In this document: in pieces, positions 1-64,000 of the stretch
Layout of the letters: every line of letters starts with the position of its first letter
How positions within the stretch are numbered: the first letter of the stretch is position 1
Assembly: GCA_002070055.1 (NCBI GenBank)
Contig: MWCM01000005.1
Coordinates: forward strand, 2,015-66,014
Length of the DNA: 64,000 nt
DNA from: a bacterium ADurb.Bin212
Lineage (GTDB): Bacteria; Patescibacteriota; UBA1384; XYA2-FULL-43-10
Direction: 5' to 3'
Translations under genes and position numbers: made by a program
The notes under the pieces: generated by a model
Databases searched by the model: none
What the model saw: only the letters and a program-made list of their open reading frames with translations
What the model was told of the DNA's origin: nothing

Positions 1-1
1 C

Positions 2-667
2 TTGTCGACTCTGTTTTTGGGCTCCATCTCTTTAGGTGAAGATCTAAAAGTTATTCGTGATTTAGGTCTGGCTGGTATTTATATTTTTTCTTTAATAATT
101 GCAATTTTTATGGGCACGTCTCTAATTTACAAAGAGATAGATAAGAGAACCTTATTTATTACTCTCTCCAAACCAGTCTCAAGAAGCGAATTTATTATTG
201 GAAAATTTTTTGGTCTATTTGTCGGTTTGATTATTACAGTACTATTAATGTCAATTATTTATTTCCTTATTGTTGCTTTCAAAGGAGGAGTATTTGACTG
301 GCGAGGTCTAATCTCAATTAGTTTATCCCTAATTGAGATCGCCATATTTATCTCTCTTTCGATTTTATTTTCCACCTTTTCGAAACCATTAGCCTCTACC
401 ATCTATTCTGTGTTAATTCTTTATATCGGCCACTCCCTAAACATGGTTATGAGTCATTTCGAAAAGTCTGGTGGAATATCGTTATATGCGGTTAAATTTG
501 TTTATTATATCTTCCCCAACCTGGAAAAGTTTAACCTTCGAAATCTGGTGATATATGACGCGGCTATCAGTGGCGTTGAGATAACTTTATCGGTATTATA
601 TGGGGTCATTTACTGCATTGTCCTGCTATTATTGGCGATTTGGTCTTTGCGCAAACAGGAACTATAA
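2..667 (+). CDS. ABC-2-type transporter permease-like integral membrane protein (5' end truncated by window edge)
   Basis: Uninterrupted ORF running off the left edge. About 6 hydrophobic helices, with a composition typical of ABC-2/NosY-like permeases. No catalytic motif, so only a family-level call. Confidence 0.45.
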   Translation: MSTLFLGSISLGEDLKVIRDLGLAGIYIFSLIIAIFMGTSLIYKEIDKRTLFITLSKPVSRSEFIIGKFFGLFVGLIITVLLMSIIYFLIVAFKGGVFDWRGLISISLSLIEIAIFISLSILFSTFSKPLASTIYSVLILYIGHSLNMVMSHFEKSGGISLYAVKFVYYIFPNLEKFNLRNLVIYDAAISGVEITLSVLYGVIYCIVLLLLAIWSLRKQEL

Positions 668-706
668 CACATGCGCAAGATTTTTGTTTATTGTTCTTGA
701 ATTACA

Positions 707-1516
707 ATGAAAAATATCATTAAATATTCTACCCTTCTTATCCTTCTCTGTTTAATTGCCGTTCTGCAATATATTTTCGATTCGGCAAAATCAAAGTCAC
801 CCTCTGTCTCTCCATTTGTACCTAAGGCAACCGTTGTTAAAGCAGCTAATTTAGGTTTGGATTCGGCCTCCTCTTCCCTATATTGGTTACTTGCCATCCA
901 ATACTTCGGAGCTCCACAAAAAGACGGCTACCAGAAATTCGACGACTACATTGATTTAGCAACCGATCTAGACCCGAAATTCTCTCACCCCTATGCCTTT
1001 GCTACACTGGTTATGCCGCCACAAGACCTAACGGATGAAGCCATTGTAATAGCCAAAAAGGGCATAGAGAAGGCAGAAACAAAATGGGAGATAGCTTATA
1101 ATCTAGGCTTAGTTTATCACATGCACAAGGAGGACAACGTAAACGCCGCAAAATATTTTGATATCGCAGGACAGGACCCTAAAGCACCGGAAAATATTAA
1201 ATGGATCGCCGCCAATTACGGCTCAAGACCGGACATTCGGGAGCAAACGAAACTAATTTGGCAGGGGATTGCAGAGAGCACCAACGACCCCATGCTTAAA
1301 GAGAGGGCTCTTGCTTATGTATATCACTTTGAGTTAATGAGCTTTCTTGAAGCACAGGCCAAGGTATACAAAACAAGGTTCGGCACCTACCCGGAACGCA
1401 TAGAACAACTTGTAGAAAAAGACATTTTAACCATGATACCAAAAGATCCTTTTGGCTATAATTTTGTTATAGATAGTGACGGCCGAGCAAGAATTATTAT
1501 ATCTACAGAAAAATAA
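707..1516 (+). CDS. hypothetical protein with N-terminal signal/anchor helix
   Basis: 269-aa ORF with an N-terminal hydrophobic segment (LLILLCLIAVL) followed by a soluble domain. No recognisable motif. Confidence 0.4.
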   Translation: MKNIIKYSTLLILLCLIAVLQYIFDSAKSKSPSVSPFVPKATVVKAANLGLDSASSSLYWLLAIQYFGAPQKDGYQKFDDYIDLATDLDPKFSHPYAFATLVMPPQDLTDEAIVIAKKGIEKAETKWEIAYNLGLVYHMHKEDNVNAAKYFDIAGQDPKAPENIKWIAANYGSRPDIREQTKLIWQGIAESTNDPMLKERALAYVYHFELMSFLEAQAKVYKTRFGTYPERIEQLVEKDILTMIPKDPFGYNFVIDSDGRARIIISTEK

Positions 1517-1520
1517 ATAT

Positions 1521-4154
1521 TTATGCGACTGCCGTAGCAATTTGATTTGTGTGTCTTGAACGAAATAATCTAATCTCTTCGATAACAAAAAATAATACTC
1601 CTATTGCAATTACTGTTAGCCAATTACTTGAACTAAGCGGGCTCGTTGCCAAAAAGCCCTGTATCGGAGTCCAATAAAGGACCGCCGCTAAAATTACTAT
1701 TTCTGCAACAATCGCACTGGACAGATAGCGGTTTTTGAACAGGCTATCGACAATGTTAGAAATGCCACCATTTATTGAGATAACATTAACAATCTGGCAA
1801 ACAACCAAAGTAGCAAAAGCCGCAGATGTGGCTTGAGAATATGTTTGACTGTCATTACCGAAGCCTCTGTTTATTAACCAAAAATTGAGCACCGCCCCGC
1901 CACCCATAATAATTCCGACATACAACAATCTGGTTAAATTGCTTTTATTTAATAGCACCTCATCTTTGTGATTGGGACTCTGTGAGGTTAGTTCTTCGCT
2001 ACTCTCTTTATCTGCCGCCAAAGCCAGTGAGGGCAATACATCCGTGCCCAAATCCACGCTTAAAACCTGCACAGCTGTAATTGGTAAGGGCAAGCCCATT
2101 ATTACTCCCAAAAAAGCTGTCATAAACTCACCGGCGTTGGAGGATAGGACGTAAAATAAAAACTTCTTCAGATTGCCCCAAATGGTCCGACCTTCAATAA
2201 CAGCGTTAACAATTGTAGCAAAGTTGTCATCCAGCAGGATCATATCGGCAGCCTCCTTGGCCACATCTGTGCCACTTTTACCCATAGCTATGCCTATGTC
2301 AGCTTTTTTTAAAGCCAAGGCATCGTTTACCCCATCACCGGTAACAGCCACAGTCAAACCCATCTTCTGCAGAGTGTCCACAATACGATATTTCTGCCTT
2401 GGATCAGTTTGATAAAAAATACATGAGTGTAAAAGATTTTCCCTTAACTTCAAATCGTTCATCTCATAAAGCTCTTCTCCAGAGATTATTCTGCTCTCAG
2501 AACCGTTGGATAAGTTTAATGTTCTTCCGGTTGCCTCTGCGGTAACTTTATAATCACCAGTGATCATAATAATTCTAATGCCGGCTTTGTGGCAGTAATT
2601 AACCGCCTTTATCGCCTCTGGCCTTATATCATATTTGATGCCTATCAGGCCATCAAAAATCAGCTCTTTTTCAAAGTTTTTTGGGGAGTGGATTTTATCT
2701 TGAGAAAAGCCAATTAGTTCACGATGGGCAAAAGCTAATACTCTTATGCCTCTTTGGGCCATGTAATCAACACGGGTCATAATATCCTCTTTCTGGCCAT
2801 TTTTTAGTCTGCATTTTTCCAATATGACCTGTGGACTACCTTTTGCATACACATAATGTCCGTTTTCATCCTCTAAAATCACCGACATCATCTTTCTAAC
2901 GGCATTAAAAGAAAACTCATGGATTCTGGGAAAGATTTTTTTATACTTCTCGGGATTGATCTTCTTTTTCATTAGGGCTTCGTAAATAGCGATCTCATTA
3001 GGATTGCCGGACAAACTACCCTCGAGCAATTTAATATTGTGGCAAGATGCCCAATTTATTAAAAGATCACGATGTGCGTAGATATCAAATTGGCTATAGG
3101 GTATCTCTGAATCGCTATCCGCCGGCCAAACACTGGTGAGGCTCATTTTACCATAGGTTAGAGTGCCGGTCTTATCGGTGCAGATTACCTGTGTTCCACC
3201 CAATGTTTCAACGCTGGAGAGCTTTTTAACAACAGCGTTTTTTTTAGCTAACCTCGAGGCACCGAGCGACAGCGCGACAGATACCGTTGCAGGCAAACCC
3301 TCCGGCACCAATGCAGCGCCTAATGCTAAACCGAAGAGAAAAACTTCACGAAAAAAGCTAGGTGTTATGGCTGCTCCGTCAACCAAGCGGTTTCTGATCA
3401 GCTGGTAGGCTATCATTATAAGCATTATGCTAACAGCAATAATAGAAACGGTTTTGCCAACTTGTTTAAGCTTTTTTTGCAAGGGGCTTAGATCTTGACC
3501 CGTGCTTTTTGCTTCTTCGGCAATTTTGCCAAATTCGGTGTTAGAACCGATCGATTTAGTTAATATCTTAGCTTGGCCTTCAAGCACTGAAGTGCCCATA
3601 AACACTAAATTTACTTTAGGGTGATTAATATCCGCCCGATGATGCTTTGTTTGAGGGTTGCTTTCGCCGGTTAGCGAAGATTCATTTACTTTAAGTGAAT
3701 AGGCCTCAATAATCTCACCGTCTGCCGGCACAGCATCACCTGCTTGAATTATCAAAACATCCCCTGGGACAATCTCGGAGGCCAAAATCGATTTTTCGAC
3801 TCCGCCACGCATTACCTTGGCGGTTTGCGGTAAAAGATTCCTTAAGGCGCTGATAATCTTCTCTGTCTTGTATTGTTGCCAGAAACCGATTCCAGCGTTA
3901 AGAAGAACGACCGCATACATAACTTGAGCTGTTCTTGTATCACCCAGAATCCAAGATAGCGTACCTGCAATCAGCAAAATTATTACCAAAAGATCAGAAA
4001 ACTGAGATACAAGATTTTTTATCACTAAAAGCTGATTTTTTTGAGTTATTACATTAAAACCATACTGCTTACGCCTCTCAATAACCTCTGAATCGCTCAA
4101 ACCGCCAAAAGACTCATCTTTAGTAATGGTCTCTTGCTTTTTTACATCTGACAA
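1521..4154 (-). CDS. P-type cation-transporting ATPase (type IIA Ca2+/Mg2+-like)
   Basis: 877 aa. Phosphorylation motif ICTDKTGTLT, hinge motif TGDGVNDALALKKADIGIAMG, a cation-ATPase N-terminal domain and about 10 TM helices. Confidence 0.9.
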   Translation of the reverse strand: MSDVKKQETITKDESFGGLSDSEVIERRKQYGFNVITQKNQLLVIKNLVSQFSDLLVIILLIAGTLSWILGDTRTAQVMYAVVLLNAGIGFWQQYKTEKIISALRNLLPQTAKVMRGGVEKSILASEIVPGDVLIIQAGDAVPADGEIIEAYSLKVNESSLTGESNPQTKHHRADINHPKVNLVFMGTSVLEGQAKILTKSIGSNTEFGKIAEEAKSTGQDLSPLQKKLKQVGKTVSIIAVSIMLIMIAYQLIRNRLVDGAAITPSFFREVFLFGLALGAALVPEGLPATVSVALSLGASRLAKKNAVVKKLSSVETLGGTQVICTDKTGTLTYGKMSLTSVWPADSDSEIPYSQFDIYAHRDLLINWASCHNIKLLEGSLSGNPNEIAIYEALMKKKINPEKYKKIFPRIHEFSFNAVRKMMSVILEDENGHYVYAKGSPQVILEKCRLKNGQKEDIMTRVDYMAQRGIRVLAFAHRELIGFSQDKIHSPKNFEKELIFDGLIGIKYDIRPEAIKAVNYCHKAGIRIIMITGDYKVTAEATGRTLNLSNGSESRIISGEELYEMNDLKLRENLLHSCIFYQTDPRQKYRIVDTLQKMGLTVAVTGDGVNDALALKKADIGIAMGKSGTDVAKEAADMILLDDNFATIVNAVIEGRTIWGNLKKFLFYVLSSNAGEFMTAFLGVIMGLPLPITAVQVLSVDLGTDVLPSLALAADKESSEELTSQSPNHKDEVLLNKSNLTRLLYVGIIMGGGAVLNFWLINRGFGNDSQTYSQATSAAFATLVVCQIVNVISINGGISNIVDSLFKNRYLSSAIVAEIVILAAVLYWTPIQGFLATSPLSSSNWLTVIAIGVLFFVIEEIRLFRSRHTNQIATAVA

Positions 4155-4411
4155 TTTCCCCTCCCTGCAAACTTATAAAATATCTCTAATCGTAAAAATT
4201 GGGTCAAGTTTGCCAGCACAGCTATTTATCTTGATGCTTCTCTCTTTTCAAACGATCCAGATCAAACACGCCCTTGCCGCTTACCATCATCTCCTCTTTT
4301 CTTTTCTCTTCGTCCTCTTTAAGGAGTTTTTCCTCTATTTGGTCCAGATCCTCTTCTGTAAAAGCATCTGAGTAGTATGACATAGTATAATTATATCAAA
4401 GTTTTTTAAGC

Positions 4412-5113
4412 TTAATCAAAACTCTGGCTCAAGCGTCGTTTTGCCCGAATTATAGAATCCGCTCGCAGCTTAACTCGCAGATCACAAGGCAAAAAATCTA
4501 AGGTAAAATCCCTGCCTTCCAGAATAATTTTTTGATTGCACTGATTAGCAACTTTCTCTATCTCCTTAGCCATAAACTCTATAACTAGGGCTTGATTGTT
4601 AGCAGCGACTTCAGGGACCAGGCATGAGAAGTCCGGGTTATTAATATGCTTTGACAAGTGATGGGCAACATCTACGTCTTGATAGTGCAAATCTAAAGAG
4701 TTTTCAGTTAGAACATACGCGCTCTGCTCTAAGTTGTTTTGATGATTTTTCTCCCCCCTAACCATCTCCAAATAGCATAATAATCTGAAAACCTCTCCAA
4801 AGGAAAATGAAAGGGCGGATAATTCCTCTCTCAAAGCCTTAGCAGTTGAGCTTTTGCCCACGCCGCTCAAACCATCAATAGCAATAATTTTTTCATTGTC
4901 TCTTAGCGCTTTTACAATCTCATCAACCACATTAGATATTCCCACCACCGAACCGGTATCAATATTAATCACCCGCTTTGGCGGTATTTGAACCAAGCCT
5001 TTGGCAATCAAATCTTGCTTGTTAGTATTACTAATTTTACTATCCGCCTCGTCCCTCTCAAGAAGCTGTCTATGTGCTTCTGATAAAGAAGTGTTATTAA
5101 ACTGATCATCCAT
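4412..5113 (-). CDS. cmk: cytidylate kinase (CMP/dCMP kinase) with N-terminal extension
   Basis: P-loop IAIDGLSGVGKSS, and a C-terminal EGRDFTLDFLPCDLRVKLRADSIIRAKRR that matches the Cmk GRDiGTvV...K.FL.A....RA.RR region. An extended -10 TGTTATAAT and an AAGGTGG RBS lie upstream on the minus strand. Confidence 0.65.
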   Translation of the reverse strand: MDDQFNNTSLSEAHRQLLERDEADSKISNTNKQDLIAKGLVQIPPKRVINIDTGSVVGISNVVDEIVKALRDNEKIIAIDGLSGVGKSSTAKALREELSALSFSFGEVFRLLCYLEMVRGEKNHQNNLEQSAYVLTENSLDLHYQDVDVAHHLSKHINNPDFSCLVPEVAANNQALVIEFMAKEIEKVANQCNQKIILEGRDFTLDFLPCDLRVKLRADSIIRAKRRLSQSFD

Positions 5114-5160
5114 CTGCCACCTTTCTTAATGCCACTTTAAGGATTATAACAACTTTGCAC

Positions 5161-5187
5161 AAATAAAAAAATGCGGACTCTCCGCAT
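5161..5187 (-). terminator. rho-independent terminator (hairpin ATGCGGAGAGTCCGCAT followed by a T-run on the minus strand)
   Basis: Perfect 7-bp stem with a 3-nt loop, then TTTTTTATTT on the minus strand. Sits between the GC-rich segment and cmk. Confidence 0.5.
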
Positions 5188-5340
5188 TCATATCTTTAAT
5201 ATAAATCATTAGTTTAATTTTTTTCTAAGCCGAATGTAGAGGGACTCGGTCACACGTATCCGCATGCTGGCGGATCGCTCGACCCCGCCTCGGCGACAGC
5301 CTCGCCTGCGGCTTTCTCGCCCTCTCGGCTATCATACCCA
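5188..5340 (-). ncRNA. candidate small structured RNA of unknown class (GC-rich, terminator-bounded)
   Basis: A ~110-nt GC-rich segment in AT-rich surroundings. It lies between the tRNA-Leu hairpin and a downstream intrinsic terminator on the minus strand. Internal stems AGCCGAGAGGG/CCCUCUACAUUCGGCU, GGCGA/UCGCC and GGCGG/CCGCC. The overlapping 76-aa ORF is implausible. Confidence 0.3.
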
Positions 5341-5379
5341 CCAAACCAAAAAACCAAAAAAATTGGTTTTTTGGTTTGG
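5341..5379 (-). terminator. A/T-only perfect palindrome (15-bp stem, 9-nt loop) abutting the tRNA-Leu 3' end
   Basis: ccaaaccaaaaaacc / ggttttttggtttgg pair perfectly. The encoded CCA of the tRNA is part of the stem. Confidence 0.4.
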
Positions 5380-5461
5380 TGGGCGTAGAGGGACTCGAAC
5401 CCCCATGTCTTGCGACACTAGTTCCTAAGACTAGCGTGTCTACCAATTCCACCATACGCCC
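5377..5461 (-). tRNA. tRNA-Leu (anticodon UAG), type II with long variable arm
   Basis: Manual cloverleaf: acceptor GGGCGTA/TACGCCC, D-stem GTG/CAC with loop GAATTGGTAGA, anticodon stem CTAGT/ACTAG with loop CTTAGGA. Variable arm TGTCGCAAGACAT, T-arm GGGGG-TTCGAGT-CCCTC, discriminator A, encoded CCA. Strongly resembles canonical bacterial tRNA-Leu. Confidence 0.85.
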
Positions 5462-5498
5462 AAAACTTTATCGATTATAGCAGTTTTTTTGTCCTCTG

Positions 5499-6515
5499 TC
5501 ACTCAATATCTCTAACATCACCATACTTTACATATTTAAGTAGAACAAACATCACAGGGTAAACAATTAATCGACCCATTTCACTTTCCAACATAGAAAG
5601 CAAAATCTCTTGCCTCTTTTTTCTTCTAAGCCACTTTTCAATTAGATTCACCCTAAACCTCTCACCCGATATCTCTTTGGCAACCTGCTGTGCGGAGATT
5701 ATTGCCGCGTGCATACCTTTACCGGTTAAGCCTGAGATTAAACCGGCAGCATCGCCTATTAAGAAAATGTCGCCGAAACGATATCCTCTGTAATCGTAGT
5801 TAAGTGTTGCTGCCTGAAATTGACCTTGACTTATATCGATATTCTTCTCTTTTAACCATTTTTCGAAATTACTTCTCAAAAGGGAGCCGGAGATCGACTT
5901 TCTGCTTCCGCCGCAACCCACCGATGTAAATCTTTTATTTGGGAATATCCAAGCGTAGCCGCTACCAAATATTCGGCGATCAAGATATATGCTGAATCTA
6001 TCATAGGTCTGCGGTATCAGATATGTCATACCGTAGGCAATTCTATTATTGCCAAGACCCAGATATTTCCTAACGATAGAGTTAGAACCGTCTGCCCCAA
6101 CCAGGTATTGGTATTCAACGCTTTGGCCATTAATTAAGACCGTTTTTTTGTCGGCTATCTTTACTTTAGCCTCCATTATAATTTCAATATTTGGGTATTG
6201 CCTTAAAGTATCTATACAATTATTTAAATATTTGACCCTATCTATCGAAGAGATTATCGCTCCTCTGCCGGAAAAAGGGAAGGACAACTCAGACCGCCCG
6301 TAATTCATTTCTAGCTTTGATAAAGGATAATTAATCTCTTCACGATCAAAGACGTCTAAGTCACCTCTGGTAATACCATGGCCACAAGCTTTTATGCCTA
6401 AGCTGGAAAATTTTTCTGCAACCAATATCTCGAGTCCGCTTTGAGCCAGCTCAAGAGCAAGCTTAGTGCCGGCGATCCCCGACCCAATAATAATCACATC
6501 GTATTTATTTTTCAT
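5499..6515 (-). CDS. FAD-dependent oxidoreductase, geranylgeranyl-reductase family
   Basis: N-terminal dinucleotide-binding motif DVIIIGSGIAGTKLALELAQSGLEILVAEK and a GDAAG motif (LIGDAAGLISGLTGKG). Confidence 0.65.
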   Translation of the reverse strand: MKNKYDVIIIGSGIAGTKLALELAQSGLEILVAEKFSSLGIKACGHGITRGDLDVFDREEINYPLSKLEMNYGRSELSFPFSGRGAIISSIDRVKYLNNCIDTLRQYPNIEIIMEAKVKIADKKTVLINGQSVEYQYLVGADGSNSIVRKYLGLGNNRIAYGMTYLIPQTYDRFSIYLDRRIFGSGYAWIFPNKRFTSVGCGGSRKSISGSLLRSNFEKWLKEKNIDISQGQFQAATLNYDYRGYRFGDIFLIGDAAGLISGLTGKGMHAAIISAQQVAKEISGERFRVNLIEKWLRRKKRQEILLSMLESEMGRLIVYPVMFVLLKYVKYGDVRDIE

Positions 6516-6518
6516 AAC

Positions 6519-7055
6519 TTATATTGTAATCAAATCCTTAATTTTTTCAAAAGTTTTGGATCCAATTCCCTTAATATTTTGGACTTCCGAGATATCTTTA
6601 AAACCTCCGTTATTATTGCGATATTCGATAATCCGGGAAGCGTAAGCGGGACCTATGCCAGGAAGAGTGTCGAGCTGAGAAGCACTAGCGGTATTCAAAT
6701 TAATCTTAGCACTTAGAGGAGAGCTGTTAGCTGTTGTTTTTGTTGCCACACCCGCTACATCTCCGCTGTCTGTAGTAGGCGCGGAAACCTCATTTGTCGT
6801 TGCAATTGTAGCAATGCCGTTGATCTTATTTTCCAGTTCGGCGATTTTTACATTCTGCTCATCAATCTTTTTTGATAATTGCTCTGCTCCTCCATTATTC
6901 ATTATTCTTAATTCATTATTCTCACTCGTTCTCCAATACAAATATCCCCCGCTCAACATAATGCATAAAAGAAGCACGGAGCCGATATACCACCTATAAC
7001 GAAAAATAAATTCATCTGTTTTACTATCTTTTTTCCCGGATTGTTCTGATATCAT
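6519..7055 (-). CDS. comEA: ComEA-like helix-hairpin-helix DNA-binding protein
   Basis: N-terminal TM helix. C-terminal LNTASASQLDTLPGIGPAYASRIIEYRNNNGGFKDISEVQNIKGIGSKTFEKIK is a tandem HhH ComEA signature. Confidence 0.8.
   Translation of the reverse strand: MISEQSGKKDSKTDEFIFRYRWYIGSVLLLCIMLSGGYLYWRTSENNELRIMNNGGAEQLSKKIDEQNVKIAELENKINGIATIATTNEVSAPTTDSGDVAGVATKTTANSSPLSAKINLNTASASQLDTLPGIGPAYASRIIEYRNNNGGFKDISEVQNIKGIGSKTFEKIKDLITI
6892..6921. repeat. AT-rich mini-repeat family 1 copy (CCATTATTCATTATTCTTAATTCATTATTCT), in frame inside comEA
   Basis: 31/31-nt identity with 15607-15637 (iscS). Encodes ELRIMNNGG on the minus strand. Confidence 0.7.
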
Positions 7056-7065
7056 ACCCCCCGCC

Positions 7066-7356
7066 TTAGAAATGTTTTTCCTCGTAGAATCTATCTAATT
7101 TTAGAAATAATTTATGCTTATCCGAGCCTTCTGATACTCGATATAGCTTGTATTCAAATTCTTCGAAATTAATATCTACGGGAGAAATTGTGACCTTAAT
7201 TTCATCTAAACTCCCTAAGTGATATCTTTCAAGAAATTTATCTACACCACTTATGCCATTTTTCTGGCAATATGAATTGATAATATCTACCACATTTCCA
7301 ATTTCATCTTCCGGCATCTCGATACGGGGATACGGGTTTGGCATCTCTCCTGGCAT
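7066..7356 (-). CDS. hypothetical protein (96 aa)
   Basis: ORF only. No motif recognised. Confidence 0.35.
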   Translation of the reverse strand: MPGEMPNPYPRIEMPEDEIGNVVDIINSYCQKNGISGVDKFLERYHLGSLDEIKVTISPVDINFEEFEYKLYRVSEGSDKHKLFLKLDRFYEEKHF

Positions 7357-7376
7357 AACAATCCTTTTATTAAAGA

Positions 7377-9665
7377 TTACTCAAAATGTTTTGAGCTGTT
7401 AAAGACCTCTAATTCATTTTTGATTAGAGGATAAGTATTTTTCCAATTTTCTTCTTTGACAATCATTTCGGAGGTTTTTGTGGCGGCTTGTATCAAATGC
7501 TGATTACTTAAATCTGCAAATTTAAGATTTAAATAACCGCTTTGCTCTAAACCAAATATATCACCGCCACCGCGATTATTTAAGTCCTGCTCTGCTAAAC
7601 GGAAGCCATCGTCAATCTGCTCTAGCGCTTTTAGCCGAGACATAACTTTCTCCGAGTCCGAAGAAGTAAAGAGAAAGCAAAATGATTGGTGTTCGCCTCT
7701 ACCCACTCTGCCTCTAAATTGATGAAGCTGAGCTAAACCAAACCTCTCCGCATCTTCAATCATCATTATGCTGGCGTTCGGCACATCCACACCTACCTCG
7801 ACCACCGATGTGCTAACTAGAATATCAAGTTCAGCAAAAGAGAATTCAGACATGATTTTCTCTTTCTCTTTTGCTTTCATTTTGCCATGCAACATACCAA
7901 TTCTCAAATCTGAAAACACGTTGTTGCTTAGATTCTCGAATTCACCAACCACCGTCTTGCGGTCAATTTCTAACAGATCCATTCCATAATTTTGATTTTT
8001 GATATTTGATTTTTGATCTTCAGAATTCTCATCAATAAGTGGAACAACCACAAAAACCTGCCTGCCCGCTTTAACATGGGCTCTGATAAAATCGTAGGCT
8101 TTTGGGCGGTTTATCTCATCAACCACTCTGGTCTTTATTGGCTTGCGATTTTTAGGCTTCTCTCTTATCACACTTACATCCAGCTCCCCAAACACAATCA
8201 ATTGTAAAGATCGGGGTATGGGAGTAGCAGTCATGGAAAGAAAATGAGGAACCAGACCAGGATTTAGCTTGTTAGCTTGTAGCTTTTTAGGATCAAAGTT
8301 AGCTTCTAACAGTACTCCAGTTCCTTTGTTTTGATCCCTCGAAGCTACTCGGGACAAGTTTTTGATTTTTACACTTTTATTTTCTCTCAGTGCCTGGCGC
8401 TGATTCACTCCAAATCTGTGTTGTTCGTCAACAACAACTAAAGCCAAATTCGGAATCTTTTCCAGAAAGAGTAAAGCATGGGTGCCTATGAGAATCTTTG
8501 GCTTATCAAGGTTTATGCCAGCTCTCAGTTTTTTGTTTGACGATACTATCAGCTCCGCCTCAACATCTTTTGGTAACAAAGATTTAAAAGTCATAAAGTG
8601 TTGTGATGCTAAAATTTCTGTTGGGGCCATTATGGCGGAACTTTTCCCTTCGTTATATGCAGAATAAGCGGCCATCACAGCCAAAACTGTTTTTCCGCTA
8701 CCCACGTCACCGTTTAGCAAACGATTCATCGGAGTATCTGTTGCCAAATCGCCCGCAATATCTTGCCAGGCGCTTTGTTGGTCGGCGGTCAGTGCAAAAG
8801 GCAAATTCTCCATCAACCGCCGCACTGCTTCTGTGCCGGTATTAATTTTTGGGGCTTGATCTTTTTTAAGCTCCTGCTTTATTACCTTACCGCGCAAAGA
8901 TATAAGGAACAATTCATTAAAAGCCATTCTGCTTTTGGCTTCTTCTAGTTCTTGCATATTCTTTGGCTCGTGCAAAATCCTTATTGCCTTATCCAGCGGC
9001 AACAATTCATTTTGTTCAAGAATACCCTCTGGCAAATAATCTTTAATGTCTTCAATTTTATTTATTAGACTTTTTATTAGCTTTGCTATGTAATGAGTAG
9101 TTACCCCATTTGTTTCTCTGTAGACAGCAACAATCTTAGGCCTGTCTGCCCAATCCGGTGATTCCATAACATAATCTTGCCCGAAGGGGTCAAATTTTAC
9201 CTTGCCGTTTAGAATGATTTCTCTACCTAAACCAAGCATTTTAGAGAGGTAGGGTTGATTAAACCAGACTACTTTTATAATGCCCGTTTCATCTTCGACT
9301 ATCGCCTCGGTAACAGTAAAACCCCGCCTGCGCGTTTTTTTATTGGCAATGCCTACAATCCTAGCTTTAATTGTTAAATTGCTAGAATTGTTAAATTGCT
9401 CTCCTGTTATTCCAGAAGAAACCCCAGCACCCTCTTTTGTCACTTTGATGCTTGATGTTTCATTGGTTATTGAATATTGATTATTGGATCTTGCGATATC
9501 CGAAATTTTGCTGATATCGCTATAGTTCAAATACTTCCGCGGAAAATAGTAGATTAAATCACCAATCGTCTCTACGCCCATTTTAGCCAATTTCTTGGCT
9601 GTTTTCGGCCCCACCCCGGGCAAATACTGCACCGGAGTATCAAATTTTTCTTTCTGTGTGTCCAC
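7377..9665 (-). CDS. recG: ATP-dependent DNA helicase RecG (with low-complexity insertions)
   Basis: HhH LPGVGPKTAKKL at the N-terminus, Walker A DVGSGKT, DEQHRFGV (DExH), and FRGRVGRG motif VI. Insertions encoding NIKNQNYG and similar. Confidence 0.9.
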   Translation of the reverse strand: MDTQKEKFDTPVQYLPGVGPKTAKKLAKMGVETIGDLIYYFPRKYLNYSDISKISDIARSNNQYSITNETSSIKVTKEGAGVSSGITGEQFNNSSNLTIKARIVGIANKKTRRRGFTVTEAIVEDETGIIKVVWFNQPYLSKMLGLGREIILNGKVKFDPFGQDYVMESPDWADRPKIVAVYRETNGVTTHYIAKLIKSLINKIEDIKDYLPEGILEQNELLPLDKAIRILHEPKNMQELEEAKSRMAFNELFLISLRGKVIKQELKKDQAPKINTGTEAVRRLMENLPFALTADQQSAWQDIAGDLATDTPMNRLLNGDVGSGKTVLAVMAAYSAYNEGKSSAIMAPTEILASQHFMTFKSLLPKDVEAELIVSSNKKLRAGINLDKPKILIGTHALLFLEKIPNLALVVVDEQHRFGVNQRQALRENKSVKIKNLSRVASRDQNKGTGVLLEANFDPKKLQANKLNPGLVPHFLSMTATPIPRSLQLIVFGELDVSVIREKPKNRKPIKTRVVDEINRPKAYDFIRAHVKAGRQVFVVVPLIDENSEDQKSNIKNQNYGMDLLEIDRKTVVGEFENLSNNVFSDLRIGMLHGKMKAKEKEKIMSEFSFAELDILVSTSVVEVGVDVPNASIMMIEDAERFGLAQLHQFRGRVGRGEHQSFCFLFTSSDSEKVMSRLKALEQIDDGFRLAEQDLNNRGGGDIFGLEQSGYLNLKFADLSNQHLIQAATKTSEMIVKEENWKNTYPLIKNELEVFNSSKHFE
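7990..8018. repeat. TTTTGAT/ATTTGAT heptamer tract in frame inside recG
   Basis: TTTTGATTTTTGATATTTGATTTTTGATC. Encodes QKSNIKNQNYG on the minus strand. Confidence 0.6.
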
Positions 9666-9672
9666 AATTATG

Positions 9673-9703
9673 CTTAATCCTTAATTCTGTATTCTTAATT
9701 CTC
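9673..9703. repeat. TTCTTAATTC-type repeat immediately upstream of the recG start
   Basis: CTTAATCCTTAATTCTGTATTCTTAATTCTC. Confidence 0.5.
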
Positions 9704-9783
9704 TATTCCATTTCGCTTTTTGCATAATACATTTTGCATTTTGCATTAAGCATTGTATTAATTATACCCTCAAGCTCCGTAAA

Positions 9784-9812
9784 TTGACAAACTTTGATTT
9801 TTATTATATAAT
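9784..9812 (+). promoter_or_regulatory. consensus sigma70-type promoter TTGACA-N17-TATAAT upstream of the Lnt-like gene
   Basis: Exact TTGACA (9784-9789), a 17-nt spacer, exact TATAAT (9807-9812). Followed by a leader with a 12-bp inverted repeat (CCTTTGAGCCTA...TAGGCTCAAAGG) and AGGAGG 6 nt before the ATG at 9975. Confidence 0.5.
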
Positions 9813-9974
9813 GATATAATTCGCACGCAGCGAAGTGTGTTTTTTGTGTACCTTAACAACTTTTCCTTTGAGCCTAATTAGGAATTAGGCTTTAGGTCTT
9901 AGCTTTTTTGGATAACCTAATTTCCAGCTAGGCTCAAAGGAGTAAAAACAAATCCCCTCAGGAGGGACGCCGCC

Positions 9975-11288
9975 ATGATCGAAACACTGCACATCGCGGC
10001 CGCCTTGGCGGCCATCCTGTCGTTTCACGTCGCATTCAGGTGGGAGAAGGCGGGCGGGCTGATTGTTGTGTACATGGCCTGCCTCTTCTTCCTAACCGGA
10101 GTCCCCGACCCCTTGCGGGCGGGGACGTTGGGCATGGCCATCGGGTTGGGCACTGTGCCCTTCCAGATGTGGTTTATGCTCAGATTCCTGGGAGGGAAGG
10201 CGCTTGGCCTGTGGCTCTACATGAGCTCACTGCCGGCGATCTTTCTCCTGCTGTCCTCGTACCTTAGGGGCAGCCACGAACTTATGGTGCTCGCTGTCCC
10301 CTTCGTTTGGAGCATCATCGAAGTGGGAAGGAGCGAGTGTGGCAGGTTGCGCTACAGCTGGCTCATACCGGCTCATGCGCTTTCCGCTAGGCCGTGGATC
10401 AAGCTCCTCGGAGCAGGTGTCTACGGTTTCAGCTTCCTCGTCATGGCAGCCCTTGCGCTCTGCGCGGTGCTGCCGGCCTACCTCTGGCCGGTCGTCGTTG
10501 GGGCAGCCCTTGGCGCCTTGATCGTTCGGCAGAGCCCCTTCTGGACGCATAAGCACCTTCAGGTGGCCGGCTTCCAGATTGAGGCAGGCGTGGACGGCGG
10601 CACGGGCCTGCGTTTTGCAGGATACGACGAAATCCTGCGCCAACTCCACCGCTGCCTCCACCGCCACCCCAACGCCGAACTGGTAGTGGCACCCGAGTAC
10701 GCGCTACCAGACCAACCCGAGGCAATGCTTCTGGCATGGTGCCGAAAGTTCGGCAAGTGGCTGCTTATCGGCGGCCGGGAACACCTTGACGACGATGGCG
10801 GGTTCAGAAACACCGCCTATCTCGTCTCCCCCCTCGGAGAGGTATTCCGGCAGGGCAAAATGGTGCCCATACCCACGGCACCGGACGGTCTGCCCGCCAC
10901 CGAGCAGAAGCCGCTTCGTAACTCCTTGGGCACTCTTGGCATCTGCATCTGCTACGACCTAAGCTTCGCCTCGGTCGTAGCACCGCTCGTTGAGAGTGGT
11001 GTGCAGGCGCTGGTGGTGCCATCAATGGACCTTGCGGAGTGGGGTCCGCACGAGCACCGGCTTCACGAGAAGTGGGCGAGGATTATGTCCTACGTCTACT
11101 CCTTGTCGGTGTTCCGTGTGGTCTCCTCCGGCCAGTGCCAACTGGTTGATTGCGGAGATGTCCTTGCGGTCAGCCAGGACGGCACCATCGGCGACAACTT
11201 GCCCATGCACTTGGGCGAAGTGCCTACCGACTGGAGGATCCTCCGCCACCTCCTTCCTCCGCTCGTGCGCGCGCCGAGTGAGGAGTAA
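9975..11288 (+). CDS. lnt: apolipoprotein N-acyltransferase (Lnt)-like: polytopic N-terminal domain plus C-terminal CN-hydrolase domain; high-GC
   Basis: About 6 TM helices, then a nitrilase-superfamily domain. Candidate catalytic residues are Glu in LVVAPEYALP, Lys in FRQGKMVPIP and Cys in LGICICYDLSF. Visibly GC-rich relative to the flanks. Confidence 0.7.
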   Translation: MIETLHIAAALAAILSFHVAFRWEKAGGLIVVYMACLFFLTGVPDPLRAGTLGMAIGLGTVPFQMWFMLRFLGGKALGLWLYMSSLPAIFLLLSSYLRGSHELMVLAVPFVWSIIEVGRSECGRLRYSWLIPAHALSARPWIKLLGAGVYGFSFLVMAALALCAVLPAYLWPVVVGAALGALIVRQSPFWTHKHLQVAGFQIEAGVDGGTGLRFAGYDEILRQLHRCLHRHPNAELVVAPEYALPDQPEAMLLAWCRKFGKWLLIGGREHLDDDGGFRNTAYLVSPLGEVFRQGKMVPIPTAPDGLPATEQKPLRNSLGTLGICICYDLSFASVVAPLVESGVQALVVPSMDLAEWGPHEHRLHEKWARIMSYVYSLSVFRVVSSGQCQLVDCGDVLAVSQDGTIGDNLPMHLGEVPTDWRILRHLLPPLVRAPSEE

Positions 11289-11312
11289 CAACTTCTGCGC
11301 ACAGAACACGGA

Positions 11313-11352
11313 AGCCCCGCTCTACCTCGTAGAGTGGGGCTTCTTGCTTTTC
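11313..11352 (+). terminator. intrinsic terminator after the Lnt-like gene
   Basis: GCCCCGCTCTAC-CTC-GTAGAGTGGGGC hairpin followed by TTCTTGCTTTTC. Confidence 0.5.
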
Positions 11353-11392
11353 TATCTTGATTTTTTCGGTGATTGTGTTAATATGCGGTTAC

Positions 11393-11640
11393 TTGCAAGA
11401 GGTTTGAGGGCGGCGCTTCGGCGGCATCTCCAGCGGTAGCCTTGGCATCACAAAGGACATCCGCACGAGCTAAGTTTGCTCGGGAGGCCCAAGTAAACCG
11501 CAGCCATTCCTTTTGCAAGGAGGTCAGCCCGCCTTTCGGGTGAACCGGGGTAGAGAGCGTTGTAGCAATGTTGCTGTTACACCCCGCCAGCACTCATTGC
11601 TGCTCTCTACCCACCTTTTTTAAGTCAAGAGCTAGCGGCT
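11393..11640 (+). ncRNA. candidate structured RNA or leader (GC-rich, promoter-like start, tandem terminators at the 3' end)
   Basis: Promoter-like TTGATT-N16-TAATAT (11359-11386). About 250 nt of GC-rich sequence with long inverted repeats. Ends with a GGGTAGAGAGC...GCTCTCTACCC hairpin plus TTTTTT, and a second hairpin AGAGC-TAGCG-GCTCT plus T8. Class not identified. Confidence 0.3.
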
Positions 11641-11711
11641 CTTTTTTTTGTTTTAAAAATAGATTCCATGTTATGATTTGAATAATAGATCAATTAAATA
11701 GTGAGGTATAA

Positions 11712-12083
11712 ATGCCAGGCGAAACAATCGGACCCGTATTAGAAGCAGAAACAAACAACCCAGAGAAAGAAGAGCAGCCAATAGGTGCTGGACCATATTT
11801 TTTAGCAGGAAAACCAAAAAATGAAAGCTATTTAGGAGATAATACCATAATTACTCTAGCTGTATGGCACGGCACACCGGTTTTAGCTCCCAGCAGCCAA
11901 CTGGATCGTGGCCTAGAGCTAGATGTAACAGTTGCCACAGACGAAAAAGAAGAACTAAGAACCGAAAACGGTGGTTATGATATCGGTGGTATATATAAGC
12001 TGGAAGACGGAGAACTTATCACCAAAAGAGCATACGAAAATAAATACGGCACAACTAATAGAACCGAAGAAATAGCCGCTTAA
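11712..12083 (+). CDS. hypothetical protein (123 aa)
   Basis: ORF with RBS GTGAGGT before the ATG. Followed by a terminator. No motif. Confidence 0.4.
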   Translation: MPGETIGPVLEAETNNPEKEEQPIGAGPYFLAGKPKNESYLGDNTIITLAVWHGTPVLAPSSQLDRGLELDVTVATDEKEELRTENGGYDIGGIYKLEDGELITKRAYENKYGTTNRTEEIAA

Positions 12084-12090
12084 AATTATT

Positions 12091-12119
12091 AAAAAATGAG
12101 CTTTTAAGCTCATTTTTTA
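12091..12119 (+). terminator. intrinsic terminator (ATGAGCTT..AAGCTCAT hairpin plus T-run), potentially bidirectional
   Basis: Palindrome flanked by an A-run and a T-run. Confidence 0.5.
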
Positions 12120-12159
12120 AATTATGTAATTACTTTTGTGATATTTGATATTTGATATT

Positions 12160-13404
12160 TTATTTTTCTATCGTTCCCCCGCCGATCACTTCGTCTCCAA
12201 TAAAAAACACAGCGCTCTGGCCGGGGGTGACGGCTCTCTGTGGTTCATCAAATATTACCTTAATCGTTCCTTGCTTAATTCTTAATCCTGAGTTCTTAAT
12301 CTTGCAACCCACACTTTTCGCCTGTGATCGGATTTTGACTGATAAGTTAGTAGCGGGTAGCGGGTAGTGAGTAGGGACATTGATCCAACTTAAATTAGAT
12401 ACAACCATCTCTTTCTTATAAATCTCGCTATCTTCCCCGACTATTAACCGGTTTTTTGACCGATCAAACCCAGCCACATACAAAGGTTTTTTATCATAAA
12501 GGGATTCCTCGGCTTCTCGCAAAACCTGCGAGTCGCTCGGAATGACAGTATTAACGTTCTTCAGTTCTTTGGTTTCTCGGTTCTTAAGTTGTTGGTTAAT
12601 TCCCCTCCTCTGTCCTATCGTATAATTAATCAACCCTTCATGCCTTCCCACAATATTACCTCCTGTATCAACAATATCTCCTGACTCAATACAGCTGTCT
12701 TTTACCTCATTCTTTAAAAATTCCCGATAATCCGTATTTTGCAAAAAACATATCTCTTGACTCTCTTTTTTTTCGGCAACTGGTAAATCCCATTTTTTCG
12801 CCAGCTCCCTCACCTCTTTTTTGGTTAATTCACCAAGAGGAAAGATTACTTTAGATAGTTGCTCTTGATTAAGCCGGTAAAGCATATAAGACTGGTCTTT
12901 GGAGTTATCGAATCCAGCAAGTAAATGATAAATTGTTGTATTGTTAAATTGTTTTTTATTCGAATAATTAGAATTTGGATATTTATTGGTTATTGCGCCT
13001 TGGTTATTGGTTGTTTCCGAATCTTTGATTCTGGCATAATGTCCTGTTGCCAACTTTGCACATCCAAGTTTCTCTGCCTCACCTATGAGTAGCTTAAATT
13101 TGATCTCCGGATTACAAATCGTGCATGGATTCGGAGTGCGCAAATTTTTGTATTCGGAAACAAAATACTCTACCACTACCCTTTTGAACTCTGCTTCTGC
13201 ATCAATCTCATAGAACGGGATCTTTAGAAACTCTGCCACCTTTCTAGATTCAAGCAGACCATCATCTACGCCATCATGCTTCCACATCTTTAAAAAGAGC
13301 CCGATTACATCGTAGCCCTCATCTTTTAATATTTTTGCTACTGCAGCACTATCTACGCCCCCGCTTAAGGCTACAGCGACTTTTATTTTGGAATTATGAA
13401 TCAT
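12160..13404 (-). CDS. mnmA: tRNA-specific 2-thiouridylase MnmA (with low-complexity insertion)
   Basis: PP-loop VAVALSGGVDSAAVAKIL near the N-terminus, and C-terminal domains typical of MnmA. The longer ORF extension to 13485 runs through mini-repeat sequence, so I prefer the ATG at 13404. Confidence 0.85.
   Translation of the reverse strand: MIHNSKIKVAVALSGGVDSAAVAKILKDEGYDVIGLFLKMWKHDGVDDGLLESRKVAEFLKIPFYEIDAEAEFKRVVVEYFVSEYKNLRTPNPCTICNPEIKFKLLIGEAEKLGCAKLATGHYARIKDSETTNNQGAITNKYPNSNYSNKKQFNNTTIYHLLAGFDNSKDQSYMLYRLNQEQLSKVIFPLGELTKKEVRELAKKWDLPVAEKKESQEICFLQNTDYREFLKNEVKDSCIESGDIVDTGGNIVGRHEGLINYTIGQRRGINQQLKNRETKELKNVNTVIPSDSQVLREAEESLYDKKPLYVAGFDRSKNRLIVGEDSEIYKKEMVVSNLSWINVPTHYPLPATNLSVKIRSQAKSVGCKIKNSGLRIKQGTIKVIFDEPQRAVTPGQSAVFFIGDEVIGGGTIEK
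12274..12305. repeat. TTCTTAATTC-type repeat in frame near the mnmA 3' end
   Basis: CTTAATTCTTAATCCTGAGTTCTTAATCTTGC. Peptide KIKNSGLRIKQG. Confidence 0.5.
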
Positions 13405-13420
13405 GAATAATGAATAATGC
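13391..13420. repeat. family 1-related repeat (GAATTATGAATCATGAATAATGAATAATG) at the mnmA start
   Basis: Same GAATAATGAAT units as the other copies. Overlaps the mnmA start codon region. Confidence 0.5.
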
Positions 13421-13453
13421 AAAATACTATAATTCGCTATTCGCAACCCGTTA

Positions 13454-14266
13454 TTATACTTTTTTCTGCGCGGCAGAAACCACATTCTTCATAAGCATCG
13501 CTACCGTTACCGGACCAATTCCACCTGGCACTGGCGTATAATATGAAGCTTTTTTATAACAAGCCCCATCCACATCACCGGCTAACTTTCCGCCCACTTC
13601 GGTTGTTCCGGCATCAATTAGTACAGCACCCGTCTTGATCATATTTGGTTTAATAATATCGGCCACTCCGGTTGCCGAAATTATAATATCTGCATCAAGG
13701 GTTATTGTGCCCAAATATGGCGTGTCCTTGTAGGCGATTCTAACCTCATTAGCGGTTCTCTCCAACATCCTGGCAATAGGCGAACCAACCAAGAAACCCT
13801 TACCAATAATAGCTACCTTTGAATCTGCCAGATTAACACCGGATCTTTCTATAGCTTGCATTATCGATAAAGTAACAGGAGGGCGGAAATCGCAACTCAG
13901 ATTGCTACAAAACCTAAGTCCATCAACATCTTTTTCTGGAGAGATAATTGAAATAATATCAACAAGATCAAATTTTTTCGGCATCGGAACCTGAACCATT
14001 ACTCCCACGACTTTTTGATTTTCGTTCAACTCCTTGATACGTGTTTCTATCTCTGTTTTTTCGACATTATCAGAATACTTAATTAAGTCAAAATGAATCC
14101 CAACTTTCTCGGCGGCACGTTGCTTGACCTCAATGTAACGAGCGCTGGCGAAATCATCACCGACCCAAATAACAGCCAAGACCGGCTCGACCCCTAATTG
14201 ATCAACCTGAACTTTAAGTTGATCTAAGATTTCATCCCTAATTTTTTTGCCATCAAAGTAATTCAT
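13454..14266 (-). CDS. folD: bifunctional methylenetetrahydrofolate dehydrogenase/cyclohydrolase FolD
   Basis: YIEVKQRAAEKVGI, GKGFLVGSPIARML and PVPGGIGPVTVAMLMKNVV motifs. Start taken at MNYFDGKK. Confidence 0.9.
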   Translation of the reverse strand: MNYFDGKKIRDEILDQLKVQVDQLGVEPVLAVIWVGDDFASARYIEVKQRAAEKVGIHFDLIKYSDNVEKTEIETRIKELNENQKVVGVMVQVPMPKKFDLVDIISIISPEKDVDGLRFCSNLSCDFRPPVTLSIMQAIERSGVNLADSKVAIIGKGFLVGSPIARMLERTANEVRIAYKDTPYLGTITLDADIIISATGVADIIKPNMIKTGAVLIDAGTTEVGGKLAGDVDGACYKKASYYTPVPGGIGPVTVAMLMKNVVSAAQKKV

Positions 14267-14346
14267 GATTCGTAATTCAAACACAAATCTGTAACACAAA
14301 TCTTCACAAATGGGGAATAAATAATGATTGGTGATAATTTGCCTAA

Positions 14347-14760
14347 TTATTTGAGTTGTAATCTCCTCTTATAATCCTCAATTGCTTTCTTTATAGCATC
14401 TGCAGACAATATTGAACAGTGATATTTTTGCGCTGGTAATTTTCCCAGACTGTCATTAATGTCGTCACGGGTAATCTTTTCAGCTGATTCTAAACTCTTT
14501 CCCTTAGCCAACTCCGTCATCATACTACTTGCTGCAATAGCCGCAGCACAGCCAAGAGTTTTAAACTTAATATCAGAGATGTAATCTTCCACTTTTTCCT
14601 TTCCACTTTTTCCTTTTACCTTGCGAGTTTTTATTTTAATAAAAACTCGCATCACGTCTCCGCACTTAAGATTGCCAACTTCACCGACACCATCAGCGTC
14701 TTTTATCTCCCCGACATTCCGCGGGTTTTCAAAATGATCTAAAACTTCTTTTGTATACAT
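14347..14760 (-). CDS. iscU: Fe-S cluster assembly scaffold IscU/NifU-like (with Lys-rich insertion)
   Basis: LKCGDVMRVFIKI and FKTLGCAAAIAASSMMTE, the conserved Cys ligands of U-type scaffolds. Confidence 0.85.
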   Translation of the reverse strand: MYTKEVLDHFENPRNVGEIKDADGVGEVGNLKCGDVMRVFIKIKTRKVKGKSGKEKVEDYISDIKFKTLGCAAAIAASSMMTELAKGKSLESAEKITRDDINDSLGKLPAQKYHCSILSADAIKKAIEDYKRRLQLK

Positions 14761-14828
14761 CTTTTTATTCTAAGTTATTGATTATTGATAATTTGGATAT
14801 TCATCGGTTATTGTTTCTTGAATATTGA

Positions 14829-16163
14829 TTATTTGCCATATGGGCTCATTTGCCTTAATTTTTTTATGATGCCGGGAAGTATTTCTATTACACGATCGAT
14901 TTCCTCCTCCGTATTATGTTTCCCTAAACTAAAACGAATCGAGCCGTGGGACCACTCTGGTGATACGCCTATAGCTGTTAAAACATGGCTTGGTTCCAGC
15001 GATCCCGATGTACAAGCGCTCCCACTAGATGCCGCTATGCCCTCTTTATCAAGCATTAATAGAATTGATTCCCCTTCGGCATTCTTAAAACTTACATTAA
15101 CATTATTTGGGGATCTTCTTTTGAGGCAACCGTTGACTCTGGTATCAGGAATCTTCATTAAACCTTTAATTAATTTATCTCTGAGTTGCTTTAATCGTTT
15201 AGTTTCATCGTATAAAATCAATTCCGGCAAAAGTTTTCCAGATTCCTCGATTTTGCTATCAGCTTTGGCTTTATGCATCTTAACCAGTGCAGCACTCAAA
15301 CCGGCGATGCCGGCCACATTCTCTGTTCCGGCACGCATTTTATTCTCTTGGTTGCCACCGACTATCTGCCTGATTATTGGCGTGCCATTTTTAACGAACA
15401 GCGCGCCCACGCCTTTTGGTCCGTAAAATTTGTGAGCAGAGAAAGTAAGCAAATCAACACCCAAATATCTGACACCGGTTTGGAAATATTCCATTGCTTG
15501 CACCGCATCGGTGTGGAAATAAATTTGCTTTGCAAATTTATTTCCCGAATTATGAATAAAGAATGAAGAATTATGTTTATTCGGCTCAGTAACATTAGAC
15601 TTTTTCCCATTATTCATTATTCTTAATTCATTATTCTTCGCTATCATCTGTGCGATTTGCTTAATTGGTTGCACTGTGCCTATCTCGTTATTAACATACA
15701 TAATGCTCACCAAAACCGTGTTGTCTTTAATCTCCGCGTCTATATCCTCAACTCGTATCACACCGTTTTTCTGCGGAGTTACATAGCTAGCCTCTATCAG
15801 GCCCTGTTTCTCTAACTCCTTCACAGTATCCAAAACAGAGTGGTGTTCTACGGCACTTGTTATAACATGAGGCGTCGCTCTATTATTTTTCTGATCTGTG
15901 TTACTATGATATGCGTCAATCAAACCTTTTATAGCTAAGTTATTGCTTTCGGAGCCACCAGAGGTGAAAATAACCTCTTCGGGCTGGCAATTGAGACTAA
16001 AGGCTACAGTGTCCCTTGCTTCGTTTAAGATATTTCTAGCTCCCAAACCAAAGCTATGTGCAGATGATGCATTGCCCCAAAATTCCTTCTGAACCTTGTT
16101 CATAAGCAGAGCTACCTCCGGATCAGGAGGAGTTGTCGCCGAATGATCTAAATATATCTTCAT
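14829..16163 (-). CDS. iscS: cysteine desulfurase (group I IscS/NifS type) carrying an in-frame mini-repeat insertion
   Basis: IYLDHSATTP, PLP-lysine motif SAHKFYGPKGVGALFV, and active-site loop SSGSACTSGSLEPSHVL. Start taken at MKIYLDH (16163). Confidence 0.9.
   Translation of the reverse strand: MKIYLDHSATTPPDPEVALLMNKVQKEFWGNASSAHSFGLGARNILNEARDTVAFSLNCQPEEVIFTSGGSESNNLAIKGLIDAYHSNTDQKNNRATPHVITSAVEHHSVLDTVKELEKQGLIEASYVTPQKNGVIRVEDIDAEIKDNTVLVSIMYVNNEIGTVQPIKQIAQMIAKNNELRIMNNGKKSNVTEPNKHNSSFFIHNSGNKFAKQIYFHTDAVQAMEYFQTGVRYLGVDLLTFSAHKFYGPKGVGALFVKNGTPIIRQIVGGNQENKMRAGTENVAGIAGLSAALVKMHKAKADSKIEESGKLLPELILYDETKRLKQLRDKLIKGLMKIPDTRVNGCLKRRSPNNVNVSFKNAEGESILLMLDKEGIAASSGSACTSGSLEPSHVLTAIGVSPEWSHGSIRFSLGKHNTEEEIDRVIEILPGIIKKLRQMSPYGK
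15547..15575. repeat. inverted, diverged partner of family 1 repeat (GAATTATGAATAAAGAATGAAGAATTATG) inside the cysteine desulfurase gene
   Basis: Imperfect reverse-complement of the 15606-15637 copy, about 30 nt away. Together they form a ~90-nt MITE-like unit encoding SSFFIHNSGNK...NNELRIMNNG. Confidence 0.5.
15606..15637. repeat. AT-rich mini-repeat family 1 copy, in frame inside the cysteine desulfurase gene
   Basis: Identical core to 6892-6921. Encodes NNELRIMNNGKK. A partner in inverted orientation lies at 15547-15575. Confidence 0.7.
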
Positions 16164-16177
16164 TTGTCTTCTATCCT

Positions 16178-16387
16178 TTAGTCCTTGAGTCTTTTTGTAA
16201 TCTTCCTCAAATCTTCCACGCACTTTTTGCAATTCTCTCCACTAACTAACTTGTCGTAGCAATCTTTAGGAACTAAGTAGGCCACCGGAGTCGAGTATCG
16301 CATAACTTCATATACCTCGCCTTCTTCGGTTTCACGAATCACCTTTGATAGCTCGTTTTGTAATTTATTGGTTGTTATTCTTTTCAT
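16178..16387 (-). CDS. small protein with Phd/YefM-type antitoxin-like N-terminus (orphan)
   Basis: KRITTNKLQNELSKVIRETEEGEVYEVMRYSTPVAYLVPKDCYDKL follows the Phd/YefM pattern (..LS..i...e.GE...v.R...PVA.LVP..Y..L). No toxin partner is seen. Confidence 0.35.
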   Translation of the reverse strand: MKRITTNKLQNELSKVIRETEEGEVYEVMRYSTPVAYLVPKDCYDKLVSGENCKKCVEDLRKITKRLKD

Positions 16388-16453
16388 AATTATCGTTAAA
16401 TATATGTTACATGTAATGTAACATTTGTAATTAGCTCTGTCAACTTTGTCGAT

Positions 16454-17257
16454 CTATTCCATGCCAAAAAATTGCAACGATTTTTTACTGGTGCTTTGTT
16501 CAACGGTCGCTACGGGTATTTGTTTAATTTCCGCAATCTTTTTTGCCACTTCAATCACATAAGCAGGTTCGTTTCTTTCACCACGGTAAGCCTCGGGGGC
16601 AAGATATGGGCAATCCGTTTCAATCATTATTGAACCAAGTGGTGTCTTTTTAATCACCTCTTCAATATCTTTGGATTTTGAGTAAGTTATATTACCAGTA
16701 AAAGAGATTAAAAAATTTAAGTCCAAGATCTTTTTTGCAAAATCATAATCGCCGCTAAAACAATGTACAACACCACGCAAAGCACCAGAGTAACTTTTTA
16801 ATATGGCATAAATATCCGCCTCTGCCTCCCTAGAATGGACAATAACCGGTAACCTTAATTCAAGAGCTAAGTCCAACATCTGCTCAAAACAGAAGATCTG
16901 ATCTTCACGCTTTGGATAATTGGCAAATTTTGAAGATCTTTTTAAATAGTAGTAATTAAGGCCTATCTCACCGACGGCGATAACCTTGCGATTTTTTGCC
17001 AAATCGGTGAGATACGGTCTAGTCTCCATATCCAAATCTAACGAAGAGTGGGGATGTAGACCCACAGCGGCATAGATCTCGGGGTAATGTCTGGCAATCT
17101 CCACAGATCTCTTTGATGTGCCTAAGTCTACTCCGACATTGATGATTTTTTCGACACCAAAACTCTTGGCTCGTGCAATAGCCGAGCCTATTTCTCCTTT
17201 AAACTCAGGAAAATCCAAATGTGCGTGGGTATCAATGAACATAATCTTCAGTTTCAA
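16454..17257 (-). CDS. tatD: TatD-family metal-dependent DNase/hydrolase
   Basis: MFIDTHAHLDF, VGLHPH, IGEIGLNYYY, PVIVHSREA and IETDCPYLAP motifs. An alternative start sits at 17242. Confidence 0.9.
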   Translation of the reverse strand: MKLKIMFIDTHAHLDFPEFKGEIGSAIARAKSFGVEKIINVGVDLGTSKRSVEIARHYPEIYAAVGLHPHSSLDLDMETRPYLTDLAKNRKVIAVGEIGLNYYYLKRSSKFANYPKREDQIFCFEQMLDLALELRLPVIVHSREAEADIYAILKSYSGALRGVVHCFSGDYDFAKKILDLNFLISFTGNITYSKSKDIEEVIKKTPLGSIMIETDCPYLAPEAYRGERNEPAYVIEVAKKIAEIKQIPVATVEQSTSKKSLQFFGME

Positions 17258-17329
17258 GTTAAAAGTTCATCAAGTTTGAAAGTTGGTGGATTTTGCTTTA
17301 TGAACTTAATAGGCATTCCGCTTTATAAA

Positions 17330-18166
17330 TTATTTAAAGGTTACGAATAAGATACAGGATATCAAAACAATAAAGGCAAAAACATCTCTTTTGAACAGTT
17401 TCTCTCTAAACCAAAAGAACGACAAGAAATAGACTAAAAAAGGACCCAAAACAAGAATCATAGTGGTTTCGGTCACGCCAAGTTTATCGAAACCATAAAA
17501 TTTTAAAACCATCTGAACAACCCCTAGCATAGCAGTTAGTAGCAACAAAAAGAATGATGATTTCGAAAAGCCTAACATTTTGGGTCTGTAGGCAAACACA
17601 AAAACTATTGCCAATATTGTAGTTCTTAAAAAATATAACGACACCGGCGACAAGACATCTAAAAGCATTTTGATGAAAATTGATTCAATAGACATCAGGA
17701 ACATGGCCAGCATTGTCATCCAGGCAATTTTGCCGATTTGTACATGATGATGACGAAAACGTGTGAGCAGCAAGGCCAAAGAGGCCACGACTCCTGCTAA
17801 AAAAGTTTGCCAATTACGTTCCTGTGGTAAAAATATCTCTGCCAAGATAATTGTAACCATTGGAGACAGCAACATAATAAGCTCAAACTCGTGGATATCT
17901 TCTTGTTGGATTCCCCTATAATACAGGATATTCCATGTCACAGCGGTTGCCACCATAATTATGACCAAAAAGAGATATTTGGGTGTAAGCAACAAATCCA
18001 GATTAACAGAACCCCACTTTGCCAACAAAATTGCCGTAAAAATTGCTAAAAACACAAACAACATCGGGACAAAACGAAATAGTGGAATCTTTCTTTTGCT
18101 CAGCAGTATCTTGTCGGTTACTATCCCGCCGGCATAACCTATCGAAGCAATAATAGCGTTTAACAC
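17330..18166 (-). CDS. EamA/DMT-superfamily membrane transporter
   Basis: About 10 TM helices arranged as two EamA-like halves. Confidence 0.55.
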   Translation of the reverse strand: MLNAIIASIGYAGGIVTDKILLSKRKIPLFRFVPMLFVFLAIFTAILLAKWGSVNLDLLLTPKYLFLVIIMVATAVTWNILYYRGIQQEDIHEFELIMLLSPMVTIILAEIFLPQERNWQTFLAGVVASLALLLTRFRHHHVQIGKIAWMTMLAMFLMSIESIFIKMLLDVLSPVSLYFLRTTILAIVFVFAYRPKMLGFSKSSFFLLLLTAMLGVVQMVLKFYGFDKLGVTETTMILVLGPFLVYFLSFFWFREKLFKRDVFAFIVLISCILFVTFK

Positions 18167-18238
18167 TAACCCTCCAAAGTAATTTTCAATTTAAAATTTA
18201 TAATTTAAAATAAATGTTGAATGAGGAAAATAATAAAA

Positions 18239-19669
18239 CTAGGATTCAATTCTTGGGAAAAGAGGTTCTGGCTTGAGTGTTTCCAGCTGTATTTTCATTT
18301 TTTCAGCGGTTTCAGGCATAAACACATCGAGGCTCGATGCTATTTGCTTTAACTCACTATATGCTTGGTTAAGGGTGGCTTCCGCAGCTTTATTTTCCCC
18401 GCTCTTTATCTTCTCCCAGGGCTTTTCGTCATCTATCATACGGTTTACTTGACCAACAGAGTTAATTACCTGCTCAAGACCCTCAGCGAATTTAAACTTT
18501 TCGATATACTCTGCAGTATTAATTGGATCAGATTCAAAGGTGTGTAATTCTATTCCGTAGCGGTTGATCATTGACAGCACCCTCTGATTCAAATTGCCTA
18601 TTCCATTACATAGATCAGCAGTGTATTTGGCGTCCATCTTCTCCCATGTAAGATCGCCGTCACTGTTATAAGGAAGAGATGACAGTAATATATATCTGGT
18701 TGCGTCCCGACCATATCTGTCAATTATCTCTTGAGGAAAAATAACATTACCGATACTTTTTGACATCTTCTTGCCGTCTATAGTCAGATATTCGTGGACA
18801 TAAATCTTTTTGGGCAACCTTAGACCGGCAGATAAGAGTAGCGCGATCCAGTATACCGCATGGAAACGCATTATTCCTTTACCTATCATGTGGGTGATGT
18901 TGTCCCCATTTAACCAGAACTTTTTGTACTCATCGTCATCCGATGAATACCCAAGGGCGGTAATATAATTAGCCAAGGCGTCCACCCAAACATACATTAT
19001 TTGATCTTCATCACCAGGAACAGGAACACCCCAGTTCTGCGCACGCTCTTTGGATCGTGATACAGAGAAATCTTCTAGTCCGCCTCTAATAAAGCTCAGT
19101 GTTTCATTTCTGCGGAAACTAGGAATAATTTCTATCTCATCATTTTCAATCAATTCTAGTAGCTTTTCCTGATAATTTGATAGTTTAAAAAAGTAATTCT
19201 CCTCCTCCACTATCTCCAATGGCGAATCATGCTCTGGACATTTGCCGTCGCAAAGATCGGCCTCCGTTTTGAATTCCTCACAGCCGACACAGTAATAACC
19301 TTTGTAGTTTTTCTTATATAGATCTTCCGGTTTCAACGCCTGCCACATCTTTTTACAGCCATCAAAATGCTGTTTGCTGGTGGTGTGAATAAACTTGTCG
19401 TAAGACAAATTTAAAAGCTCTTTTAGCCCCTCAAACTCGCTACTATTTTTAGCTACAAAATCAGCCGTATCCATACCTGCTTTTTTGGCGGCCAATACAT
19501 TTTTAAGGCTGTTTTCGTCTACACCTGATAAAAAAAAGACGTCATTTTTTTGACGGTATTGGCGGGCCAAAACATCTGCTTGAATCTTCTCCACAGCATG
19601 GCCCACATGTGGGATAGAATTAACATAATCAATAGCAGTGGTAATATAAACGGTTTTATTCTCTGACAT
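18239..19669 (-). CDS. metG: methionyl-tRNA synthetase (short form)
   Basis: HIGH-type motif PHVGHA, KMSKS present, and a Cys-rich zinc knuckle CVGCEE...CPEH. Confidence 0.9.
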   Translation of the reverse strand: MSENKTVYITTAIDYVNSIPHVGHAVEKIQADVLARQYRQKNDVFFLSGVDENSLKNVLAAKKAGMDTADFVAKNSSEFEGLKELLNLSYDKFIHTTSKQHFDGCKKMWQALKPEDLYKKNYKGYYCVGCEEFKTEADLCDGKCPEHDSPLEIVEEENYFFKLSNYQEKLLELIENDEIEIIPSFRRNETLSFIRGGLEDFSVSRSKERAQNWGVPVPGDEDQIMYVWVDALANYITALGYSSDDDEYKKFWLNGDNITHMIGKGIMRFHAVYWIALLLSAGLRLPKKIYVHEYLTIDGKKMSKSIGNVIFPQEIIDRYGRDATRYILLSSLPYNSDGDLTWEKMDAKYTADLCNGIGNLNQRVLSMINRYGIELHTFESDPINTAEYIEKFKFAEGLEQVINSVGQVNRMIDDEKPWEKIKSGENKAAEATLNQAYSELKQIASSLDVFMPETAEKMKIQLETLKPEPLFPRIES

Positions 19670-19728
19670 AAAAATTGCTCCGGATTAGGGACTCAATAAT
19701 CACAGGATAACAAATTAACTGTATATTC

Positions 19729-20307
19729 TCAAATATATTTGATCATCTCAAAATCATCACAGGAGCACGGGTTACCACAAACTGTGCACTCAAAGTTATC
19801 AATGCCGACTTTTTTTGAATGTTCATACCAGGTTTTTTTATGAAGTTTAAGTGGTTCAAAGCCAAAACTTTCGAACAATTTCTGTGAGGCATTACCAGGA
19901 GAAGACTGCCAGCAGTGTACGCCAACTGCCTTAGCTCCGATGTTTTTTTGCTCGATCAATGACTTTTTTAATAGTTTTTTACCTATACCCATGCCTTGAT
20001 ATTTTTCATGAACTGCGATTAAAACCACGTAGCCATAGTTTTTCTTGTCGCAAATAATTTTGTCTAATGAAAAATATTTGTCTTCCATCTCCTCAAAAAT
20101 TCGTCCCGGATATCTTTGAACGATAACTCCTACAATATCAGGCCCTATTTTTGCAATAAGCATCTCACCAACCGAGAGTGATTTGAAGTAATCAATTCCC
20201 CAATCGCTATCACGCACAACTTGGCAATTTATTATATCATTAGCCTGAATAAAGTCATTCTCTGTAACAGGTAAAGATATCCTAATTTTTGAATTTCTAT
20301 CTGCCAT
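19729..20307 (-). CDS. GNAT-family N-acetyltransferase with Cys-rich C-terminus
   Basis: Acetyl-CoA binding motif QGMGIGKKLLKK. C-terminal CTVCGNPCSC. Confidence 0.8.
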   Translation of the reverse strand: MADRNSKIRISLPVTENDFIQANDIINCQVVRDSDWGIDYFKSLSVGEMLIAKIGPDIVGVIVQRYPGRIFEEMEDKYFSLDKIICDKKNYGYVVLIAVHEKYQGMGIGKKLLKKSLIEQKNIGAKAVGVHCWQSSPGNASQKLFESFGFEPLKLHKKTWYEHSKKVGIDNFECTVCGNPCSCDDFEMIKYI

Positions 20308-20308
20308 T

Positions 20309-21031
20309 TTAATTTTTAATTTTTGATCTTTTAATTATTAATACGAATTCACCTTTTAGTTTATGATCATTTAGATCTTCAGCTACTTCTTTGATTGTGC
20401 CGCCCCAATACTCCTCGAACATTTTTGTCATCTCGCGAGCGATAAAGACCTGTGTTTCTGCTCCAAAATATTCTTTTATGTCGTCTAAAGTTTTTTCTAT
20501 CCTGAAAGCCGACTCGTAAATAACAATAGGTACATCAACAACTGAAAGATGTTTTAACTGTGTTTGGCGCCCTTTCTTCTTGGGCAAGAAACCAGCAAAA
20601 TAGAACTCTTTATCGACCAATCCACTCACAGATATTGCCGAAGTTACAGCTGAAGCTCCCGGTATTGGAATAATTTTGATATTTTCATTGTCATTTTGAT
20701 TTTTGATATTTACATTTTGAATTAATTTTTGTCCCGGATCCGATATTCCAGGCGTTCCGTTGTCGGTAACATATGCGACACTCCTGCCAGCCAAGAGTTC
20801 AGCTATGACTTCATCAATTGACTTCTCAAGCGAATGTTGATGAATCGCTTTCAGCGGTTTTTTTATTTCGAGCTTATGAAGTAATAGCCCTGAAACCCGT
20901 GTATCTTCACACACCACTAAATCGACGCTCTTTAAAATTTCGATTGCGCGCAAAGTAATATCCCCCATATTACCAATGGGAGTGGCTACAATATATAAGT
21001 TCCCAATTGTTTCATTGTTAAATTGTTTCAT
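20309..21031 (-). CDS. rsmI: 16S rRNA (cytidine1402-2'-O)-methyltransferase RsmI (tetrapyrrole-methylase fold)
   Basis: GNLYIVATPIGNMGDITLRAIEILKSVDLVVCEDTR, the canonical RsmI N-terminus. Confidence 0.85.
   Translation of the reverse strand: MKQFNNETIGNLYIVATPIGNMGDITLRAIEILKSVDLVVCEDTRVSGLLLHKLEIKKPLKAIHQHSLEKSIDEVIAELLAGRSVAYVTDNGTPGISDPGQKLIQNVNIKNQNDNENIKIIPIPGASAVTSAISVSGLVDKEFYFAGFLPKKKGRQTQLKHLSVVDVPIVIYESAFRIEKTLDDIKEYFGAETQVFIAREMTKMFEEYWGGTIKEVAEDLNDHKLKGEFVLIIKRSKIKN
20671..20731. repeat. TTTTGAT-type tract in frame inside rsmI
   Basis: Encodes NIKNQNDNENIKII. Similar tracts at 23295-23329 (rsmA), 12137-12167 (downstream of mnmA) and 20307-20336. Confidence 0.55.
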
Positions 21032-21151
21032 TGTTCAATTTTCTATCAGTGACAATCAGTGAAATAAATCAGTGGTGGTGCTCTCCTTATGAAGAAACTC
21101 TAGCATATTCACGCCTAAAATGCTATTCTATATTCGCGCTCGAGGTGAAAA

Positions 21152-21490
21152 ATGAAAAACGACAACGGTCTTGCTGATGGATTCGGGGTGGCAACCTTTA
21201 GTACACCTCCGATTTCCAATGATGCGGGTCAGTCTGTGGGCAGGAGTATGATTGTCTATGTCGCCTTCCGGATGGAGGACGGAAGCGACGCTACCGCTAC
21301 AATTGTTGGATGGTGGAGCCTAGTGGGGCTAGCACCCTCTGGCCTTGATCTTAGAGGCTTGAGAATAGCGGGCTATCCCTGCAAGGTGTATGACTCAAAG
21401 AACAGCAATGCGGAAGTTGTCGGATTTCTGGATTTCCAATCCGTCTACTTCTGCAGTGAGCGCAGAACAGAGCCCGCTGATCCTGATTAA
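21152..21490 (+). CDS. hypothetical protein (112 aa) in a short high-GC island
   Basis: ORF preceded by GAGGTGA 5 nt before the ATG. Visibly GC-rich. No motif. Confidence 0.3.
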   Translation: MKNDNGLADGFGVATFSTPPISNDAGQSVGRSMIVYVAFRMEDGSDATATIVGWWSLVGLAPSGLDLRGLRIAGYPCKVYDSKNSNAEVVGFLDFQSVYFCSERRTEPADPD

Positions 21491-21644
21491 TCGGGAGGCG
21501 GGCCAAACCCTAAAATTATTATAGTATTATTATTGTAAGACAATTTTTAGTATTTTGGGATTAGAAATTTAATTATAAATTAGGATTTAAAAATTAGAAA
21601 TTAATAAACCCCATATTCCCAACCGTGTATGTTGTCCGTATAGT

Positions 21645-23015
21645 TTAGAACAACATCGCCCAAATACTGGCAATGCCGGCAATTGACATAAGAGCCACTG
21701 TGATCCAACCCATTATTTTGCCCAGCCAACCGCTTCTTCTTTCGCCCATAACTCTTTTACTGGAAGCTAAAATTACAATACAAACCAAAATCACCGGCGC
21801 AGCTAAACCGTTTGCCACCGCTGAATATATCAAAGCTTTTATCGGGTCTATGCCGGTAAAATTTATGCCTATGCCGATAAGCATCGAAATTATTATTATT
21901 CCATAAAAAGCATAGGCTTGCTTTAGTTTTAGATGTAAACCTTGCCTCCAACCAAAACTTTCCGCTATGGCATAAGAGCTGGAACCGGCTAAGACCGGTA
22001 TACCAAGAAGGCCCGTGCCGATAATGCCAAGCGCGAATAAAAAGTAAGAATAATCTCCGGCAAACGGCCTTAAGGCCTCCGCAGCTTGAGCCGCTGTATC
22101 TATATTTGTAATGCCATTTGCATTTAAAGCTGCTGCACAAGTTACGATAATAAAGAACATTACCAAGTTCGACAAAAACATGCCGCTCCAAACATCTGTC
22201 CGCATGTTCTTTACCTCTTCGTTATTCACATCATTTTGACGCAATTTTATATTGGTTAGACCTTTTTCTATGCGCTCCTCAACTTCCTGAGATGTCTGCC
22301 AAAAGAATAAATAGGGAGAAATAGTTGTGCCCAAGATGGCACAAATCAGAATGATGCTATCGCGGCTTAAACTCATATTTGGAGTAACTGCGCTTTTTAG
22401 TATCTCGCGCCAGTTTATTCCATCAATCAGTAGCGCAGAGAGCACGTAAGCAAGTAAAATCATCGCCAACCACTTAAGAACATTAGCATATTTTTTATAG
22501 GCACTGTAAATCTGCAAGAAAAGTATAATCAGGGCAAACAAAACCACCGCAAGCAGATAGTTTACCCCCCAAAACAATCTGATCGCCTCCGCCATAGCAC
22601 CCAAATTGGCCCCGATATTTAAAGTGTTGGCAACAAATAGAAGCACCGTGCAAAAAATTAGCACCTTACGGGAAAAATGTATTCGAATGTTTCCGGCCAG
22701 CCCCCTGCCGGTGACCATGCCTATCCTGGCACACATTTCTTGAACCACGGACATTAAAGGATAGGTGAATGCCGCTAACCACAAAAAAGCGTAACCGTAT
22801 TGCGCACCGGTTTGTGAATAGGTAGCAATTCCACTTGGATCATCGTCGCTAGCTCCGGTAGTTAAGCCCGGACCCAAAGAGTGCCAATAGCTACGCAAAG
22901 TAGCAATGGACTTTCCTGCCACCTTCTGCTCCAAACTCTTCGAAACCTCGACTGTTTTTTCGAGACCCTTTGCAGGAGACTCAACAATCTTTTCGAAGAC
23001 ATTCTTCTGATTCAT
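21645..23015 (-). CDS. mntH: NRAMP-family divalent metal (Mn2+/Fe2+) transporter
   Basis: DDDPSGIATYSQTGAQYGYAFLWLAAFTYPLMSVVQEMCARIGMVTGRGLA aligns with the NRAMP DPGN..TD..GAQFGY...LSARLG.VTG signature. Multi-pass membrane protein. Confidence 0.8.
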   Translation of the reverse strand: MNQKNVFEKIVESPAKGLEKTVEVSKSLEQKVAGKSIATLRSYWHSLGPGLTTGASDDDPSGIATYSQTGAQYGYAFLWLAAFTYPLMSVVQEMCARIGMVTGRGLAGNIRIHFSRKVLIFCTVLLFVANTLNIGANLGAMAEAIRLFWGVNYLLAVVLFALIILFLQIYSAYKKYANVLKWLAMILLAYVLSALLIDGINWREILKSAVTPNMSLSRDSIILICAILGTTISPYLFFWQTSQEVEERIEKGLTNIKLRQNDVNNEEVKNMRTDVWSGMFLSNLVMFFIIVTCAAALNANGITNIDTAAQAAEALRPFAGDYSYFLFALGIIGTGLLGIPVLAGSSSYAIAESFGWRQGLHLKLKQAYAFYGIIIISMLIGIGINFTGIDPIKALIYSAVANGLAAPVILVCIVILASSKRVMGERRSGWLGKIMGWITVALMSIAGIASIWAMLF

Positions 23016-23032
23016 TTGTGCCCCTCCGCCAC

Positions 23033-23069
23033 GAATATAGAATAACGAATAATGAATTATGAATAATGG
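23033..23069. repeat. family 1-related repeat (GAATATAGAATAACGAATAATGAATTATGAATAATGG), intergenic between the NRAMP gene and rsmA
   Basis: Shares the GAATAATGAATTATGAATAATGG core. Confidence 0.55.
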
Positions 23070-23082
23070 TTTATTGCATAAC

Positions 23083-24042
23083 TTAATACTGGCTATTCTC
23101 TATTTCTCTTGCTAACATAACCCATTGCTCGATTGTAAGCTCCTGAGCCCTAGCGTTTCTACCTATATTCATCTTATCTAATAGTTCTATGGTCTGTCCA
23201 CTACTTAAATTGGTGCCAGCCTTTAAGTTATTAAATAAGGTCTTTCTCCTCGCCCTAAACCCAGCTTTCACTATTTTAAAAAAGTTTTTTTCATCAATTT
23301 TTGATTTTTGATATTTAATATTTGATATCTTTATGATCGCACTATCAACTGTTGGCACAGGAAAAAAAGAATCGCGTTTTACGATATCAACAATCTCCGG
23401 ATCACCATAATATTGCACCGAAACACCTAGCAGCGATAAATCGCCGTTCTTAGCACATACCCGCTCCGCCACCTCTTTTTGCACCAAAAGAACGATAAGC
23501 ACTGGCTTATTGTCGGCAGTTAGAAATTTCTCAAGAATTTTCGAGGTAATATAGTAAGGAATGTTGGCTACTAGCTTGTAGGGAACAGGTTCTAGGTTTA
23601 AGGTTTCAGATTCTAGTGATTCCTGCATCAAATCTGTCCCTTTTCCTTTGTCATCCCGAGCGACTCGCAGATTTTGTGAGGAGTCGAGGGATCCCTTTAT
23701 TATTGATTCAGGATCAAATTCTAAGGCATCTTCGCAAATTATTTCCGCGTCTATACTTAATTCTGAATTCTTAATTCTTAATTCTAGTAAATTTGCCAGC
23801 TTCTCATCCTTCTCAATCGCCACTACCCTTCCGGCTTTTATAACCAGCTCCTCTGTTAACGCCCCAACCCCTGGGCCGATCTCCAATACCAGATCTGACA
23901 GCTTAAGATCAGCAGCTGTTACAATTTTATCGAGCACCCCTCGGTCAACTAAAAAATTCTGGCCCAAGCTTTTTTTAGCCCAGAGCCCATTTTGTTTTAA
24001 ATAACTTATTAGTTCGTTCTTATTGGTTAAATCCATAGTCAT
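23083..24042 (-). CDS. rsmA: 16S rRNA (adenine1518/1519-N6)-dimethyltransferase RsmA/KsgA (with ~60-aa insertion)
   Basis: LGQNFLVDRGVLDKIV, SAM motif VLEIGPGVGALTEEL, and LVANIPYYITS. Start taken at MTMDL (24042). The longer ORF runs into GC-rich non-coding sequence. Confidence 0.9.
   Translation of the reverse strand: MTMDLTNKNELISYLKQNGLWAKKSLGQNFLVDRGVLDKIVTAADLKLSDLVLEIGPGVGALTEELVIKAGRVVAIEKDEKLANLLELRIKNSELSIDAEIICEDALEFDPESIIKGSLDSSQNLRVARDDKGKGTDLMQESLESETLNLEPVPYKLVANIPYYITSKILEKFLTADNKPVLIVLLVQKEVAERVCAKNGDLSLLGVSVQYYGDPEIVDIVKRDSFFPVPTVDSAIIKISNIKYQKSKIDEKNFFKIVKAGFRARRKTLFNNLKAGTNLSSGQTIELLDKMNIGRNARAQELTIEQWVMLAREIENSQY
23295..23329. repeat. TTTTGAT-type tract in frame inside rsmA
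   Basis: CAATTTTTGATTTTTGATATTTAATATTTGATATC. Encodes ISNIKYQKSKID. Confidence 0.55.
23756..23787. repeat. TTCTTAATTC-type repeat (CTTAATTCTGAATTCTTAATTCTTAATTCTAG) in frame inside rsmA
   Basis: Encodes LELRIKNSELSI on the minus strand. Related copies at 12274-12305 (mnmA, KIKNSGLRIKQG) and 9673-9703 (upstream of recG). Confidence 0.55.
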
Positions 24043-24045
24043 TTT

Positions 24046-24330
24046 GGTGTGGCCGACTACCCGCCTCGGGGGCGGGTGTCGGCCGGTGTGCGGTCTCTCC
24101 TCGGTGACACACAAACCTCAAGGCTGTATTCAGGGTCGGTGTACTCCGTTGATGCAGCGTCGGGGTTGATACCATGAGATCTTAGCTCATGTTTACCGGA
24201 ACACTCCAAGCACTGAACATTCTGTAGCTTCCAACAACCACATCTTGGACGTGGCATATGGGCCCTCCCGTGACATGTTGCTATAGACCACAGGAATTAC
24301 ATACAAAATAATCAATATAAGCAATAACCC
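24046..24330 (-). other. GC-rich structured intergenic segment (candidate ncRNA or leader) between the G5/DPBB gene and rsmA
   Basis: About 280 nt of GC-rich sequence in an AT-rich genome. Hairpins GGCCGAC-ACCCGCCCCCGAGGCGGGTA-GTCGGCC and CATGAG-ATCTTAG-CTCATG. The overlapping 66-aa ORF is implausible. Confidence 0.3.
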
Positions 24331-24332
24331 TT

Positions 24333-25319
24333 TTACTCTTCGGAATAATATTTTTCAATCCTGATACTTTCCAACTTTCCAGTGCCCAGGGAGGCACCCA
24401 ATGCCTTAAAAGCGGCAGTTGAAAGATCAATTATCACTCCAGAATCTGAGTGGCTTATACCACCGCCTTTTATGGTCACTGTTACTCTTTTACCATTATT
24501 CTGGTTAACTACCACTACTTTCGTGCCGCGTGGCAAAGAGTTGTGAGCCGCAATCATCTCATTTGTGGCAACATACCACGTAGCTTTGCCCGTTCCATAC
24601 ACAATTACTTTGCTTCCGATTCTAACCACTTCATCAACACTTTCTGTAACAATTTTTGTAGAAATGTATGATTTTGACACCTCTTCTCCATCTACCCTTG
24701 TTACCAAATACGAAAGCTCTTTAACCCCGGCCAAACCTTTTTGTTCAACGACCTTATTCCCCTTCTCCATTGTTGGGTCTTCTTTCTTAACAACTTTATA
24801 TTTAATCTCTTCGCTTTCAACAATAACTGTTTTGGCGACTCTGCTGATTTTTATCTGCATGTTGTCCTCAATTTTGGAATCAAGAGGCAAAGATGTTTTA
24901 TCCTCCATGCCGAGAGCAATGTCTTTTTCCTTAAAAAGCTCTTCAATAGTTGATGACCAGCTGTGAAGCAACTGATATTTTTTACCATCGTATAGATTTA
25001 CCCTCGGCGCACGCTTGATAGTTATCTTGCCACCCATCTCTAAATATAAATCAGGGAAAACAGATATTTTGTCCTCGGGGAAAGAGATTATTTGCAGGTC
25101 GTTTAAAATTTCATTCAAGTTGCCGCCGTTACTGAATCCGTTCGATTCGATGATCTGACCATTCGGTCTTACGTCAACAACAAAATATGCTCTCTCCGGC
25201 AAGAAATCTGCGCGAGATTCGTAGTGATTAATATTCTTTGAATATGCTGTTGCCGAAAAAAATAAAACCGGCACAGCGACTAATGTTATGAAAAGACGCG
25301 AAATGTTCATACTCTGCAT
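24333..25319 (-). CDS. secreted cell-wall protein with G5 domain and C-terminal RlpA/3D-like double-psi beta-barrel
   Basis: Signal peptide MNISRLFITLVAVPVLFFSATAYS. Mid-region G5-like. C-terminal GKATWYVATNEMIAAHNSLPRGTKVVVVNQNNGKRVTVTIKGGGI...IIDLSTAAFKALG matches the RlpA-like DPBB pattern (ASWYG...TA.GE...TAAH.TLP.GT.V.V.N..NG.S..V..NDRGP...IDLS.AA...LG). Confidence 0.6.
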   Translation of the reverse strand: MQSMNISRLFITLVAVPVLFFSATAYSKNINHYESRADFLPERAYFVVDVRPNGQIIESNGFSNGGNLNEILNDLQIISFPEDKISVFPDLYLEMGGKITIKRAPRVNLYDGKKYQLLHSWSSTIEELFKEKDIALGMEDKTSLPLDSKIEDNMQIKISRVAKTVIVESEEIKYKVVKKEDPTMEKGNKVVEQKGLAGVKELSYLVTRVDGEEVSKSYISTKIVTESVDEVVRIGSKVIVYGTGKATWYVATNEMIAAHNSLPRGTKVVVVNQNNGKRVTVTIKGGGISHSDSGVIIDLSTAAFKALGASLGTGKLESIRIEKYYSEE

Positions 25320-25396
25320 ACATAATAACAGAAAAATATCCCTTTGCTTAATTGGCACAATTTAGATACAATATAGTTGTGCAGTAATGGAGGGAG

Positions 25397-25978
25397 ATGA
25401 AAGCAAGTGTCATCCTAAAAAGCAGCCTGATTGCTATTTTTGCAGTGGTGTTAACTGCAACCTTTTTATGGTTAACAAAACTCGATTCAAAAAATGATTT
25501 AGACAGAATGGCTTCTGCATCTGACATATCTGATGCTAAGGGCTTATTGCTAACCAAAAATTACTCAGAGTGTGTGGACAAACTCAAATACAGTGATTTT
25601 GAGAGTGATAGTGATATAGCACAAGCCAATAATGTTCTGGGACAATGCAATTACGCTCTTAAAGATTACGCTTCAGCATTGGAACATTTTGAAAGAACAG
25701 AATCGCTTTTGAAGGATAAAAAACAGTTATCAAGCCTGCAAAACCTTATGGCCAACACATACCGCGATATGGGAGAAAAAAACCAGGCCGCCATTTACTA
25801 TCAAAAAGCCCTAGACAACAATCCCGCAAATCAACAAGCGTCAATTAATTACTCTTATTCCCTGTTAGCCGAGGGAGATAAAATCAATGCCCAAAATGTC
25901 ATAAATGAAGCAATGTTAATTTCTCCCAACAATGAAGAACTTATCAAAATTAAGCTAAGTATCGAAAATGGCGCTTAA
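25397..25978 (+). CDS. TPR-repeat protein with N-terminal membrane anchor
   Basis: N-terminal TM helix, then TPR-like repeats (ALEHFERTESLL, AIYYQKALDNNPANQQASINYSYSLLAEGD). Confidence 0.6.
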   Translation: MKASVILKSSLIAIFAVVLTATFLWLTKLDSKNDLDRMASASDISDAKGLLLTKNYSECVDKLKYSDFESDSDIAQANNVLGQCNYALKDYASALEHFERTESLLKDKKQLSSLQNLMANTYRDMGEKNQAAIYYQKALDNNPANQQASINYSYSLLAEGDKINAQNVINEAMLISPNNEELIKIKLSIENGA

Positions 25979-26987
25979 AGACATATTTAAAAAATCCTCT
26001 TCACGAAGAAAAATCGATAGATCTGAAGGAGAAGAAAAAACTCCGGATATTATTTTGAGCACAAACAAGGCCATTGAGATTTTGTCGACACAAAAGCAAC
26101 ATCTAAATTCCAAGCAAGTTGAATTAAGTCTAGACAAAAAGCGTCTTAATAGAAAATTAGACCGCCAGATATTAAGAATCCACAGAACAAAAGAGCAAGT
26201 TGAAAAAAGGATAGAGTTTGTTCGAAACGGCGGCGCCAGGATTTCAATTCCATTCTTAAAGAATTCTGATCTATTTCTGCGCAGAAGACTTCTCTGGTAT
26301 AGGAATTGGCACAACAATTCAATCTCACCCAAACTTCACTTAACCGCCCTTGGGTCTTATCTAATAATCTCTGTCTTTTTAGCTATCATATTTATGCAGG
26401 GTGTGCCCAATAACACCTCCGCCCTTAATTCTGAACACCGTAAAACCTCTTTAGTATCTGCCATCTACACACCAGATAATCTGTCGCTTAAAAATAGCAA
26501 AGTGCAACTGCCTCAAGACGAGAAGCCGATATCTACTTTATATGAAGACAATTTAGCCGTTGACTTTTCCGATAAATCAAGCAAATTGGCCAGTGCTAAA
26601 ATTCGAACCATGGACAAGAACAAGCAAGAGCAATGGGTTGAATTTGTCTTGTTGCAACCGAAGGATTTACAACAACCCAGCTCTGAAAATATCAGCTCGA
26701 ACTCTTTAGTAAGCGCTTCAGCACATGCCGAACCGGACAATAGCCTGGTTGAGGCAAATATCGTTGATGTCACCAAAGAGATCAATAACAGTATAGTAAC
26801 CCTGAATGTTAATAATGCTGTTGCCGCAAAATATGAGGTCTCAAGCAACAATAGTCAAGCCACAGTTAAAGAGACTTTAATTATAGAAGACATTAGCGCA
26901 TTTAGTAAAAATCCCGACTATACGATCTCTTTTAGAGTAAAAACTCAAGGTCTAGCAATAATTCAAAAAGAAAACGGTGCCTATTAG
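25968..26987 (+). CDS. hypothetical coiled-coil/single-TM protein, translationally coupled on both sides
   Basis: Overlaps the TPR gene by 11 nt and the giant gene by 11 nt. Charged coiled-coil N-terminus and TM helix LHLTALGSYLIISVFLAIIFMQGV. Confidence 0.4.
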   Translation: MALKDIFKKSSSRRKIDRSEGEEKTPDIILSTNKAIEILSTQKQHLNSKQVELSLDKKRLNRKLDRQILRIHRTKEQVEKRIEFVRNGGARISIPFLKNSDLFLRRRLLWYRNWHNNSISPKLHLTALGSYLIISVFLAIIFMQGVPNNTSALNSEHRKTSLVSAIYTPDNLSLKNSKVQLPQDEKPISTLYEDNLAVDFSDKSSKLASAKIRTMDKNKQEQWVEFVLLQPKDLQQPSSENISSNSLVSASAHAEPDNSLVEANIVDVTKEINNSIVTLNVNNAVAAKYEVSSNNSQATVKETLIIEDISAFSKNPDYTISFRVKTQGLAIIQKENGAY

Positions 26988-29900
26988 CTTATCTGATTCT
27001 AATGGTTTAACGGTAATGAACATTGAGCCGCCAGTAATTGAAGACAACCGTGGTACCAAAGGTCAAATTAGCCTTGAAATAGTTGACGATGTCGCAACTT
27101 ACTTTATTGATAAAGACTACATCGAAAACGCTGAATATCCGATATTTCTTGACCCTACCGTAACGGTATCAACTTCAACTATCACAAATCCTAATTCATA
27201 TGCCAAAGACCGTACACTCTTAGAAACCAGTGACGGGACATTGGTGAATATATATTCTGACGGTGCCGCCATTAATTATCGCACCTCGTCAGACAAAGGA
27301 GCCAACTGGAGTTCCGCAACAAAAATAACAGATTCAGCAAATGCCGACGATAACGGCTTCTCCGCATGGATTGATGTGGATGATAATATCCATCTTACTT
27401 ACTCGGACAACAACACGAATCCTTACATATTTTACCGTCGCTTGTCTTACAGTTTTGCCACAACTGTCGTCTCAATCGGTGCAGAAAAAACCGTGGAATC
27501 ATCAGGGACCAGCCGTATGTATCCCTCAATTGTAGCCACAGAGTCATCAAACACTATTCACGTCGCTTACCGTTATTACGACGGAAGTGATTACACAATT
27601 AAAGTTAAGTCTAGCAGTGATTTTGGTGATAATTGGAGCGCCGCCTCTACTCTCTCTCCCGCTACCAATGCCAACGCCGCAACCTATCCCTGCGCAATTC
27701 TTTGGAACGACAAACCGGCAATTATTTATAATTATCAAAACGCCTCATTACGTTGGAATTATTACAACGGTAGCAGTTGGCAATCAGAAGGCTGGGACAA
27801 TGAATTGATAACAGCTGAAGTTGATGCTGATACCGGGCTAGAATTTACTGCAATAGAGTCGCCATTCAACAACTATCTACATCTTTCGTGGAGAGGAAGC
27901 GGCACTAACGGCATCAGGTATCTAAAAAACAACAATTCCGTAGCCGGTTGGGATGGAACCTCAACCGCCATAACTGCAGACCATAACGATAGATTTCCAA
28001 GTATTGGCGCCGGCACAAATGATTATATTAACCTTTATTACTCTGATTATGTTGGAGCTAATTCATATAATATCAAGTATATCTCTAAAAGTAGCGCAGG
28101 GTCTTTCGGGGCTGTTAACTCTGTGACCACGGATGACGCAAATAATTTAGTCTCTCATGCTGCCCAGAAAGCAACTTATTACAGGAACAATTCTTTGCTT
28201 TTTGATGGCACAGACGACCATGCCGACCTGCCAGATGGATTCTCCGATTTTACCGGAGGTTTAACATTGGAGTTGTGGGCATATCCTACCGCAGCGCAAA
28301 ATTACGCAAGATTTTTTAATTTTAGCAACGGCGCTCCAAATAACAACATTGTTTTTGGACGCACCGGCACAACGACGAATTTAGCATTTATTGTATGCAA
28401 CGGCACGAGCAGTTGCCCCACGGCAGTGACTGCCACTGGGGTACTTGAACTTAACAAGTGGCAGCATTTTGTCGTCACTCAAAGCGCAGCCGGAGCTGTG
28501 ACCATATATAAAAATGGAGTAAGCGTTGCCACCGGGACTCAGAATATCCCTACAAACATTACTCGCACCATAAATTATATCGGCCGAGGCGCTTGGGTAA
28601 CCGATTCATATTATAAAGGCAACATAGATGGGGTAAGAATTTACAATCGCAGCATTAGTTCAGGAGAGGTTACAGCACATTACCGTAGCGGAATCGGACC
28701 TAAAAAAATCCCCACAGATACAAATCAACTCGCGGCATATAATTTTGATGAGACCAGTGGCACCTCTGGCGCAGACGCTTCGGGAAATTCTATGACTGCC
28801 ACCCTTGTTTCTGGCCCCTCAAATCAGCACAATAGTGTGCCTTATAAAAATTCTAATAATTACGCAATCTACTCCCCCAACTCAAACGGCTACATTTCCA
28901 TTCCCGCCAATGCCTCAACCAATACCAACACAACCAATTTTACAATGGAAGCGTGGGTAAAGGCTAAATCTACCGGCGCTTGGCGTTGGATAATGGGCAA
29001 AAATAATAGTGGTAATTGGCTTGGCATTAACTCGGGCGGATATTTAAACTTTTCCACTGCCGGAGGAGCCAATAATATCTCCTCTACTGCTTATGTTACC
29101 GACGAAAAATGGCACCACGTGGCTGCAACCTTCGACACCGGCACTCTTAAGTTATATATGGACGGCAAAAACACCGATACTTGGACAGGGAAAAGTGTAT
29201 CTGCCCAAACCGGGGCAACTTATATCGGCTATAACGGATATGAATATTATTACGGTTGGATTAACGAAGCAAGGCTTTGGACAAAAACACTATCGGCCGC
29301 TGACATACTTAATCGATTTTCTGCCGGCTTGTTTGCAACTGGTGCACCAGAGGCTAATTTAGGCGGTGGCTGGTCTATGAACGATGCTTCCGGCACTACC
29401 GTAGCCGACTTTAGCGGTAATGGTAATACTGGATCGTTTGTTAACACCCTCTATTTCGATAACGTATTAAAAACCACTCTTTCGACTCCTTCCGTTACTT
29501 TTGTTGAGGGCACAGGTTCACCATACAATATTAAGTGGGGGCCTAAAGCAAAAGTATGGACTGGCATGGGAGCCAACACCAACTGGACAACCGCAGAGAA
29601 TTGGAGCGACGGTGTTGCACCAGTAGGCGGTGACAACCTGTTGTTTGACGGCCCAACCGGTGGCAGTTCGGTTGCCGATTCAGTACCGGACAACCTTGGT
29701 TCCATAGAAATTGTTAAGGAGAGCAGCATAACATTATATTTCAGCAAACATCCATCTACAAACGTTGACACTTTTAAAATTAACTTAACCGGTGATTGTA
29801 TTTTTAATGGGGGCATAGTTCAATCTGAAGGTGATACTACCGTCATGCACGCAGGAATTACAGATGGCCAAGGCAACGAACTATCCGCGTCCAATATTTT

Positions 29901-32900
29901 TGTCGGCCCCTCTGGCATCATTAATTTAGATGGTCTTGGCTTTCCTGCCAGGCAAGGTCCGGGACGCATATACCTGACAAACGACGAGAGAGGTTCCGGG
30001 CATGGCGGACAAGGTGGCGGGAGCCCCTATGGCGGCACAGCTTATGGCGACTTCTCGGACCCTGTTTCACTGGGCAGTGGAAACTACCGTGTAGCCGGAG
30101 GAGGCGCTTTAAAACTTAACGCCAGCCAGTCAATTATATTAGATGGTTCGCTAAGCGCCAACGGCTTAAGTAATTATGGCGGAAGCGCCGGAGGATCTTT
30201 TAATATAAGCGGAACCTATATTGCTGGAGTGGGTAGTGTTAAGGTTAATGGCGGAGCCGGAGACTATGGGACCGGCGGTGGCGGAAGAATTAAATTATCC
30301 TCAAACACTAATAATTTTATCGGCACATTACAGGCCAAAGCAGGAAATCAATCCGCCGGTATCAACGGAGGCGCAGGCACGATATTTAAAAAACTAGCTT
30401 CACAGACTTACGGCGATTTAATTATCGATAACGGCGACGCCACTCAGAACGGGCGCAACCAAACCTCAGCCTATTTAAAAGGCTCAAGTGGCGATACGGG
30501 CAGTTACCAATTTGATTCAATTACATTTAATAACTACGGCAAACTCGAGATTATCTCCGGACAAAGTTTAGCACTTAACAGTGGCACTATTACTGGTACC
30601 AAAACAGCGGGAGTAATAAATGCCGGAACAGTAAGCGTGCCGGACAACTGGTCTCTCAACTACTTCTATTCACATAAAAATGGCACATTATCCGGATGGA
30701 CTCAAACAAATTTAACAATAACCTCTGCCGGTAAATTAACTCATTATATCAATGATTCTACAGACACCTATGGCCTTAATCTAACACTAGATAGTCTAAC
30801 CGTAGATAGTGGAGGTGAGATTGACGTTAGTGAAGTAGGATATGCTTCGCAACAAGGCACAGGCAAAGGTAAGGTTATTACTGGTGGTTATGGCGATGGT
30901 GGTGGTTACGGAGGAGAGGGAGGACGAAACGACACCGATATGACTAGAAGTAACCCTTATGGAGATTATTCTAATCCAACTGAACTTGGTAGTGGCGGCG
31001 CTTACTCAGGTGGCGGCGGCAAAGCTTTATTAACCATAACTGGGACAGCCACAATTAATGGCAGTCTGCTCGCAAACGGACAATCAGCAAACTCCGGAGG
31101 GTCGGGTGGAAGTATTAATTTATCGGCTGCCACAATCACCGGCGGCGGCACAATCACGGCCAATGGTGGTTCGGGTGGCACAATTTACTCCGGTGGCGGC
31201 GGTGGTGGCAGGATACGTCTTGCCTCTACGGCCAACACTTTTAGCGGTACTCTAACCGCCCGAGGAGGCACAGGCTATAGTAGCAATTATTCAGGTGGGC
31301 CAGGAACTATCTATAAAAAACTTTCCAGCCAAAGCTATGGCGATCTAATTATTGATGATAACGGCAATACTCACCACAATAGATATTTTATGGGGGCATA
31401 CTTAAAAGATAAAGCTGACAGCGGTAGCTATCAATTTGATTCAATACAATTCTCTAATTATGGAAAACTTGAAGTTTTAGGAAGTCAGATAATTAATGCA
31501 ACTGCAACAACTATTACCGGCGACAAAAATTCCGGTTTTTCAAACGCTGGCACAATTAATCTACCCTCTACATGGAACCTCTCCTATTTATATATGCACA
31601 AAGGGGGCACAATAAGTGATCTTGCTAATAAATCGATTGTAGTGACATCAACCGGCTTCCTGACACATTATTTTAACAACTCCGAAGAGACATATTCAAT
31701 AAATTGGACATTAAATTCAGTTGAGGTGCAGACTAACGGCGAAATTAATACTACAAACAATGGTTATGCCGCCAATAATGGCCTCGGGCCCGGAGCATCA
31801 GCTGGCACGCCTTCTGGCTCTGGTGGTGGTGCATACGGCGGAAACGGTGCTGCTGGCACAGTTGGTGCAGGCGGAACTGCCTACGGCTCGGTAACAAACC
31901 CGACCAATCTTGGTTCAGGTGGCGGTGGCGGAGCTAATGCCGGTGGCGGTGCAATTATTCTAAATGTTAATACTCTGAATTTGTCCGGAACACTTGCCGC
32001 AAACGGAGCTGATAGTGCCGCCAATGATTACGCAGGAGGTGGTGCAGGGGGCAGCATAAATATCACTGCTAATACAATCAGTGGTTCTTCTGGCTCAATT
32101 ACTGCTAACGGCGGCTACAGTAAATGGAGAGGTGGCGGTGGCGGTGGCGGTAGAATTGCCATAAATTACACCACTGACTCATACACAGGCGGTCTATCGT
32201 CTCTAGCAATCTCCGCCAAAGGCGGCATGAACGGAGTGACTTGGGGTGAAGATGGTACACGCAAAGGTGCCGCCGGAACTATATATATCAAAAAAACCTC
32301 CGATGCTTACGGCAGTCTGAAGATTGATAATGCTGTAGCCACCACTACTGTAGCTAGGACCCCTTTGACTCTTCCATTGGCTTATAGCAATGTTACAATT
32401 TCTAATTACGGCAAAGCTACCATATCGACCAACGCTGATACGGCTCAGAACACTTTGGCCGTGAACGGAAATTTAACCGTGGGTGCAAACTCCGAGCTGA
32501 TACTCAACTCCGATAACGATGGCACTCCTGCCGCTGGGGCTTGGCCAATTATTACTGTGACTGGTGATGCTAATATTTCCGGTTCTGTTACCTCTAACGC
32601 TACCGGCTATATACATGATCTGGGCAGTGGCAAGGGCAACATAAGCGGTTCTTATGGTTCTGGTGCAGGGTATGGCGGCAGTGGTGGCAATTCCGCCAAC
32701 GGAGCAATTGGTGGGGTAACTTATGGCACAGAACGTGACAATAACTATATTGGAAGCGGAGGCGGTGGGGCAAATGGTGGGGCAGGTGGCGGCATGATAA
32801 AAATGTCGGTATCCGGATCTCTTGATCTAAGCAACACCGGAACTATTGCAAGCAACGGTGGAGCTGGGGGCACAGACGGTGGCGGTGGTTCTGGAGGTTC

Positions 32901-35900
32901 AATTCAGATCGTTTGCACTACTCTATCCGGCTCGGCTGGTAGCACCATCTCAAGCAATGGCGGAGCCGGAGGAGCAAATGGTGGCGGAGGCGGTGGTGGT
33001 AGAATAACAATTTATCCATCCAATGATAGTTATCTTGGCACTCTAACGGCAACCGGCGGTTCCGCCGGTTCTGGTGGAGCCACTGCTGGAACAAACGGCA
33101 CAGCAATTATTCAACACACACCTGGCTCCCTGACTATGAACTCACCTAACGACGCCGCTACTGATCAAATACAAAAAACAGTATTTCGCTTTAACTCGAC
33201 AGACATCGACAACGACTGGATACAATACAAATTACAGATTGCCGCAGATATAAACTTCAGCGATGGCGTTTCCACCTTTGACCAAACTCTCTCTCAAAAC
33301 CCAAGTAGTGGAGGTAGAAGCGCAATATTCTCCAATCAAGACAGAACCACGGGCAATGTCGCCGGAAGTGACGGATACTCTTCGGGCAGAGAAGCAATTC
33401 TCACACTGCAAACAAATCTGACTCAGGCAAGAACATACTATTGGAGATTCTACGCTTATGATCCAGAAGGAGTCGACTCTTTTGACGGCAGCCAGCACTG
33501 GTCACCAGCTTCAAGCATCAGATCGTTTACTGTTGCAAGCATCGACCATATTTCGTTCTCGACACCCCAACAAGAGAGCGTTGTTACTTTCTGTTCTGCA
33601 GTTATGACTGTAAATTTAAGAGACTCGAGTAATAACAATATCTACTTAACAGAGGACGACGGCCCCACAGCACTACAACTTAGCGCTGATTCAGCTTCAG
33701 GCTCATTTTATTCCGATTCAGATTGTGAGACGGCTATACCTAGCGATCAGGTTATAGTTGCAGTTTCTGGTAACTCTGCCAGTTTTTTCTACAAGGACAA
33801 CCAACCTTCGCCGGTAAACAATTATTTTACAATCACGGTTGCTGAAACACCATCTGAAGGATTAACAGATGCTACTCAACAGATAAGAATTAAGCCAGGC
33901 GATTTAGGGTCTTTTGAAATATCAGGGGCTCCGGTATCAATAGTTGCCGGTGCGGCTTTCTCTTCTCCAACAAACGACATTACCGTAACTGTAAAAGATA
34001 TTTTTGGGAACACAAAGAACGATTGGACCGGGCAAATCTGGTTCTATTCCTCCGATTCGCAAGCTGATTTAGTCTATGACGACTCAAATAAATATTCATT
34101 CACTTCCGGCGAAGGTCTGGATAACGGCACACACACTTTTGATGGCGGAAACTTCGTCTTAAAAACCAAAGGTAATCAATCTTTAGTAGTCCACAACTCA
34201 AGTGGTGGTGAATACGACGAAGTGGTAGCTATAACCGTTAACCCTGCGGCTATAGACCACTTCTCTCTCAGCGACTACCCACGCACAGCCAGCGGAAAAT
34301 TCGCCATGAGTTCTTTTTCTTGGGACACACCAGGATATTCAGACGCTCCATACGACCCGATTGTCACAGCATACGACCTTTACGGAAACATAAAAGATGA
34401 TTATGTTGGAGAAACATGGTTTGAACTCTACAAATCCACCGATGCGGCCGGTAATCCTTTGGATTCTAGCGCAAATTATGCCTTTGATTACGATTATACT
34501 AATCACTATACTTTTACCTCGGGTGACGGATTAGATAATGGCACTCACACTTTTGATGGCTCCGGCTTTACAGTAGTAACCGCAGCCAACGATCTACGCC
34601 TCAGAGTAAAAACTTCGGCGAATGGAGGTGTTTACACCGACTTTACGATAACAGTGAAGCCTCAATCGATTGACCACTTCCTTATTAGCTCAACTCCAAC
34701 CCTCTCCAGAAATGGAATAGATTGGGACAAAGAAGTAGACGAGGAGTTCATCGAAGACATCACCGTCACTGCATACGATACCTTTGGCAATGTAAAAACA
34801 GATTATTATTATAACGACGCAACAAAAGCCGGCATGATCTACTTCTATTCAAGCGACCCGCGCGCCGTACTTCCCTATTCCAAAACAGTCAGCACAGATT
34901 CCTCTGCCTGTTTAGCCTTCCCGCAAGCTGCCAACGGTTCTTATACTTTAGATACAACCAACACCCCCTTAAACTACTTTAAATTCTTAACAGGGGGGCC
35001 ACAAACGATCTCAGTTTCAGAATGTATTGATCCTACCTCTGCATACGCCACTGGAACTGATAATAAATATGACCCTAGGCTCGAAGGAGTAAATCCGCTC
35101 AAAGTTATGGCCGCAACGGGCCAAATCCCCGCCACAGGTGATGATCCAAATAAAATATTTGTAGCTAATCATGTGCCCGGCTCAACCCACACAGCAGTCG
35201 ACCATTCTGACGATTCGAACGATCTTATCGAAGCTGGACCAGGCCATGAGCAGGCAACTCTTTCTTGGACTAATCCCTTTGATATCCCAAGCGACCCCGC
35301 TCTTGACGCTCAGGCATATATTTATCGTTGCACAACAAACTGTGAAAATATCGCAAACTTTAGTAGGATTATTACAGATCCGGCCACAATTAGCGTAACC
35401 GCTGGAGAAGTTTCTGAATACACCGATACAGGGCTAACAAATGGAACCGAATATTTTTACAAGCTCTCTTATGCTTATAAACGACAGGATGATAGTTATA
35501 TCGAGAGCAACAAATCAATCACAGTCAGCACAACTCCGGCAGACATTGCACCAAGAAATATCTCTGCCTCACAACTTGATATAAGTGACAGCACAAACCC
35601 GGGCAAGGTAAGAGTGGACTATCAACTACGTTGGGATTCGACTGTTTCCTTGGCATACTATAACCCTGCCACCAACTCATGGCATAATGCATCACCTAGC
35701 GCCATGAGCGGAGATGTGGGCCCCGGCATCACTGGAGATGAAGCACTAATATCTCACACCGCTTATTTGGACCCTAACATTGATTTCGACGGTCAATATT
35801 TAACCGATACCTTTAAGGTTAGGGTTAAGGTAACAGTCAACTCAGCCAGCACTTATGCCGATTCAGCGACTCTTGATCTTGATTCAAAAAATCCGGCTGG

Positions 35901-37689
35901 CGCCACCCTGGTTGTGGATGCGACAGACGGCAACAGCGCCGATCTTACCTTTTCTGCCTCGGATAATAATGAGCTATCCATGAAAGTCGCTGGAGATCCC
36001 GACTTTACTGGAGTAGACTGGCAAGCGTTTACCGAAACAATCGAAGATTTTGGAATCAACGGTATGAACTCTGTCTATGTAATTTATAGAGATTCTTTTA
36101 ATAACACCACAACAGTAGAACAAGAAATTTTTAGCGCGCCACAAAACGTAAGCATTAAGGACGGTTCAAGCGCGGCGTCACAGACATATCGGCTACTTAT
36201 TACTTGGGATGATCTAATACCAATGCCGGAACATTACAATGTTTTTCGTTCAATAGATGGCGAAAATTACTCTCACTACGACACCACTGTTAAAAACGCC
36301 GCAATTGATATTAATCTTGATCCGGATACGCTTTACTCATATAAAATTCAAGCAGAAGATGGGGCCGGCAATAAATCAGCTCTATCGGATGCCGTTTCGT
36401 CACGTCCGGGAACCGCCCCCGACGTAACCGCAGACCCGGCAGTTGAGTTGTTTGGCTGGAAACAAGATGTGGGAGTAAGAGCAAGGATTACTTGGGATAC
36501 CGACCAGAACTCCGATTCTTTTGTCGCTTTTGCCAAAGAGCCGATTAAAAGCGGTTCCGTATTAGATACCGAGTCAGGCAACGAAGATGCAGTCTCTGTA
36601 GTTGGATCCCCCGATATGGTAACATCGCACGAGATAAATCTCTCCAATCTGGAGCCATCGACTAAATATTATTTTAAGGTATTATCTAAAAACGAAATTC
36701 AGATCACCGGCTACTCAGATGTGTTTGAGTTTACTACCCCGGAAAGAGTTTTGCTGTTAATTTCTGGCATGAAAATTACCGACATTACCAATAATTCAGC
36801 ATTTATCTCTTGGACCACATCAAAAATATCAACCAGCTTGGTTGAATATGGGCAAACCAGCCAGTATGGTGAAACAATTGAGGACCTGAGCCAGAACACC
36901 GAGCATAAATTCAAGCTGGAAAATCTGATATCAGGAGACTACCATCTTCGGGTCAGCGCCAGAGATGTAGATGGCAATTTAACTATCTCTGACGAATATA
37001 TCTTCAATATTCCACCAACCCCTACTATTACAGATATAGCCATCACTGACATTAGCGACAACACTGCAAAAGTTTCTTGGAGCACAAATGTGTCATGTAA
37101 TTCAAATGTCGATATTGAGAGCGATAGTGGCAACGGCTCACAAGGCAATGCTAGTTATACTACAAGCCATTCTGTAAACCTTGTGGGGTTAAGCGCCAAA
37201 ACCAACTATACCTTGAAGATAAGATCAGTTGACACATACGGTAATACTGCTATCTCGGAGAGCAGACAGATTACTACCACCGCAGACTTGTTTGCCCCAA
37301 AAATTATTAACCCTAAATCAGAGATAACTTCAACCGGATCAGGTGAAAACATTAAATATCAGTTGATTGTATCGTGGGAAACAGATGAGCCGTCTACCAG
37401 CAAAGTTGAGTTCGGCCAGGGTGTTGGTAATGCCTACGAATCATCCAGCAAAGAGGAGTTGTCCTTAAATATGACTCATACAATAATTGTTACTGATCTA
37501 AAACCAAACTCTGTTTATCACTTTAGAATAAAAAGTGGCGATAAAGCCAATAATGTCGCATACTCTGATGATTACACTATTACCACCCCACCCAAAGAAA
37601 AAGACATTATTAGCATAATAATAAACGCTATTGTCGGGCCTATGAACGATATCTACCAGGGAGTAATTAATAAGTTATTCAAAAGGTAA
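26977..37689 (+). CDS. giant (3570 aa) multidomain surface protein: BNR/sialidase-like N-terminus, LamG-like lectin domains, three Gly-rich beta-helix-like super-repeats, four C-terminal FN3-like domains
   Basis: A single uninterrupted 10.7-kb ORF. Asp-box/BNR repeats ([18 protein letters not shown]). LamG-like blocks ([13 protein letters not shown]...LELWAYP...[17 protein letters not shown]...[10 protein letters not shown]...LKLYMDGK). Periodic [11 protein letters not shown]...TANGGSGG...[10 protein letters not shown] units. C-terminal FN3-like modules ([17 protein letters not shown]..., [16 protein letters not shown]..., [19 protein letters not shown]...). Confidence 0.8.
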
Positions 37690-37690
37690 T

Positions 37691-38446
37691 ATGGCCAAAA
37701 CCGTTGTAATCAGTGCCAAAAATTTAATCAAAACTTTTCAGGCCGGCGGAAGCGACCTGACTGTTGTAAACGATGTTTCTTTTGAAATCGAATCTGGTGA
37801 TTTTGTGATGTTCTTCGGTCCTTCCGGTTGTGGTAAATCCACTTTATTAAATATAATCTGTGGCTTAGAGAAACCGACAAGCGGAAAAATTAAGATCAGA
37901 GATGAATCTCTTGGCGATTTAAGGGATGATAAACTAGCCTTTTACCGACGCACAAAAATTGGCATTGTCTTTCAACAGTTTAACCTGTTGAAAACCATGA
38001 CTAACCTGAAAAACGTAGCACTACCCCTAATCTCAAATGGAGAGCCGGCCGGTAAAGCCTTTCATCGTGCAGCACAGATATTAAAAATGGTAGGGCTGGA
38101 GAAACACCTCAAAAAAAGACCTACCGAACTTTCGGGCGGGCAGCAGCAACGTGTCGCAATTGCAAGAGCCTTGGCGGCGAACCCATGGATTATTGTTGCA
38201 GATGAGCCAACCGGCAATCTGGACTCAAAATCAGCAGATGAGGTGGTAGAGATTCTGAACATATTGAATCAGAGATCAAAAAGAACGGTAATTATGGTTA
38301 CCCATAATCCGGAGTATTTAAAATTTGCTAACAAGATTTTTCACCTCAAAGACGGGCAGATTATAAAAAGTGAACATAATCACAATCAACCCAAGATAAA
38401 AGACATCGAGGGATTTAAAATCAGTGAGCATAACATAGAAAGTTAA
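37691..38446 (+). CDS. ABC transporter ATP-binding protein (MacB/LolD-like)
   Basis: Walker [10 protein letters not shown], signature [15 protein letters not shown], Walker [13 protein letters not shown]. The start codon is 2 nt after the giant-gene stop. Confidence 0.9.
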
Positions 38447-38454
38447 TAATTGGT

Positions 38455-39639
38455 ATGAAATTTTCACAAATCATCGCTACCACTTGGGAAAACCTTATGG
38501 GCAATAAGATGCGCACCCTACTAACGGTCAGCGGCATCTCAATTGGAATCGCCACAATAATATTCCTGGTTTCTTTGGGCTATGGTCTGCAGGAGTTTTC
38601 TGTTAAAAGAGTTAGCTCACTAGACGCGCTCTCAACACTGGATGTTTCTCAAGGCAAAACTGCAAGTTTTAAGCTCGATAAATCCAGTATCGAAAATATC
38701 TCCAAGATTAAGTATGTAGAAAAAGTCAGTCCAATTATCTCGCTTGGCGGAAAAGCGAGCTACAACGACAAAAAAACCGACCTTGTAACCACAGCAGTTT
38801 ATGATAATTTTTTTAACTACGAAGACGTAAAAATTGCCGAAGGCGGAGTATTTAGTAACTCAGAAGAGAAGATTCTTATTTCTAGCGCTCTTGCTAAGAC
38901 CTTGGGGGCAGATAATAAGGCATTAATCGGTCAACAGCTAGATTTGTCGGTTTTATTACCAAAGGCCGATAAAGATGCGCCACCCCTCAAACTTAAACTA
39001 ACCATATGTGGGGTAGTCCAAGACAACAGTTCAACTTTCGCCTACATCTCCCAAAATTTAATTGAAAATGAGCTGGAAGACGGCACTATTTATACTGCCC
39101 TTAAAGTTAAGCTGCAATCTCAAGACAATCTAAATCAGGTCAAAAATGAGATAGAAGCAAGCGGCTTTTCGGTCAGCTCTGTTGCTGATACCGTATCTCA
39201 AATTAGCCAGGTCTTCGCAATAGTAAGAATTGTCTTAGCTTTGTTCGGTGGTTTTGCTTTGTTGGTGGCCGCTATTGGCATGTTTAACACCATGACTGTT
39301 GCCCTGCTTGAAAGGACAAGAGATATCGGTATCATGAAATCAATTGGAGTAAACAATAAAGATGTATATTTAATGTTCTTATCTGAGGCAGTAATAATAT
39401 CTATACTGGGTGGAATGCTAGGAGTTGGACTTGGCGCGCTAATCTCCGCATTGATTAATGTTATTATTACCGGACTCGCCAACTTAGTGGGAGCAGAACC
39501 GGTAACACTCTTTTATACTCCGCTCTGGTTTTCGATGTCTGTTTTTGCTTTCTCGGTGCTAGTAGGAGCTTCCACTGGTTTTTATCCCGCCAGAAGGGCC
39601 TCGAAGCTAAACCCGCTTGATGCCTTAAGATACGAGTAA
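38455..39639 (+). CDS. ABC transporter permease, FtsX/MacB-like (large periplasmic loop plus C-terminal FtsX domain)
   Basis: TM1, then a ~220-aa extracytoplasmic domain, then 3 TM helices of an FtsX-type domain. Paired with the upstream ATPase. Confidence 0.85.
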   Translation: MKFSQIIATTWENLMGNKMRTLLTVSGISIGIATIIFLVSLGYGLQEFSVKRVSSLDALSTLDVSQGKTASFKLDKSSIENISKIKYVEKVSPIISLGGKASYNDKKTDLVTTAVYDNFFNYEDVKIAEGGVFSNSEEKILISSALAKTLGADNKALIGQQLDLSVLLPKADKDAPPLKLKLTICGVVQDNSSTFAYISQNLIENELEDGTIYTALKVKLQSQDNLNQVKNEIEASGFSVSSVADTVSQISQVFAIVRIVLALFGGFALLVAAIGMFNTMTVALLERTRDIGIMKSIGVNNKDVYLMFLSEAVIISILGGMLGVGLGALISALINVIITGLANLVGAEPVTLFYTPLWFSMSVFAFSVLVGASTGFYPARRASKLNPLDALRYE

Positions 39640-39687
39640 GCGAGCAAAATTCTTTGTTTTAAAGATCAAAAAATTACTAGAACCACT

Positions 39688-41712
39688 TTATATTCTATCT
39701 ACTAGCCCTTCCGGAATATGAGCAATAAAACGTGATTCAGGATTAGCCTGAAACCTGCCATATAAGTTTCGCTCAAAGGTAGAAATTAAATAAAGCCGCT
39801 TTTTGGCTCTGGTTATCCCGACATAACAAAGACGTCTCTCTTCCTCCATCTCGCTGGCATCTTGTAGCGAACGCGAATGAGGGAATATCCCCTCCTCCAT
39901 ACCAGCAATAAAAACATTCTCAAACTCGAGGCCCTTCGCAGAATGTAAAGTCATAAGAGTAACCGTGTTTCCTGATTTGTCTAAGCTATCAGTGTCTTGA
40001 ATTAACGCTACTCGTTCTAAAAAATTCGAGAGTTGTTCCAGCTGTTGGTTGTGTTTGGAAATTTCATCAGAATTTATGAATTCTTCATTTGGAATTATCT
40101 GGAGCTGAGATGCGACAGTAGAAAGCTCAAGCACATTTTCCCATCTACCTTCACCCTCAGGAGTCCCATCTAAAAGATATTTTTTATAGCCGCTCTTAGT
40201 TGCCACATGTTGAATTAAGTCTCCTAGTTCCATATCTTTAGCCACTTCTCTTATCTCCGCAATCATTACAAGAAATTCTACCAGTTTTTTGGAAATTTGC
40301 AGATTTGAAATTTCATTAGGATTTAGAAACTCAGATTTAGATATTTCCCTAACTTGCTCAAGCGTTTTCTCTCCAATTCCCCTGCTTGGGGCGCCTGAAG
40401 CGCGACTTAAAGACTCAAAATCCATCGGGTTCAAAATCAGGCGCAAATAGGCGATAATATCTTTAATCTCCTTGCGATCATAGAATCTGACACCGCCCAC
40501 AACCCGATAAGGAATGTTCATACGCATAAAAGACTCCTCCAGAGCCCTCGACTGGGCATTAGTGCGATAAAGCACGGCAAAATCCGTATAGTTCCCCTTA
40601 CTTTCACCTTTTCCCTTTTCCCTTTTCCCTCGCATTAGAGATCCGATCTCTAAAGCGATAAATTCTGCCTCATCCTTCTCGTTTAAAGCTTGGTAAATTG
40701 TAATTGGACAGCCGCTTCCTAACTCGGTCCAAAGAACCTTATCGGTTCTGTTTTTATTTTGTCTTATCACCTCGTTTGCCGCAGAAAGAATTGTATCTGT
40801 GGAGCGATAATTTTGTTCTAGTTTAATAACTTTTGCCCCCGGCCAATCACGTTCAAAGTTTAATATATTGCGAAAGTTTGCTCCCCTCCAACCATATATT
40901 GCCTGATAGTCATCACCGACCACCATAATATTTTTGTGTTTCCTTGCCAACAGCTTAACCCAAACATATTGAGCTTGGTTCGTATCCTGATATTCGTCAA
41001 TCATAATATACTTAAATTGGCCTTGGTATCTATCTAAAATCTCCGGATTTTTTTGGAGTAACTCTACACATTTCATAATTAGATCATCGAAGTCGAATGC
41101 ATTGGCCTTGCGCAAATATTGTTGATATCGGACATAAACATCAGCCACTACCCTCTCCATCGGAGAATTAACATATTTTTTATACTCTTTTTCATCAATT
41201 AATTCATTTTTTGCCCCACTGATAAAATATTGCACCGCCTGAGGGTTATAATTCTTTTCGTCGATGTCAAGTTCACGCATTGTTCTTTTTATTATTGATT
41301 TTTGATCGCTGGAATCATAAATTGTAAAATCTCTTTCGAAACCGATATTATGCGCCTCGCGACGCAAAATGCGCACACAAATCGAATGAAATGTGCCGAG
41401 CCACGGTAGCCGTAAAATATCAGTTTTCAGGTTATTGGTATCAGGTTGCAGTCCGGCATTCTGGTTTTGAGTTTGTGTTTTTTTGGTTAATAAATCACTC
41501 ACACGATTTGCCATTTCCCCTGCCGCCTTATTGGTAAAAGTTACCGCTAAAATATTAAATGGGGAAACTTTTTTTTCGCGCACTAAATAAGCTATGCGAT
41601 GAGTTAGGGCTTTTGTTTTACCGCTACCGGCGCCCGCAAGCACAAGTACAGGCCCCTCAGTTTGCAGAACGGCCTTCTTTTGCTCGGAATTTAAGTTTTC
41701 AATAATATCCAT
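39688..41712 (-). CDS. UvrD/PcrA-family ATP-dependent DNA helicase (with low-complexity insertions)
   Basis: Walker A AGAGSGKTKALTHRIAYLV, DEYQDTN (DExx), motif VI VGITRAKKRLYL. Insertions KKTQTQNQNAGLQPDTNNL and GKREKGKGESKGN. Confidence 0.85.
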   Translation of the reverse strand: MDIIENLNSEQKKAVLQTEGPVLVLAGAGSGKTKALTHRIAYLVREKKVSPFNILAVTFTNKAAGEMANRVSDLLTKKTQTQNQNAGLQPDTNNLKTDILRLPWLGTFHSICVRILRREAHNIGFERDFTIYDSSDQKSIIKRTMRELDIDEKNYNPQAVQYFISGAKNELIDEKEYKKYVNSPMERVVADVYVRYQQYLRKANAFDFDDLIMKCVELLQKNPEILDRYQGQFKYIMIDEYQDTNQAQYVWVKLLARKHKNIMVVGDDYQAIYGWRGANFRNILNFERDWPGAKVIKLEQNYRSTDTILSAANEVIRQNKNRTDKVLWTELGSGCPITIYQALNEKDEAEFIALEIGSLMRGKREKGKGESKGNYTDFAVLYRTNAQSRALEESFMRMNIPYRVVGGVRFYDRKEIKDIIAYLRLILNPMDFESLSRASGAPSRGIGEKTLEQVREISKSEFLNPNEISNLQISKKLVEFLVMIAEIREVAKDMELGDLIQHVATKSGYKKYLLDGTPEGEGRWENVLELSTVASQLQIIPNEEFINSDEISKHNQQLEQLSNFLERVALIQDTDSLDKSGNTVTLMTLHSAKGLEFENVFIAGMEEGIFPHSRSLQDASEMEEERRLCYVGITRAKKRLYLISTFERNLYGRFQANPESRFIAHIPEGLVDRI

Positions 41713-41902
41713 TGTCTTCCTTTTGTGGTTGAGATTTATATTATACTAATAAAAACCTCTTTCGCGCCACCTATATATATCCATAACATGATTTGTTATA
41801 CAAACAACAACGCCTCCCACATGGGGAAGCGTCGATTCCTCTGCGTCCAGATCACAGGAACACGCACTACGCAGATAAGCGCCCACTCCTATTGCCGCCC
41901 AG

Positions 41903-42709
41903 CTAAACGAACAAGAGGGCGACCAACACCAAAGCCATCACTACATCTACTCTGCTCTTGATCCGGCTGGCCTCTTTGGCCGACATACTACCACGCACAG
42001 CTAGCTGAACCACAGTCGGCACCCAAAGCAGGGCCACTAACCTCACCCAACCCAAGGCTTGCAGAAGAACCAACCATGTGGCAAGGCAAGCGACCGCCAG
42101 ACTCAGTGCCGCCACCCTTTTGGCCCCCGTTTCACCCACAGCCTGGATCCATGTCCATTTGTGGCCAATGTCGTGGGGGTGGTCTTCGAAGTCCTTTAGG
42201 ATCTCGCGGCCGTGGATCACAGATGCTACCGCCACAAACAGCAACAGCACTCCAGAATCTTCATTACCTTGACCCAGAGTTACCAAGAGCACCGTTAGAC
42301 TGGAAGCCCCGGCAACCAGTAGGTTCGGCAGTACCGGAACAGTTAACAGCTCAGAGTAGAGAAGACCGGTGACGATGCAAAGGAATATCAGAGCCCCTGA
42401 TTGCCAGCCCAGATCCAACCAGACTGCCATCGCCAACAAGCCGGAGAGTAGCCACAGAGTTGTGGCATACAGCCGGTATTGCCGGGGGTTTTGGGCAGCA
42501 TGGCGCTTGCCCATCCTTGCATCGTGCTGCCGATCACGCAGGTCATTCTGGACCATGGTGGCACACAGCACTACAAACACCGCCACAGCCGGCAAGACAG
42601 AGGCTGAGAGATCGCCGCCGGCATATTTTACGCTAACAATCACGAGCAGCACGGCAAAGAGGTTAATCCTCCACCGTGTCGCCTCGATATAAGGCCGGAT
42701 ACTCTTCAC
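41903..42709 (-). CDS. UbiA-family membrane prenyltransferase (high-GC island)
   Basis: Polytopic. First Asp-rich motif NDLRDRQHDAR (NDxxDxxxD) and second DFEDHPHD. GTG start preceded by GAGGTGA. Visibly GC-rich. Confidence 0.65.
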   Translation of the reverse strand: MKSIRPYIEATRWRINLFAVLLVIVSVKYAGGDLSASVLPAVAVFVVLCATMVQNDLRDRQHDARMGKRHAAQNPRQYRLYATTLWLLSGLLAMAVWLDLGWQSGALIFLCIVTGLLYSELLTVPVLPNLLVAGASSLTVLLVTLGQGNEDSGVLLLFVAVASVIHGREILKDFEDHPHDIGHKWTWIQAVGETGAKRVAALSLAVACLATWLVLLQALGWVRLVALLWVPTVVQLAVRGSMSAKEASRIKSRVDVVMALVLVALLFV

Positions 42710-42825
42710 TTCGCATCACCTCACACGGTGGATAATGCCCCACAAGGAGCTAGTGCTATTTTACATCATTATATAATTATGACAATCGATTATCATAAAC
42801 AAAACTTTTTTAAACTTGGATTATC

Positions 42826-42855
42826 AATAAATGAGGCCTTTCGGCCTCACTTATT
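42826..42855 (-). terminator. intrinsic terminator (TGAGGCC-TTTC-GGCCTCA) downstream of the surface-protein gene; possibly bidirectional
   Basis: 7-bp GC stem with a tetraloop, flanked by AATAAA and TTATT. Confidence 0.5.
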
Positions 42856-42875
42856 ATTTAGATATTAGCTATATC

Positions 42876-45074
42876 TTACAATACTAACTTCTTGTTTCTG
42901 GTCCTAAAGTAATATAAACCAACCAACAATGAAGCCAATGCAACAAAAGCGGCTATTGCATAAACATAAATATTATCGTAAGTGTTGGGATTGCTCGGAG
43001 TATCGCTATAGGCTATAGCATAGGTAGAATAAGAGTCAGTATCGAAGGACAATATACCTGTTGTCTCGTTATAGGAGCTATCTAATTTGGTTACAGTGCC
43101 ATCGTGATCTCTGAGCACAGAATAATTAGAGTGGCCTTTTAAACTGTCTGCCAACTGCAAGTTAACTGACATATCTTGGCCCAGCTCAGTGATATTAGTC
43201 TTCCATGCTTCGTCAGATGATCCTTTTAAAACTACTTCATTTAGAGTTAAATCGACCAAGCCTCCGATAGTGGACCCACTGGCAAGCGGTTGAAAAACAC
43301 TATTATCTCCGTTATTGCTATCCGTTACGGAAAATTCGGCATTGCCATTAATTTCTCCCTCCGGCATGGCTATTGAGGCGCCGGAAACCTTACCACTAAC
43401 AACTGAGATAATATCACTGGATCGCTCAAAGATTGCGCTTAGATGCAGATGGTTGTTTGGCATTGTAAAGGTATACGATGCTTTGCCCTCATCCGGCACA
43501 GTTTGATTACCGTTTAAACCGCCTGAAACATATTGATAACCGTAATCTGGTAACAGCTCAATTGTAACAGTGCTTCCCGCTTCCAAAGAGTAATCCGTAT
43601 AACCACCAGAGGTAAATCTGTAACCATTTGCCGCAATCACTCTCACCGTTCCGTTTGTAACAATTGAATCGTCTGCCCCTGGAATGTTCCAGCCTAACTG
43701 ATACAAAGTTCCGGCCGTTGACTCTAATAGGAAATTTCCCTCTGTTGATGTCATGCGATATTTGTTAGTAGCGTCGGTTCCTTCCTCGCATGTGACAGTG
43801 GTCGGCAGTGGATTTTCCTCCTCTGTGCCAGTCATGTCGGTCCATGGCCAATGTGATGCTTCTGGTGTAAAATCTCCCAAGGAAGACGTATAAGACAAAT
43901 CTACTGTTCCGCCGCCGGATACTCGAACCGAGTTAACGTTAGCAGTTGCAATATCACTTGATGCCACTGTTAAAGTCTTGCCGGCACCAGATTCCACTAT
44001 CATTCCATCACCTTCTGCCGGAGTTTCATCATAATACTGAAGAGCAGTACCAGTAGTGTAAATCGTTAAGTCCCCCATATGAACTTCCACTTCGCTTGCC
44101 ATAATACCCTTTGAACTTGGTGTTTCGGCTGATCCGATGGTAAAAGCTCTATCGTAAGTGTTAATCATACCCTGTGTAAATATACCGCCTGCCAGATTTA
44201 TGTCACCCGCAACATCACTCTCACCACCGGATATATTTACCCTACCATTCATGTTTATCGAAAATCCGTCTTCATTTTCAGCGATATTCGCATCCCCAGT
44301 AATAATTAACATCCCATCTCCAATACCGGTAATATATCCAAGAGTAATGCCCTGATCAATATTTAATCCGTAACTACCCATAAAACCCGGTTCAATGCTC
44401 CAACCCTCACCACTTGCCGAAGTTACTGGAGGCTCAGCGGTTTCATCAATTACCAAGGTTCCGTCTATTGATAATTGCAACGGGTCACCAGGGGGAGGGC
44501 CTTCTGGGTCTCCGGGACCACCGGGACCGGGGGCACCATCATAGTTATAAACATTATCCCCAACTATAAAGGTGTCATCGGTATTAACATTAGTTCCACT
44601 CAAAATGCTAACCGTTATAATATCATTTAAGCTTGTTTCGTCACCAATAGTAAGTCTTTTGCCTTCACCAATTCTTATGGCTGTGTTGTCGGCGCTGAAA
44701 GCACTAATAGAAAGAGAAGATTCATCACCTTTAATGGTCACATTACCCGCTACTGATCTAATTGCAGGATCAGGGCTAGTGCTGACGACTGTATTCGTCC
44801 CAACAAGGTCGATAATCAGATCATCGTCGGCAGAGATATTTGCAATATCCGCGTTATTTAAAGTTAAAGTCATTGTTGGCACATCAAAGGACACACCAGC
44901 TATGCCATGGTCACTATTATATCCTCCGGCTTGGGTGTAAATTGAAGTTCCGTTGACAGTAATAGAGGTCGAGTCCAAGGCAGACACCATTCTAAATGAT
45001 ACCGCCCCCAAAGCCAAAAACGCGACAAAAGTTACAAGCGTGATTAGCTTGTTAGAAAAAAACTTTCTCATCAT
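42876..45074 (-). CDS. secreted surface protein with C-terminal hydrophobic anchor and basic tail (candidate sortase substrate)
   Basis: Signal peptide MMRKFFSNKLITLVTFVAFLALGAVSF. Pro/Gly stretch GAPGPGGPGDPEGPPPGDP. C-terminus IYVYAIAAFVALASLLVGLYYF followed by RTRNKKLVL. GGAGG RBS. Confidence 0.55.
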   Translation of the reverse strand: MMRKFFSNKLITLVTFVAFLALGAVSFRMVSALDSTSITVNGTSIYTQAGGYNSDHGIAGVSFDVPTMTLTLNNADIANISADDDLIIDLVGTNTVVSTSPDPAIRSVAGNVTIKGDESSLSISAFSADNTAIRIGEGKRLTIGDETSLNDIITVSILSGTNVNTDDTFIVGDNVYNYDGAPGPGGPGDPEGPPPGDPLQLSIDGTLVIDETAEPPVTSASGEGWSIEPGFMGSYGLNIDQGITLGYITGIGDGMLIITGDANIAENEDGFSINMNGRVNISGGESDVAGDINLAGGIFTQGMINTYDRAFTIGSAETPSSKGIMASEVEVHMGDLTIYTTGTALQYYDETPAEGDGMIVESGAGKTLTVASSDIATANVNSVRVSGGGTVDLSYTSSLGDFTPEASHWPWTDMTGTEEENPLPTTVTCEEGTDATNKYRMTSTEGNFLLESTAGTLYQLGWNIPGADDSIVTNGTVRVIAANGYRFTSGGYTDYSLEAGSTVTIELLPDYGYQYVSGGLNGNQTVPDEGKASYTFTMPNNHLHLSAIFERSSDIISVVSGKVSGASIAMPEGEINGNAEFSVTDSNNGDNSVFQPLASGSTIGGLVDLTLNEVVLKGSSDEAWKTNITELGQDMSVNLQLADSLKGHSNYSVLRDHDGTVTKLDSSYNETTGILSFDTDSYSTYAIAYSDTPSNPNTYDNIYVYAIAAFVALASLLVGLYYFRTRNKKLVL

Positions 45075-45134
45075 AACCCTCCTACACTAAAATATGATAA
45101 AATTATTTATATATTGAGGACACAAAAAACTATT

Positions 45135-45971
45135 ATGCCAGTTCAAAGACATTATAAACCCAGGAAAAGAATAAAGCAAAGAAAGCGATTTTTTTGGGTT
45201 TTCTTCTTTATATTTATCATCATATTTATATACTCTGTGTTCCGCGTCACAGTCTGGATTATCGATTCAATGAATATTTCTAAATTACTTACTTCAATCA
45301 ACCAAAACACGCAAATTAGCGAAGTAGACGGTCGACAGGGACAACAATTCAATCCGCCGCAAGATAAGTTCGACCCTTATTGGGATTATATTAACACTAA
45401 TTTGCTTGATGTTAATTTGGACGAACTAACCAAGATTAATCAACAAACAAAGGGGTGGGTTCAGATAAAGGGAACGAATATAAATTATCCCTTTGTTCAG
45501 GCAGAGGATAACAATTATTACCTTAACCACTCTTTTAGCAAAAAGTATAATCAAGCCGGCTGGATATTTTTAGATTATAGAAATAACATTGATAGCTTGG
45601 GAGAAAATACAATATTGTACGGACATGGCAGAGTCGGCAACACCATGTTTGGCACTCTTAAAAATATCGTAAAAAGTAGCTGGTACTCAAACAAAGAAAA
45701 TCACTTGATCAGAGTTTCCAGCCATAAACACAACTCTCTGTGGCAAGTATTTAGTGTTTATCAGATAGATACAACCAATGATTATCTTCAAACATCCTTT
45801 TCTAAGGAAAAAGATTTCTCCGAATTTCTCGACATGATTCGCTCCAGATCCGAACTTAATTTTAACACCAGCACAAATTACAAAGACAAGATATTAACTC
45901 TATCAACCTGTTTGAATAGTTCAAAAAAAACAGTCATGCACGCCAAGCTAATAAATATTCAATATAAGTAA
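45135..45971 (+). CDS. sortase-family transpeptidase (membrane-anchored)
   Basis: N-terminal TM FFWVFFFIFIIIFIYSVF. Catalytic-Cys motif ILTLSTC resembling the sortase TLxTC, and an upstream His in ILYGHGRVGN. A TTG at 45114 is an alternative start. Confidence 0.6.
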   Translation: MPVQRHYKPRKRIKQRKRFFWVFFFIFIIIFIYSVFRVTVWIIDSMNISKLLTSINQNTQISEVDGRQGQQFNPPQDKFDPYWDYINTNLLDVNLDELTKINQQTKGWVQIKGTNINYPFVQAEDNNYYLNHSFSKKYNQAGWIFLDYRNNIDSLGENTILYGHGRVGNTMFGTLKNIVKSSWYSNKENHLIRVSSHKHNSLWQVFSVYQIDTTNDYLQTSFSKEKDFSEFLDMIRSRSELNFNTSTNYKDKILTLSTCLNSSKKTVMHAKLINIQYK

Positions 45972-45993
45972 CTAACCTAATAACTAAACAAAT

Positions 45994-46025
45994 AGCGCCC
46001 CCTATGCGTTGGGGGCGCTTTTGTT
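45994..46025 (+). terminator. intrinsic terminator after the sortase gene
   Basis: AGCGCCCCC-TATGCGTT-GGGGGCGCT hairpin followed by TTTGTT. Confidence 0.55.
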
Positions 46026-46319
46026 CTTTGGGATATCATCCCCTTTCTTCGGCCGCTTGCACCACGGCCAGTGATACTGCCCGCAATACGGGCAGGGTTG
46101 CTTGCGCCGGTTGGGGTAACCTACCGGACGCGGGGGCACTACGGGTCCAACGGGCCCGATCGGCATAGTATCCAACCCCTTTCATTTTCAACGGTTCTGA
46201 ATTGGCAACTTTTTATAACATTTTTTGACGATATTCGCAACATTTTTTGCTTTACAAATTTTGCAAAAAGTTATAGTATTACTTATCGTCGCAACATCGA
46301 CTCCAAGCGAGGTAAAGCC

Positions 46320-47036
46320 ATGCCCGAATTGACTATCGCCACATTCCTGACACTGCCGTTCACGATGGGCACAAGAGTGGCTATCTCCCAAGGGTGGCTA
46401 TACTCCATGGACGAGGTAGTCATTCACCCTGGCATTACCCACCACAACGGGGTGGACTTCGCCTGCCCATGGGGTACACGCGTACTGGTGCCGGCCGACG
46501 GTGTGGCAGTAGCCAGCTACCACACCTACTACATGGGTGATTTCCATGGTCGTCTGATCGGCTATGGGCTAGGGTTGTTTGTGCAGATCTGGCACCCCGA
46601 GGCCCAACTCTTCACCTCTTACGCACACCTATCCAAGGCGTCTAAGGAGATTCCCTACATCTCACCGGTCCGCCAGGGCGACAGTTGGCAACCGGCGGCA
46701 GCCATCTATGTGCCGCTGGAGGTGTTTCTGGCGCAAGGTGTTGAGGTGAAACGGGGTGACTATCTTGGCGAAGTTGGCCGCACAGGCCTACTGCTCCACG
46801 ACGAGACACCCAGCAACCCCCCAGCAACCAAGGCGACCGACCCCACTTGGGATCCTGCAGGTGATCACTTGCACTGGGAGTGCTACAGACGCACACTCGA
46901 CGGCCTCCGCAAGGACCCTGAGGCGCGCTGCGACCCCTTCGGTGTCTATGGCCTCCGCGAGGCCTACAACATCAACAAAGCTAGCGGTCTGTTGCTGGCC
47001 GGCCCCAAGGGCAGACCCCTATGGGCCAACGAGTGA
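46320..47036 (+). CDS. M23-family (LytM-like) metallopeptidase (high-GC island)
   Basis: HPGITHHNGVDFACPWGTRVLVPADGVAVASY (HxxxD ... GT.V.A...G.V) and GDHLHWE (HxH). RBS GAGGT before the ATG at 46320. The longer upstream ORF extension is non-coding GC-rich sequence. Confidence 0.7.
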   Translation: MPELTIATFLTLPFTMGTRVAISQGWLYSMDEVVIHPGITHHNGVDFACPWGTRVLVPADGVAVASYHTYYMGDFHGRLIGYGLGLFVQIWHPEAQLFTSYAHLSKASKEIPYISPVRQGDSWQPAAAIYVPLEVFLAQGVEVKRGDYLGEVGRTGLLLHDETPSNPPATKATDPTWDPAGDHLHWECYRRTLDGLRKDPEARCDPFGVYGLREAYNINKASGLLLAGPKGRPLWANE

Positions 47037-47130
47037 CAGTCGCGAAATGTCGAACCAGCGGCCCCGATCAATCGGGGCCGCGCCGCATTTTAGCTTTACT
47101 TTCAAGACTAATAAGGATATATTTTTAGGT

Positions 47131-47610
47131 ATGGGCAATCGCAAGAAGCTTTCAATTTGTTTTTTATGTACTGACAATGTCGGACGCAGCATAGTAGCAG
47201 AGTATTGTCTGCGGAATTATTTAACAAAGAACAATATTAAAGAGATCAACGTATCCTCTGCAGGAACTGATGCAGCTAGCGACACCTCCAGCTTTTCTAT
47301 GGCTCATGTAGATGAGATGAAAAAAATGGGCATTAATGCTTCGAAGCACGCAAGAATTCAAATGAATCAAAATATTGTGAACAATACCGACCTGATCATC
47401 TGCATGGATAGCTGGCACCAGACTTGGCTTAAGGAGCATTATGGCATAGATGCACCTTTGTTTAATGAGATATATAATAAAGAATCTAGTTCCATCCGCG
47501 TCTCTGACCCGGAACAGAAAACTAGCCTAGACAATCGGATGATAGAAATCACACACTATATCAATAACGCGATTCCACAGCTGGTCAATAATATTAATAA
47601 GTTTAGGTAA
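47131..47610 (+). CDS. low-molecular-weight protein-tyrosine phosphatase / ArsC-like
   Basis: P-loop CFLCTDNVGRSIVAE (CX5R(S)) at the N-terminus. Low-GC, native-like. The 5' part of ORF 46756..47610 is an out-of-frame overlap with the M23 gene and is rejected. Confidence 0.75.
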   Translation: MGNRKKLSICFLCTDNVGRSIVAEYCLRNYLTKNNIKEINVSSAGTDAASDTSSFSMAHVDEMKKMGINASKHARIQMNQNIVNNTDLIICMDSWHQTWLKEHYGIDAPLFNEIYNKESSSIRVSDPEQKTSLDNRMIEITHYINNAIPQLVNNINKFR

Positions 47611-47622
47611 TTCGGGATTCTT

Positions 47623-48723
47623 ATGTCATTACAAATAGGAATTGTTGGCCTTCCAAATGTAGGTAAATCGACGTTGTTTAACGCCCTTATTCGTGGTGCC
47701 AAAGCAGAGGCAGCCAATTATCCTTTTTGCACCATTGAGCCGAACGTAGGCGTGGTTGAGGTGCCAGATGAGCGACTAAAACCTCTTTCAGAGGTATCAA
47801 AATCTAAAAAAATCGTGTCGGCTGTGGTTGAATTTGTTGATATCGCAGGATTAGTGCGCGGAGCAAATAAAGGAGAGGGACTTGGTAATCAGTTTTTGGC
47901 ACACATTCGTGAATGTGATGCGATTGCAATGGTGGTGCGCTTTTTTGAAGATGAGAATATCGTTCATGTAGAAGGTAAAATTAACCCCGAAGAAGATATT
48001 AAAACCATCGAAATTGAGCTGCAACTTGCCGATATTTCTACAGTAGAGAAACGCCTTTTTGGTGTAGAGAAAGAGATGAAAACCGGTTCCAAAGAATCAG
48101 CTTTAGTCCACAAGGCGCTACAAAAGATTAAAGATATTTTGCATCAAGGCAAGAATGCTCGTGAGGCAGATTTGAACGAAGAGGAGCTAAAAGAGGTTAA
48201 AGGCCTTAGCCTACTGACCATGAAACCAGTGCTCTATATCGCTAATTGCTCAGAAGAGCAATTAACTAATAACCAAGATACAATAACCAATAATCAAAAC
48301 AATTTAACAATTGAACAATCTAACAATTTCATCCCAATTAGTGCCAAAGTTGAAGAGGAATTAAACAGTCTCAAAGAGGAAGAAAAGGCTGAATACCTCG
48401 ACTCACTAGGCCTAAAGGAATCAGGGCTTAATCGTTTAATAAAAGAAGCATATAAAACACTTGGATTAATTACCTACTTCACTAGCGGAGAACCAGAAAC
48501 CAGAGCATGGACAATAAAAAAAGGCTTCACCGCCCCGCAAGCCGCAGGTGTAATTCACACCGATTTCGAGCGTGGCTTTATAGCCGCTGATGTGGTTGGT
48601 TGGTTAGACCTTGTAAACCAAGGCAGCTGGACCTCTGCCCGCGCCAAGGGCCTAGTAAGAACCGAGGGCAAAAACTACATCTTTAAGGACGGCGACGTAA
48701 CCTTATTTAAATTTAATGTTTAG
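47623..48723 (+). CDS. ychF: ribosome-binding ATPase YchF (Obg-family), with Asn/Gln-rich insertion
   Basis: IGIVGLPNVGKSTLFNAL, NYPFCTIEPNVGVV, and a C-terminal TGS domain. Insertion NNQDTITNNQNNLTIEQSNNF. Confidence 0.9.
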   Translation: MSLQIGIVGLPNVGKSTLFNALIRGAKAEAANYPFCTIEPNVGVVEVPDERLKPLSEVSKSKKIVSAVVEFVDIAGLVRGANKGEGLGNQFLAHIRECDAIAMVVRFFEDENIVHVEGKINPEEDIKTIEIELQLADISTVEKRLFGVEKEMKTGSKESALVHKALQKIKDILHQGKNAREADLNEEELKEVKGLSLLTMKPVLYIANCSEEQLTNNQDTITNNQNNLTIEQSNNFIPISAKVEEELNSLKEEEKAEYLDSLGLKESGLNRLIKEAYKTLGLITYFTSGEPETRAWTIKKGFTAPQAAGVIHTDFERGFIAADVVGWLDLVNQGSWTSARAKGLVRTEGKNYIFKDGDVTLFKFNV

Positions 48724-48748
48724 GGGTTTGTTCTAATATTAATAATTT

Positions 48749-48781
48749 GAGCCCAAAGATTGAAGAATTGGGCTATTTTTG
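48749..48781 (+). terminator. intrinsic terminator after ychF
   Basis: GAGCCCAA-agattgaagaa-TTGGGCT hairpin followed by ATTTTTG. Confidence 0.5.
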
Positions 48782-48836
48782 TTAGTGTAGCACCGAGCTT
48801 TAAAGCTCACCATCACATCACTCTACCCTGAAGGGG

Positions 48837-50693
48837 GTGGCTGAGTTGTTTGAGTTTCTTGCAGTTGCGCTGTCGTACATATGGGGGTCGCTCCCCTTTG
48901 GGTACACGGTGGGGAAGCTCGCCGTAGGGAAGGGCTTCGACATCAGAAACCATGGCTCCGAAAGCATCGGTTTCACCAATGTCTGGCGAGTACTGGGCAT
49001 GAAGGTAGCAATACCAGTGCTCATCCTCGACCTGCTCAAGGGATACCTGCCTGTGGCGATCGCCATGCACACGCTTGGTGTTACAGCCGCCTGGCTCTGT
49101 CTGATCGCGGTAATGATCGGGCATGCCAAGTCGCTCTACTTCCGACTCACCGAAGGTCATTTCAGCGGCGGTAAGTCGGCGGCTTCTGCGATGGGTGGCA
49201 TCGTTGCTCTTCAACCAGTGCTCGCCGGATGGGTGTTCCTGTTCTTCCTGGCAGTACTGCTTGTGAGCAGAACAATGTCGGTATCTTCGATGCTTGCGAG
49301 TTTCTGTGCAGTCTGGCTATCCTACCACTACGAACTGGGACACGGATGGCACACTCTGTTCTGGGTTGTTGCAGTGCTGATTATGTACACGCACCGCCGC
49401 AACCTAGGGCGCTTGGCTCATGGCACCGAGAACAAGATGTTCGAGTGGTCGGACATGCGGTGGCCATGGCAGAAAAAGCCAACGACTAAAGAGCAACCCG
49501 AGATCCTGGCAGGGTTCGTGATTCACGCCATGGACTGGAGAGATCTCCTGCAATCCATCTTCTCATGGTGGATAGGCTTTCTCGGGATGTGGGAACGCAC
49601 GAGACCCATCGCAACGTGGATATTGGCTCACGTACCGGTCATCGAGAACGCCGAGATCAGAAACATCCGACTCAAAGATGGCCGAAGGGTTAGAGTCCTG
49701 GTGTTGGCGATTCCTTGGGTGTCCAGCATGATCAAGCAGGTCCGGTATGCCAACGAGATTGACGAAAGAGAGGAAAAGATCCCGTCGGGATCGGAAGGAG
49801 CCGAAGCCAGAGATGAGGTGAAGAGAGCCAAACAAGCTCCGGAGTATAGGAGGTCGAAGTGGTTCCGTGATAGGCTCTGGCAAAGGCTTCGAAGCACAGC
49901 GGTGCAGACCAGACGTAGGGGTTGTTCGGTGTTAGGTCTTGGCGCTCTACTTTCGACCGAGTTCAACGGAGGTGCAGACCTACAGAAGTGGTGCAACGCG
50001 AGAGGCCTTGACCTGACCGTAGACAACGGAGCGGCCTACACAGCCGTTTCCACGGTACAGGCGGTGATTAAAGAGACACCCATGCCCCTCGACCAAGCTA
50101 AGGTCAAGGTAGTAGGTGCCAGCGGCTTCATCGGTCGCATTACCGCCAAGTACATGGAGAAACTAGCCGCTCAAGTGACCGTAATAGGCAGGGACGAGGC
50201 CAAGTTAACCGGGTTCAGTCAATCCACGGCAATCTCAACCGCGCTGGAAGACGCTTACGACGGCGACGTTGTAGTGCTTCTTACCAGCGCGCCCGGACAG
50301 GTGGTGAACCTCGAGAACTGCACCAAGTTCAAGCCTGGCGCTACCTTCATGGACGGCGCTAGGCCTGTTGACTTCGACGAGCAAATACTCAAAGAACACC
50401 CCGAACTCAACTTCAAGCTGGTGCGCTGTGGGGTCATCAAGTTTCCACAAGAAGAAGGCAGAGACGTTCTGTGTGGTGTGGATTTCCACTTCGATGGCTA
50501 CTACCCAGCTTGCGTCGCCCAGTGTGTAATGGTGGCGGCCGGAGGAGAAGAGGGAAGATCGAACGCCACCAACGGAGCGTCAATCAGGCCAGCCAAGTAT
50601 GAGTACTTCGCAAATAGTGCCGAGGCATGTGGCTTGGAGGTCATAACCTCGCGAAGATCGGAGGGAGATGTATTCGAGGGCAATTACAACTAG
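48837..50693 (+). CDS. plsY: glycerol-3-phosphate acyltransferase PlsY fused to a ~400-aa C-terminal extension with Rossmann-like NAD(P)-binding motif (high-GC island)
   Basis: N-terminal ~200 aa: LSYIWGSLPFGYTVGKLAVGKGFDIRNHGSESIGFTNVWRVLG, 5 TM helices, typical PlsY. The same frame continues without a stop for 618 aa and includes VKVVGASGFIGRITAKYM...VTVIGRD. GTG start. Visibly GC-rich. Confidence 0.6.
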   Translation: MAELFEFLAVALSYIWGSLPFGYTVGKLAVGKGFDIRNHGSESIGFTNVWRVLGMKVAIPVLILDLLKGYLPVAIAMHTLGVTAAWLCLIAVMIGHAKSLYFRLTEGHFSGGKSAASAMGGIVALQPVLAGWVFLFFLAVLLVSRTMSVSSMLASFCAVWLSYHYELGHGWHTLFWVVAVLIMYTHRRNLGRLAHGTENKMFEWSDMRWPWQKKPTTKEQPEILAGFVIHAMDWRDLLQSIFSWWIGFLGMWERTRPIATWILAHVPVIENAEIRNIRLKDGRRVRVLVLAIPWVSSMIKQVRYANEIDEREEKIPSGSEGAEARDEVKRAKQAPEYRRSKWFRDRLWQRLRSTAVQTRRRGCSVLGLGALLSTEFNGGADLQKWCNARGLDLTVDNGAAYTAVSTVQAVIKETPMPLDQAKVKVVGASGFIGRITAKYMEKLAAQVTVIGRDEAKLTGFSQSTAISTALEDAYDGDVVVLLTSAPGQVVNLENCTKFKPGATFMDGARPVDFDEQILKEHPELNFKLVRCGVIKFPQEEGRDVLCGVDFHFDGYYPACVAQCVMVAAGGEEGRSNATNGASIRPAKYEYFANSAEACGLEVITSRRSEGDVFEGNYN

Positions 50694-50725
50694 GCTGCGG
50701 CAGCAAGTTGCAGTCGACGAATCGC

Positions 50726-50768
50726 GCACCCCCTTTCCCACGCGGAGAGGGGGTGCTCGCATTTTTAC
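50726..50768 (+). terminator. intrinsic terminator after the PlsY-fusion gene
   Basis: GCACCCCCT...AGGGGGTGC stem followed by TCGCATTTTT. Confidence 0.5.
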
Positions 50769-50797
50769 TTAATTATCTTTTCTGCTAGTATATATTT

Positions 50798-51841
50798 ATG
50801 AAAAAAATAGCAATTATGGGTGCAGGTGGATTCGGTACGGCCTTGGCTTTTGTTCTATCCCGTAACAGTCAAAGTGTAAGCCTTTGGGATCAAGACGAAG
50901 CATTAATAGCCAAATGGAGAAAGCAAAATTTTAGCGACAGATACCCATATCTCAAAAAACATAAGTTTAATAAGAACATTAAATTGATCTCAGGTAGTGT
51001 GAACGCTGACGACCACGACTATGTAATTGTTTCAACCTCAACCAGCGGTATCACTGGCGCACTAAATAGTCTAAATACCAACGGCAAAACTCCGATAGTT
51101 TTGATCCAAAAGGGTATGCTGGATGGACTGATCTCCCCTCACGATTTAGCAAAAAAGATTTTCCCAAAAGAGACCATTATGCAATTCACCGGGGCCGGTT
51201 TTGCCAAGGATTTGGTGGGCAGATCTCCAGCAGGAATGATTGTGTTGCATGAAACTAAAGATACATCCACCGCCAGTGATTTCGCCTCCGTGTTTAAGGG
51301 TAGCAACATCTGGCCTACACTCTGTTCGGATCTCTTTGGGGTCAACATCCATAACTCTCTTCGCACCATTGCTTCTTTTGAACAAGGCTTTGTATATGGA
51401 TATTTTGAACACAAGTTTCGCAAAAAACCTCCTGTTTCTACAATCGCGATTACCTTTTCTGCTATCAACCAAGAAACTAAATTAATTGCCAGAAATCTTG
51501 GAGCGACAAAAGAAATTCACGATATAGAATCGAAAGTCCACAGAATTTTAGAAGCCGATTTAATGCTTTGCCAGTCCGACTCCAGCCGAAACTTCGCTTT
51601 AGGTCATTTTGTAGGCAAAGGCTATTGTTTAGATGAAGCAAAGAAAAAGGTAACAGAGGGAGTGGCAGAGTGCCTAAACAATATCAGCTCGATATTCGCC
51701 GCCATTAGCGAAAAGGTAATTAAGGACACAATTGAGGACAGTTTCCCATATTTACTGGCTGCAAAAAATTTAACAGAAAAAGGAGAGATAGAAAGCCAGA
51801 TGAAAAGAATATTGTCCCACCACGAAAACTATATAGCTTAG
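50798..51841 (+). CDS. gpsA: NAD(P)H-dependent glycerol-3-phosphate dehydrogenase GpsA
   Basis: KIAIMGAGGFGTALAFVL N-terminal dinucleotide-binding/GpsA signature. Low-GC. Canonical position downstream of plsY. Confidence 0.85.
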   Translation: MKKIAIMGAGGFGTALAFVLSRNSQSVSLWDQDEALIAKWRKQNFSDRYPYLKKHKFNKNIKLISGSVNADDHDYVIVSTSTSGITGALNSLNTNGKTPIVLIQKGMLDGLISPHDLAKKIFPKETIMQFTGAGFAKDLVGRSPAGMIVLHETKDTSTASDFASVFKGSNIWPTLCSDLFGVNIHNSLRTIASFEQGFVYGYFEHKFRKKPPVSTIAITFSAINQETKLIARNLGATKEIHDIESKVHRILEADLMLCQSDSSRNFALGHFVGKGYCLDEAKKKVTEGVAECLNNISSIFAAISEKVIKDTIEDSFPYLLAAKNLTEKGEIESQMKRILSHHENYIA

Positions 51842-51875
51842 TTTTTTTGTGCTGTGGTTTGTGAGCGTGTTCAGA

Positions 51876-51904
51876 TTGACTTAAATTGTATTTTGTGCTA
51901 TAAT
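51876..51904 (+). promoter_or_regulatory. near-consensus sigma70 promoter TTGACT-N17-TATAAT upstream of the muramidase-amidase gene
   Basis: TTGACT 51876-51881, a 17-nt spacer, TATAAT 51899-51904. AAGGAGG RBS at 51985-51991, 8 nt before the ATG at 52000. Confidence 0.5.
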
Positions 51905-51999
51905 TGCTTAATTCTCTAAAGCAGAGATATATTTTTTGTTGCATAAAAATACTCCCTGCTTCAGCAGGACAAGCATCACAATCGAAGGAGGCGAGGCGC

Positions 52000-54009
52000 A
52001 TGAAAGCGCTCTCCTACGCCGTATTTGTTGTTCGGTTGTTGTGGTACATGGTGTGGGGAGGGGCTTACGCCATATCCTCCTTCATCATTGTGCCATTCTT
52101 CATCGCGCTGGCACGGCTACTAGTTGCCGTGCTAAAGCAGTGCTGGGGCAACCTGGCCTGCTTCTACAAGAGGTGGGTCAAGAGGAGTGGCCTGGGCCGT
52201 GTGCTTCTTTGGCACGGTGCCGCCTTCGTCGTAATCATGGTTGTCGTCGGCTCATGGGGAGACGCACCGCGCACGCCCCAAGCCGGAAGCAACCAGGCAA
52301 AGGAGCAGGTGGCACCCGCTACCACTCCCGAGCCCATGGACAAAAAGCCCGAGGAGAAGCCTGCGCCTGCAGAGGTAAAGGATACTTCTCCGAAGGGGGC
52401 GCTAGGCAAGGGCGCATGGATCATCGAGCTGGACGAGGCCGAACTTGGCCAAGTCAAACAGATCAAAGATCCGGAGGCTCGCCAGAGTGCGCAGGTAAAG
52501 GCGGTTGTGGCTAAGGCCAAGAAAAACGGCCTGGGGCATATCATCGTCAAGACTGCCCACTTCGGTAAGCCGTATGGCAGCTGCCCGCCCGAGATGGCGC
52601 GTGAACTTGGCGAAGCCTGCCGCAAGGCTGGCATCCGCTGCTTCGGCTACGGCCGAATTCTAGCGGACGATGCTGATGCCGAAGCGGAGATGGCCAAGCG
52701 AGCCATGCGCCCTGCCAGAGATGGCGGGCTCGGGCTCGATGGCTACGTCTTTGACGCCGAAGGAGAGGTTAAGGGCAAAGATAAGAATCTGCGCCTAATC
52801 CTCGCTGATGTCAAAAGCTGGCTTAAGGCTGCGGCGCCTAATAAGCGCCTTGGCTACTCCAGCTTCGGCATCCCCTCCTACCACAGAGGACTCGCTTGGG
52901 ACACACTCAACGAGTTCTGTCACTACGCCATGCCTCAGTTGTATTGGCGCAGTTGGCAGAGTACTCAGAAGTGGTCCTTGGATGAGTCCCTTGGCAAGTC
53001 GCTCGCCTCTTGGCGCGACTGCCCTCTGCCGGTGGTGCCCACCGTGCAGAGCTACTCAGGAAAGCTTGGCGGCGTAGCCCGTGTCGAACCAGCCAAGATG
53101 AAGAAGTTCCTGGCCGGCCTCGACACAAGCTCCGGCTTCAACTCCTTCCGCTGGGACTATACGGGCCCAGAGCAGTGGCAGGTAATCCGCGACTTTAAGT
53201 GCGGGCAACCTAGTTACAAGCTCAAAGTTCCGGCGGAAGGCAAGCAGACTAGTGCCGCCTCGACCACCATGCCCAAGATGCCGCTTGAGCCAACTGGCAA
53301 AGGCGACCTCACCGGCATGGTTGTGGTCATCGACCCCGGCCACGGTGGCACCGACCCCGGCATGGGTTGGAAGGTGGAATGGAAGAAGAGCGGCAAGGCC
53401 CACAAACTCAAAGCGTGGGAAGCCGCCGTCACCTACCCCACCTCCTGGCAACTGGCCGCCACCCTACGATCCCGAGGTGCTTACGTCTACCTCACCGCCT
53501 GGGACCCGATCATGGCCCAGGTGCCGACGGGCGCTCGGGATCTACCGTTGCCGAGGAAAGCAACCTTCACGGACGACTGCAAGAAAGTCCGCGGAGGCAT
53601 GTTTTCGCAGCGCTTTGCCACAGTTTCGACTGCGGTTAAGCGCTTCGACGCCTCCGGAAAGAAACTGGGCTGGCGCCATGTTGCCTTCGTCAGCATCCAT
53701 GTGGACTCGCTCGGTGGAAATGTGAGCGGTGCCCACGCTGTTTGCTGGCCGGGAGATGTTGACCTTGGCGAACCGATCGCAGCTGAACTTGCAAAGATCG
53801 GCGTTGCCACACCCGGCAGACCACTCTGGGAGAAGACGAAGAGGATGGGCATCATTGCCCCAAGTAACGTTCCCCTTCGTCTCCGACTGGTGGTCGAGAT
53901 GGGAGTCCCGGCCAACGATGGCGGTGACTCATGGCGACTGCGATCACAAAAGCATCGACAGAAAATCATCGATGCCATCGCCAACGGCCTCGCCGCCGTT
54001 AACGACTAG
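52000..54009 (+). CDS. membrane-anchored bifunctional peptidoglycan hydrolase: GH25-like muramidase domain plus C-terminal N-acetylmuramoyl-L-alanine amidase (Amidase_3) (high-GC island)
   Basis: N-terminal TM/signal anchor, then a Pro/Ala/Lys linker. GH25-like blocks LGHIIVKTAHFGKPYG, GIRCFGYG, LDGYVFDAEGE and MPQLYWRSWQ, compared with the GH25 pattern FVIIKATEG...G.YHF...LWLD.E...PLWIA.Y. Amidase_3 signature MVVVIDPGHGGTDPGM. Confidence 0.6.
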   Translation: MKALSYAVFVVRLLWYMVWGGAYAISSFIIVPFFIALARLLVAVLKQCWGNLACFYKRWVKRSGLGRVLLWHGAAFVVIMVVVGSWGDAPRTPQAGSNQAKEQVAPATTPEPMDKKPEEKPAPAEVKDTSPKGALGKGAWIIELDEAELGQVKQIKDPEARQSAQVKAVVAKAKKNGLGHIIVKTAHFGKPYGSCPPEMARELGEACRKAGIRCFGYGRILADDADAEAEMAKRAMRPARDGGLGLDGYVFDAEGEVKGKDKNLRLILADVKSWLKAAAPNKRLGYSSFGIPSYHRGLAWDTLNEFCHYAMPQLYWRSWQSTQKWSLDESLGKSLASWRDCPLPVVPTVQSYSGKLGGVARVEPAKMKKFLAGLDTSSGFNSFRWDYTGPEQWQVIRDFKCGQPSYKLKVPAEGKQTSAASTTMPKMPLEPTGKGDLTGMVVVIDPGHGGTDPGMGWKVEWKKSGKAHKLKAWEAAVTYPTSWQLAATLRSRGAYVYLTAWDPIMAQVPTGARDLPLPRKATFTDDCKKVRGGMFSQRFATVSTAVKRFDASGKKLGWRHVAFVSIHVDSLGGNVSGAHAVCWPGDVDLGEPIAAELAKIGVATPGRPLWEKTKRMGIIAPSNVPLRLRLVVEMGVPANDGGDSWRLRSQKHRQKIIDAIANGLAAVND

Positions 54010-54112
54010 GCCGATTCCGCGGAGCCTAGCAACAAAAATCCGCGTTTTCAGAGCCGCCCTCGCAAGGGGCGGCTCTTAGTATTTAAAACCAGACAGAACA
54101 ACAAGAAAAATG

Positions 54113-54141
54113 TTGACAAACACACTCTCTTCTGTTAGTAT
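54113..54141 (+). promoter_or_regulatory. sigma70-like promoter (TTGACA-N17-TAGTAT) for the rpsF-ssb-rpsR operon
   Basis: Exact -35 TTGACA. The -10 TAGTAT matches 4 of 6 positions. Preceded by the hairpin AGAGCCGCCC-TCGCAAG-GGGCGGCTCT, which terminates the upstream gene. Confidence 0.4.
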
Positions 54142-54470
54142 AACTATGCTTATCGGCAGCAGATAAGGCGCCGTGAACTATCACACGGAGGGAAACTGGG
54201 AGGTTTCTCGGTAGTTCACGGCGTTTGCCCGACCCCTCAGCCCATATTGCATAATACTTATTGCATTTTGCTGTGTTCGATCTTCAATACTCAATGTTCG
54301 AGATTCGAAAATTGCTATTGGAAATTGAAATTCCCCCGCTTCTTTAGCTGGGGGAACTCGCGGCCGACCTAAATTGGCCAACATTATGCGAGTGCCAAAT
54401 TATAAAACGTATTAATTTACCACTGAAAATCATTTAACGGAATACATGGAAATTCTGTGTTTTCTGTGAA
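54142..54470 (+). promoter_or_regulatory. long structured 5' leader of rpsF (candidate S6:S18 autoregulatory element)
   Basis: Hairpins CTTATC-GGCAGCA-GATAAG, GCCGTGAACTA...TAGTTCACGGC (about 60 nt with internal GGAGGGAAACTGGGAGG), CCCCCGC...GCTGGGGG, and ACTCGC-GGCC...GGCC-GCGAGT. A ~360-nt untranslated region is unusual in this compact genome. Confidence 0.35.
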
Positions 54471-54506
54471 GATAATTATGTGGAAGAAAATAACATAGGA
54501 GTTTTT

Positions 54507-55286
54507 ATGCGACAGTATGAAATGACTTATCTCTTATCAGACAAAGTCAATGATAACGAGATTACCGCCACTACTGGCAAAATTAACGGAATTATTACCG
54601 GACGCAAGGGCAGAATATTAGGAGAGGAAAACTGGGGCCGTCGCAAATTGGCCTATCCGATTGTAAAACAGGATTTTGCAACCTATATTACCCTAAACTT
54701 TGAACTCGAACCGGACCAATTGGCAAAGATTATTCGCGATCTAAAGTTAACCAAAGAGGTTATTCGCCATTTAATTGTGGTTAAAGATTACGGCAAAGAG
54801 GAGCTTAAGCTCTCTGTAGATGAGATTGCTGAAACAGAGGAAATAGAGGAAGTTGTTGGTGGAGAGAAAAGTTTTGAAGCGATTGAAGGGGAAACAGAGC
54901 AAAGCTATGATCTTATGGCTAAGAGGGAGGAGACCTCCGAAGAATCTGAAGGTGATGCAGATACGGCCGACAAAGAAATTGAAGCAGAGAAAAAACCGGA
55001 AACAGAAGAGAAAGTAACAGAAGCAGAAGCAAAACCAGAATCAGAAACCATAAAAGAGGAAGAAAAAGTAGAGGTTGAGGAAGCGGAAGCATCAAAACCA
55101 AAGAAAAGAACTGTCAAAAAAGAGAAAAGTCTTGAAGCTGAAGTTGAGAAGGAAGATAAAAAAATAGCCAAAAAAACCATTAAGGCCGAAGCAGTAGATG
55201 ACAAAAAACAAAAAGCTGAGGCTGAGGCTGATCGTTTGGCAAAATTAGACGAAGAGATTGAGGGCATTTTAGGAGACGATCTCTAA
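54507..55286 (+). CDS. rpsF: 30S ribosomal protein S6 with long acidic/Lys-Glu-rich C-terminal extension
   Basis: MRQYEMTYLLSDKV...GRKGRILGEENWGRRKLAYPI, the S6 core. GGAG RBS. An ~150-aa EK-rich tail. Confidence 0.9.
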   Translation: MRQYEMTYLLSDKVNDNEITATTGKINGIITGRKGRILGEENWGRRKLAYPIVKQDFATYITLNFELEPDQLAKIIRDLKLTKEVIRHLIVVKDYGKEELKLSVDEIAETEEIEEVVGGEKSFEAIEGETEQSYDLMAKREETSEESEGDADTADKEIEAEKKPETEEKVTEAEAKPESETIKEEEKVEVEEAEASKPKKRTVKKEKSLEAEVEKEDKKIAKKTIKAEAVDDKKQKAEAEADRLAKLDEEIEGILGDDL

Positions 55287-55404
55287 TCAATTAGAGATCG
55301 CATCGGGTTTTGAAATTTTATGGTATTTCTATCCGGCCAGGCAGGCAGAACTTACCAAGACGCAAGCATTATGGTAAAGTTGAGGTAATTAACTAAGGAG
55401 TCCA

Positions 55405-55890
55405 ATGTTAAATCTAAATCGTGCACAGATATTAGGCAACCTGACCAGAGACCCCGAGATGAGGTTTACGCCAAATGGTCAAGCAGTATCAAACTTTGCA
55501 GTAGCCACCAACAGAAGATGGAAAAATCAAGACGGTAGCGCTGGAGAAGCAACAGAGTATCATGATGTTGTAGTGTGGGGCAAACAGGCAGAAAGCGTAT
55601 CGCCAATGCTCAAAAAAGGTCAGCCTGTTTTCATTGAAGGACGTTTACAAACAAGAAGCTGGGAAGGTCAAGACGGCGCCAAAAGATATAAAACAGAAAT
55701 AGTAGCCGAGAGTGTTATTGTATTGGGTAGCAAAGGCATGTCCGGATCAGACAATTATGCATATGAAAATGAGACAAACCCTGTAGAAAGCATCAGTAAA
55801 TCATCAAGCAACAAAGCAGATACCAAGGGAGATATTGCGCAAAATGCCAACGCAGACGACGAAATAGACATTGAAGAGATTCCATTCTAA
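55405..55890 (+). CDS. ssb: single-stranded DNA-binding protein
   Basis: MLNLNRAQILGNLTRDPEMRFTPNGQAVSNFAVATNRRWKNQDG OB-fold. Acidic C-terminus ending DIEEIPF. Confidence 0.9.
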   Translation: MLNLNRAQILGNLTRDPEMRFTPNGQAVSNFAVATNRRWKNQDGSAGEATEYHDVVVWGKQAESVSPMLKKGQPVFIEGRLQTRSWEGQDGAKRYKTEIVAESVIVLGSKGMSGSDNYAYENETNPVESISKSSSNKADTKGDIAQNANADDEIDIEEIPF

Positions 55891-55929
55891 TAATATTAAT
55901 TAATAATAACCGGATTTGTAAGGAATTAA

Positions 55930-56172
55930 ATGAAAAGAGAATTCAGAAAATCACAGAACGAGCCTAAGTTCAACAAAAAATGTTACTTTTGCGTCAACAA
56001 AATTAAAGATGTTGACTATAAAGACGTGCCAACACTTAGCAAATATTTGAACCGTTGGTCAAAAATTGAATCGAAAGACAGAAACGGCAACTGTGCCAAG
56101 CACCAAAGATGGCTGACAACAGCCATCAAGAGAGCAAGATTTTTAGCTCTTTTACCATACATAAGCAGATAA
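55930..56172 (+). CDS. rpsR: 30S ribosomal protein S18
   Basis: [60 protein letters not shown], the S18 signature. Confidence 0.9.
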
Positions 56173-56282
56173 TTTTCAATTTACAATTTACAAAAAATAT
56201 CCAGATATCAAATATGATTTTTTTGGGAATTGAGTAGTTGGCTATTAACTGAAAATTGACTATTGATCATTGGGAATTCACC

Positions 56283-56840
56283 ATGTTAGCAATCACCGAT
56301 TTAAAAAACGGCACTAAGTTTATCTATGAAGGAGACCCCTTTGTAGTTTTGAGTTACTCTCAAAGTAAAATGGGGCGTGGTGGTAGTGTGGTCAAGGTCA
56401 GAATTAAAAATCTTAAAAATGGCAACGTTTTAACAAAAACTTTCCAAGGTGCCGACAAATTTGAATCTGCTGATCTTGCAAGGCGCAAAGCTAATTTTCT
56501 TTACAGCGACGAAAAAGAAGCTAATTTTATGGATTTAGAAAATTTTGATCAATTCTCGATTCCTATTTCGCAAATTGGCGATCAAAATATCTACCTCAAA
56601 GAGGGCACAGACATCGATATATTACTGTTTAATAACACCCCTATAAACATCGAACTACCAATTAAAATGAAATTTATGGTTGTAGATGCTCCTCCTGCCA
56701 TAAAAGGCAATAGTGCCGGAGCAGTCACCAAAAAAGCAAGAATTGAAGGCGGTGGGGAGATCGACGTTCCAATCTTTATCAAGCAAGGTGATATAATTGT
56801 TGTAGACACTCGGGACGGGAGCTACGTAGAAAGAGGTTAG
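56283..56840 (+). CDS. efp: translation elongation factor P
   Basis: ITDLKNGTKFIYEGDPFVVLSYSQSKMGRGGSVVKVRIKNLKNG, the EF-P KOW-like N-domain. Start taken at MLAITDL. Confidence 0.9.
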   Translation: MLAITDLKNGTKFIYEGDPFVVLSYSQSKMGRGGSVVKVRIKNLKNGNVLTKTFQGADKFESADLARRKANFLYSDEKEANFMDLENFDQFSIPISQIGDQNIYLKEGTDIDILLFNNTPINIELPIKMKFMVVDAPPAIKGNSAGAVTKKARIEGGGEIDVPIFIKQGDIIVVDTRDGSYVERG

Positions 56841-56945
56841 AAAAAGTAAAGACCAAGAACCAAGAATTTTTGGATCCTAGATAATAATTTGATTGAGAAT
56901 TTTGGGTTTTGAATTTTATGTATTTGGTTTAATAATGGAGCGGGG

Positions 56946-57452
56946 ATGATAGTCAGCTACTCACAAATTATTGGTAGCGAGATATTGGCCATAAATGAGC
57001 AAAAAACTGTTGGCAAGGTTTCCGACGTTGTAATACAAAAAAATGACCTAAAAATTAAGGGATTTTTGCTACACTCTCCCTTCTTTTTTGTGCCACCCAA
57101 AGCAATCGCTTTCGGTGATATCTTAGAAATAGATAACAGAGCTGTTGTGACTCAAAAAGACGAAAATATTTTGCCTCTTAAAGAGCTGGTCTCAATCGAA
57201 AAATCCATAAAATCAAAACTTTGTGGCGTTAAACAAAGGGTAGTGACAAAGTCAGGAACTGCTGTTGGTGTTGTATATGACTACACAATAGAATCGAGCA
57301 CCGGCCTGATATACTCGCTCTATGTCAAAAAGTTTTTGACAGAGAAAATTATTCCCAGATCGATAATTTTAGAACTTAAAGAGAACATATATACTATCGA
57401 AGACGACTATGAACTAATAAAAAACAGCGCTACCATGCCCGAAACCGCCTAA
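56946..57452 (+). CDS. PRC-barrel-like domain protein (hypothetical)
   Basis: Two ~80-aa segments with PRC-barrel-like composition. No catalytic motif. Confidence 0.45.
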   Translation: MIVSYSQIIGSEILAINEQKTVGKVSDVVIQKNDLKIKGFLLHSPFFFVPPKAIAFGDILEIDNRAVVTQKDENILPLKELVSIEKSIKSKLCGVKQRVVTKSGTAVGVVYDYTIESSTGLIYSLYVKKFLTEKIIPRSIILELKENIYTIEDDYELIKNSATMPETA

Positions 57453-57483
57453 TTAACCTCAAGATGTTCATAATAAAAATCCC

Positions 57484-57519
57484 CCCTTCTTTCGAATCGG
57501 GGATTTTTATTTATTTTAG
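57484..57519. terminator. bidirectional intrinsic terminator between the PRC-barrel gene and groEL
   Basis: AAAAATCCCC...GGGGATTTTT: A-run, GC stem, T-run. Confidence 0.55.
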
Positions 57520-57537
57520 GTTTTGGGTTTGCGTGGC

Positions 57538-59208
<1,671 letters not shown>

Positions 59209-59283
59209 TTATTAATGTTTTAATGAAAAATGATTATTATTTTAATATTTTAAAAAAATTCTAAATTATATATTTTAAATTAT

Positions 59284-59562
59284 TTACAAAATTCCAAGAA
59301 TATCTTCTTCTTTCATAACTTTATATTCTACTCCGTCAATTTTAATCTCATCGCCGGAATATTTGCCGTAAACAACCTTATCGCCCTTTTTGACGCTAAA
59401 ATCATACTTTTTACCGTCTTTTTGTTTGCCTGTTCCTAAAACTATAACCTCTCCCTCGGCCTTTTCTTCTTTTGCAGTATCAGGAATATAAATACCTGAT
59501 TTGGTTTTTTCTTCAGCGCTAACCGGTTTGATTAGAACCTTGTCTCCAAGTGGCTGTAACAT
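59284..59562 (-). CDS. groES: co-chaperonin GroES (Cpn10)
   Basis: MLQPLGDKVLIKPVSAEEKTKSGIYIPDTAKEEKAEGEVIVLGTG... Confidence 0.9.
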   Translation of the reverse strand: MLQPLGDKVLIKPVSAEEKTKSGIYIPDTAKEEKAEGEVIVLGTGKQKDGKKYDFSVKKGDKVVYGKYSGDEIKIDGVEYKVMKEEDILGIL

Positions 59563-59701
59563 AGTTTCTCCTTAATATATTAATTGATACTACAACACAG
59601 ATCTCTCACGCGAATATTCACAAACTATAACGAAATATTTATAAGCTATTTGTGTCGATTTGTGTGGTGATTTGTGTTCTAATCTCTCTTACCGCTTTCC
59701 C

Positions 59702-59731
59702 ATTGTAAAGCATACTTTACATTTATGTCAA
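59702..59731 (-). promoter_or_regulatory. groES-groEL promoter TTGACA-N18-TACAAT (minus strand) with overlapping palindromic operator TGTAAAG-N4-CTTTACA
   Basis: -35 TTGACA at 59731-59726 and -10 TACAAT at 59707-59702 on the minus strand. The 18-bp palindrome 59704-59721 overlaps the spacer and -10. It does not match the canonical CIRCE TTAGCACTC-N9-GAGTGCTAA. Confidence 0.5.
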
Positions 59732-59742
59732 GAGTCTCAAAT

Positions 59743-59764
59743 AAAAAAAGGCTTTACAGCCCTC
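59743..59764 (-). terminator. intrinsic terminator of the upstream nucleotidyltransferase gene
   Basis: Minus strand: AGGGCTGTAAAGCCT hairpin followed by TTTTTTTATTT. Confidence 0.4.
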
Positions 59765-59851
59765 CAAGCCATTAACTTAAGATGAGGTGATGACGCAAGG
59801 GGGTAACGTCAAGCACCTCACATACCATACTACTATTGTTTGCGCTCTAAA

Positions 59852-60559
59852 TCAAGTCCTCTTTACATTAGCATTACTCTTTTTGGGCGGGTGGAAACGC
59901 ATTTCATTGTCGTTTACCACAATTAAATGAGGATACTTTTTTATTCGAGGATCATTGTTGATACGATTAATTTGTAACCCTTTGAGCCACATTTCGATTC
60001 TTTGTCCAAATATCCCGGACAACAATCTTTCGAATACTAATTTTGCTTTTGGCTGATTGCTTGAAACCATCATTTTTTGGGTTTGGGGTCTTATATTTTG
60101 GGCTGTAACATATTTCTGCATCCACCCATGATTGGTTTCAATCAACTTTTCAAAGACTATATGATCACCCGCCATTAGCAAAGACTGCGAATAGTTTTTG
60201 GCACAATATCTGTCCATTTCCTCTCCCCTATTATGAGGAATTATTAAGAATTCATCAGTTAGAAAATAATTCAAGCAAATCCTACCCCCATGATACTTGG
60301 ACTCATTAGAAGATCTTTTCAAGCCGGTTAGCCAAACCAATATTGTAGACAAAAAACGAGCAGTAAATATTCTGCCACTTTTACAAATTATTAACAGATC
60401 GATGTCTGATGTTCTCTTGCTTCTTCCTTGAGCCAACGAACCGTTTAGAATTACACAACGCACAAAAGGCACCCCAAAAATAAGGGTCGATATAATTTTT
60501 GCTACTCTGATACGTTTTTTTGTCAAATAATCGTTACTCATAAAGACAAAATATTGCAC
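59852..60559 (-). CDS. nucleotidyltransferase-fold protein (Pol-beta-like NTase superfamily)
   Basis: GSLAQGRSKRTSDIDLLII, the GS...DxD NTase motif. Confidence 0.5.
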   Translation of the reverse strand: MQYFVFMSNDYLTKKRIRVAKIISTLIFGVPFVRCVILNGSLAQGRSKRTSDIDLLIICKSGRIFTARFLSTILVWLTGLKRSSNESKYHGGRICLNYFLTDEFLIIPHNRGEEMDRYCAKNYSQSLLMAGDHIVFEKLIETNHGWMQKYVTAQNIRPQTQKMMVSSNQPKAKLVFERLLSGIFGQRIEMWLKGLQINRINNDPRIKKYPHLIVVNDNEMRFHPPKKSNANVKRT

Positions 60560-60761
60560 TTTTGATATTTTTTTTCAATTCCCATAACCTCATGTTACAA
60601 TATTATCGTAATAATAAAATAGAATCTAAAAAAAACCCCTTTAAAAACTGAAATTAAGGAGTTTTTTGTTTTTATAACAGTCATTAATATTATTAGTTGC
60701 TATATACTCGGTGCTTAGGCAAACAGTGGCACCATAAGTAACAAGTTCTTTGGAGGACAGA

Positions 60762-62408
60762 ATGGCTAAATACATCTTCGTAGTAGGTGGCGTTATGAGC
60801 GGTGTGGGCAAAGGAGTCGCGGCTGCCAGCATCGGCACAATTTTAAAAAGCAAGGGCTTCAAAGTCACTGCTATCAAAGCAGACCCTTATATCAACGTAG
60901 ACGCCGGCACAATGAACCCGACCGAACATGGAGAGGTATTTGTTACCCTGGACGGAGATGAGACAGATCAAGACATGGGCAACTACGAGAGATTCCTGAA
61001 TGTCGATCTAAATCGCGATAATTACATGACAACTGGCAGAGTCTATCAATCAGTCATAAATAAAGAAAGGAATTTGGAGTACGAAGGCCGCTGCGTCCAG
61101 GTAGTTCCACATATCCCCGAAGAGATTATCAGCCGCATAAAAAGAGCCGCCGAAAAAAATGATAATGATTTTGTGATCACTGAAATCGGCGGAACGGTTG
61201 GAGAGTATGAAAATGTGTTATTTCTGGAAGCAATTAGAATTTTAAAGATGCAACAACCACAGGATGTTTGCATTGTTATGGTTTCTTATTTGCCCATTCC
61301 ATACCATATTGGAGAGATGAAAACTAAGCCGACACAGATGGCCGTTAGATCTCTTAACTCCACCGGATTACAGCCTGATTTTATCCTCTGCCGGAGTGAA
61401 AAGCCAATTGATGATAAACGGCGCGAGAAATTAGCAATCTTCTGCAACATAAAACCAAACCACGCGGTATCGGCTCCTGATGTAAAGTCTATATATGACA
61501 TCCCGCTGAATTTTGAAAAAGAGGATCTTGGCAATAAGATCATTAAGCACCTTGGATTAAAAGCAAGACCGTCTAATCTTAAAAAATGGCAGGATTTTGC
61601 GAACAAGGCCAATTCAAAATTAAATAAAAGCGTAAAAATTGGCATAGTAGGAAAATATTTTACCACCGGCGACTATGTGCTTGCAGACTCATACATCTCA
61701 ATTATTGAGTCGGTAAAGCATGCCTCATGGAATAATAATTTGTCCTGTGATATAGAATGGCTATCCAGTGATGACTACGAGAGGGATCCTGAAAAGCTTG
61801 CCGAACTCTCTAAATACGATGGCATTATTGTGCCAGGTGGATTTGGCTCTAGAGGAGTAGAGGGCAAGATAGCCACAGCTAAATACTGCCGCGAAAACAA
61901 CATCCCCTATTTAGGTCTTTGCTACGGCATGCAAATAGCCACAATCGAGTTTGCCCGCAATGTGGCTGGTCTTAAAGATGCCAACACAACAGAGATTAAC
62001 CCAAACACCCCACATCCGGTAATTCATTTAATGCAAGAGCAAGAAAAAAAGATGGCAGAGCATAACTACGGCGGTTCAATGAGATTGGGCGGTTATCAAT
62101 GTAAATTAACAAGGGGATCAATATCATACGAAGCCTATAAAAAACATGCGGCAGATAAAGTTAATAAAGATACCATTATTGAAAGACATCGCCATCGCTA
62201 CGAATTTAATAATGATTACAGAGAAAAGTTAGAAAAACTTGGCTTGGTAATCGCCGGTCTTAACCCAAGCCAAAAACTAGTAGAAATTATTGAGATCAAA
62301 AACCATCCGTTTTTTGTTGGGACTCAGTTTCACCCGGAACTACAATCGCGCCCGCTACACCCGCATCCTCTATTTATGAGATTTATTGAAACGGCCGCCA
62401 ATAAATAG
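60762..62408 (+). CDS. pyrG: CTP synthase
   Basis: KYIFVVGGVMSGVGKGVAAASIG...DPYINVDAGTMNPTEHGEVFVTLDGDETDQDMGNYERFL. C-terminal GATase with GLCYGMQ. GGAGG RBS. Confidence 0.95.
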   Translation: MAKYIFVVGGVMSGVGKGVAAASIGTILKSKGFKVTAIKADPYINVDAGTMNPTEHGEVFVTLDGDETDQDMGNYERFLNVDLNRDNYMTTGRVYQSVINKERNLEYEGRCVQVVPHIPEEIISRIKRAAEKNDNDFVITEIGGTVGEYENVLFLEAIRILKMQQPQDVCIVMVSYLPIPYHIGEMKTKPTQMAVRSLNSTGLQPDFILCRSEKPIDDKRREKLAIFCNIKPNHAVSAPDVKSIYDIPLNFEKEDLGNKIIKHLGLKARPSNLKKWQDFANKANSKLNKSVKIGIVGKYFTTGDYVLADSYISIIESVKHASWNNNLSCDIEWLSSDDYERDPEKLAELSKYDGIIVPGGFGSRGVEGKIATAKYCRENNIPYLGLCYGMQIATIEFARNVAGLKDANTTEINPNTPHPVIHLMQEQEKKMAEHNYGGSMRLGGYQCKLTRGSISYEAYKKHAADKVNKDTIIERHRHRYEFNNDYREKLEKLGLVIAGLNPSQKLVEIIEIKNHPFFVGTQFHPELQSRPLHPHPLFMRFIETAANK

Positions 62409-62417
62409 CCTCTTAGG

Positions 62418-64000
62418 CTATGCGGCCTTCTTATCTTTATAGTATCTAATAAATTCAACACCAAATAGGGTGGTTATTACTACTGCAATTATTGCAACTA
62501 TCTCTTTTGTGCTTAGCAACTCTAAACCAAAAACCTCTCTAATATTTGGGATTAGAGTTACGAATTGCACCAACAAGGCCAAAATAATTCCAATGTTTAA
62601 AGATCGACTGGAAAAGAATCCTTTAAAATCTTGCCATATCCTTTTCTTGGCTTTGATTGATAGCACTAAAGCCATTTGAGACCAGCCCATGGCAAAAAAT
62701 ACTAAAGTTCTGGCATGCGCCACCGACTGATACAGCCCCCAGATATATATAGCCATGCAAAACACCAAAACAACCAAGCCTGAGATAAGCGACAGACTAA
62801 CAGAGCTCTTAATCGAATCTTTATCTTTGTCGCGGGGCAGATCGCGGACCATTCGCTTCGGCAAACCACCAAAAGCCAAAGCTAAAGAGGGAAAAGAATC
62901 TGATATCAAATTTATCCAAAGTATCTGTAAAGCGGTTAGCGGAGCTGGCAAACCGAATAGCATTGCTAAAGAGATAAGAAGAATTTCCGCAAAATTGCCG
63001 GCAATCAAAAAGGTCATGGCGTTTTTTATGTTGTCGTAGATTGCCCGACCATACGCGATGGCATTAATTATAGTAGCATAATTATCATCAACCAAAATGA
63101 TATCAGAGGCCTCCCTTGCTACATCTGTGCCCCTATTGCCCATAGCAATGCCCACAGTCGCCGCTTTTAAGGCAGGTGCGTCATTTACGCCATCCCCAGT
63201 TACGGCCACAATGTAACCACAACTTTCCATAGCTTCAACAATTTTTAATTTATCTTTAGGAGAAACACGCGCAAATATTTTGACGTGTTCTAACTTCTTT
63301 TTCAATTGTGCTTTAGTCAGGTTGCTAAAATCCTCACCGCTTACTAGATCTTGGTCAGAAACGTGCCATCCAATTCTCTCGGCTATGTATCTGGCGGTTT
63401 CGGGATGGTCACCGGTAATAATGATGGGCCTAACACCAAGCTTGATTGTCTCCTGCAACGCTTCTCCGACTCCCGGTACAGGTGCATCGGCAAAGGCCAT
63501 AATTGATAAGAAAGTCATCACTTTTAAATCAGAGGCACTGTTGCTGTTCATCTTTTTTTCAGCAACCGCAACAGTTCTAAAGCCCAAAGAGCCCAACCTC
63601 TCCGCTTCAGCCAATATGTCCTTCCTCTCCTTATAAGTAAGTTTGCAAAATCCAACAATCTTTTCTACTGCTCCCTTGGCAACGAGAATTTTTGATCTGT
63701 TGTGTAACAATATGACTGAGTTATATTTGTTGTCTGAGCTAAACGGAATTTCAGAGAGTCTGTTGAATTCGGTTCTCGAAATAAATGTCTCCTGACAATT
63801 AGAAATAAGGTAATTCGCAATAGCCACTTCCAAAGGGTCCCCAATAAATTCATTTACCTCTTCCCCGGACACGTTAGAAGCCAAAAGGCTAAGCAGCAAT
63901 GATCTTGTTGTTATCGATTCCATCTCTGAAGAGTCACTTTCAAAAAGCTGACCTTTGTGAAAATACGCAATTTTTGCCAAACTAAGTTCATTCTTGGTAA
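62418..64000 (-). CDS. P-type cation-transporting ATPase, paralog of 1521..4154 (N-terminus beyond window edge)
   Basis: TGDGVNDAPALKAATVGIAMG, DHPETARYIAERIGW, and C-terminal TM helices. The ORF runs off the right edge. Confidence 0.8.
   Translation of the reverse strand, partial: TKNELSLAKIAYFHKGQLFESDSSEMESITTRSLLLSLLASNVSGEEVNEFIGDPLEVAIANYLISNCQETFISRTEFNRLSEIPFSSDNKYNSVILLHNRSKILVAKGAVEKIVGFCKLTYKERKDILAEAERLGSLGFRTVAVAEKKMNSNSASDLKVMTFLSIMAFADAPVPGVGEALQETIKLGVRPIIITGDHPETARYIAERIGWHVSDQDLVSGEDFSNLTKAQLKKKLEHVKIFARVSPKDKLKIVEAMESCGYIVAVTGDGVNDAPALKAATVGIAMGNRGTDVAREASDIILVDDNYATIINAIAYGRAIYDNIKNAMTFLIAGNFAEILLISLAMLFGLPAPLTALQILWINLISDSFPSLALAFGGLPKRMVRDLPRDKDKDSIKSSVSLSLISGLVVLVFCMAIYIWGLYQSVAHARTLVFFAMGWSQMALVLSIKAKKRIWQDFKGFFSSRSLNIGIILALLVQFVTLIPNIREVFGLELLSTKEIVAIIAVVITTLFGVEFIRYYKDKKAA

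What the first reader, a model, noticed from the sequence alone, without database searches (positions are those of the whole stretch)
5161..5461. Terminator-bounded GC-rich ~110-nt candidate ncRNA beside tRNA-Leu, with a duplicated tRNA 3'-end 13-mer and a 15-bp perfect A/T palindrome
Downstream of tRNA-Leu on the minus strand there is first a 39-nt A/T-only perfect hairpin that includes the encoded CCA. Next comes an abrupt ~110-nt GC-rich segment with nested stems, then an intrinsic terminator, and only then the cmk promoter. The GC-rich segment contains CGAGTCCCTCTAC, an exact 13-nt repeat of the tRNA T-arm/acceptor 3' region. A duplicated tRNA 3' end is the classic footprint of site-specific integration at a tRNA gene, and it could also indicate a tRNA-derived small RNA. 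The ORF called here (5225..5455) overlaps the tRNA and is not credible.
Basis: seen in the sequence. Interest (0 to 1): 0.55.

Follow-up and report, generated by a model that had tools for sequence, protein, structure and literature searches.

The report
Structured trailer element behind tRNA-Leu
Directly behind a leucine tRNA gene of an uncultured Patescibacteria-type bacterium lies a ~150-base folded, non-coding cassette that ends in a copy of the tRNA's own tail; related bacteria carry the same cassette, a variant of it, or nothing, so it is a small undescribed tRNA-linked element rather than a chance pattern or a gene.

Summary
On the minus strand the order is promoter, tRNA-Leu(TAG) 5461..5377, a perfect 21-bp hairpin (5383..5337, not A/T-only, overlapping the tRNA's last 7 nt), a 63-70% GC three-way junction (5330..5228), an exact 13-mer repeat of the tRNA T-loop/T-stem (5248..5236), a terminator (5189..5169), and then the cmk promoter.

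Rfam gives nothing but the tRNA. The 76-aa ORF is spurious. No integrase or transposase turned up among 30 tested ORFs of the window.

Homologous "type A" cores (78-88% identical) follow tRNA-Leu(TAG) in two distant metagenomic lineages (ComEA 43% identical). Stems are kept through compensatory changes, and the second tRNA-end copy is complete to CCA. Closer relatives carry a different body with the same ends (type B), a third type, or no element. In each lineage the second copy matches its own tRNA, 25/25 in one.

Best reading: a tRNA-derived, modular, patchily distributed trailer cassette, co-transcribed with tRNA-Leu and kept for its fold. The direct repeat looks like a site-specific-recombination or duplication footprint. 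Function is untested. Moderately interesting; a new variant of known kinds (displaced tDNA fragments, rtT-like trailer RNAs).

The parts
5474..5502 (-). Promoter-like site of the tRNA-Leu transcription unit (GTGACA, 17-nt spacer, TG-extended TATAAT; 11 of 12 matches)
5377..5461 (-). tRNA-Leu, anticodon TAG, CCA encoded; the only tRNA in the window
   Evidence: ARAGORN; Rfam RF00005, 59 bits
5337..5383 (-). Hairpin H: perfect 21-bp arms with a 5-nt loop. The 5' arm starts with the last 7 nt of the tRNA (CCCACCA), and the 3' arm ends in UGGUGGG.
   Evidence: I1. The homologous hairpin in L021 has two compensatory pairs (read from alignment A4). An analogous CCA-pairing hairpin is present in L033.
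5329..5336 (-). Linker UAUGAUAG. The GAUAG motif is kept after the hairpin in L021 (UUAGAUAG) and L033 (UUUGAUAG), and as GAUAA in type B.
5228..5330 (-). GC-rich core, a three-way junction. P1 pairs 5330..5319 with 5245..5228. P2 is 5311..5285. P3 is 5284..5248, with conserved loop AGCA.
   Evidence: Fold. Pair counts on A5: 92% of cells paired against 36-47% when slid, and 7 of 30 pairs changed on both sides. Covariance model hits of 120-129 bits occur only in the window, L021 and L027.
5236..5248 (-). Second copy of the tRNA T-loop/T-stem/acceptor start (CGAGUCCCUCUAC). It forms the 3' strand of P1. It is what remains here of a 20-21-nt copy that reaches the CCA in relatives.
5169..5189 (-). 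Intrinsic terminator (9-bp stem, then UUUUUAUUU) that ends the tRNA-trailer transcript. Homologous terminators lie upstream of cmk in relatives.
5143..5152 (-). Extended -10 (TGTTATAAT) of the separate cmk promoter. It is conserved in relatives with and without the element, as TG(T/C)TATAAT in L014, L004 and L018 and as TGATATAAT in L016 and L017.
   Evidence: Sequence reading
4412..5113 (-). Cytidylate-kinase-like gene downstream (context, not part of the element)
   Evidence: Pfam PF02224

Best explanation
The region 5383..5228 is a non-coding, tRNA-derived 'trailer cassette' of the tRNA-Leu(TAG) transcription unit.

Transcription (inferred from layout). It starts at the promoter at 5502..5474, reads through the tRNA, hairpin H and the GC-rich core, and stops at the terminator 5189..5169.

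Composition (shown). The cassette has three parts:
- a long hairpin whose 3' arm (UGGUGGG) pairs with the tRNA's own ACCA end;
- a three-way junction closed by a stem, P1, whose two strands are an inverted and a direct partial copy of the tRNA T arm;
- the remnant of a direct copy of the tRNA 3' end.

It belongs to a small family found only behind tRNA-Leu(TAG) in some related Patescibacteria-type lineages. The family has conserved ends and interchangeable middles (types A, B and C). In each lineage the second tRNA-end copy matches the cognate tRNA.

Origin (inferred). The cassette most likely entered or formed by recombination at the T loop of the tRNA gene, either integrase-type insertion or inverted-plus-direct partial duplication. 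That event left the direct repeat.

What keeps it (partly shown). Selection acts on the fold of the sense-strand RNA.

Role (inferred, not shown). I take it to act in cis on the precursor. The 18-22-bp duplex abutting the acceptor stem and sequestering the CCA would define where and when the 3' end of tRNA-Leu is released, as a double-strand-specific cut or as a block to exonucleases and to RNase P's CCA contact. The compact core would then be left as a stable by-product RNA.
For: - Layout on one strand, inside one promoter-terminator unit.
- Type A core homologues behind tRNA-Leu(TAG) in L021 and L027. The covariance model scores 120-129 bits there and finds nothing else in 229 kb, including the whole window.
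- The core is 88% identical between the window and L021, although their ComEA proteins are 43% identical.
- Structure is kept: 92% of cells pair, against 36-47% in slid controls, and 7 of 30 pairs changed on both sides. The P3 distal stem ATCCGC/GCGGAT is replaced by AAAUUU/AAAUUU around the same AGCA loop, and P2 has A-U against C-G.
- G-U pairs, one of them invariant, lie on the tRNA-sense strand. The sense strand folds 3-5 kcal/mol better than the antisense strand in all three type A copies, and 13 kcal/mol better in L033.
- Hairpin H is kept between the window and L021 with two compensatory pairs. A CCA-pairing hairpin of different sequence is present in L033.
- The tRNA can keep its full acceptor stem next to an 18-bp H at a cost of 1.5 kcal/mol relative to the MFE.
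- tRNA-derived pieces: the direct copy is significant in all six loci. The inverted T-arm copy matches 19 of 22 in type B (p=0.007) and is an exact 9-mer in L033 (p about 0.05).
- The second copy tracks each lineage's own tRNA, 25/25 in L033.
- The part of the second copy retained in the window is exactly the part that pairs in P1. The lost tail is replaced by AGCCGA/UCGGCU pairing.
- Not coding.
Against: - There are no expression or processing data. Co-transcription is inferred from promoter and terminator consensus matches only.
- Only three type A sequences exist. Five of the seven compensated pairs come from a single block replacement between two very close relatives (L021 and L027, ComEA 94% identical). 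That looks like a swap rather than gradual compensatory evolution.
- The fold of the window's core alone is weakly significant (z -2.3).
- The element is absent from several relatives that have a working tRNA-Leu (L004/L038, L042, L044, L045). It is therefore dispensable.
- L027 lacks hairpin H, so H cannot be essential to the core.
- The distribution disagrees with the host tree. This fits horizontal transfer of a selfish or neutral cassette as well as it fits selection.
- The inverted tRNA-copy signal is not significant in the window itself.
Confidence: 0.45

Rival explanations
1. Decaying scar of integrase-mediated integration at the T loop of tRNA-Leu. An island once sat between the regenerated tRNA and its displaced 3' fragment, almost all of it was deleted, and the leftover arms have no present function.
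For: - The direct repeat has the classical form: it starts in the T loop and runs to the CCA or just beyond. A regenerated target plus a displaced fragment marks the ends of tDNA islands (PMC4383910).
- Empty sites exist in relatives.
- The 3' half of the second copy decays differently in each lineage: truncated in the window and L014, with different single mutations in L021 and L027.
- GC content departs from the genome.
- The locus is hypervariable: inserts of 0, about 60, about 125, about 150, 690 and 2,900 nt between tRNA-Leu and the next gene.
Against: - No integrase in the 30 tested ORFs of the window or in the L016 and L018 inserts. No match in viral contigs.
- A neutral scar should not be 88% identical between lineages whose ComEA is 43% identical, nor keep stems through compensatory changes.
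- att arms are usually A/T-rich protein-binding DNA, not GC-rich hairpins (own knowledge).
Confidence: 0.22
2. Non-autonomous mobile mini-cassette, comparable to cis-mobilizable remnants of integrative elements. It is moved in trans by a recombinase encoded elsewhere and targets the tRNA-Leu T loop. Its hairpins would be the recombination substrate, as folded single-stranded or cruciform DNA.
For: - Patchy distribution that disagrees with the host tree.
- The window and its closer relative L014 share an identical tRNA and the downstream flank (GGCUUAG.AAAAA ... terminator) but carry different bodies, type A against type B.
- Conserved ends with variable middles. P1 acts as terminal inverted repeats.
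- Perfect 25-bp flanking repeat in L033.
- The tRNA gene is inverted at the same locus in L045 and L046.
Against: - Single copy: no other copy in 64 kb of the window or in any other fetched locus. No recombinase was identified.
- G-U pairs and the sense/antisense energy asymmetry point to RNA rather than duplex DNA.
- The element always has the same orientation as the tRNA and lies upstream of the terminator.
Confidence: 0.18
3. Degenerate tandem (and inverted) duplicate of the tRNA-Leu gene, that is, a pseudo-tRNA left by unequal crossing-over or template switching, as with the repeats behind E. coli tyrT.
For: - In type B the similarity to the tRNA extends 28 nt upstream of the 3' end, through the T arm (L014).
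- By eye, a 72-nt stretch of type B ending in the CCA has 6 of 7 acceptor pairs and an anticodon-like hairpin with UUAGG.
- The inverted T-arm copy is significant in type B.
- The tyrT operon carries rttR, which encodes rtT RNA, next to the tyrosine tRNA genes (10.1101/2024.07.17.603846). That the tyrT repeats each carry the tRNA's 3' terminal nucleotides is own knowledge.
Against: - ARAGORN and the Rfam tRNA model call no second tRNA in any locus.
- The type A P2 and P3 have no detectable similarity to the tRNA.
- The left edge of the repeat falls in the T loop in all three types, which independent slippage events would not predict.
Confidence: 0.1
4. Chance: an unrelated GC-rich spacer plus a coincidental 13-mer.
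For: The fold z-score of the core alone is only -2.3.
Against: The 13-mer repeat is expected 0.04 times. Homologous elements are found in four or more other lineages, and the covariance model gives E-values of 1e-42 or lower.
Confidence: 0.01

Closest known systems
Displaced tDNA fragments (attL/attR) left by tyrosine-integrase islands in tRNA genes (Islander principle, PMC4383910; Williams 2002, NAR 30:866, recalled from memory)
   Same: An intact tRNA gene is followed, in direct orientation, by a copy of its 3' part that begins in the T loop and runs to or just past the CCA. Relatives have empty sites. The intervening DNA differs in composition from the genome.
   Different: Only 105-150 non-coding bases lie between the repeats. 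There is no integrase, the element is not in viral contigs, and the intervening sequence is a conserved folded structure, part of it built from tRNA pieces.
E. coli tyrT operon distal repeats and rtT RNA (rttR; Rfam RtT)
   Same: Sequence behind a tRNA gene, co-transcribed with it, that carries copies of the tRNA's 3' terminal nucleotides and yields a processed trailer RNA (10.1101/2024.07.17.603846, plus own knowledge).
   Different: There is no sequence or model similarity: Rfam finds nothing beyond the tRNA. It is a single unit rather than a 178-bp tandem array, it has an inverted tRNA piece and a three-way junction, and it comes from a different phylum.
3' external transcribed spacer RNAs of tRNA operons (3'ETS-leuZ, a sponge for RyhB/RybB; mentioned in PMC6191717)
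   Same: A functional RNA derived from the stretch between a tRNA-Leu 3' end and the operon terminator.
   Different: 3'ETS-leuZ is a short, Hfq-dependent, largely linear sponge. Here a ~150-nt highly structured domain has no known partner, and Hfq-type networks are not established in these organisms.
tRNA-like processing signals (plant mitochondrial t-elements, MALAT1 mascRNA)
   Same: tRNA-derived structure placed in a longer transcript where tRNA-processing enzymes could act. L033 ends in an 8-bp acceptor-like hairpin plus ACCA.
   Different: There is no cloverleaf, the tRNA models do not score it, and the window copy has lost the acceptor/CCA part.
MITEs and palindrome-associated elements
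   Same: Small, non-coding, hairpin-rich, with inverted-repeat ends and a patchy distribution.
   Different: It is single copy, strictly linked to one tRNA gene and one orientation, and flanked by a 13-25-bp repeat of the tRNA end rather than a short target duplication.

Membership tests
Integrase-type island or att scar at a tRNA gene | Intact tRNA gene plus a displaced cognate 3' fragment in direct orientation | tested here: met
   13/13 in the window. 20/20 in L016, 20/21 in L021 and L027, 25/25 in L033.
Integrase-type island or att scar at a tRNA gene | Integrase gene between the tRNA gene and the fragment; island of kilobase size | tested here: not met
   136 nt lie between the two 13-mers (149 nt start to start). 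The only ORF there is spurious. 30 window ORFs have housekeeping or cell-surface domains or no hit, none recombinase-like. The L016 and L018 insert ORFs have no integrase hit.
Integrase-type island or att scar at a tRNA gene | Empty site in related genomes | tested here: met
   In L004/L038 and L044 the tRNA-Leu is followed directly by a terminator.
Integrase-type island or att scar at a tRNA gene | Matching attP on a phage or other mobile element | tested here: not met
   Viral-contig scans gave 0 hits for the tRNA end. Hits to core patterns were chance matches and are not confirmed by the covariance model. Plasmid and genome collections were not scanned for attP.
Any described RNA family (Rfam 15: RtT, tmRNA, T-box, 6S, SRP, RNase P, self-cleaving ribozymes, riboswitches) | Covariance-model score at or near the family threshold | tested here: not met
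   Only tRNA passes. The best other matches in 5226..5336 score far below gathering, for example L20_leader at 15.4 against 58.7 bits. The same holds for L015, L021, L027 and L033.
tRNA or tRNA pseudogene (second copy) | Cloverleaf recognised by ARAGORN or the Rfam tRNA model | tested here: not met
   One tRNA per locus. No second RF00005 hit at E<=10 in the window, or at E<=1 (L015, L021, L027) and E<=5 (L033) in the relatives.
Structured ncRNA or cis-RNA element (generic) | Homologues with stems kept through compensatory changes | tested here: met
   7 of 30 pairs changed on both sides, and 92% of cells pair against 36-47% in slid controls. Caveat: only three sequences, and five of those pairs come from one block replacement.
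Structured ncRNA or cis-RNA element (generic) | A transcript that covers the element | not testable with these tools
   Only the promoter and terminator consensus sites that bracket the tRNA and the element.
MITE or IS-derived repeat | Multiple dispersed copies; short target-site duplication; cognate transposase | tested here: not met
   No second copy by BLAST or covariance model in the window or in 33 other loci. The flanking repeat is 13-25 bp of tRNA. No transposase domains.
Intrinsic terminator (for hairpin H) | G+C-rich stem followed by a U tract | tested here: not met
   H is followed by UAUGAUAG and is not called by the scan. The scan calls 5189..5169 instead.
Protein-coding gene (ORF 5225..5455) | Homologues, a domain, or a conserved open frame | tested here: not met

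The most novel reading that the evidence does not exclude
The cassette is a cis-acting RNA switch on tRNA maturation. An 'anti-3'-end' strand (UGGUGGG ... AGAGGG) can pair either with the tRNA's own CCA, acceptor and T-stem strand, holding the precursor in an unprocessable form, or with the downstream decoy copy of that strand (P1 and the second copy), releasing the tRNA. The cell could then tune the supply of its CUN-decoding tRNA-Leu. The cassette would spread between lineages by recombination at the T loop. A more remote variant: the folded core plus the 20-nt tRNA-matching 3' tail acts as a scaffold-plus-guide RNA for an RNA-guided enzyme that targets the tRNA-Leu gene.
Probability: 0.1. 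Interest if true: 0.75.

Novelty: new variant of a known kind. Interest (0 to 1): 0.42.

Why it matters
If the cassette is a functional RNA, it would be a new structured RNA family specific to tRNA trailers in the genome-reduced Patescibacteria, organisms in which very few non-coding RNAs are described. It would also be an example of a tRNA gene's own 3' end being reused, in both orientations, to build a neighbouring RNA fold.

If it is instead a recombination product, it shows that the tRNA-Leu(TAG) T loop is an active exchange point in these bacteria even though no integrase is nearby. It would also show that 100-150-nt non-coding cassettes, not only kilobase islands, can occupy such sites.

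Either way it warns annotators that the GC-rich block attracts spurious ORF calls: a 76-aa ORF here, and a called 67-aa 'gene' in L014.

Tried and rejected
1. Rfam at permissive thresholds on the window, L015, L021, L027 and L033 gave only tRNA, and the rest is noise (miRNA-like hits on the hairpin).
2. I searched for more copies through spurious-ORF translations of the element in the 5.8-billion-protein set. There was no candidate (one search failed on query length).
3. Viral contigs. The tRNA-end 20-mer gave 0 hits. The core 19-mer gave one hit inside a high-GC phage coding region, a chance match. Two degenerate patterns returned 7 and 100 stretches; the 87 that became loci (L047-L133) were screened, and the covariance model confirmed none.
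4. Integrase, transposase or RNA-guided nuclease nearby. Pfam on 30 window ORFs and Pfam plus PHROGs on the ORFs of the L016, L018, L040 and L041 inserts gave none.
5. Second tRNA or tmRNA: ARAGORN was negative everywhere.
6. Hammerhead or other ribozyme cores: I inspected the junction sequences by eye (CGAGAAAG, GAG, CGAGU). There is no CUGANGA/GAAA arrangement and no Rfam support.
7. An inverted copy of the tRNA in the window's own trailer is not significant by local alignment (p=0.55), although it is in type B.
8. An alternative P2 pairing (CC[G/A]G with C[C/T]GG) is compensated between L021 and L027 but does not form in the window. This is left open.
9. Several loci from the metagenome scan (L019, L020, L022-L026, L028-L031) share only the 23-nt tRNA end and are unrelated organisms or contexts.

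Full report
**Source and local anatomy.** The window is part of contig JAKJEL010000001.1 of assembly GCA_022705445.1. Its cytidylate kinase carries the source name 'bacterium ADurb.Bin212'. Relatives found through that protein are labelled Saccharibacteria, Patescibacteria or Berkelbacteria.

The minus strand reads as follows:
- A promoter-like site, GTGACA, 17-nt spacer, TG-extended TATAAT, at 5502..5474.
- tRNA-Leu(TAG) with encoded CCA at 5461..5377.
- A perfect hairpin with 21-bp arms at 5383..5337, whose first 7 nt are the tRNA's CCCACCA.
- The linker UAUGAUAG.
- A block of 63-70% GC at 5330..5228, in a 43% GC window. It folds as a three-way junction.
- The 13-mer CGAGUCCCUCUAC at 5248..5236, which forms the 3' strand of the closing stem P1. 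It is an exact copy of tRNA positions 5397..5385 (0.04 matches expected).
- An intrinsic-terminator-like site at 5189..5169.
- A separate TG-extended -10 element, then cmk at 5113..4412.

The sequence is identical in three independent assemblies. The hairpin, however, is 47 nt, not 39, and contains G and C.

**What it is not.**
- Rfam 15 finds only the tRNA, at gathering and at E<=10.
- The ORF 5225..5455 overlaps the tRNA and has no Pfam hit. Its element part has no relative among 5.8 billion proteins. No frame stays open across the homologous copies.
- There is no second copy of the GC-rich block in the window.
- Thirty of the 47 ORFs of at least 150 aa in the window were scanned. They have housekeeping or cell-surface domains or no hit, and none is recombinase-like.

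**Relatives.** I reached related loci in three ways: cmk homologues, one metagenome scan for the tRNA's last 23 nt, and ComEA homologues. The conserved neighbourhood is RecG, ComEA, tRNA-Leu(TAG), sometimes cmk, then a small acidic protein. The stretch behind the tRNA is hypervariable:
- L004/L038 and L044: the terminator follows directly.
- L042: an A/T-rich spacer.
- L045/L046: the tRNA gene lies on the other strand.
- L017: about 60 nt.
- L018: 690 nt.
- L016: a cassette followed by 2.7 kb with two ORFans.

Three cassette types share one architecture.
- *Type A* (window, L021, L027). These have the same GC-rich core. In L021 and L027 the second tRNA-end copy runs to the CCA (CGAGTCCCCCTACGCCCACCA and CGAGTCCCTCTACTCCCACCA).
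- *Type B* (L014/L015, L016). This type has a different middle, but the same 5' motif (GAUA..AGAGGGGCGAAGAA) and the same 3' end (GUGAGAGUCCCUCUACGCC...). The second copy is 20/20 in L016.
- *Type C* (L033-L035). Its tRNA has a different T arm and acceptor. The ~150-nt trailer ends in a 25/25 copy of that tRNA's own end plus 6 further bases.

In every case the repeat begins inside the T loop.

**Evidence for a maintained fold.** On the alignment of the three type A cores, 92% of cells in the P1/P2/P3 model form standard pairs, against 36-47% when partners are slid. Seven of 30 pairs change on both sides.
- The distal P3 stem is ATCCGC/GCGGAT in the window and AAAUUU/AAAUUU in L027, around the same AGCA loop.
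- The inner P2 stem has A-U in the window where the other two have C-G.
- Several G-U pairs, one of them invariant, lie on the tRNA-sense strand. That strand folds 3-5 kcal/mol better than its complement in all three copies, and 13 kcal/mol better in L033.
- Hairpin H of the window and L021 align without gaps and differ by two compensated pairs.
- L033 has a hairpin of different sequence that also pairs the CACCA end.
- A covariance model built from the three cores scores them at 120-129 bits. It scores type B only weakly, through the shared ends (13-16 bits). It finds nothing else in 229 kb of held sequence or in 770 kb of viral contigs.

Caveats: there are only three sequences. Most of the compensated pairs come from one block replacement between two near-identical hosts (L021 and L027, ComEA 94%). 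The window's core alone has a fold z-score of only -2.3.

**tRNA-derived composition.** Local alignment of each trailer against its own tRNA confirms the direct copy in all six loci. In L014 the similarity extends 28 nt, through the T arm. An inverted T-arm copy is significant in type B (TAGAGGGGCGAAGAACCCCCAT against the reverse complement TAGAGGGACTCGAACCCCCAT, p=0.007). In L033 it is an exact 9-mer (GACTCGAAC). It is not significant in the window.

The window's P1 5' strand (GAGAGGGCGAG) aligns with that inverted piece of type B. The architecture is therefore sense (tRNA end), antisense, body, sense. The antisense piece can pair with either sense copy.

In the window, the part of the second copy that survives is exactly the part used in P1. 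The lost CCCACCA tail is replaced by sequence that extends P1 (AGCCGA/UCGGCU).

**Distribution.** The type A core is 88% identical between the window and L021, whose ComEA proteins are 43% identical. Relatives at 56-63% ComEA identity carry type B, other inserts or nothing.

The window and L014 share an identical tRNA and the flank downstream of the second copy, but have different bodies.

This fits strong selection with repeated loss. It fits cassette exchange by recombination at the repeats equally well.

**Interpretation.** I commit to a tRNA-derived trailer cassette that is transcribed with tRNA-Leu and kept for its RNA fold. It probably acts in cis on 3'-end maturation.

An 18-bp H can coexist with the full acceptor stem at a cost of 1.5 kcal/mol. 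In that state H stacks directly on the acceptor stem and sequesters the ACCA. This is a plausible double-strand cleavage site, or a block to exonucleases and to the CCA contact of RNase P. These processing roles rest on established knowledge of the enzymes and are inferred here, not shown.

The direct repeat is best read as the footprint of the recombination that created or delivered the cassette. Its form matches displaced tDNA fragments of integrase islands (PMC4383910), but the integrase criterion fails.

The rivals are a functionless scar, a non-autonomous mobile mini-cassette and a pseudo-tRNA from partial duplication. They are not excluded and are scored separately.

**Comparison with known systems.** The closest analogues are:
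- att scars at tRNA genes;
- the tyrT distal repeats and rtT RNA of E. coli (10.1101/2024.07.17.603846);
- 3'ETS-leuZ (PMC6191717).

None is homologous. The combination of a CCA-pairing hairpin, an inverted-plus-direct T-arm stem and a GC-rich three-way junction is not represented in Rfam 15.

I rate it a new variant of known kinds, of moderate interest. Function is untested, and the family is so far seen in only about five lineages.

Noticed in passing
window 9938-11348, 45994-47097, 52098-54076: Long islands of 70-72% GC inside coding DNA of a 43% GC genome. The ORFs are 9975..11288 (weak CN_hydrolase hit), 46071..47036 (M23 peptidase) and 51904..54009 (701 aa, amidase_3). This may reflect low-complexity or acquired segments.
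   Followed up: partly
window 26977-37689 (+): A single ORF of 3,570 aa. It was not analysed.
   Followed up: no
window 4222-4383 (-); L021 1953-2141; L033 2369-2554: A small, very acidic protein (53-62 aa) with no Pfam hit is conserved at this locus in all relatives. In L021, L027 and L033 its ATG lies 6-7 nt after a TGTTATAAT box, which suggests a leaderless mRNA.
   Followed up: partly
window 5134-5156 and 5465-5487: The tRNA-Leu and cmk promoter regions share a 23-nt repeat at 78% identity (ACTTTA..GATTATA.C).
   Followed up: no
window 5096-5109 and 5205-5218: A 14-nt, 86% inverted repeat links the tRNA trailer (just upstream of the terminator) with the start of the cmk coding sequence (ATGATCAGTTTAAT, beginning 4 nt after the ATG). 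It may be chance in A/T-rich sequence.
   Followed up: no
L045 956-1042; L046 657-743: The tRNA-Leu(TAG) is the same as in L033, but it is encoded on the opposite strand between ComEA and the acidic protein, with its own terminator and no cassette. The tRNA gene has been inverted at this locus.
   Followed up: partly
L018 2309-3000: A 690-nt insert between tRNA-Leu and cmk. It starts with the same TCCCACGT as type B, contains a called 35-aa ORF, and has a GC-rich folded stretch carrying the AAGAGGGCGAGAACC motif. It has no second tRNA-end copy.
   Followed up: partly
L016 215-3000: After the second tRNA-end copy comes a hairpin resembling the one after the first copy. Then follow 2.7 kb with two ORFans (413 and 303 aa; no Pfam or PHROG hit) before the cmk terminator and promoter.
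   Followed up: partly
L021 and L027, element columns 31-46 of alignment A5: An alternative P2 pairing (CCGG/CCGG in L021, CCAG/CUGG in L027) is compensated between these two close relatives but cannot form in the window. Two mutually exclusive hairpins may exist.
   Followed up: partly
L014 1770-1973: The source annotation calls a 67-aa 'gene' across the type B cassette. Like the window's 76-aa ORF, it is very likely a spurious call on structured non-coding sequence.
   Followed up: no

Follow-up and report, generated by a model that had tools for sequence, protein, structure and literature searches.

A 31-nucleotide repeat translated within comEA and iscS of a Patescibacteriota bacterium: probably a short array of a heptanucleotide repeat family

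The 31-nt sequence shared by comEA and the cysteine desulfurase gene (iscS) of this Patescibacteriota bacterium is probably a four-unit array of a heterogeneous heptanucleotide repeat, one family among many in Berkelbacteria-like Patescibacteria, which resembles the tandem heptanucleotide repeats of cyanobacteria named STRR and is tolerated at permissive sites. Our analysis shows that such arrays occupy spacers, start and stop codons and in-frame permissive segments of proteins, and that a given slot holds different heptamer families, or none at all, according to the lineage.

Two exact copies of the 31-mer (CCATTATTCATTATTCTTAATTCATTATTCT) lie on the + strand of the window, by which we mean the whole 64-kb stretch of DNA analysed, at 6892–6922 and 15607–15637, each within a minus-strand ORF: comEA (6519–7055) and iscS, which codes for an Aminotran_5 cysteine desulfurase (14829–16163). 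Zero matches were expected by chance (100 shuffles), and no third copy was found in the window at up to 3 mismatches. The exact in-frame repeat that a sequence-only reading had reported for these two genes is thus confirmed; its comEA locus, 6892–6921, was right as well, except that the end was placed one base short. The 31-mer is composed of an A, four GAATNNN heptamers (GAATAAT, GAATTAA, GAATAAT and GAATAAT) and a final GG; TRF assigns period 7 and 4.1 copies to 6893–6921 and to 15608–15636, and beyond the edges of the 31-mer the two copies are no longer alike. Both proteins carry the same peptide, NNELRIMNNG, because two of the three sense frames of the 31-mer contain a stop codon and a single one stays open; thus, the shared frame and peptide are uninformative on the origin of the repeat.

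Eight (GAATNNN)n arrays span 6.9–23.8 kb of the window (Table 1). In seven arrays of at least four units each, 14 or more of the 16 core positions agree with the GAAT register; 20 shuffles gave none. The sequence-only reading had listed four copies, and these are real, including the related ones at the start of mnmA (13391–13419) and in the gap between rsmA and the NRAMP gene (23033–23069), but it had missed those at 9681–9708, 14258–14278, 15547–15574 and 23757–23784 together with the 7-nt tandem nature of the repeat. The arrays of comEA, rsmA, recG and folD stand alone and show no structure (z +0.47 for comEA). Hairpins can be formed in iscS and by the intergenic copies, with z scores from −3.1 to −6.0; the one between the rsmA stop (23083) and the NRAMP start (23015), whose partial arm reaches into rsmA, has z −3.94, and the one at the mnmA start, pairing 13427–13444 with 13391–13419, is weak (z −0.40). 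A CAAAATG heptamer array (9709–9754) adjoins the array upstream of recG. Rfam covariance models and a tRNA scan gave no match at the arrays, the single match of the window being a tRNA-Leu at 5380–5461.

Table 1. Arrays of the GAATNNN family and their partner arms in the window (positions are those of the whole stretch)
Feature	Position	Strand	Context
31-mer, solo sense array in comEA	6892–6922	-	Codons 45–55 (NNELRIMNNG), directly past the N-terminal hydrophobic stretch
Sense array GAATAGA GAATTAA GAATACA GAATTAA	9681–9708	-	16–43 nt upstream of the recG GTG start (9665)
Degenerate AATTAAG (GAATTAA-type) array	12274–12300	-	mnmA C-terminal domain, NSGLRIKQG
Array antisense to mnmA	13391–13419	+	(NNNATTC)4 in mRNA sense; covers the start codon at 13404 (MIHNSK...)
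Short sense partner GCGAATAGCGAATTATAG	13427–13444	-	Upstream of the mnmA start
Three-unit sense array GAATTAC GAATCAT GAATTAC	14258–14278	-	Provides the folD start codon at 14266
Entire iscS insertion	15528–15640	-	Arm + 31-nt loop + arm
3′ arm of the iscS hairpin	15547–15574	+	(NNNATTC)4 in mRNA sense; encodes HNSSFFIHNS
31-mer, 5′ arm of the iscS hairpin	15607–15637	-	KNNELRIMNNG
Five-unit array, 3′ arm of the intergenic hairpin	23033–23069	+	(NNNATTC)5 in mRNA sense
Partial sense arm GAAATAGAGAATAGCCAG	23089–23106	-	Last codons of rsmA; pairs with 23033–23069
Sense array GAATTAA GAATTAA GAATTCA GAATTAA	23757–23784	-	Within rsmA, encodes ELRIKNSELS

Altogether the window has about 25 arrays with period 7, which belong to at least 10 unit families; 13 of the 25 lie in coding sequence (at least 8 housekeeping genes) and 12 at gene junctions, the ~10% that is non-coding. 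The families found within genes include ATCAAAA, CCAATAA, GAAAAAG, TATCAAA, AGGGAAA and TAACCAA. The period-7 excess was measured on the 64-kb window and ~110 kb of relatives: 9 exact lag-7 runs were counted in the window, versus 0–3 at every other lag from 3 to 24, and the excess is present in most related loci (lag-7 runs: 3 in L004, 4 in L005, 9 in L006, 5 in L008 and 6 in L012, with 0–1 at lags 5, 6, 8 and 9). Arrays are found in frame in the unrelated proteins ComEA, IscS, RsmA and MnmA, and they also occur in non-coding sequence and, reverse-complemented, as second arms of hairpins, which upholds the earlier proposal of a cause at the DNA level rather than convergence of proteins.

In iscS, the array takes part in a hairpin of the build (GAATNNN)4-loop-(NNNATTC)4 with z = −3.25. 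The encoded insertion of ~34 residues (IscS residues 179–212) has no counterpart in solved IscS structures and is missing from many orthologues, and residues 186–210 are modelled as a disordered loop (pLDDT <50). The same hairpin build sits at the same place in 5 related lineages. Covariation over six iscS lineages is uninformative on structure, since all 20 of the 20 consensus pairs are invariant GAAT/ATTC cores with 0 compensatory changes. At IscS site 2, inserts of several repeat types, including SDLRSPY × n, raise the length from a baseline of 22 residues to as many as 88. Insertion into the host genes, as first supposed, is real for iscS but is not upheld for comEA, whose copy was not gained recently, or for rsmA, whose array segment matches native residues in alignments with solved KsgA and adds 3 residues only.

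At the comEA site, (GAATNNN)3-5 arrays are present in six lineages (L010, L011, L012, L254, L255 and L262); these orthologues are 41–59% identical and bear the arrays at an equal position, and hence the comEA copy is not young. The motif in the ComEA orthologues reads NNE[LSV][RG]IMNNG. At least 3 array-bearing orthologues came from a metagenome scan for ComEA relatives, with 45% identity or less among the matches listed. Considering both genes, GAATNNN arrays are kept at the comEA and iscS sites across lineages 41–62% identical in protein, the lengths at orthologous positions in distant lineages being 3–5 units, and in other relatives these sites are empty or hold arrays of another heptamer. 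Hairpins in the nifU-folD spacer are built from GAATNNN in L006 (z −5.95), from CACACAG/CTGTGTG in L334 (z −3.9) and from a CAAAATC-type unit in L008 (z −2.5), and the mnmA start bears ATTC-type arrays in the window and in L012 and a GAACAAT array in L004. Further afield, GAATAAY arrays (GAATAAYGAATNNNGAATAAYGAATAAY) were found in at least 120 stretches from Bacteroidota, Cyanobacteriota, Bacillota, Ignavibacteria, Fibrobacter, Chloroflexota, Woesearchaeota and Kuenenbacteria, and GAATNNN-type arrays also in the cyanobacterium Okeania. In other phyla, perfect GAATAAY arrays are more frequent just after gene ends, but this excess is confounded by the stop codons that the array, read forward, has in every frame.

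Local slippage in a 7-nt register probably both creates the arrays and turns them over, and their inverted partners may come from strand-switch or quasi-palindrome templated copying, or from conversion between arrays. Across all assemblies of the host species the arrays are unchanged, and slippage was not seen directly. Selection would act as a filter, such that arrays within genes survive only where they are in frame, free of stops and placed in a disordered or variable segment; for the 31-mer this filter would leave one sense frame and hence an identical peptide. The two exact copies could be due to the small sequence space (GAATAAY / GAATNNN / GAATAAT / GAATAAY plus GG) or to short-tract conversion. 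As for the persistence of GAAT cores over deep divergence, concerted evolution and a constraint at the nucleotide or RNA level are both candidates. Against the array view as it stands, the units are heterogeneous, which is not a product of slippage alone, and the 5′ arm of the iscS hairpin is held within a conserved 41-nt run although it encodes a dispensable loop. Together with the persistence at deep sites and the fixed cores, these observations suggest that constraint or homogenisation acts over and above the neutral dynamics of repeats.

A tentative alternative, in our opinion unlikely yet the strongest of those considered, is that GAAU repeats in a 7-nt register are a strand-specific cis-element, whose reader, a protein or an RNA, would recognise it on the mRNA or on a single strand of the DNA, and which purifying selection would keep even in coding sequence (dual coding). 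It might affect how translation starts or is coupled, how RNA is processed or how stable RNA is. It can hold alongside the array view of origin, to which it adds a claim of selection for maintenance. All solo arrays are sense to their gene (6894, 9681, 14258 and 23757 in the window, 5941 in L005 and 15554 in L006), antisense (NNNATTC) arrays occur only as 3′ arms of hairpins, and this bias exists despite the harder encoding of the sense orientation (1 open frame versus 2); yet it could reflect purine loading of the coding or leading strand, the + strand having negative GC and AT skews from 1 to 26 kb. A start codon is touched at 4 of the 8 window loci, and in Kuenenbacteria an array makes up the whole spacer, so that both the stop codon (TAA) of the gene before it and the start codon (ATG) of the gene after it belong to the array. 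Regardless of codon position the cores of the comEA arrays are conserved, with just 1/56 changes at codon positions 1/2 and 3/28 at position 3, compared with 13/42 and 7/21 at the variable heptamer positions, but this conservation is partly ascertainment because most arrays came from a search for GAAT cores. In favor of selection are also the same-site arrays at 41–62% protein identity and the longest perfectly conserved nucleotide run between the window and the L004 iscS (41 nt), which contains the 5′ arm, and a similar proposal has been made for TAACTGA repeats (PMC4679880). On the other hand, arrays are missing altogether in many close relatives, other lineages have other heptamers in the same slots, no GAATNNN array was found in 24–64 kb of the window although housekeeping genes are present there, and the element has no known reader and no match in Rfam.

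The sequence-only reading had postulated a mobile or recombining short element with the behaviour of Rickettsia palindromic elements (RPEs). In its fullest form this would be an RPE/MITE-like palindrome of ~75–105 nt with termini GAATNATG...CATNATTC, transposed or copied into new sites including ORFs, solo arrays such as the 31-mer of comEA being half-elements; we regard it as distinctly improbable. One hairpin build does recur at unrelated sites (iscS, the rsmA-NRAMP gap, the nifU-folD spacer of L006 and the metRS end of L008), with inverted termini (GAATTATG...CATAATTC) and inner ends recurring as ...ATGG/CCAT..., but outside the GAAT/ATTC cores the copies are unlike, their loops and variable positions being different. 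That the 31-mer is exactly alike at two loci also speaks for such an element, yet this is not very improbable, since few positions vary within the GAATNNN family. Comparison of the filled IscS sites of L006 and L008 with the empty one of L334 revealed no flanking direct repeat, hence no target-site duplication. The ORFs of the 64-kb window include no transposase, integrase, reverse transcriptase or RAYT-like gene, and the arrays carry no GTAG/CGTC-type tag. Other lineages fill the same slots with other heptamer families, and the arrays of comEA and rsmA do not lengthen their proteins when orthologues or solved homologues are compared. On a rough NJ tree the carriers of the iscS hairpin are scattered and interleaved with empty-site lineages; P0021, with an IscS insert of 25 residues, lies near P0074, with none, whose locus (L334) has no GAATNNN array over 13 kb, versus three array loci in L006. 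This scatter is also in keeping with repeated insertion of a mobile hairpin. The iscS insert is, moreover, translated as a disordered loop as in RPEs. What survives of the RPE-like behaviour is the in-frame presence in unrelated genes and the permissive loop and hairpin of iscS; a discrete, full-length element does not, as the copies share the 7-nt register only, and such a mobile element is not demonstrated.

A third possibility is that the peptides NNELRIMNN(G) and HNSxFxxHNS are themselves selected, for example as a heptad-like ComEA linker, with the DNA likeness a by-product of AT-rich codon usage. The motif recurs in the ComEA orthologues, 7 residues correspond to 3 heptamers, and the segment downstream in ComEA could, judging from its residues, form a coiled coil. 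Yet four of the window loci are non-coding, arrays also occur as reverse complements, the variable positions undergo radical replacements (L to S, R to G) while cores are fixed, 31 nucleotides are identical in two unrelated proteins, and many orthologues lack the IscS segment, for which the model shows disorder. We consider this reading very improbable, the non-coding and antisense copies having largely refuted it. A misassembly with the repeat collapsed or chimeric, for which nothing spoke and whose probability is negligible, is refuted by the comEA copy being identical in the window and, from other samples, in a JGI contig and an ENA contig (three independent assemblies), by the two intact host ORFs and by the homologous arrays of orthologues; the IscS protein is likewise identical in the record of ‘bacterium ADurb.Bin212’. 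A cyanobacterial origin was rejected, the HIP1 motif GCGATCGC being present just once, and readings of the unit as a methylation site (GANTC) or as promoter-like were dropped, since, judged by their sequence, most units lack such sites.

Among known systems, RPEs, reportedly described by Ogata et al. in 2000, are said to form families of 100–150 bp whose copies are alike over their whole length, and to be translated in frame in unrelated essential proteins with the fold undisturbed. The arrays described here resemble them as in-frame palindromic repeats at a permissive site of unrelated essential proteins, but unlike RPEs they share a 7-nt register only, with no sign of a spreading defined element. 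Short, dispersed, imperfect palindromes at gene 3′ ends, such as REP/BIME/REPIN and MITE-type hairpins, are also known (PMC3116915, PMC3733652, PMC10969869); our arrays differ from them by having no tetranucleotide tag, no RAYT or transposase in the window, heptamer-built arms and a presence in ORFs.

Bacterial heptamer repeats are closer. Calothrix PCC 7601 is cited as having three heptanucleotides in tandem repetition, alongside a 2007 report of heptameric over-representation in bacteria (PMC4692102). Our arrays share with STRR and the bacterial heptamer repeats the tandem 7-nt units, the many families per genome, the period-7 excess and the enrichment in non-coding sequence. In contrast, they are short (3–5 units) and heterogeneous, their host belongs to small-genome Patescibacteria (CPR), about half are in frame in housekeeping genes, and some lie at orthologous sites across deep divergence. 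The (GGGANTN)n repeats of Xanthomonas are heterogeneous heptamers, mostly of four units, some of which form inverted pairs giving stem-loops, and Nostoc has GGGGA(T/C)T heptamer repeats (PMC4692102). A conserved core of ~4 positions with variable ones in a 7-nt unit, and inverted pairs, are common to these and to our arrays, although the former are G-rich, quadruplex-capable and intergenic and the latter A/T-rich, without G4 and often coding. TAACTGA direct repeats are found a few nucleotides upstream of start codons in Beggiatoaceae, cyanobacteria and Bacteroidetes, with a patchy distribution across phyla and a mechanism of spread that is not known; in ORFs they are rare and constrained because the forward orientation has stops in all frames (PMC4679880). 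Our arrays are likewise heptamer direct repeats close to start codons, but TAACTGA repeats are near-perfect and mostly intergenic, with ORF copies at protein ends, whereas here the units are degenerate, occur in the middle of enzymes and leave one sense frame open.

Heptamer repeats have been known in bacteria for decades, also next to start codons and within ORFs, and the sources consulted still give neither a mechanism nor a function as established (PMC4692102, PMC4679880). A limited literature search found no relevant report of heptamer or in-frame repeats in CPR/Patescibacteria, and the literal motif matched a single, unrelated insect paper. Within the limits of that search, three aspects appear to be new: the abundance of heptamer arrays in a CPR/Patescibacteria lineage with a reduced genome, their translation within the essential enzymes IscS, RsmA, MnmA, RecG and ComEA, and the retention of the core register of one family at orthologous sites, at 41–62% protein identity, while adjacent residues, and even those that the arrays encode, change.

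Arrays embedded in coding sequence offer a natural test bed for repeat versus coding constraint; because codon and heptamer positions are out of phase, nucleotide and protein constraints are separable given enough orthologues. Such arrays account for many odd insertions in CPR proteins, they can shift start-codon predictions, and the spurious peptides shared through them (ELRIMNN, HNSxFxxHNS) can mislead homology searches. Speculative and doubtful is that (GAATNNN)n is a true strand-specific element on which an unknown factor acts in a 7-nt register, on mRNA or ssDNA, under purifying selection at the nucleotide level even where it is translated. If this is true, there would be a second, non-protein code in the loops of Patescibacteria housekeeping genes, and the 35-year-old puzzle of heptamer repeats would gain a system that separates coding constraint from repeat constraint.

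The 31-mer CCATTATTCATTATTCTTAATTCATTATTCT occurs in two exact copies in the window, one in comEA and one in iscS, as the sequence-only reading had reported, and is translated as NNELRIMNNG in both; no further copy was found in the window at up to three mismatches, and shuffles expect none. Read directly from the sequence, one of its three sense frames is stop-free and two antisense frames are open; the same frame and the same peptide are therefore forced, and carry no information on the origin of the two copies. On the gene strand, it consists of an A, four heptamers (GAATAAT, GAATTAA, GAATAAT and GAATAAT) and a closing GG, and TRF gives a period of 7.

Searching the window for at least three GAA[TC]NNN units returned 8 arrays, all within 6.9–23.8 kb, and no GAATNNN array lies in the last 40 kb (24000–64000) despite the housekeeping genes uvrD, groEL, pyrG, efp and ssb there. 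Seven of the 8 have at least four units and agree with the GAAT register at no fewer than 14 of 16 core positions; 20 shuffles gave no such array. Exact runs number 9 at lag 7 and 0–3 at all other lags from 3 to 24, and TRF detected some 25 arrays of period 7, with at least 10 unit types among them. Coding sequence holds 13 of these (comEA, recG twice, mnmA three times, nifU, iscS twice, rsmA twice, uvrD and ychF), and another 12 fall at gene junctions, a fraction of only about 10% of the window. A period-7 excess is likewise evident in most of the relatives' syntenic loci.

Heptamer arrays, host genes and other features, in window coordinates
Feature	Location	Coordinates	Remarks
Host ORF	comEA	6519-7055	minus strand; ComEA-type HhH protein
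Host ORF	iscS	14829-16163	minus strand; Aminotran_5 cysteine desulfurase
Solo sense-strand array	comEA	6892-6922	31-mer copy
Solo sense-strand array	immediately upstream of recG start	9681-9708	
Solo sense-strand array	spanning folD start codon	14258-14278	
Solo sense-strand array	rsmA	23757-23784	
Inverted pair	iscS	15607-15637 + 15547-15574	31-mer copy first; 31-nt loop between
Inverted pair	between rsmA and NRAMP	23089-23106 + 23033-23069	
Inverted pair, weak	mnmA start	13427-13444 + 13391-13419	
Other-family array, translated	recG	7990-8017	unit ATCAAAA
Other-family array, translated	mnmA	12983-13012	unit CCAATAA
Other-family array, translated	nifU	14587-14632	unit GAAAAAG
Other-family array, translated	rsmA	23300-23328	unit TATCAAA
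Other-family array, translated	uvrD	40602-40630	unit AGGGAAA
Other-family array, translated	ychF	48263-48297	unit TAACCAA
G+C-rich ORF		9975-11288	437 aa; weak CN_hydrolase match; G+C ~56% vs ~40% in window
G+C-rich ORF		51904-54009	701 aa; C-terminal Amidase_3 domain; G+C ~60% vs ~40% in window
Giant ORF		26977-37689	3570 aa; Laminin_G_3, fn3 and Pur_ac_phosph_N domains
Ribosomal protein S6 ORF		54480-55286	268 aa; S6 domain at residues 12-100 only
Tandem repeats	C-terminal tail of S6 ORF	54831-55231	6-, 9- and 12-nt units; long tail

The related copies claimed earlier at the mnmA start and between NRAMP and rsmA are indeed present, as arms of inverted pairs. Gene-antisense arrays are found in the window only as the 3′ arm of such a pair, and the solo arrays, which have no inverted partner, are all sense to the gene, although fewer frames are open in this orientation. 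The iscS and rsmA-NRAMP pairs fold better than shuffles (z −3.25 and −3.94), the mnmA pair hardly better (z −0.40) and the comEA array no better (z +0.47). At their inner ends, several arms read ...ATGG/CCAT..., and this accounts for the GG end of the 31-mer.

Among the other features of the window, the two G+C-rich ORFs may be acquired genes or genes of unusual composition; a gene with the same weak CN_hydrolase match lies at the corresponding position, between mnmA and recG, in the related locus L012. The giant ORF, in which no heptamer array was detected, presumably encodes a surface protein.

In relatives, the build (GAATNNN)4-loop-(NNNATTC)4 is found at the IscS site in loci L004, L005, L006, L008 and L012, with an identical 31-mer in L004, whose IscS is 87% identical. 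Its carriers occupy at least four places in a rough NJ tree, interleaved with empty sites. Comparing the filled sites of L006 and L008 with the empty one of L334 reveals a clean 25-residue insert without a flanking direct repeat, and L334 has no GAATNNN array across 13 kb. This IscS site, “site 2”, measures 22 residues at baseline in many orthologues and reaches up to 88 residues in others, through inserts of various kinds, one of them a long SDLRSPY tandem that represents another heptamer family. In the orthologue P0048, the insert at site 2 comprises about 66 residues of SDLRSPY-like 7-residue repeats, from which an array of a different heptanucleotide is predicted there. Between tatD and iscS, a small PhdYeFM antitoxin-like gene is found in L004, L005, L006, L008 and L334; on the window's own contig, no gene with a PhdYeFM hit was called just upstream of iscS.

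Similarly, (GAATNNN)3-5 arrays are located at the same post-membrane position in the ComEA orthologues of L010, L011, L012, L254, L255 and L262 (41–59% identity), and the nearest ComEA relatives (P0123–P0125) are without one. The nifU-folD spacer contains a hairpin of GAATNNN units in L006 (z −5.95), of CACACAG/CTGTGTG in L334 (z −3.9) and of CAAAATC type in L008 (z −2.5). At the mnmA start, ATTC-type arrays are present in the window and L012, and a GAACAAT array in L004; within L004 5296–5470, the latter extends across the start codon and a CTAAATC/GATTTAG inverted heptamer pair lies upstream. Since the family switches at these slots, the recurring feature is not one sequence but the occupation of permissive slots by heptamer arrays, which are often inverted.

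The suggested check on host proteins gave different outcomes. Nothing in solved cysteine desulfurases corresponds to residues 179–212 of IscS, where the Pfam domain is also split, and in an AlphaFold model (mean pLDDT 81.6) residues 186–210 fall below 50, between helix 167–184 and strand 215–219; the segment is a genuine insertion, located in a permissive loop. In rsmA, the array aligns with native KsgA residues with just 3 residues extra, and in comEA it is as long as the unrelated sequence of the closest ComEA relatives.

The evidence best supports a local repeat process combined with a selective filter, a reading that builds on the observed period-7 excess, the many unit families, the turnover at fixed slots and the permissive locations. 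Slippage in a 7-nt register would make and reshape the arrays; inverted partners from one and the same unit family could come from templated copying by strand switching or at quasi-palindromes, or else from conversion between arrays; and within genes, only those arrays would survive that keep the frame, contain no stop and lie in disordered segments. The identity of the two 31-mers may reflect the few free positions of the GAATNNN family or a short conversion tract.

Neutral repeat dynamics do not explain everything. The longest stretch of perfect nucleotide conservation between the iscS genes of the window and L004 (41 nt) contains the 5′ arm; overall nucleotide identity of the two is 81%, and 23 of 30 loop positions match. 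Across 7 comEA arrays, variable heptamer positions changed equally often at codon positions 1/2 (13/42) and position 3 (7/21), and core positions scarcely at all (1/56 and 3/28), a comparison subject to ascertainment bias, as it was by their cores that most of these arrays had been detected. Together with the solo sense bias, these patterns leave room for nucleotide-level or RNA-level constraint, or concerted evolution, on the GAAT cores. The iscS hairpin has no compensatory changes, so it is not demonstrated that selection acts on its structure.

The mobile element resembling Rickettsia palindromic elements (RPE) that was proposed earlier is not borne out. The likeness is limited to a palindromic repeat translated within essential proteins; RPE and MITEs are recognized by whole-length similarity, target duplication and an associated transposase, whereas the GAATNNN copies show no similarity outside the heptamer cores and no target duplication, and the window contains no transposase. 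An assembly artefact is excluded, because the same ComEA gene with its 31-mer recurs on a JGI and an ENA contig, both from other samples, and the IscS of “bacterium ADurb.Bin212” is identical to that of the window, itself part of contig JAKJEL010000001.1 (GCA_022705445.1). A cyanobacterial origin is ruled out since HIP1 occurs only once in the window; the closest relatives of its IscS and ComEA are from Berkelbacteria and Patescibacteria MAGs.

Beyond this clade, a scan for GAATAAYGAATNNNGAATAAYGAATAAY in one genome per species gave at least 120 stretches. The matches listed include Bacteroidota, Cyanobacteriota (Okeania), Bacillota, Ignavibacteria, Fibrobacter, Chloroflexota, Planctomycetota, Gammaproteobacteria, Woesearchaeota and Kuenenbacteria, and most of them are perfect arrays in non-coding DNA. 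In a Candidatus Kuenenbacteria locus (L197; arrays at 2467–2508 and 5152–5179), one GAATNNN array forms the whole intergenic spacer, supplying the TAA stop of the first gene and the ATG start of the next; the other runs over a stop codon, and behind it come a G+C-rich stem and a T-run resembling an intrinsic terminator.

Published work documents an over-representation of heptameric repeats in bacteria, heterogeneous (GGGANTN)n arrays that in part form inverted pairs (PMC4692102), and repeats of TAACTGA that adjoin start codons and occasionally lie in ORFs (PMC4679880). Our literature search returned nothing on GAATAAT-type arrays, nor on such repeats in Patescibacteria. By their head-to-tail 7-nt units and the period-7 excess, the GAATNNN arrays class with STRR-type heptanucleotide tandem repeats; they differ from the described cases in their host phylum, their degenerate unit, their frequent in-frame residence in housekeeping genes and the core register kept at orthologous sites.

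Follow-up and report, generated by a model that had tools for sequence, protein, structure and literature searches.

Tandem heptanucleotide arrays, many in frame within housekeeping genes, in a Berkelbacteria-like CPR genome

The three copies of a GAATTAA-type repeat in rsmA, in mnmA and upstream of recG are probably heptanucleotide simple sequence repeats (SSRs) of about four GAATTAA units, which are over-represented in this genome and its relatives and persist where they are tolerated. Heptanucleotide microsatellites are a known kind of repeat; their in-frame coding setting is unusual. The copies lie in a 64,000-nt stretch of DNA (the window) from a Berkelbacteria-like CPR MAG (ADurb.Bin212, Patescibacteria). 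The initial annotation had listed them as the second of two repeat families. Sequences are found at all three of the positions it gave, and the assignments to rsmA, to mnmA and to the 5' end of recG are backed by Pfam. The genes and their GAATTAA-type arrays are as follows.

23083-24114, minus strand: rsmA gene (Pfam).
23756-23785, minus strand: imperfect (GAATTAA)4.3 array in rsmA; encodes ELRIKNSEL; the third unit is GAATTCA.
12160-13485, minus strand: mnmA gene (Pfam).
12274-12305, minus strand: imperfect GAATTAA-type array of 3.9 units in mnmA; encodes KIKNSGLRIKQ.
7377-9665, minus strand: recG gene (Pfam), with a GTG start at 9665.
9673-9708, minus strand: 5-unit array of GAATTAA type within the 5' untranslated region of recG, 8 nt before the GTG.
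9709-9755, minus strand: (AATGCAA)n heptamer array (TRF) that adjoins the GAATTAA array in the recG leader.

In all three copies, 7-nt units follow one another head to tail. The rsmA array (23756-23785) has the letters CTTAATT CTGAATT CTTAATT CTTAATT CT. The mnmA array (12274-12305) reads CTTAATT CTTAATC CTGAGTT CTTAATC TTGC, and the recG-leader array (9673-9708) reads CTTAATC CTTAATT CTGTATT CTTAATT CTCTATT. TRF detects a 7-nt period (3.9-4.3 copies) at 12274 and 23756 and a period of 14/21 in the recG leader (9669-9708).

Period-7 arrays are frequent throughout the window. TRF and register inspection together give approximately 35 of them, with more than 20 different units. Compared with Markov shuffles, the window contains 15 arrays of period 7 (0.3 in shuffles) and 17 of period 14 (0.1 in shuffles), and these are the only strongly enriched periods. 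The sequence CTTAATTCTTAATTC, at two or fewer mismatches, has 15 matches in the window versus 0.40 expected from dinucleotide shuffles, a count reached in none of 100 shuffles. A 29-nt degenerate pattern has four exact loci where none is expected. The predicted excess over a shuffled control is therefore borne out for the window. The discrete element family that had been proposed is not, as the three copies are tandem 7-nt arrays and represent one flavor among the approximately 35. The arrays are imperfect (70-91% matches in TRF). Of the 35 arrays, 16 fall within the non-coding portion (about 9% of the window) or at its edges, and more than half are in frame within housekeeping genes (rsmA, mnmA, recG, iscS, iscU and comEA). 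Units that contain GAAT make up 31% of arrays versus 8% expected. An assembly artefact is ruled out, since independent assemblies and samples show the arrays again. Rfam covariance models at gathering score return only a tRNA-Leu (5380-5461) across the whole window, so the repeats are not accounted for by a known RNA family.

The encoded peptides follow from the DNA unit. A 7-nt repeat visits all three frames in every 21 nt, so (GAATTAA)n reads only ELRIKN-stop, and (GAATTAA)3 gives this translation whichever frame is used. The rsmA and mnmA arrays each have their variant unit at the point where a TAA would be read in frame, and this TAA is changed to TCA; in mnmA, the unit there is GAACTCA. 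In L091, L093 and L098, the in-frame stop is changed to AAA instead. In the recG leader, the array occupies the positions 8-43 nt before the GTG start, is untranslated and retains its in-frame TAA. The translations, LELRIKNSELSI in RsmA and CKIKNSGLRIKQG in MnmA, are related peptides, as the initial annotation had claimed. The signature it drew from them, N-x-(G/E)-L-R-I-x-N, fits loosely. RsmA reads L-L-E-L-R-I-K-N, and the MnmA peptide ends in Q rather than N; the best matches are NNELRIMNN of family 1 and NRELRIQN of the recG copy, which is untranslated. As a motif under selection, the signature does not hold up, because (GAATTAA)n has no other cyclic reading once its in-frame stop is repaired. 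The repeated DNA generates the ELRIKNS, IKNSGLRIK and NNELRIMNN peptides as by-products, and they are not a selected protein motif.

The rsmA array, including the same TCA fix, is conserved in the relative L202 and in proteins P0005 and P0007. ELRIKNSEL is kept in RsmA orthologues that are only 65-69% identical, and in the AlphaFold model of RsmA the segment (residues 87-96) is predicted with fair confidence to extend a surface helix, forming its end and a loop; the larger insertion at residues 118-149 is modeled as disordered. Both the conservation and the predicted helix are in keeping with convergent recruitment of ELRIKNS-type amphipathic segments as a motif in unrelated enzymes. This is nonetheless highly improbable. 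The period is 7 nt and not 3 or 21 nt, with synonymous positions included, and the DNA unit allows no other reading. Spacers and the recG leader contain the same repeat in untranslated form, and unrelated peptides occupy the same RsmA loop in other relatives.

The other family of the initial annotation, family 1, and further GAAT-type arrays are located as follows.

6893-6921, minus strand: family 1 array in comEA, (GAATAAT)4 plus one GAATTAA unit; encodes NNELRIMNNG.
15608-15636, minus strand: family 1 array in iscS; encodes NNELRIMNNG.
15547-15575, minus strand: GAAT-type array in iscS in the opposite orientation, with sense ATAATTC units; encodes HNSSFFIHNS.
13391-13419, plus strand: (GAATAAT)4.1 array at the folD/mnmA junction; overlaps the probable mnmA start at 13404.
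23031-23068, plus strand: (GAATAAT)-type array of approximately 5 units in the spacer between an Nramp gene and rsmA; L202 has an orthologous array.

The GAATTAA core is present inside family 1, as had been noted. The cyclic reading of (GAATAAT)n is E-stop-stop-IMNN, and the GAATTAA unit falls exactly where two in-frame stops required removal. The shared unit is explained by this removal; common descent of the two families, which had been suggested as one diverging element, is thus unneeded and undemonstrable.

The family 1 copies share 31 identical nucleotides between comEA (6891-6927) and iscS (15607-15642). The identity covers the same variant unit at the same position together with flanking bases that depart from the period. 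Independent local expansion would not foresee this, and it suggests copying between the two loci. The comEA copy is absent in L002-L004. The iscS copy, which belongs to a 29-aa insertion missing from L002 and L004, is older and is common to L001 and L203. Such copying would be expected of a mobile or copy-pasted element of approximately 30 nt, in which a preformed array is moved between loci by ectopic gene conversion or template switching. Also in favor of such an element, GAAT-type units are 3.7-fold over-represented among arrays, an excess that slippage with a selection filter leaves unaccounted for; ELRIKN-type arrays occur at three different RsmA sites across CPR lineages as well as in IF-2 and a TsaD-like protein; and the recG and mnmA copies share the opening TGCTTAAT.

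A mobile element is, even so, an unlikely origin for the GAATTAA-type arrays. The rsmA, mnmA and recG-leader copies are only approximately 76-80% alike, and the similarity is almost wholly within the periodic unit, with almost no shared sequence beyond it. Terminal inverted repeats and target-site duplications flanking the copies were not found in an inverted-repeat search over 5-25 kb, the one pairing of array with array being that in iscS, and a search for conserved non-periodic ends was also negative. More than 20 other unit types behave alike, and shared variant units are largely forced by stop-codon avoidance. At least 120 unrelated metagenome contigs, of 18-70% GC and with unrelated flanks, carry perfect (GAATTAA)n arrays. 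In viral contigs, (GAATTAA)4 is found at 23 loci versus 12, 17 and 25 for three composition-matched heptamers, although this collection is rich in giant viruses and a poor proxy for bacteria (hexamers at 100 or more loci, an octamer at 10). GAATTAA is therefore rejected as a special unit in that collection, being no commoner than its controls. Assignment to small mobile dispersed repeats or MITEs is also rejected, since near-identical copies with defined non-periodic boundaries are found only in family 1 (two loci).

The setting of some arrays is compatible with functional nucleic-acid elements (protein-binding sites, translation regulators or terminator flanks), comparable to the roles proposed for TAACTGA and GGGAATC repeats. 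The recG-leader array has a near-consensus promoter on one side and the start codon on the other, contributes an AAGGA Shine-Dalgarno-like motif through its last unit, and can pair with upstream leader sequence in a perfect 9-bp stem. Many arrays are at gene boundaries. Inverted pairs have a strict polarity, with 21 counts of (GAATTAA)n-spacer-(TTAATTC)n versus 0 in the reverse order, and their spacers often contain GC hairpins, so the pairs look like terminators. A functional role as the general explanation is still improbable, more so than a mobile element, because unit sequences are highly diverse, orthologous sites carry unrelated replacement units, and more than half of the arrays are within essential genes, in variable loops. 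In iscS, the arrays at 15547-15575 and 15608-15636 form an imperfect inverted pair whose RNA hairpin is only marginally more stable than shuffles (z = -2.05), which also weighs against a functional role. The iscS array and its flanks are equally conserved at the DNA level, which makes that comparison uninformative.

The reading of the arrays as tolerated heptanucleotide SSRs is consistent with their turnover in relatives. The following arrays also bear on it.

7990-8017, minus strand: (ATCAAAA)4 array in recG; encodes the insertion DQKSNIKNQN, which L002 and L003 lack.
23300-23328, minus strand: (ATATCAA) x4.1 array in a second variable loop of rsmA; encodes KISNIKYQKSKI.
12349-12374, minus strand: (CCGCTAC)-type array in mnmA; encodes PTHYPLPATN; common to L001.
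14587-14622, minus strand: purine-rich array of 7/14-nt period in the IscU loop; KVKGKSGKEKVED.

In the syntenic relatives L001-L004, arrays occur at a density of 5.2 per 10 kb, and every one has a unit of its own. Lineage-specific insertion columns hold 27% of array-encoded residues versus 5.4% of other residues (odds ratio 6.4), and the length of RsmA orthologues varies between 270 and 368 aa. The RsmA loop that carries (GAATTAA)n in the window and in L202 carries a perfect (AAATCAA)4.3 array in L203, and the second variable loop of L203 carries a perfect (AAATATC)4.4 array. Arrays also differ between relatives at the MnmA C-terminal site and in the IscU loop, where L001, L002 and L203 have different arrays and L004 has none. 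The mnmA arrays of L002 and L004 ('IIQNSKFIIQF') occupy a conserved-length segment and add no residues. More distant relatives have other arrays or units at the same sites. Compared with the near-identical strain L201 (99.95% over 13.3 kb), no difference in array length is found, so ongoing slippage is not observed. A phase-variation contingency locus is rejected, as the arrays are imperfect, lie in housekeeping genes and are invariant in L201.

A length of 3.9-4.7 units is found in 35 of 61 coding arrays and in 7 of 26 non-coding arrays (p = 0.011), and coding lengths cluster at approximately 4.0-4.5 units. The arrays may arise at the DNA level, with a 7-nt register copied repeatedly through polymerase slippage or template switching. 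A selection filter would then act, and arrays would survive in spacers, in leaders and in those in-frame protein loops that tolerate extra residues; the inserted peptides would be neutral. Within genes, the frame would be kept only by a net change of 21 nt (three units, 7 aa), and the clustering of coding arrays near 4.4 units would follow from this; any unit that places a stop codon in frame would have to be mutated. Since 7-nt steps shift the frame of essential genes, a one-step event of +21 nt must be postulated. A tentative and doubtful extension is that, in this CPR clade, burst-type DNA synthesis lays down an array of approximately 30 nt all at once in a 7-nt register, at times replaces sequence instead of adding to it or copies an array to a new locus, and is a principal generator of loop insertions and turnover in essential proteins. 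If true, this would point away from ordinary stepwise microsatellite slippage and toward a polymerase or repair activity that is dedicated or unusual. The clustering of coding arrays near 4.4 units, as birth in 21-nt steps would give, constrains the mutational mechanism.

Heptamer arrays provide a DNA-level source for many lineage-specific loop insertions and would explain length variation of housekeeping proteins in ultrasmall CPR bacteria. For annotators, a 7-nt repeat in frame translates into one set heptapeptide cycle, in which the substitutions that repair stops are forced. A 'motif' that recurs in unrelated proteins can thus be a repeat by-product, and heptamer arrays are a hazard for alignment and for homology-based motif discovery.

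No description of heptamer arrays in CPR coding sequence was found in the literature searched. In heterocystous cyanobacteria, the STRR units are reportedly CCCCAGT, TTGGTCA and CAACAGT, as attributed to Mazel and colleagues in 1990. Membership among the cyanobacterial STRR is rejected for the present arrays, which have GAATTAA, GAATAAT and other units and come from a Patescibacteria MAG. Small dispersed repeats of Nostoc punctiforme, attributed to Elhai and colleagues in 2008 (Genome Res 18:1484), are said to be approximately 21-27 nt long and to lie inside conserved genes, with tandem heptamers. The identical 31-nt family 1 copies in two genes resemble these repeats, whereas the GAATTAA-type copies are non-identical and without a defined non-periodic core.

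The cyanobacterial STRR and the Xanthomonas and Nostoc GGGAATC / GGGGA(T/C)T repeats (PMC4692102) are, like the arrays described here, lineage-favored tandem heptamers at many loci, at times in inverted pairs. The host here is a CPR bacterium, and the repeats of those other systems, with their G-rich units, are essentially confined to intergenic DNA. The units here are AT-rich (GAATTAA or GAATAAT) and so have no G-quadruplex potential. The TAACTGA repeats of Beggiatoaceae, Cyanobacteria and Bacteroidetes are also heptamers in direct repeat (2-6 copies) and in many cases lie shortly before a start codon, a position like that of the recG-leader copy (PMC4679880). In that system, one heptamer is dominant and related heptamers are rare, whereas many units coexist here; stop codons in the cyclic translation limit the possible locations of TAACTGA repeats, a point made in that paper (PMC4679880). 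The present arrays, unlike them, occupy coding sequence, their stops having been repaired.

According to PMC4692102 and PMC4679880, both citing Mrazek, Guo and Shah 2007, heptanucleotide SSRs are the most over-represented class of long SSRs in many prokaryotes, and a slippage hypothesis based on the polymerase footprint is already proposed. In coding DNA, the literature expects units in multiples of three. Prokaryotic heptanucleotide SSRs are similar to the present arrays in being short tandem 7-nt arrays far above chance, in their phylogenetically scattered lineages and non-coding enrichment, and in their proposed origin by polymerase slippage in a 7-nt register (PMC4692102, PMC4679880). The arrays described here differ from those accounts in that more than half are in frame in housekeeping genes, and in that they are imperfect and cluster at approximately 4.4 units.

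The three copies of the second short-repeat family (family 2, GAATTAA type) described in the initial annotation are all present at their reported positions, and the assignment of the associated genes to rsmA, mnmA and recG is supported by Pfam. All three consist of a 7-nt unit repeated head to tail (tandem-repeat detection, period 7).

Family-2 copies and associated genes in the window
7377-9665, minus strand: RecG gene (Pfam)
9673-9708: recG-side copy, CTTAATC CTTAATT CTGTATT CTTAATT CTCTATT
12160-13485, minus strand: MnmA gene (Pfam)
12274-12305: mnmA copy, CTTAATT CTTAATC CTGAGTT CTTAATC
23083-24114, minus strand: RsmA gene (Pfam)
23756-23785: rsmA copy, CTTAATT CTGAATT CTTAATT CTTAATT

The repeat is more frequent than in a shuffled control. 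A family-2 15-mer with up to two mismatches has 15 matches in the window, compared with 0.40 expected, and none of 100 dinucleotide-preserving shuffles reached 15; the initial annotation thus survives the shuffle test that it proposed for its own refutation. The recurring peptides noted in rsmA and mnmA, LELRIKNSELSI and CKIKNSGLRIKQG, are both found in the respective gene frames.

A 7-nt repeat moves the frame by one per unit, so the same cyclic heptapeptide is read from any reading frame. For example, (GAATTAA)3 is read GAA TTA AGA ATT AAG AAT TAA, giving E L R I K N and a stop. At the would-be in-frame TAA, the unit is GAATTCA in rsmA and GAACTCA in mnmA (both N-S). In other contigs resembling the candidate phyla radiation (CPR), the stop is repaired by GAATAAA, so that ELRIKNKELR is read in RsmA, IF-2 and a TsaD-like protein (metagenome loci L093, L098 and L091). 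The TAA is unaltered in the untranslated recG copy. Family 1, (GAATAAT)n, is read E-stop-stop-I-M-N-N, and its single GAATTAA unit eliminates both stops to give NNELRIMNNG. Because of this cyclic reading and stop repair, the ELRIKN-type signature is simply what the DNA unit must encode, and is evidence neither of a protein motif nor of descent of families 1 and 2 from a common source. The initial observation stands, but its reading as one discrete, diverging element marked by a shared peptide has only partial support.

In the window, 15 arrays are found at period 7 and 17 at its double, compared with 0.3 and 0.1 in Markov shuffles. Enrichment is strong only at these two periods; other periods have five or fewer arrays. 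At a looser threshold there are approximately 35 arrays of roughly 4-5 units each, with more than 20 different units, including TTCATTA, TTTTGAT, TTATTGA, TTTTGCA, GGTAGCG and CCTTTTC. Family 2 is thus one variant within a more general occurrence of heptanucleotide arrays. Non-coding DNA, approximately 9% of the window, contains or borders 16 of the 35 arrays (approximately five-fold enrichment). Of 19 coding arrays, 17 have an A-rich sense strand, and the residues they encode are K, N, Q, I, S and E. The giant ORF at 26977-37689 (3570 aa) is nearly devoid of heptamer arrays. Its near-identical copy in a close strain (L201) is annotated with fn3 and Laminin_G_3 matches, so the product is probably a surface protein.

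A 29-nt degenerate pattern built to cover both families has four exact and five near matches in the window, where none are expected. The resulting GAAT-type group comprises eight loci in both orientations (four coding sense, one coding antisense, three non-coding), the eighth being the more divergent mnmA copy. Among the metagenome matches listed, the pattern occurs on at least 120 contigs with unrelated flanks and GC contents of 0.18-0.70, and 179 of 232 are perfect (GAATTAA)4. Within the clade, GAAT-containing units make up 31% of arrays versus 8% expected, a count inflated by orthologous arrays. In viral contigs, (GAATTAA)4 is found at 23 loci and three composition-matched heptamers at 12, 17 and 25. 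These counts are comparable, so GAATTAA was rejected as a globally special unit.

The window RsmA matches that of bacterium ADurb.Bin212 at full identity, and RsmA homologues are annotated as Berkelbacteria or Patescibacteria. Syntenic loci of relatives contain iscS-iscU-folD-mnmA-recG-comEA (L002-L004), eamA to mnmA (L001), or rsmA and neighbours (L202 and L203, the latter reaching folD). These loci are likewise enriched in heptamer arrays, and every array has a unit of its own. When 15 orthologue families were aligned, lineage-specific insertion columns held 27% of the array-encoded residues, compared with 5.4% of the remaining residues (odds ratio 6.4). Array-bearing insertions occur in RecG, IscS (29 aa with two arrays), IscU, ComEA and MnmA.

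Arrays in one loop often differ between lineages. The RsmA loop contains (GAATTAA)n in the window and L202 and a perfect (AAATCAA)4.3 (NQKSKIKNQN) in L203. Three different arrays occur at the IscU loop, and L004 has none there. At the MnmA C-terminal site, heptamer-periodic sequence with differing units is present in four of five relatives (window, L001, L002 and L004), and in L002 and L004 the array adds zero net length. The rsmA array and its TCA fix are common to the window and L202, bar one synonymous change, and ELRIKNSEL is present in proteins 65-69% identical to RsmA; this sequence conservation indicates an array that is old and translated. In the RsmA AlphaFold model (mean pLDDT 81), residues 87-96 are predicted to prolong a surface helix into a loop, and a larger insertion (residues 118-149) is predicted to be disordered. 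L202 also encodes a UvrD-type helicase with an intein (496-3780; Hint/Intein_splicing matches), which the window UvrD (39688-41712) lacks.

In seven related loci taken together, a length of 3.9-4.7 units (29-31 nt) is seen in 35 of 61 coding arrays, compared with 7 of 26 non-coding arrays (Fisher p = 0.011); the non-coding arrays span 2 to 8.5 units. A reading-frame filter acting on the addition of three units (21 nt) to a seed of approximately 1.4 units would predict the observed coding lengths. From this length mode, coding arrays may be born in a single step, not by successive +7 nt slips. Neither an array-length difference nor ongoing slippage was observed in 13.3 kb compared with a 99.95% identical strain; imperfect arrays are stable on this timescale. 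Heptanucleotide microsatellite arrays filtered by reading frame are the best explanation, and probably the correct one. The main rival, copying of arrays between loci, is suggested by the family-1 arrays of comEA (6891-6927) and iscS (15607-15642), which are identical over 31 nt including one off-period flanking base per side. The iscS copy is common to L001 and L203, and the comEA copy is missing from L002-L004. Such copying is considered unlikely.

In the region 9666-9812, the recG leader consists almost wholly of two heptamer arrays, with the GTG start on one side and a near-consensus minus-strand promoter (9790..9761, 11/12) on the other. The AAGGA ribosome-binding motif would be masked by a perfect 9-bp stem (9753-9745 with 9678-9670). 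A second promoter, a perfect 12/12 match (TTGACA-17-TATAAT, 9784-9812), faces the opposite direction and is directly followed by a terminator-like hairpin (9820-9840). In metagenome loci (L081-L200), inverted pairs in the order 5'-(GAATTAA)n, spacer of 8-150 nt, (TTAATTC)n-3' occur 21 times strand-wise at approximately 11 loci, and the opposite order never. The polarity is thus strict. Many of the spacers hold a small GC hairpin, which makes the pairs look like bidirectional terminators whose A/T flanks have expanded. Arrays in this order are also found in coding insertions of iscS (window 15547-15636) and recG (L004 12222-12295).

A GC-rich block (9975-12083; 56% versus approximately 39% in its surroundings) encodes ORFs of 437 aa (weak CN_hydrolase match) and 123 aa (no match). 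In L002-L004, mnmA and recG are neighbours; in the window this block lies between them and is therefore probably acquired DNA. A second island (51904-54009, 60% GC) encodes a 701-aa product whose C-terminal domain is an N-acetylmuramoyl-L-alanine amidase. At 5337-5383, a perfect inverted repeat (21 nt, with a loop of 5 nt) overlaps the 3' end of tRNA-Leu (5377-5461, minus strand) and is probably its terminator.

Heptanucleotide simple sequence repeats (SSRs) are over-represented in many prokaryotes (PMC4692102, PMC4679880). The acidobacterial loci compared alongside the syntenic relatives, with 0.95 heptamer arrays per 10 kb, agree with this. In Pyrinomonadaceae (Acidobacteria), AATCGTG-type arrays flank mnmA in inverted orientation (L005 9543-10018, L012 806-1299), which shows that lineage-favoured heptamer units exist outside the CPR. 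The nearest known counterparts are the over-represented heptanucleotide long SSRs of prokaryotes, cyanobacterial STRR repeats, GGGAATC and GGGGATT repeats, and TAACTGA repeats; like the window arrays, all are built of tandem 7-nt units and exceed chance expectation. These repeats are described as essentially intergenic, whereas the window arrays are in frame in essential genes; the units expected in coding DNA are multiples of three (PMC4679880). Within the literature searched, in-frame heptamer arrays in CPR essential genes had no precedent. The arrays of this clade carry substitutions that repair stops, and their length mode is narrow. They are tandem heptanucleotide repeats, a known kind, in an unusual setting: the reading frames of essential genes in a CPR clade.

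Follow-up and report, generated by a model that had tools for sequence, protein, structure and literature searches.

Promoter, leader and terminator of the Lnt-like gene

The window, by which we mean the whole 64-kb stretch of DNA analysed, contains a gene for an Lnt-fold membrane acyltransferase preceded by a promoter and a structured leader and followed by a terminator-like hairpin (Table 1). The transcription start is predicted near 9819, which gives a 5' UTR of about 155 nt.

Table 1. Features at the Lnt-like locus, in window coordinates.
Feature	Position	Strand	Details
Divergent promoter-like site for recG	9761..9790	-	TTGTCA-N18-TATAAT, 11/12 match
Exact sigma-70 consensus promoter	9784..9812	+	TTGACA-N17-TATAAT, 12/12 match; -35 at 9784-9789, 17-nt spacer, -10 at 9807-9812
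Small hairpin at the 5' terminus, then U6 run	9820..9845	+	TTCGC-acgca-GCGAA (9820-9834); U6 run at 9840-9845
Conserved single-stranded leader motif	9848..9859	+	GTACCTTAACAA
Long leader hairpin	9863..9942	+	Conserved base (UCCUUUGAG / CUCAAAGGA); interior varies in sequence and length; arms at 9864-9889 and 9916-9941
Shine-Dalgarno sequence	9960..9965	+	AGGAGG, 9 nt before the ATG at 9975
Lnt-fold membrane acyltransferase CDS	9975..11288	+	437 aa, GC 0.62, GC3 0.77
Intrinsic terminator-like hairpin	11310..11344	+	16 pairs, T-rich tail; closes the Lnt-like transcription unit

The original prediction called the promoter an exact sigma-70 consensus and a rare one. It is the only exact TTGACA-N16-18-TATAAT match in the 64-kb window, where shuffled sequence yields 0.05. 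The same exact consensus stands at the orthologous position in L009, L012, L014 and L015/L016, and two more lineages are one mismatch off (TTGACT as the -35 in L011, TATATA as the -10 in L002), so that both hexamers and the 17-bp spacer of a sigma-70 housekeeping promoter are kept at orthologous sites. The promoter-like site for recG lies back to back with that of the Lnt-like gene, the two -35 elements overlapping, and the same ATTATA...ATTGACAA layout was seen by eye in L009, L014 and L015.

The small hairpin and U run at the start of the leader are also present in L009, L011, L012, L014 and L015, with different hairpin sequences. The motif that follows occurs in the form GTAYYTTDACAA in all seven leaders (7/7); the window holds one exact copy, and a search for further copies elsewhere in the window returned near matches at chance level only. 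A 12-bp inverted repeat had been described in the leader. It is there, but it is only the base of a larger hairpin whose arms are 26 nt each and 85% complementary. The leader folds with a z of -3.3 relative to shuffles, and in 7/7 leaders folding yields a long hairpin at this position. In a covariation test on seven sequences, with an alignment anchored by hand and L013 supplying much of the signal, 10 of the 13 basal pairs showed compensatory (two-sided) changes and 89% of cells were paired, a result matched by 0/500 shuffles; control alignments that had been slid paired at 26-54%. The helix of this conserved RNA leader is thus backed by compensatory changes. Promoter and leader together are 69-85% identical across six lineages, and the conservation of both at orthologous loci argues that both are in use.

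The AGGAGG reported ahead of the start codon is present, and L009, L014 and L015 have a strong Shine-Dalgarno sequence in the same place. A hairpin comparable to the terminator-like one lies 3' of the gene in L012, L014 and L015.

Searches of Rfam 15 found no leader family, either at the gathering score over the whole window or at E values up to 10 over positions 9650-12200; the few matches listed at E up to 10 were chance-level miRNA or sRNA models. The GC-rich element downstream gave no Rfam family either (gathering score, whole window; E up to 10, 9650-12200). We also scanned 241 million metagenome records with the leader pattern TGTAYCTTDACAAY-N2-4-TCYYTYGRG and obtained six hits, all attributable to chance: in no case does an Lnt-like gene follow, and the resemblance goes no further than the pattern. 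An integron attC-like hairpin was considered and dropped, as there is no integrase and the hairpin has a fixed place between promoter and Shine-Dalgarno sequence, syntenic in all lineages.

Transcription from the conserved consensus promoter would produce, in order, the 5' hairpin, the U run, the GUACCUUAACAA motif, the long hairpin and a strong Shine-Dalgarno sequence. The 5' UTR probably serves as an mRNA-stability or translation-control element, and promoter and leader together make a candidate for a new cis-regulatory RNA in a group whose regulation is almost unknown.

A divergent member of the Lnt structural family

From its sequence and an AlphaFold2 model, the protein is a divergent member, or subfamily, of the Lnt structural family. 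Seven N-terminal transmembrane (TM) helices are followed by a CN-hydrolase domain carrying E241, K295 and C326, with no TM8. The polytopic domain and the CN-hydrolase domain with an E/K/C triad are thus as originally predicted; the three residues are invariant in an alignment of 13 family members, as is D304. The CN-hydrolase domain passes the Pfam cut-off (PF00795, 25.2 vs 23.2 bits), and in mouse Nit2 the catalytic Lys and Cys are the counterparts of K295 and C326 in the alignment. When the family profile was aligned with E. coli Lnt, C326-Y327 fell on C387-Y388.

Homology to Lnt extends to the N-terminal polytopic membrane domain, as seen both by profile and by superposition of the model. 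Within E. coli Lnt, the family profile hits the membrane domain, at residues 22-209 (E = 6e-14). The AlphaFold2 model (pLDDT 89, pTM 0.89) had as its best 24 PDB matches only Lnt structures, over the full length and at TMq 0.73-0.79, with soluble nitrilases next at TMq about 0.4. This full-length match to solved Lnt structures, with C326 aligned to C387, bears out the Lnt-like identity first proposed for the protein.

The Lnt TIGRFAM gave a different outcome. TIGR00546 is the only strong family match in NCBIfam, but its score of 56.2 bits lies under the equivalog cut-off of 132.9. Members of the clade to which the protein belongs score 34-70 bits and relatives from GC-rich genomes 81-102, all under the cut-off. 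There is no eighth TM helix C-terminal to the nitrilase domain; the protein stops 25 residues past the last strand, and a short helix with Arg and Pro in it occupies 418-431. Besides the triad, two Lnt-specific features are retained: CY(D/E) follows the Cys, and some 9 positions past the Lys comes an invariant acidic residue, which we take to correspond to E. coli Lnt E343.

Orthologous loci

The Lnt-like gene was found in the window and at seven other loci from independent samples, representing eight lineages. It adjoins recG in 7/8, the eighth contig being too short to show any neighbour; recG lies upstream at the seven loci, and mnmA lies downstream wherever the contig extends (window, L002/L003, L011, L015). 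A ComEA-type competence gene adjoins recG. For the GC-rich unit downstream of the Lnt-like gene, homology was not demonstrable between the window, L002, L009 and L011.

The proteins of the low-GC lineages are 32-50% identical among themselves. Nine of them form one split in 50/50 bootstraps against 45 relatives from GC-rich genomes, and the clade has derived features in common: loss of TM8 and an EAGxD...LRF insertion. Between the window and L002, flanking orthologues are 43-64% identical and the Lnt-like proteins 50%. The distance orders differ, however, with L002 the farthest from the window by RecG and the closest by the Lnt-like protein, so inheritance may not be purely vertical.

Base composition and its persistence

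The abrupt switch into GC-rich coding sequence that had been noted is real. GC rises from 0.30-0.48 to 0.59-0.66 at about 9960-10000 and drops back after 11300, and the ORF, at 0.62, lies in a genome of about 40% GC. The genes of the window fall into two classes by GC3: 39 of the 44 have values of 0.29-0.46 and five envelope genes 0.64-0.77, the other four being those for UbiA, an M23 protein, a PlsY fusion and an amidase. In L017 and L018 the PlsY fusion and amidase genes have remained GC-rich beside an AT-rich gpsA.

The high GC of the Lnt-like gene was found in every lineage. GC3 is 0.60-0.77 in 8/8, with GC1 and GC2 raised too, and the DNA around the gene is at 0.39-0.48 GC in the lineages with more than 600 nt of flank. 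Identity at fourfold sites over 28 lineage pairs averages 0.316 vs 0.290 expected from composition, indicating saturation. That the high GC marks a fresh acquisition, as the original prediction implied, finds no support, given the recG adjacency in 7/8 lineages and the saturated synonymous sites.

The high GC would then not be a leftover from a donor; a gene-specific force would keep GC high at the three codon positions, be it GC-biased gene conversion or selection, the latter acting on GC content or favouring GC-ending codons. At least four other envelope genes of the genome would be subject to it as well. We offer as a tentative reading, which we would not put at even chances, that the envelope gene set (Lnt-like, PlsY fusion, UbiA, M23, amidase) is held GC-rich gene by gene, at all three codon positions and within the bounds of each CDS, in a manner that outlasts synonymous turnover, and that these GC-rich genes lie behind native, AT-rich consensus promoters and structured leaders. 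If true, this would be a previously undescribed gene-specific compositional force, for which candidates are selection on mRNA or DNA GC or for deliberately non-optimal codons in envelope enzymes of foreign origin, or unusually strong localised GC-biased conversion.

Alternatively, the CDS could have been swapped repeatedly from a GC-rich reservoir by recombination in the leader and 3' end, so that each copy is young. Such cassette replacement would account for the comparison of the window with L014, where the non-coding flanks are about 80-90% identical and the Lnt-like proteins only 34-39%; the segments that are alike comprise the 5' UTR of recG, the promoter with its leader, about 10 codons at the end of the gene (LVRAPSE) and the promoter downstream. 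The incongruent RecG and Lnt-like distance orders and the neighbouring competence gene point the same way. Against this, the third-codon positions of recG are only 45% identical between the window and L014, so the two genomes are not close and conservation of the flanks can reflect constraint; the leader is likewise 69-85% identical among all lineages, and these two observations weaken the swap reading. In addition, in the lineages with DNA (8/9), clade-type genes lie in an AT-rich or too-short context, none in a demonstrably GC-rich genome, and among 1.84 billion representatives, searched exhaustively, no GC-rich reservoir with the clade's derived features turned up. We consider cassette replacement unlikely.

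Outside relatives and origin

The nearest relatives outside the clade are 33-39% identical over about 90% of the length and come from contigs of 62-68% GC. One of these contigs has PSCyt/PSD1 neighbours of Planctomycete type, and one protein carries a Verrucomicrobiota name. A profile scan of genome contigs with the clade alignment added one distant GC-rich relative, and no relative was found in viral contigs. The suggestion of an actinobacterial-type donor was not upheld, since the nearest relatives found are of Planctomycetota/Verrucomicrobiota type and none was identified as actinobacterial. Foreign ancestry of the gene is plausible, and the donor would be a GC-rich lineage whose surviving relatives are of that type. 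The gene would have entered once, into the ancestor of a low-GC, sortase-bearing lineage, become fixed beside recG and been passed down from then on, perhaps with a degree of exchange inside the lineage. We infer that this host lineage is probably Patescibacteria-like; NCBI places the organism among unclassified Bacteria.

A recent, un-ameliorated island from a high-GC Gram-positive (actinobacterial) donor would explain the sharp compositional step at the CDS borders and a gene that runs opposite to its neighbours, and Actinobacteria are monoderms that have Lnt. This reading is strongly disfavoured, and we rate it as very improbable: besides the affinities of the outside relatives, the same locus is kept across lineages that are saturated at synonymous sites and only 43-64% identical in their flanking proteins, the Lnt-like proteins fall into a single clade, and the UTRs are AT-rich and native-looking. 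Of the marks of a recently transferred island, only atypical composition was found. Presence is not patchy among the related lineages found, and the locus shows no integrase and no tRNA junction; its only flanking direct repeat is a weak, unconvincing 23-nt pair of 78% identity.

Since the GC-rich segment comes from a metagenome-assembled genome (MAG) and is so unusual in composition, it might also be proposed to be an assembly chimera or contamination. The identical protein is recorded on two contigs, though, and the same AT-rich/GC-rich junction with homologous promoter and leader recurs in independent JGI, ENA and Logan samples; we regard the chance of such an artefact as negligible.

The account that we favour, with somewhat better than even confidence in it as a whole, is that of a divergent Lnt-family enzyme that entered once from a GC-rich lineage, lies under a conserved promoter and leader, and has its GC maintained by a force acting on the gene.

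Putative function and the acyl acceptor

The nitrilase-fold domain would be extracytoplasmic, on the seven-helix membrane domain. By analogy with the family, an acyl chain would pass from a membrane phospholipid to Cys326, most likely as a thioester, with Glu241 and Lys295 assisting. It would then be transferred to an amine acceptor, for which the family suggests the N-terminus of diacylglyceryl-lipoproteins as the default.

The sortase ascribed to the host is encoded in the window, at 45114-45971. No lgt or lspA is present among the genes of the 64-kb window, and a lipobox scan of the window gave no credible ORF, its matches being internal fragments of larger genes; for this reason lipoprotein N-acylation remains a putative function. 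An Lnt-fold enzyme might instead have another job, either phospholipid-to-lysophospholipid remodelling or the acylation of amines other than those of lipoproteins (on scavenged host lipids or envelope polymers). The lack of lgt, lspA and lipobox ORFs in the window agrees with this, as do the score under the equivalog cut-off, the loss of TM8 and a compositional class in common with the lipid and cell-wall enzymes (PlsY fusion, UbiA, M23 and amidase). In Patescibacteria, according to the statement for which PMC11665869 cites Probst et al. 2020, lipid synthesis is absent and lysolipids are enriched, which would also suit such a role. Opposing it, Lnt is the sole family match in NCBIfam and the only full-length structural match, and the CY(D/E) and the acidic residue after the Lys are Lnt-specific features retained beyond the triad. 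We think a different job rather doubtful. Our literature search on Lnt, Lgt or GC-rich islands in Patescibacteria found nothing directly relevant.

If the enzyme does N-acylate lipoproteins, Lnt-type triacylation would reach a reduced, sortase-bearing and probably episymbiotic lineage, and TM8 would be dispensable for an Lnt-fold enzyme.

Implications for composition-based inference

The locus contradicts the shortcut by which atypical GC is equated with recent transfer: a foreign-looking composition is stable across lineages saturated at synonymous sites, and it is common to a functionally coherent set of lipid, lipoprotein and peptidoglycan enzymes. It is a definite case in which gene-specific selection or conversion on bacterial base composition can be put to the test, and a caution for composition-based filters for horizontal transfer and contamination in MAGs.

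Comparison with known systems

The leader resembles the cis-regulatory leaders of Rfam 15 in being a structured 5' UTR between promoter and Shine-Dalgarno sequence. It is unlike a ligand-binding riboswitch in that the closing stem is conserved and the interior is freely variable, at about 50 to 200 nt.

The protein is most like the Lnt of E. coli and P. aeruginosa (PDB 5N6H, 5N6L, 5N6M, 5VRG, 5XHQ, 6NWR, 8B0K-P), with a membrane domain followed by a nitrilase-fold domain, the E-K-C triad likewise, and full-length superposition on the AlphaFold2 model at TMq 0.73-0.79. Compared with these solved enzymes it is only about 18-20% identical and shorter (437 vs 512 aa), it has a short amphipathic helix in place of the C-terminal TM8 and an extra EAGVDGGTGLRF segment at the start of the nitrilase domain, and its host is monoderm-like with a sortase.

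Closest outside the clade is an Lnt-like subfamily found in GC-rich genomes of Planctomycetota/Verrucomicrobiota type (P0004-P0039, e.g. MBI3875776.1). It shares 48 invariant columns, the triad among them, and has similarly GC-rich coding DNA (GC3 0.72 in L005) and TIGR00546 scores that are also under the cut-off. Unlike the low-GC clade, this subfamily keeps a hydrophobic C-terminal TM helix and is without the insertion, and its genomes are GC-rich throughout, with other gene neighbourhoods.

Actinobacterial Lnt homologues (the N-terminal domain of M. tuberculosis Ppm1, Corynebacterium Ppm2, Streptomyces Lnt1/2) are a precedent for an Lnt homologue working in a monoderm envelope. Our searches gave nothing pointing to Actinobacteria.

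Bacterial GC-biased gene conversion is reported to have effects far below the GC difference seen here. The amelioration model of transferred genes (Lawrence and Ochman 1997, as cited in PMC12455944) concerns an atypical gene of foreign ancestry in a genome of different base composition. It predicts drift towards host composition after synonymous turnover; here turnover is complete, yet a GC3 of 0.60-0.77 has been kept.

Layout of the Lnt-like locus

The window sequence (GC approximately 40%) also occurs, without a difference, within contig JAKJEL010000001.1 (GCA_022705445.1). For the Lnt-like protein there is a further record, OQB06223.1, from 'bacterium ADurb.Bin212', an organism placed by NCBI in unclassified Bacteria. 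The plus-strand Lnt-like unit sits between two minus-strand genes, recG and mnmA. The exact consensus promoter, the AGGAGG and the abrupt GC switch into the coding sequence that had been described from the sequence alone are all present in every detail; GC goes from 0.30-0.48 to 0.59-0.66 within approximately 40 nt of the start codon and drops again past the stop. The inverted-repeat leader is present too, although the supposed 12-bp repeat is merely the base of a much longer hairpin.

We compared the DNA of seven further lineages (the related low-GC loci L002, L009, L011, L012, L013, L014 and L015). The gene directly upstream of the Lnt-like gene is recG wherever the upstream flank is long enough (that of L013 is too short), and mnmA lies downstream wherever the contig extends that far (L002/L003, L011 and L015). 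A direct repeat with copies 2594 bp apart (78% identity) surrounds the whole recG-mnmA insert; it probably arose by chance, since it is low-complexity, CTTAATTCT-like sequence and one copy falls within the mnmA coding region. The short CTTAATTCT repeats of the window are related to the TTGCTAC(T) repeats of L015, where approximately 8 tandem copies lie between recG and the Lnt-like gene (~1690-1750).

Features of the window, in window coordinates
Feature	Position	Strand	Remarks
recG	7377-9665	-	
Short repeats	9666-9702		
Direct repeat	9680-9702 / 12274-12296		23 nt
Promoter-like site toward recG	9790-9761	-	TTGTCA-N18-TATAAT
Lnt-like promoter	TTGACA 9784-9789, TATAAT 9807-9812	+	17-nt spacer
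Small hairpin	9820-9834	+	
U6 run	9840-9845	+	
Leader motif	9848-9859	+	GTACCTTAACAA
Long hairpin	arms 9864-9889 / 9916-9941	+	26 nt each, 85% complementary
AGGAGG	9960-9965	+	
Lnt-like ORF	ATG 9975, end 11288	+	437 codons
Terminator-like hairpin	11310-11344	+	16 pairs
Second GC-rich unit	11357-11651	+	
Its promoter-like sequence	11357-11384	+	TTGATT-N16-TAATAT
Its terminator	11627-11643	+	followed by T8
mnmA	12160-13485	-	
3570-aa ORF	26977-37689	+	
UbiA-family prenyltransferase	41903-42709	-	high GC3
M23 peptidase	46071-47036	+	high GC3
PlsY fused to NAD-binding-like domain	48837-50693	+	high GC3
Amidase promoter	51876-51904	+	TTGACT-N17-TATAAT
Amidase_3 protein	ORF 51904-54009	+	high GC3; probable start 52000
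Ribosomal protein S6 ORF	54480-55286	+	268 aa

Promoter and structured leader

In the 64 kb there is a single exact consensus promoter, against 0.05 occurrences expected from shuffles. It is found at the orthologous site in L009, L012, L014 and L015/L016, and is one mismatch off in L011 (TTGACT) and L002 (TATATA). The recG and Lnt-like promoters stand back to back (9761-9812), and their -35 hexamers overlap (ATTGACAA read on both strands); L009, L014 and L015 show this arrangement too. Because two RNA polymerases could not bind simultaneously to overlapping hexamers, divergent transcription of the two genes is suggested to be mutually exclusive.

The approximately 88 nt from the -35 to the hairpin base are 69-85% identical among six lineages whose Lnt-like proteins are 32-49% identical and whose silent sites are saturated. 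Folding placed a long hairpin after GUAYYUUDACAA, at the same position, in 7 of 7 leaders; its interior varies from ~50 to 200 nt, and a GUAAAAAC-like motif follows it in four of the seven. The L002 leader lacks the long hairpin. Covariation was counted over the basal 13 pairs, in an alignment of only seven sequences anchored by hand on the flanking motifs: both sides have changed in 10 of the 13 pairs and 89% of cells pair, a score reached by none of 500 shuffles, while slid registers pair at 26-54%. Much of this signal comes from L013. No Rfam family matches the leader. We infer a stabilising or translation-controlling 5' UTR, in which a hairpin stands at the 5' end and a stem of RNase III type may be present. 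The Lnt-like gene, its consensus promoter and its structured leader are one unit conserved across a deep lineage.

GC content is kept at saturated synonymous sites

Ten flanking orthologues shared by the window and L002 have 38-64% identity (nine at 43-64%, ComEA at 38%), and the Lnt-like proteins have 50%. Fourfold-degenerate identity, measured where both codons specify the same residue, in all 28 pairs of lineages, averages 0.316 for the Lnt-like gene vs 0.290 expected from base composition alone, so synonymous sites have turned over completely; flanking genes give the same picture. Yet GC3 of the Lnt-like coding sequence is 0.60-0.77 in all eight lineages, with GC1 and GC2 raised too, in surrounding DNA of 0.39-0.48 GC where the flank exceeds 600 nt (that of L013 is just 227 nt) and beside genes with GC3 of 0.31-0.42. 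High GC3 after complete turnover rejects the recent, un-ameliorated transfer implied by the original prediction. In a rough two-state relaxation argument, the residual identity excess allows at most ~0.2-0.4 of any ancestral deviation to survive, so a neutral gene starting from GC4 ~0.8 would be expected at ~0.5 now, not 0.7-0.8.

Two explanations are left: a gene-specific force in favour of G and C, or repeated renewal of the coding sequence from a GC-rich pool. Renewal would fit the pair formed by the window and L014, whose non-coding flanks are ~80-90% identical and whose last ten codons are shared, at a Lnt-like protein identity of just 34-39%, and the conflicting distance orders of RecG and the Lnt-like protein. 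However, third-codon positions of recG are only 45% identical in this pair, promoter and leader are simply conserved everywhere (69-85%), and no GC-rich reservoir of the window-type clade was found among 1.84 billion representatives and the loci examined. As for a gene-specific force, translational selection for high expression is unlikely, since the window's S6, EF-P, SSB and GroEL genes have GC3 of 0.34-0.39.

Other GC-rich genes and units

Gene by gene, GC3 in the window is bimodal, with 39 genes at 0.29-0.46 and five, the Lnt-like gene among them, at 0.64-0.77; the other four (0.64-0.69) are all envelope-related. Just four relatives of the PlsY fusion turned up in a big protein database. 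In L017, a relative's locus carrying this fusion at 62% identity with saturated fourfold sites, GC3 is still 0.64 and the adjoining gpsA is AT-rich. L018 (81-88% identity) preserves the gene order ychF, plsY, gpsA, amidase, and GC3 there is 0.64 for plsY, 0.37 for gpsA and 0.68 for the amidase. The GC-richness of the Lnt-like gene is common to four other envelope genes and outlasts synonymous saturation.

Upstream, the amidase gene is built like the Lnt-like gene: its promoter is followed by a small hairpin and a U6 run, then by another hairpin, AAGGAGG and the ATG at 52000. The listed start (TTG, 51904) is probably too far upstream, as the L018 orthologue has 668 aa.

Directly past the Lnt-like terminator lies a second GC-rich unit, with ~260 nt at 58% GC and no convincing ORF. 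Its fold reaches -111.8 kcal/mol vs -88.4 for shuffles (z = -4.65), and it matches no Rfam family at E up to 10. L014 shows conservation of its promoter and of the first 25 nt. The unit may be a structured ncRNA, or else the orphaned leader of a gene for a small secreted protein, which L002 and L009 carry at this position. In related loci a different GC-rich gene (60-69% GC) lies 3' of the Lnt-like gene (L002 11623-12099; L009 2378-2977; L011 ~3553-3822), served by an AT-rich promoter and a ~200-nt leader of its own. The L002 and L009 products are Ala/Thr/Pro-rich with a signal peptide and without a lipobox, and the L011 gene is a 65-aa Pro/Ser-rich ORF; no homology is demonstrable among the three.

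Elsewhere in the window, the single 3570-aa ORF (GC 0.45, rising locally to 0.51 at ~32-33 kb) probably encodes a giant surface protein and is followed 3' by an ABC ATPase and a MacB/FtsX permease. The S6 domain occupies only residues 12-100 of its ORF, which therefore has a long C-terminal extension.

Relatives and origin

Only 15 homologues of the Lnt-like protein came out of a word-indexed search across 5.8 billion proteins. An exhaustive HMMER search of the 1.84 billion representatives gave 1289 homologues at E up to 1e-3, of which only ~10 clusters are of the window's own type. In a neighbour-joining tree, nine window-type proteins form one split against 45 other family members in 50 of 50 bootstraps, and members of this clade have in common the loss of TM8 and an EAGxD...LRF insertion. 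Other family members are 33-39% identical and come from contigs that are GC-rich throughout: L005 (62.5% GC) has PSCyt1/PSCyt2/PSD1 neighbours typical of Planctomycetes, L010 has 68% GC, and the protein P0012 is named Verrucomicrobiota. An actinobacterial-type donor had been proposed; this is not supported, as nothing among the relatives found points to Actinobacteria.

Fold, active site and proposed function

The protein had been correctly named as Lnt-like. A PDB single-sequence search returned soluble nitrilase-superfamily enzymes only; against Nit2, K295 and C326 fall on the catalytic Lys and Cys. In an alignment of 13 family members, 48 columns are invariant, among them E241 (PEY), K295, D304-G305 and C326-Y327; the profile of this alignment matches E. 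coli Lnt (E = 6e-14) in the membrane domain and in the nitrilase domain's C-terminal half, placing C326-Y327 on C387-Y388. The AlphaFold2 model made from this alignment (pLDDT 89, pTM 0.89) has seven N-terminal TM helices and a nitrilase sandwich. In Foldseek against the PDB the best 24 matches are all Lnt chains, whole-length (TMq 0.73-0.79), followed by soluble nitrilases (TMq ~0.4). The modelled fold and active site are those of Lnt.

By analogy with Lnt, the sn-1 acyl group of a phospholipid would form a thioester on C326 and would then be passed to an amine that lies outside the membrane. Diacylglyceryl-Cys, whose N-terminus is the canonical acceptor, is a putative substrate of this protein; neither lgt nor lspA nor a credible lipobox ORF was found in the 64-kb window. 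A serious rival is a role in lipid remodelling: the companion GC-rich genes point in this direction, and according to a review lipid synthesis is absent from Patescibacteria, which may take lysolipids from neighbours (PMC11665869). Judging by the genes it carries, the organism of the window probably belongs to Patescibacteria.

The expected CN_hydrolase domain is the sole Pfam match (25 bits), whereas the sole NCBIfam match, TIGR00546 (lnt), scores 56 bits, far under its 132.9-bit cut-off, leaving the protein outside the curated Lnt equivalog family. Relatives from GC-rich genomes also fall under this cut-off (81-102 bits), so the whole group is a divergent Lnt-like subfamily. Solved Lnt structures have TM8 at the C-terminus, whereas the model of the window protein has just a short helix (418-431) in its place.
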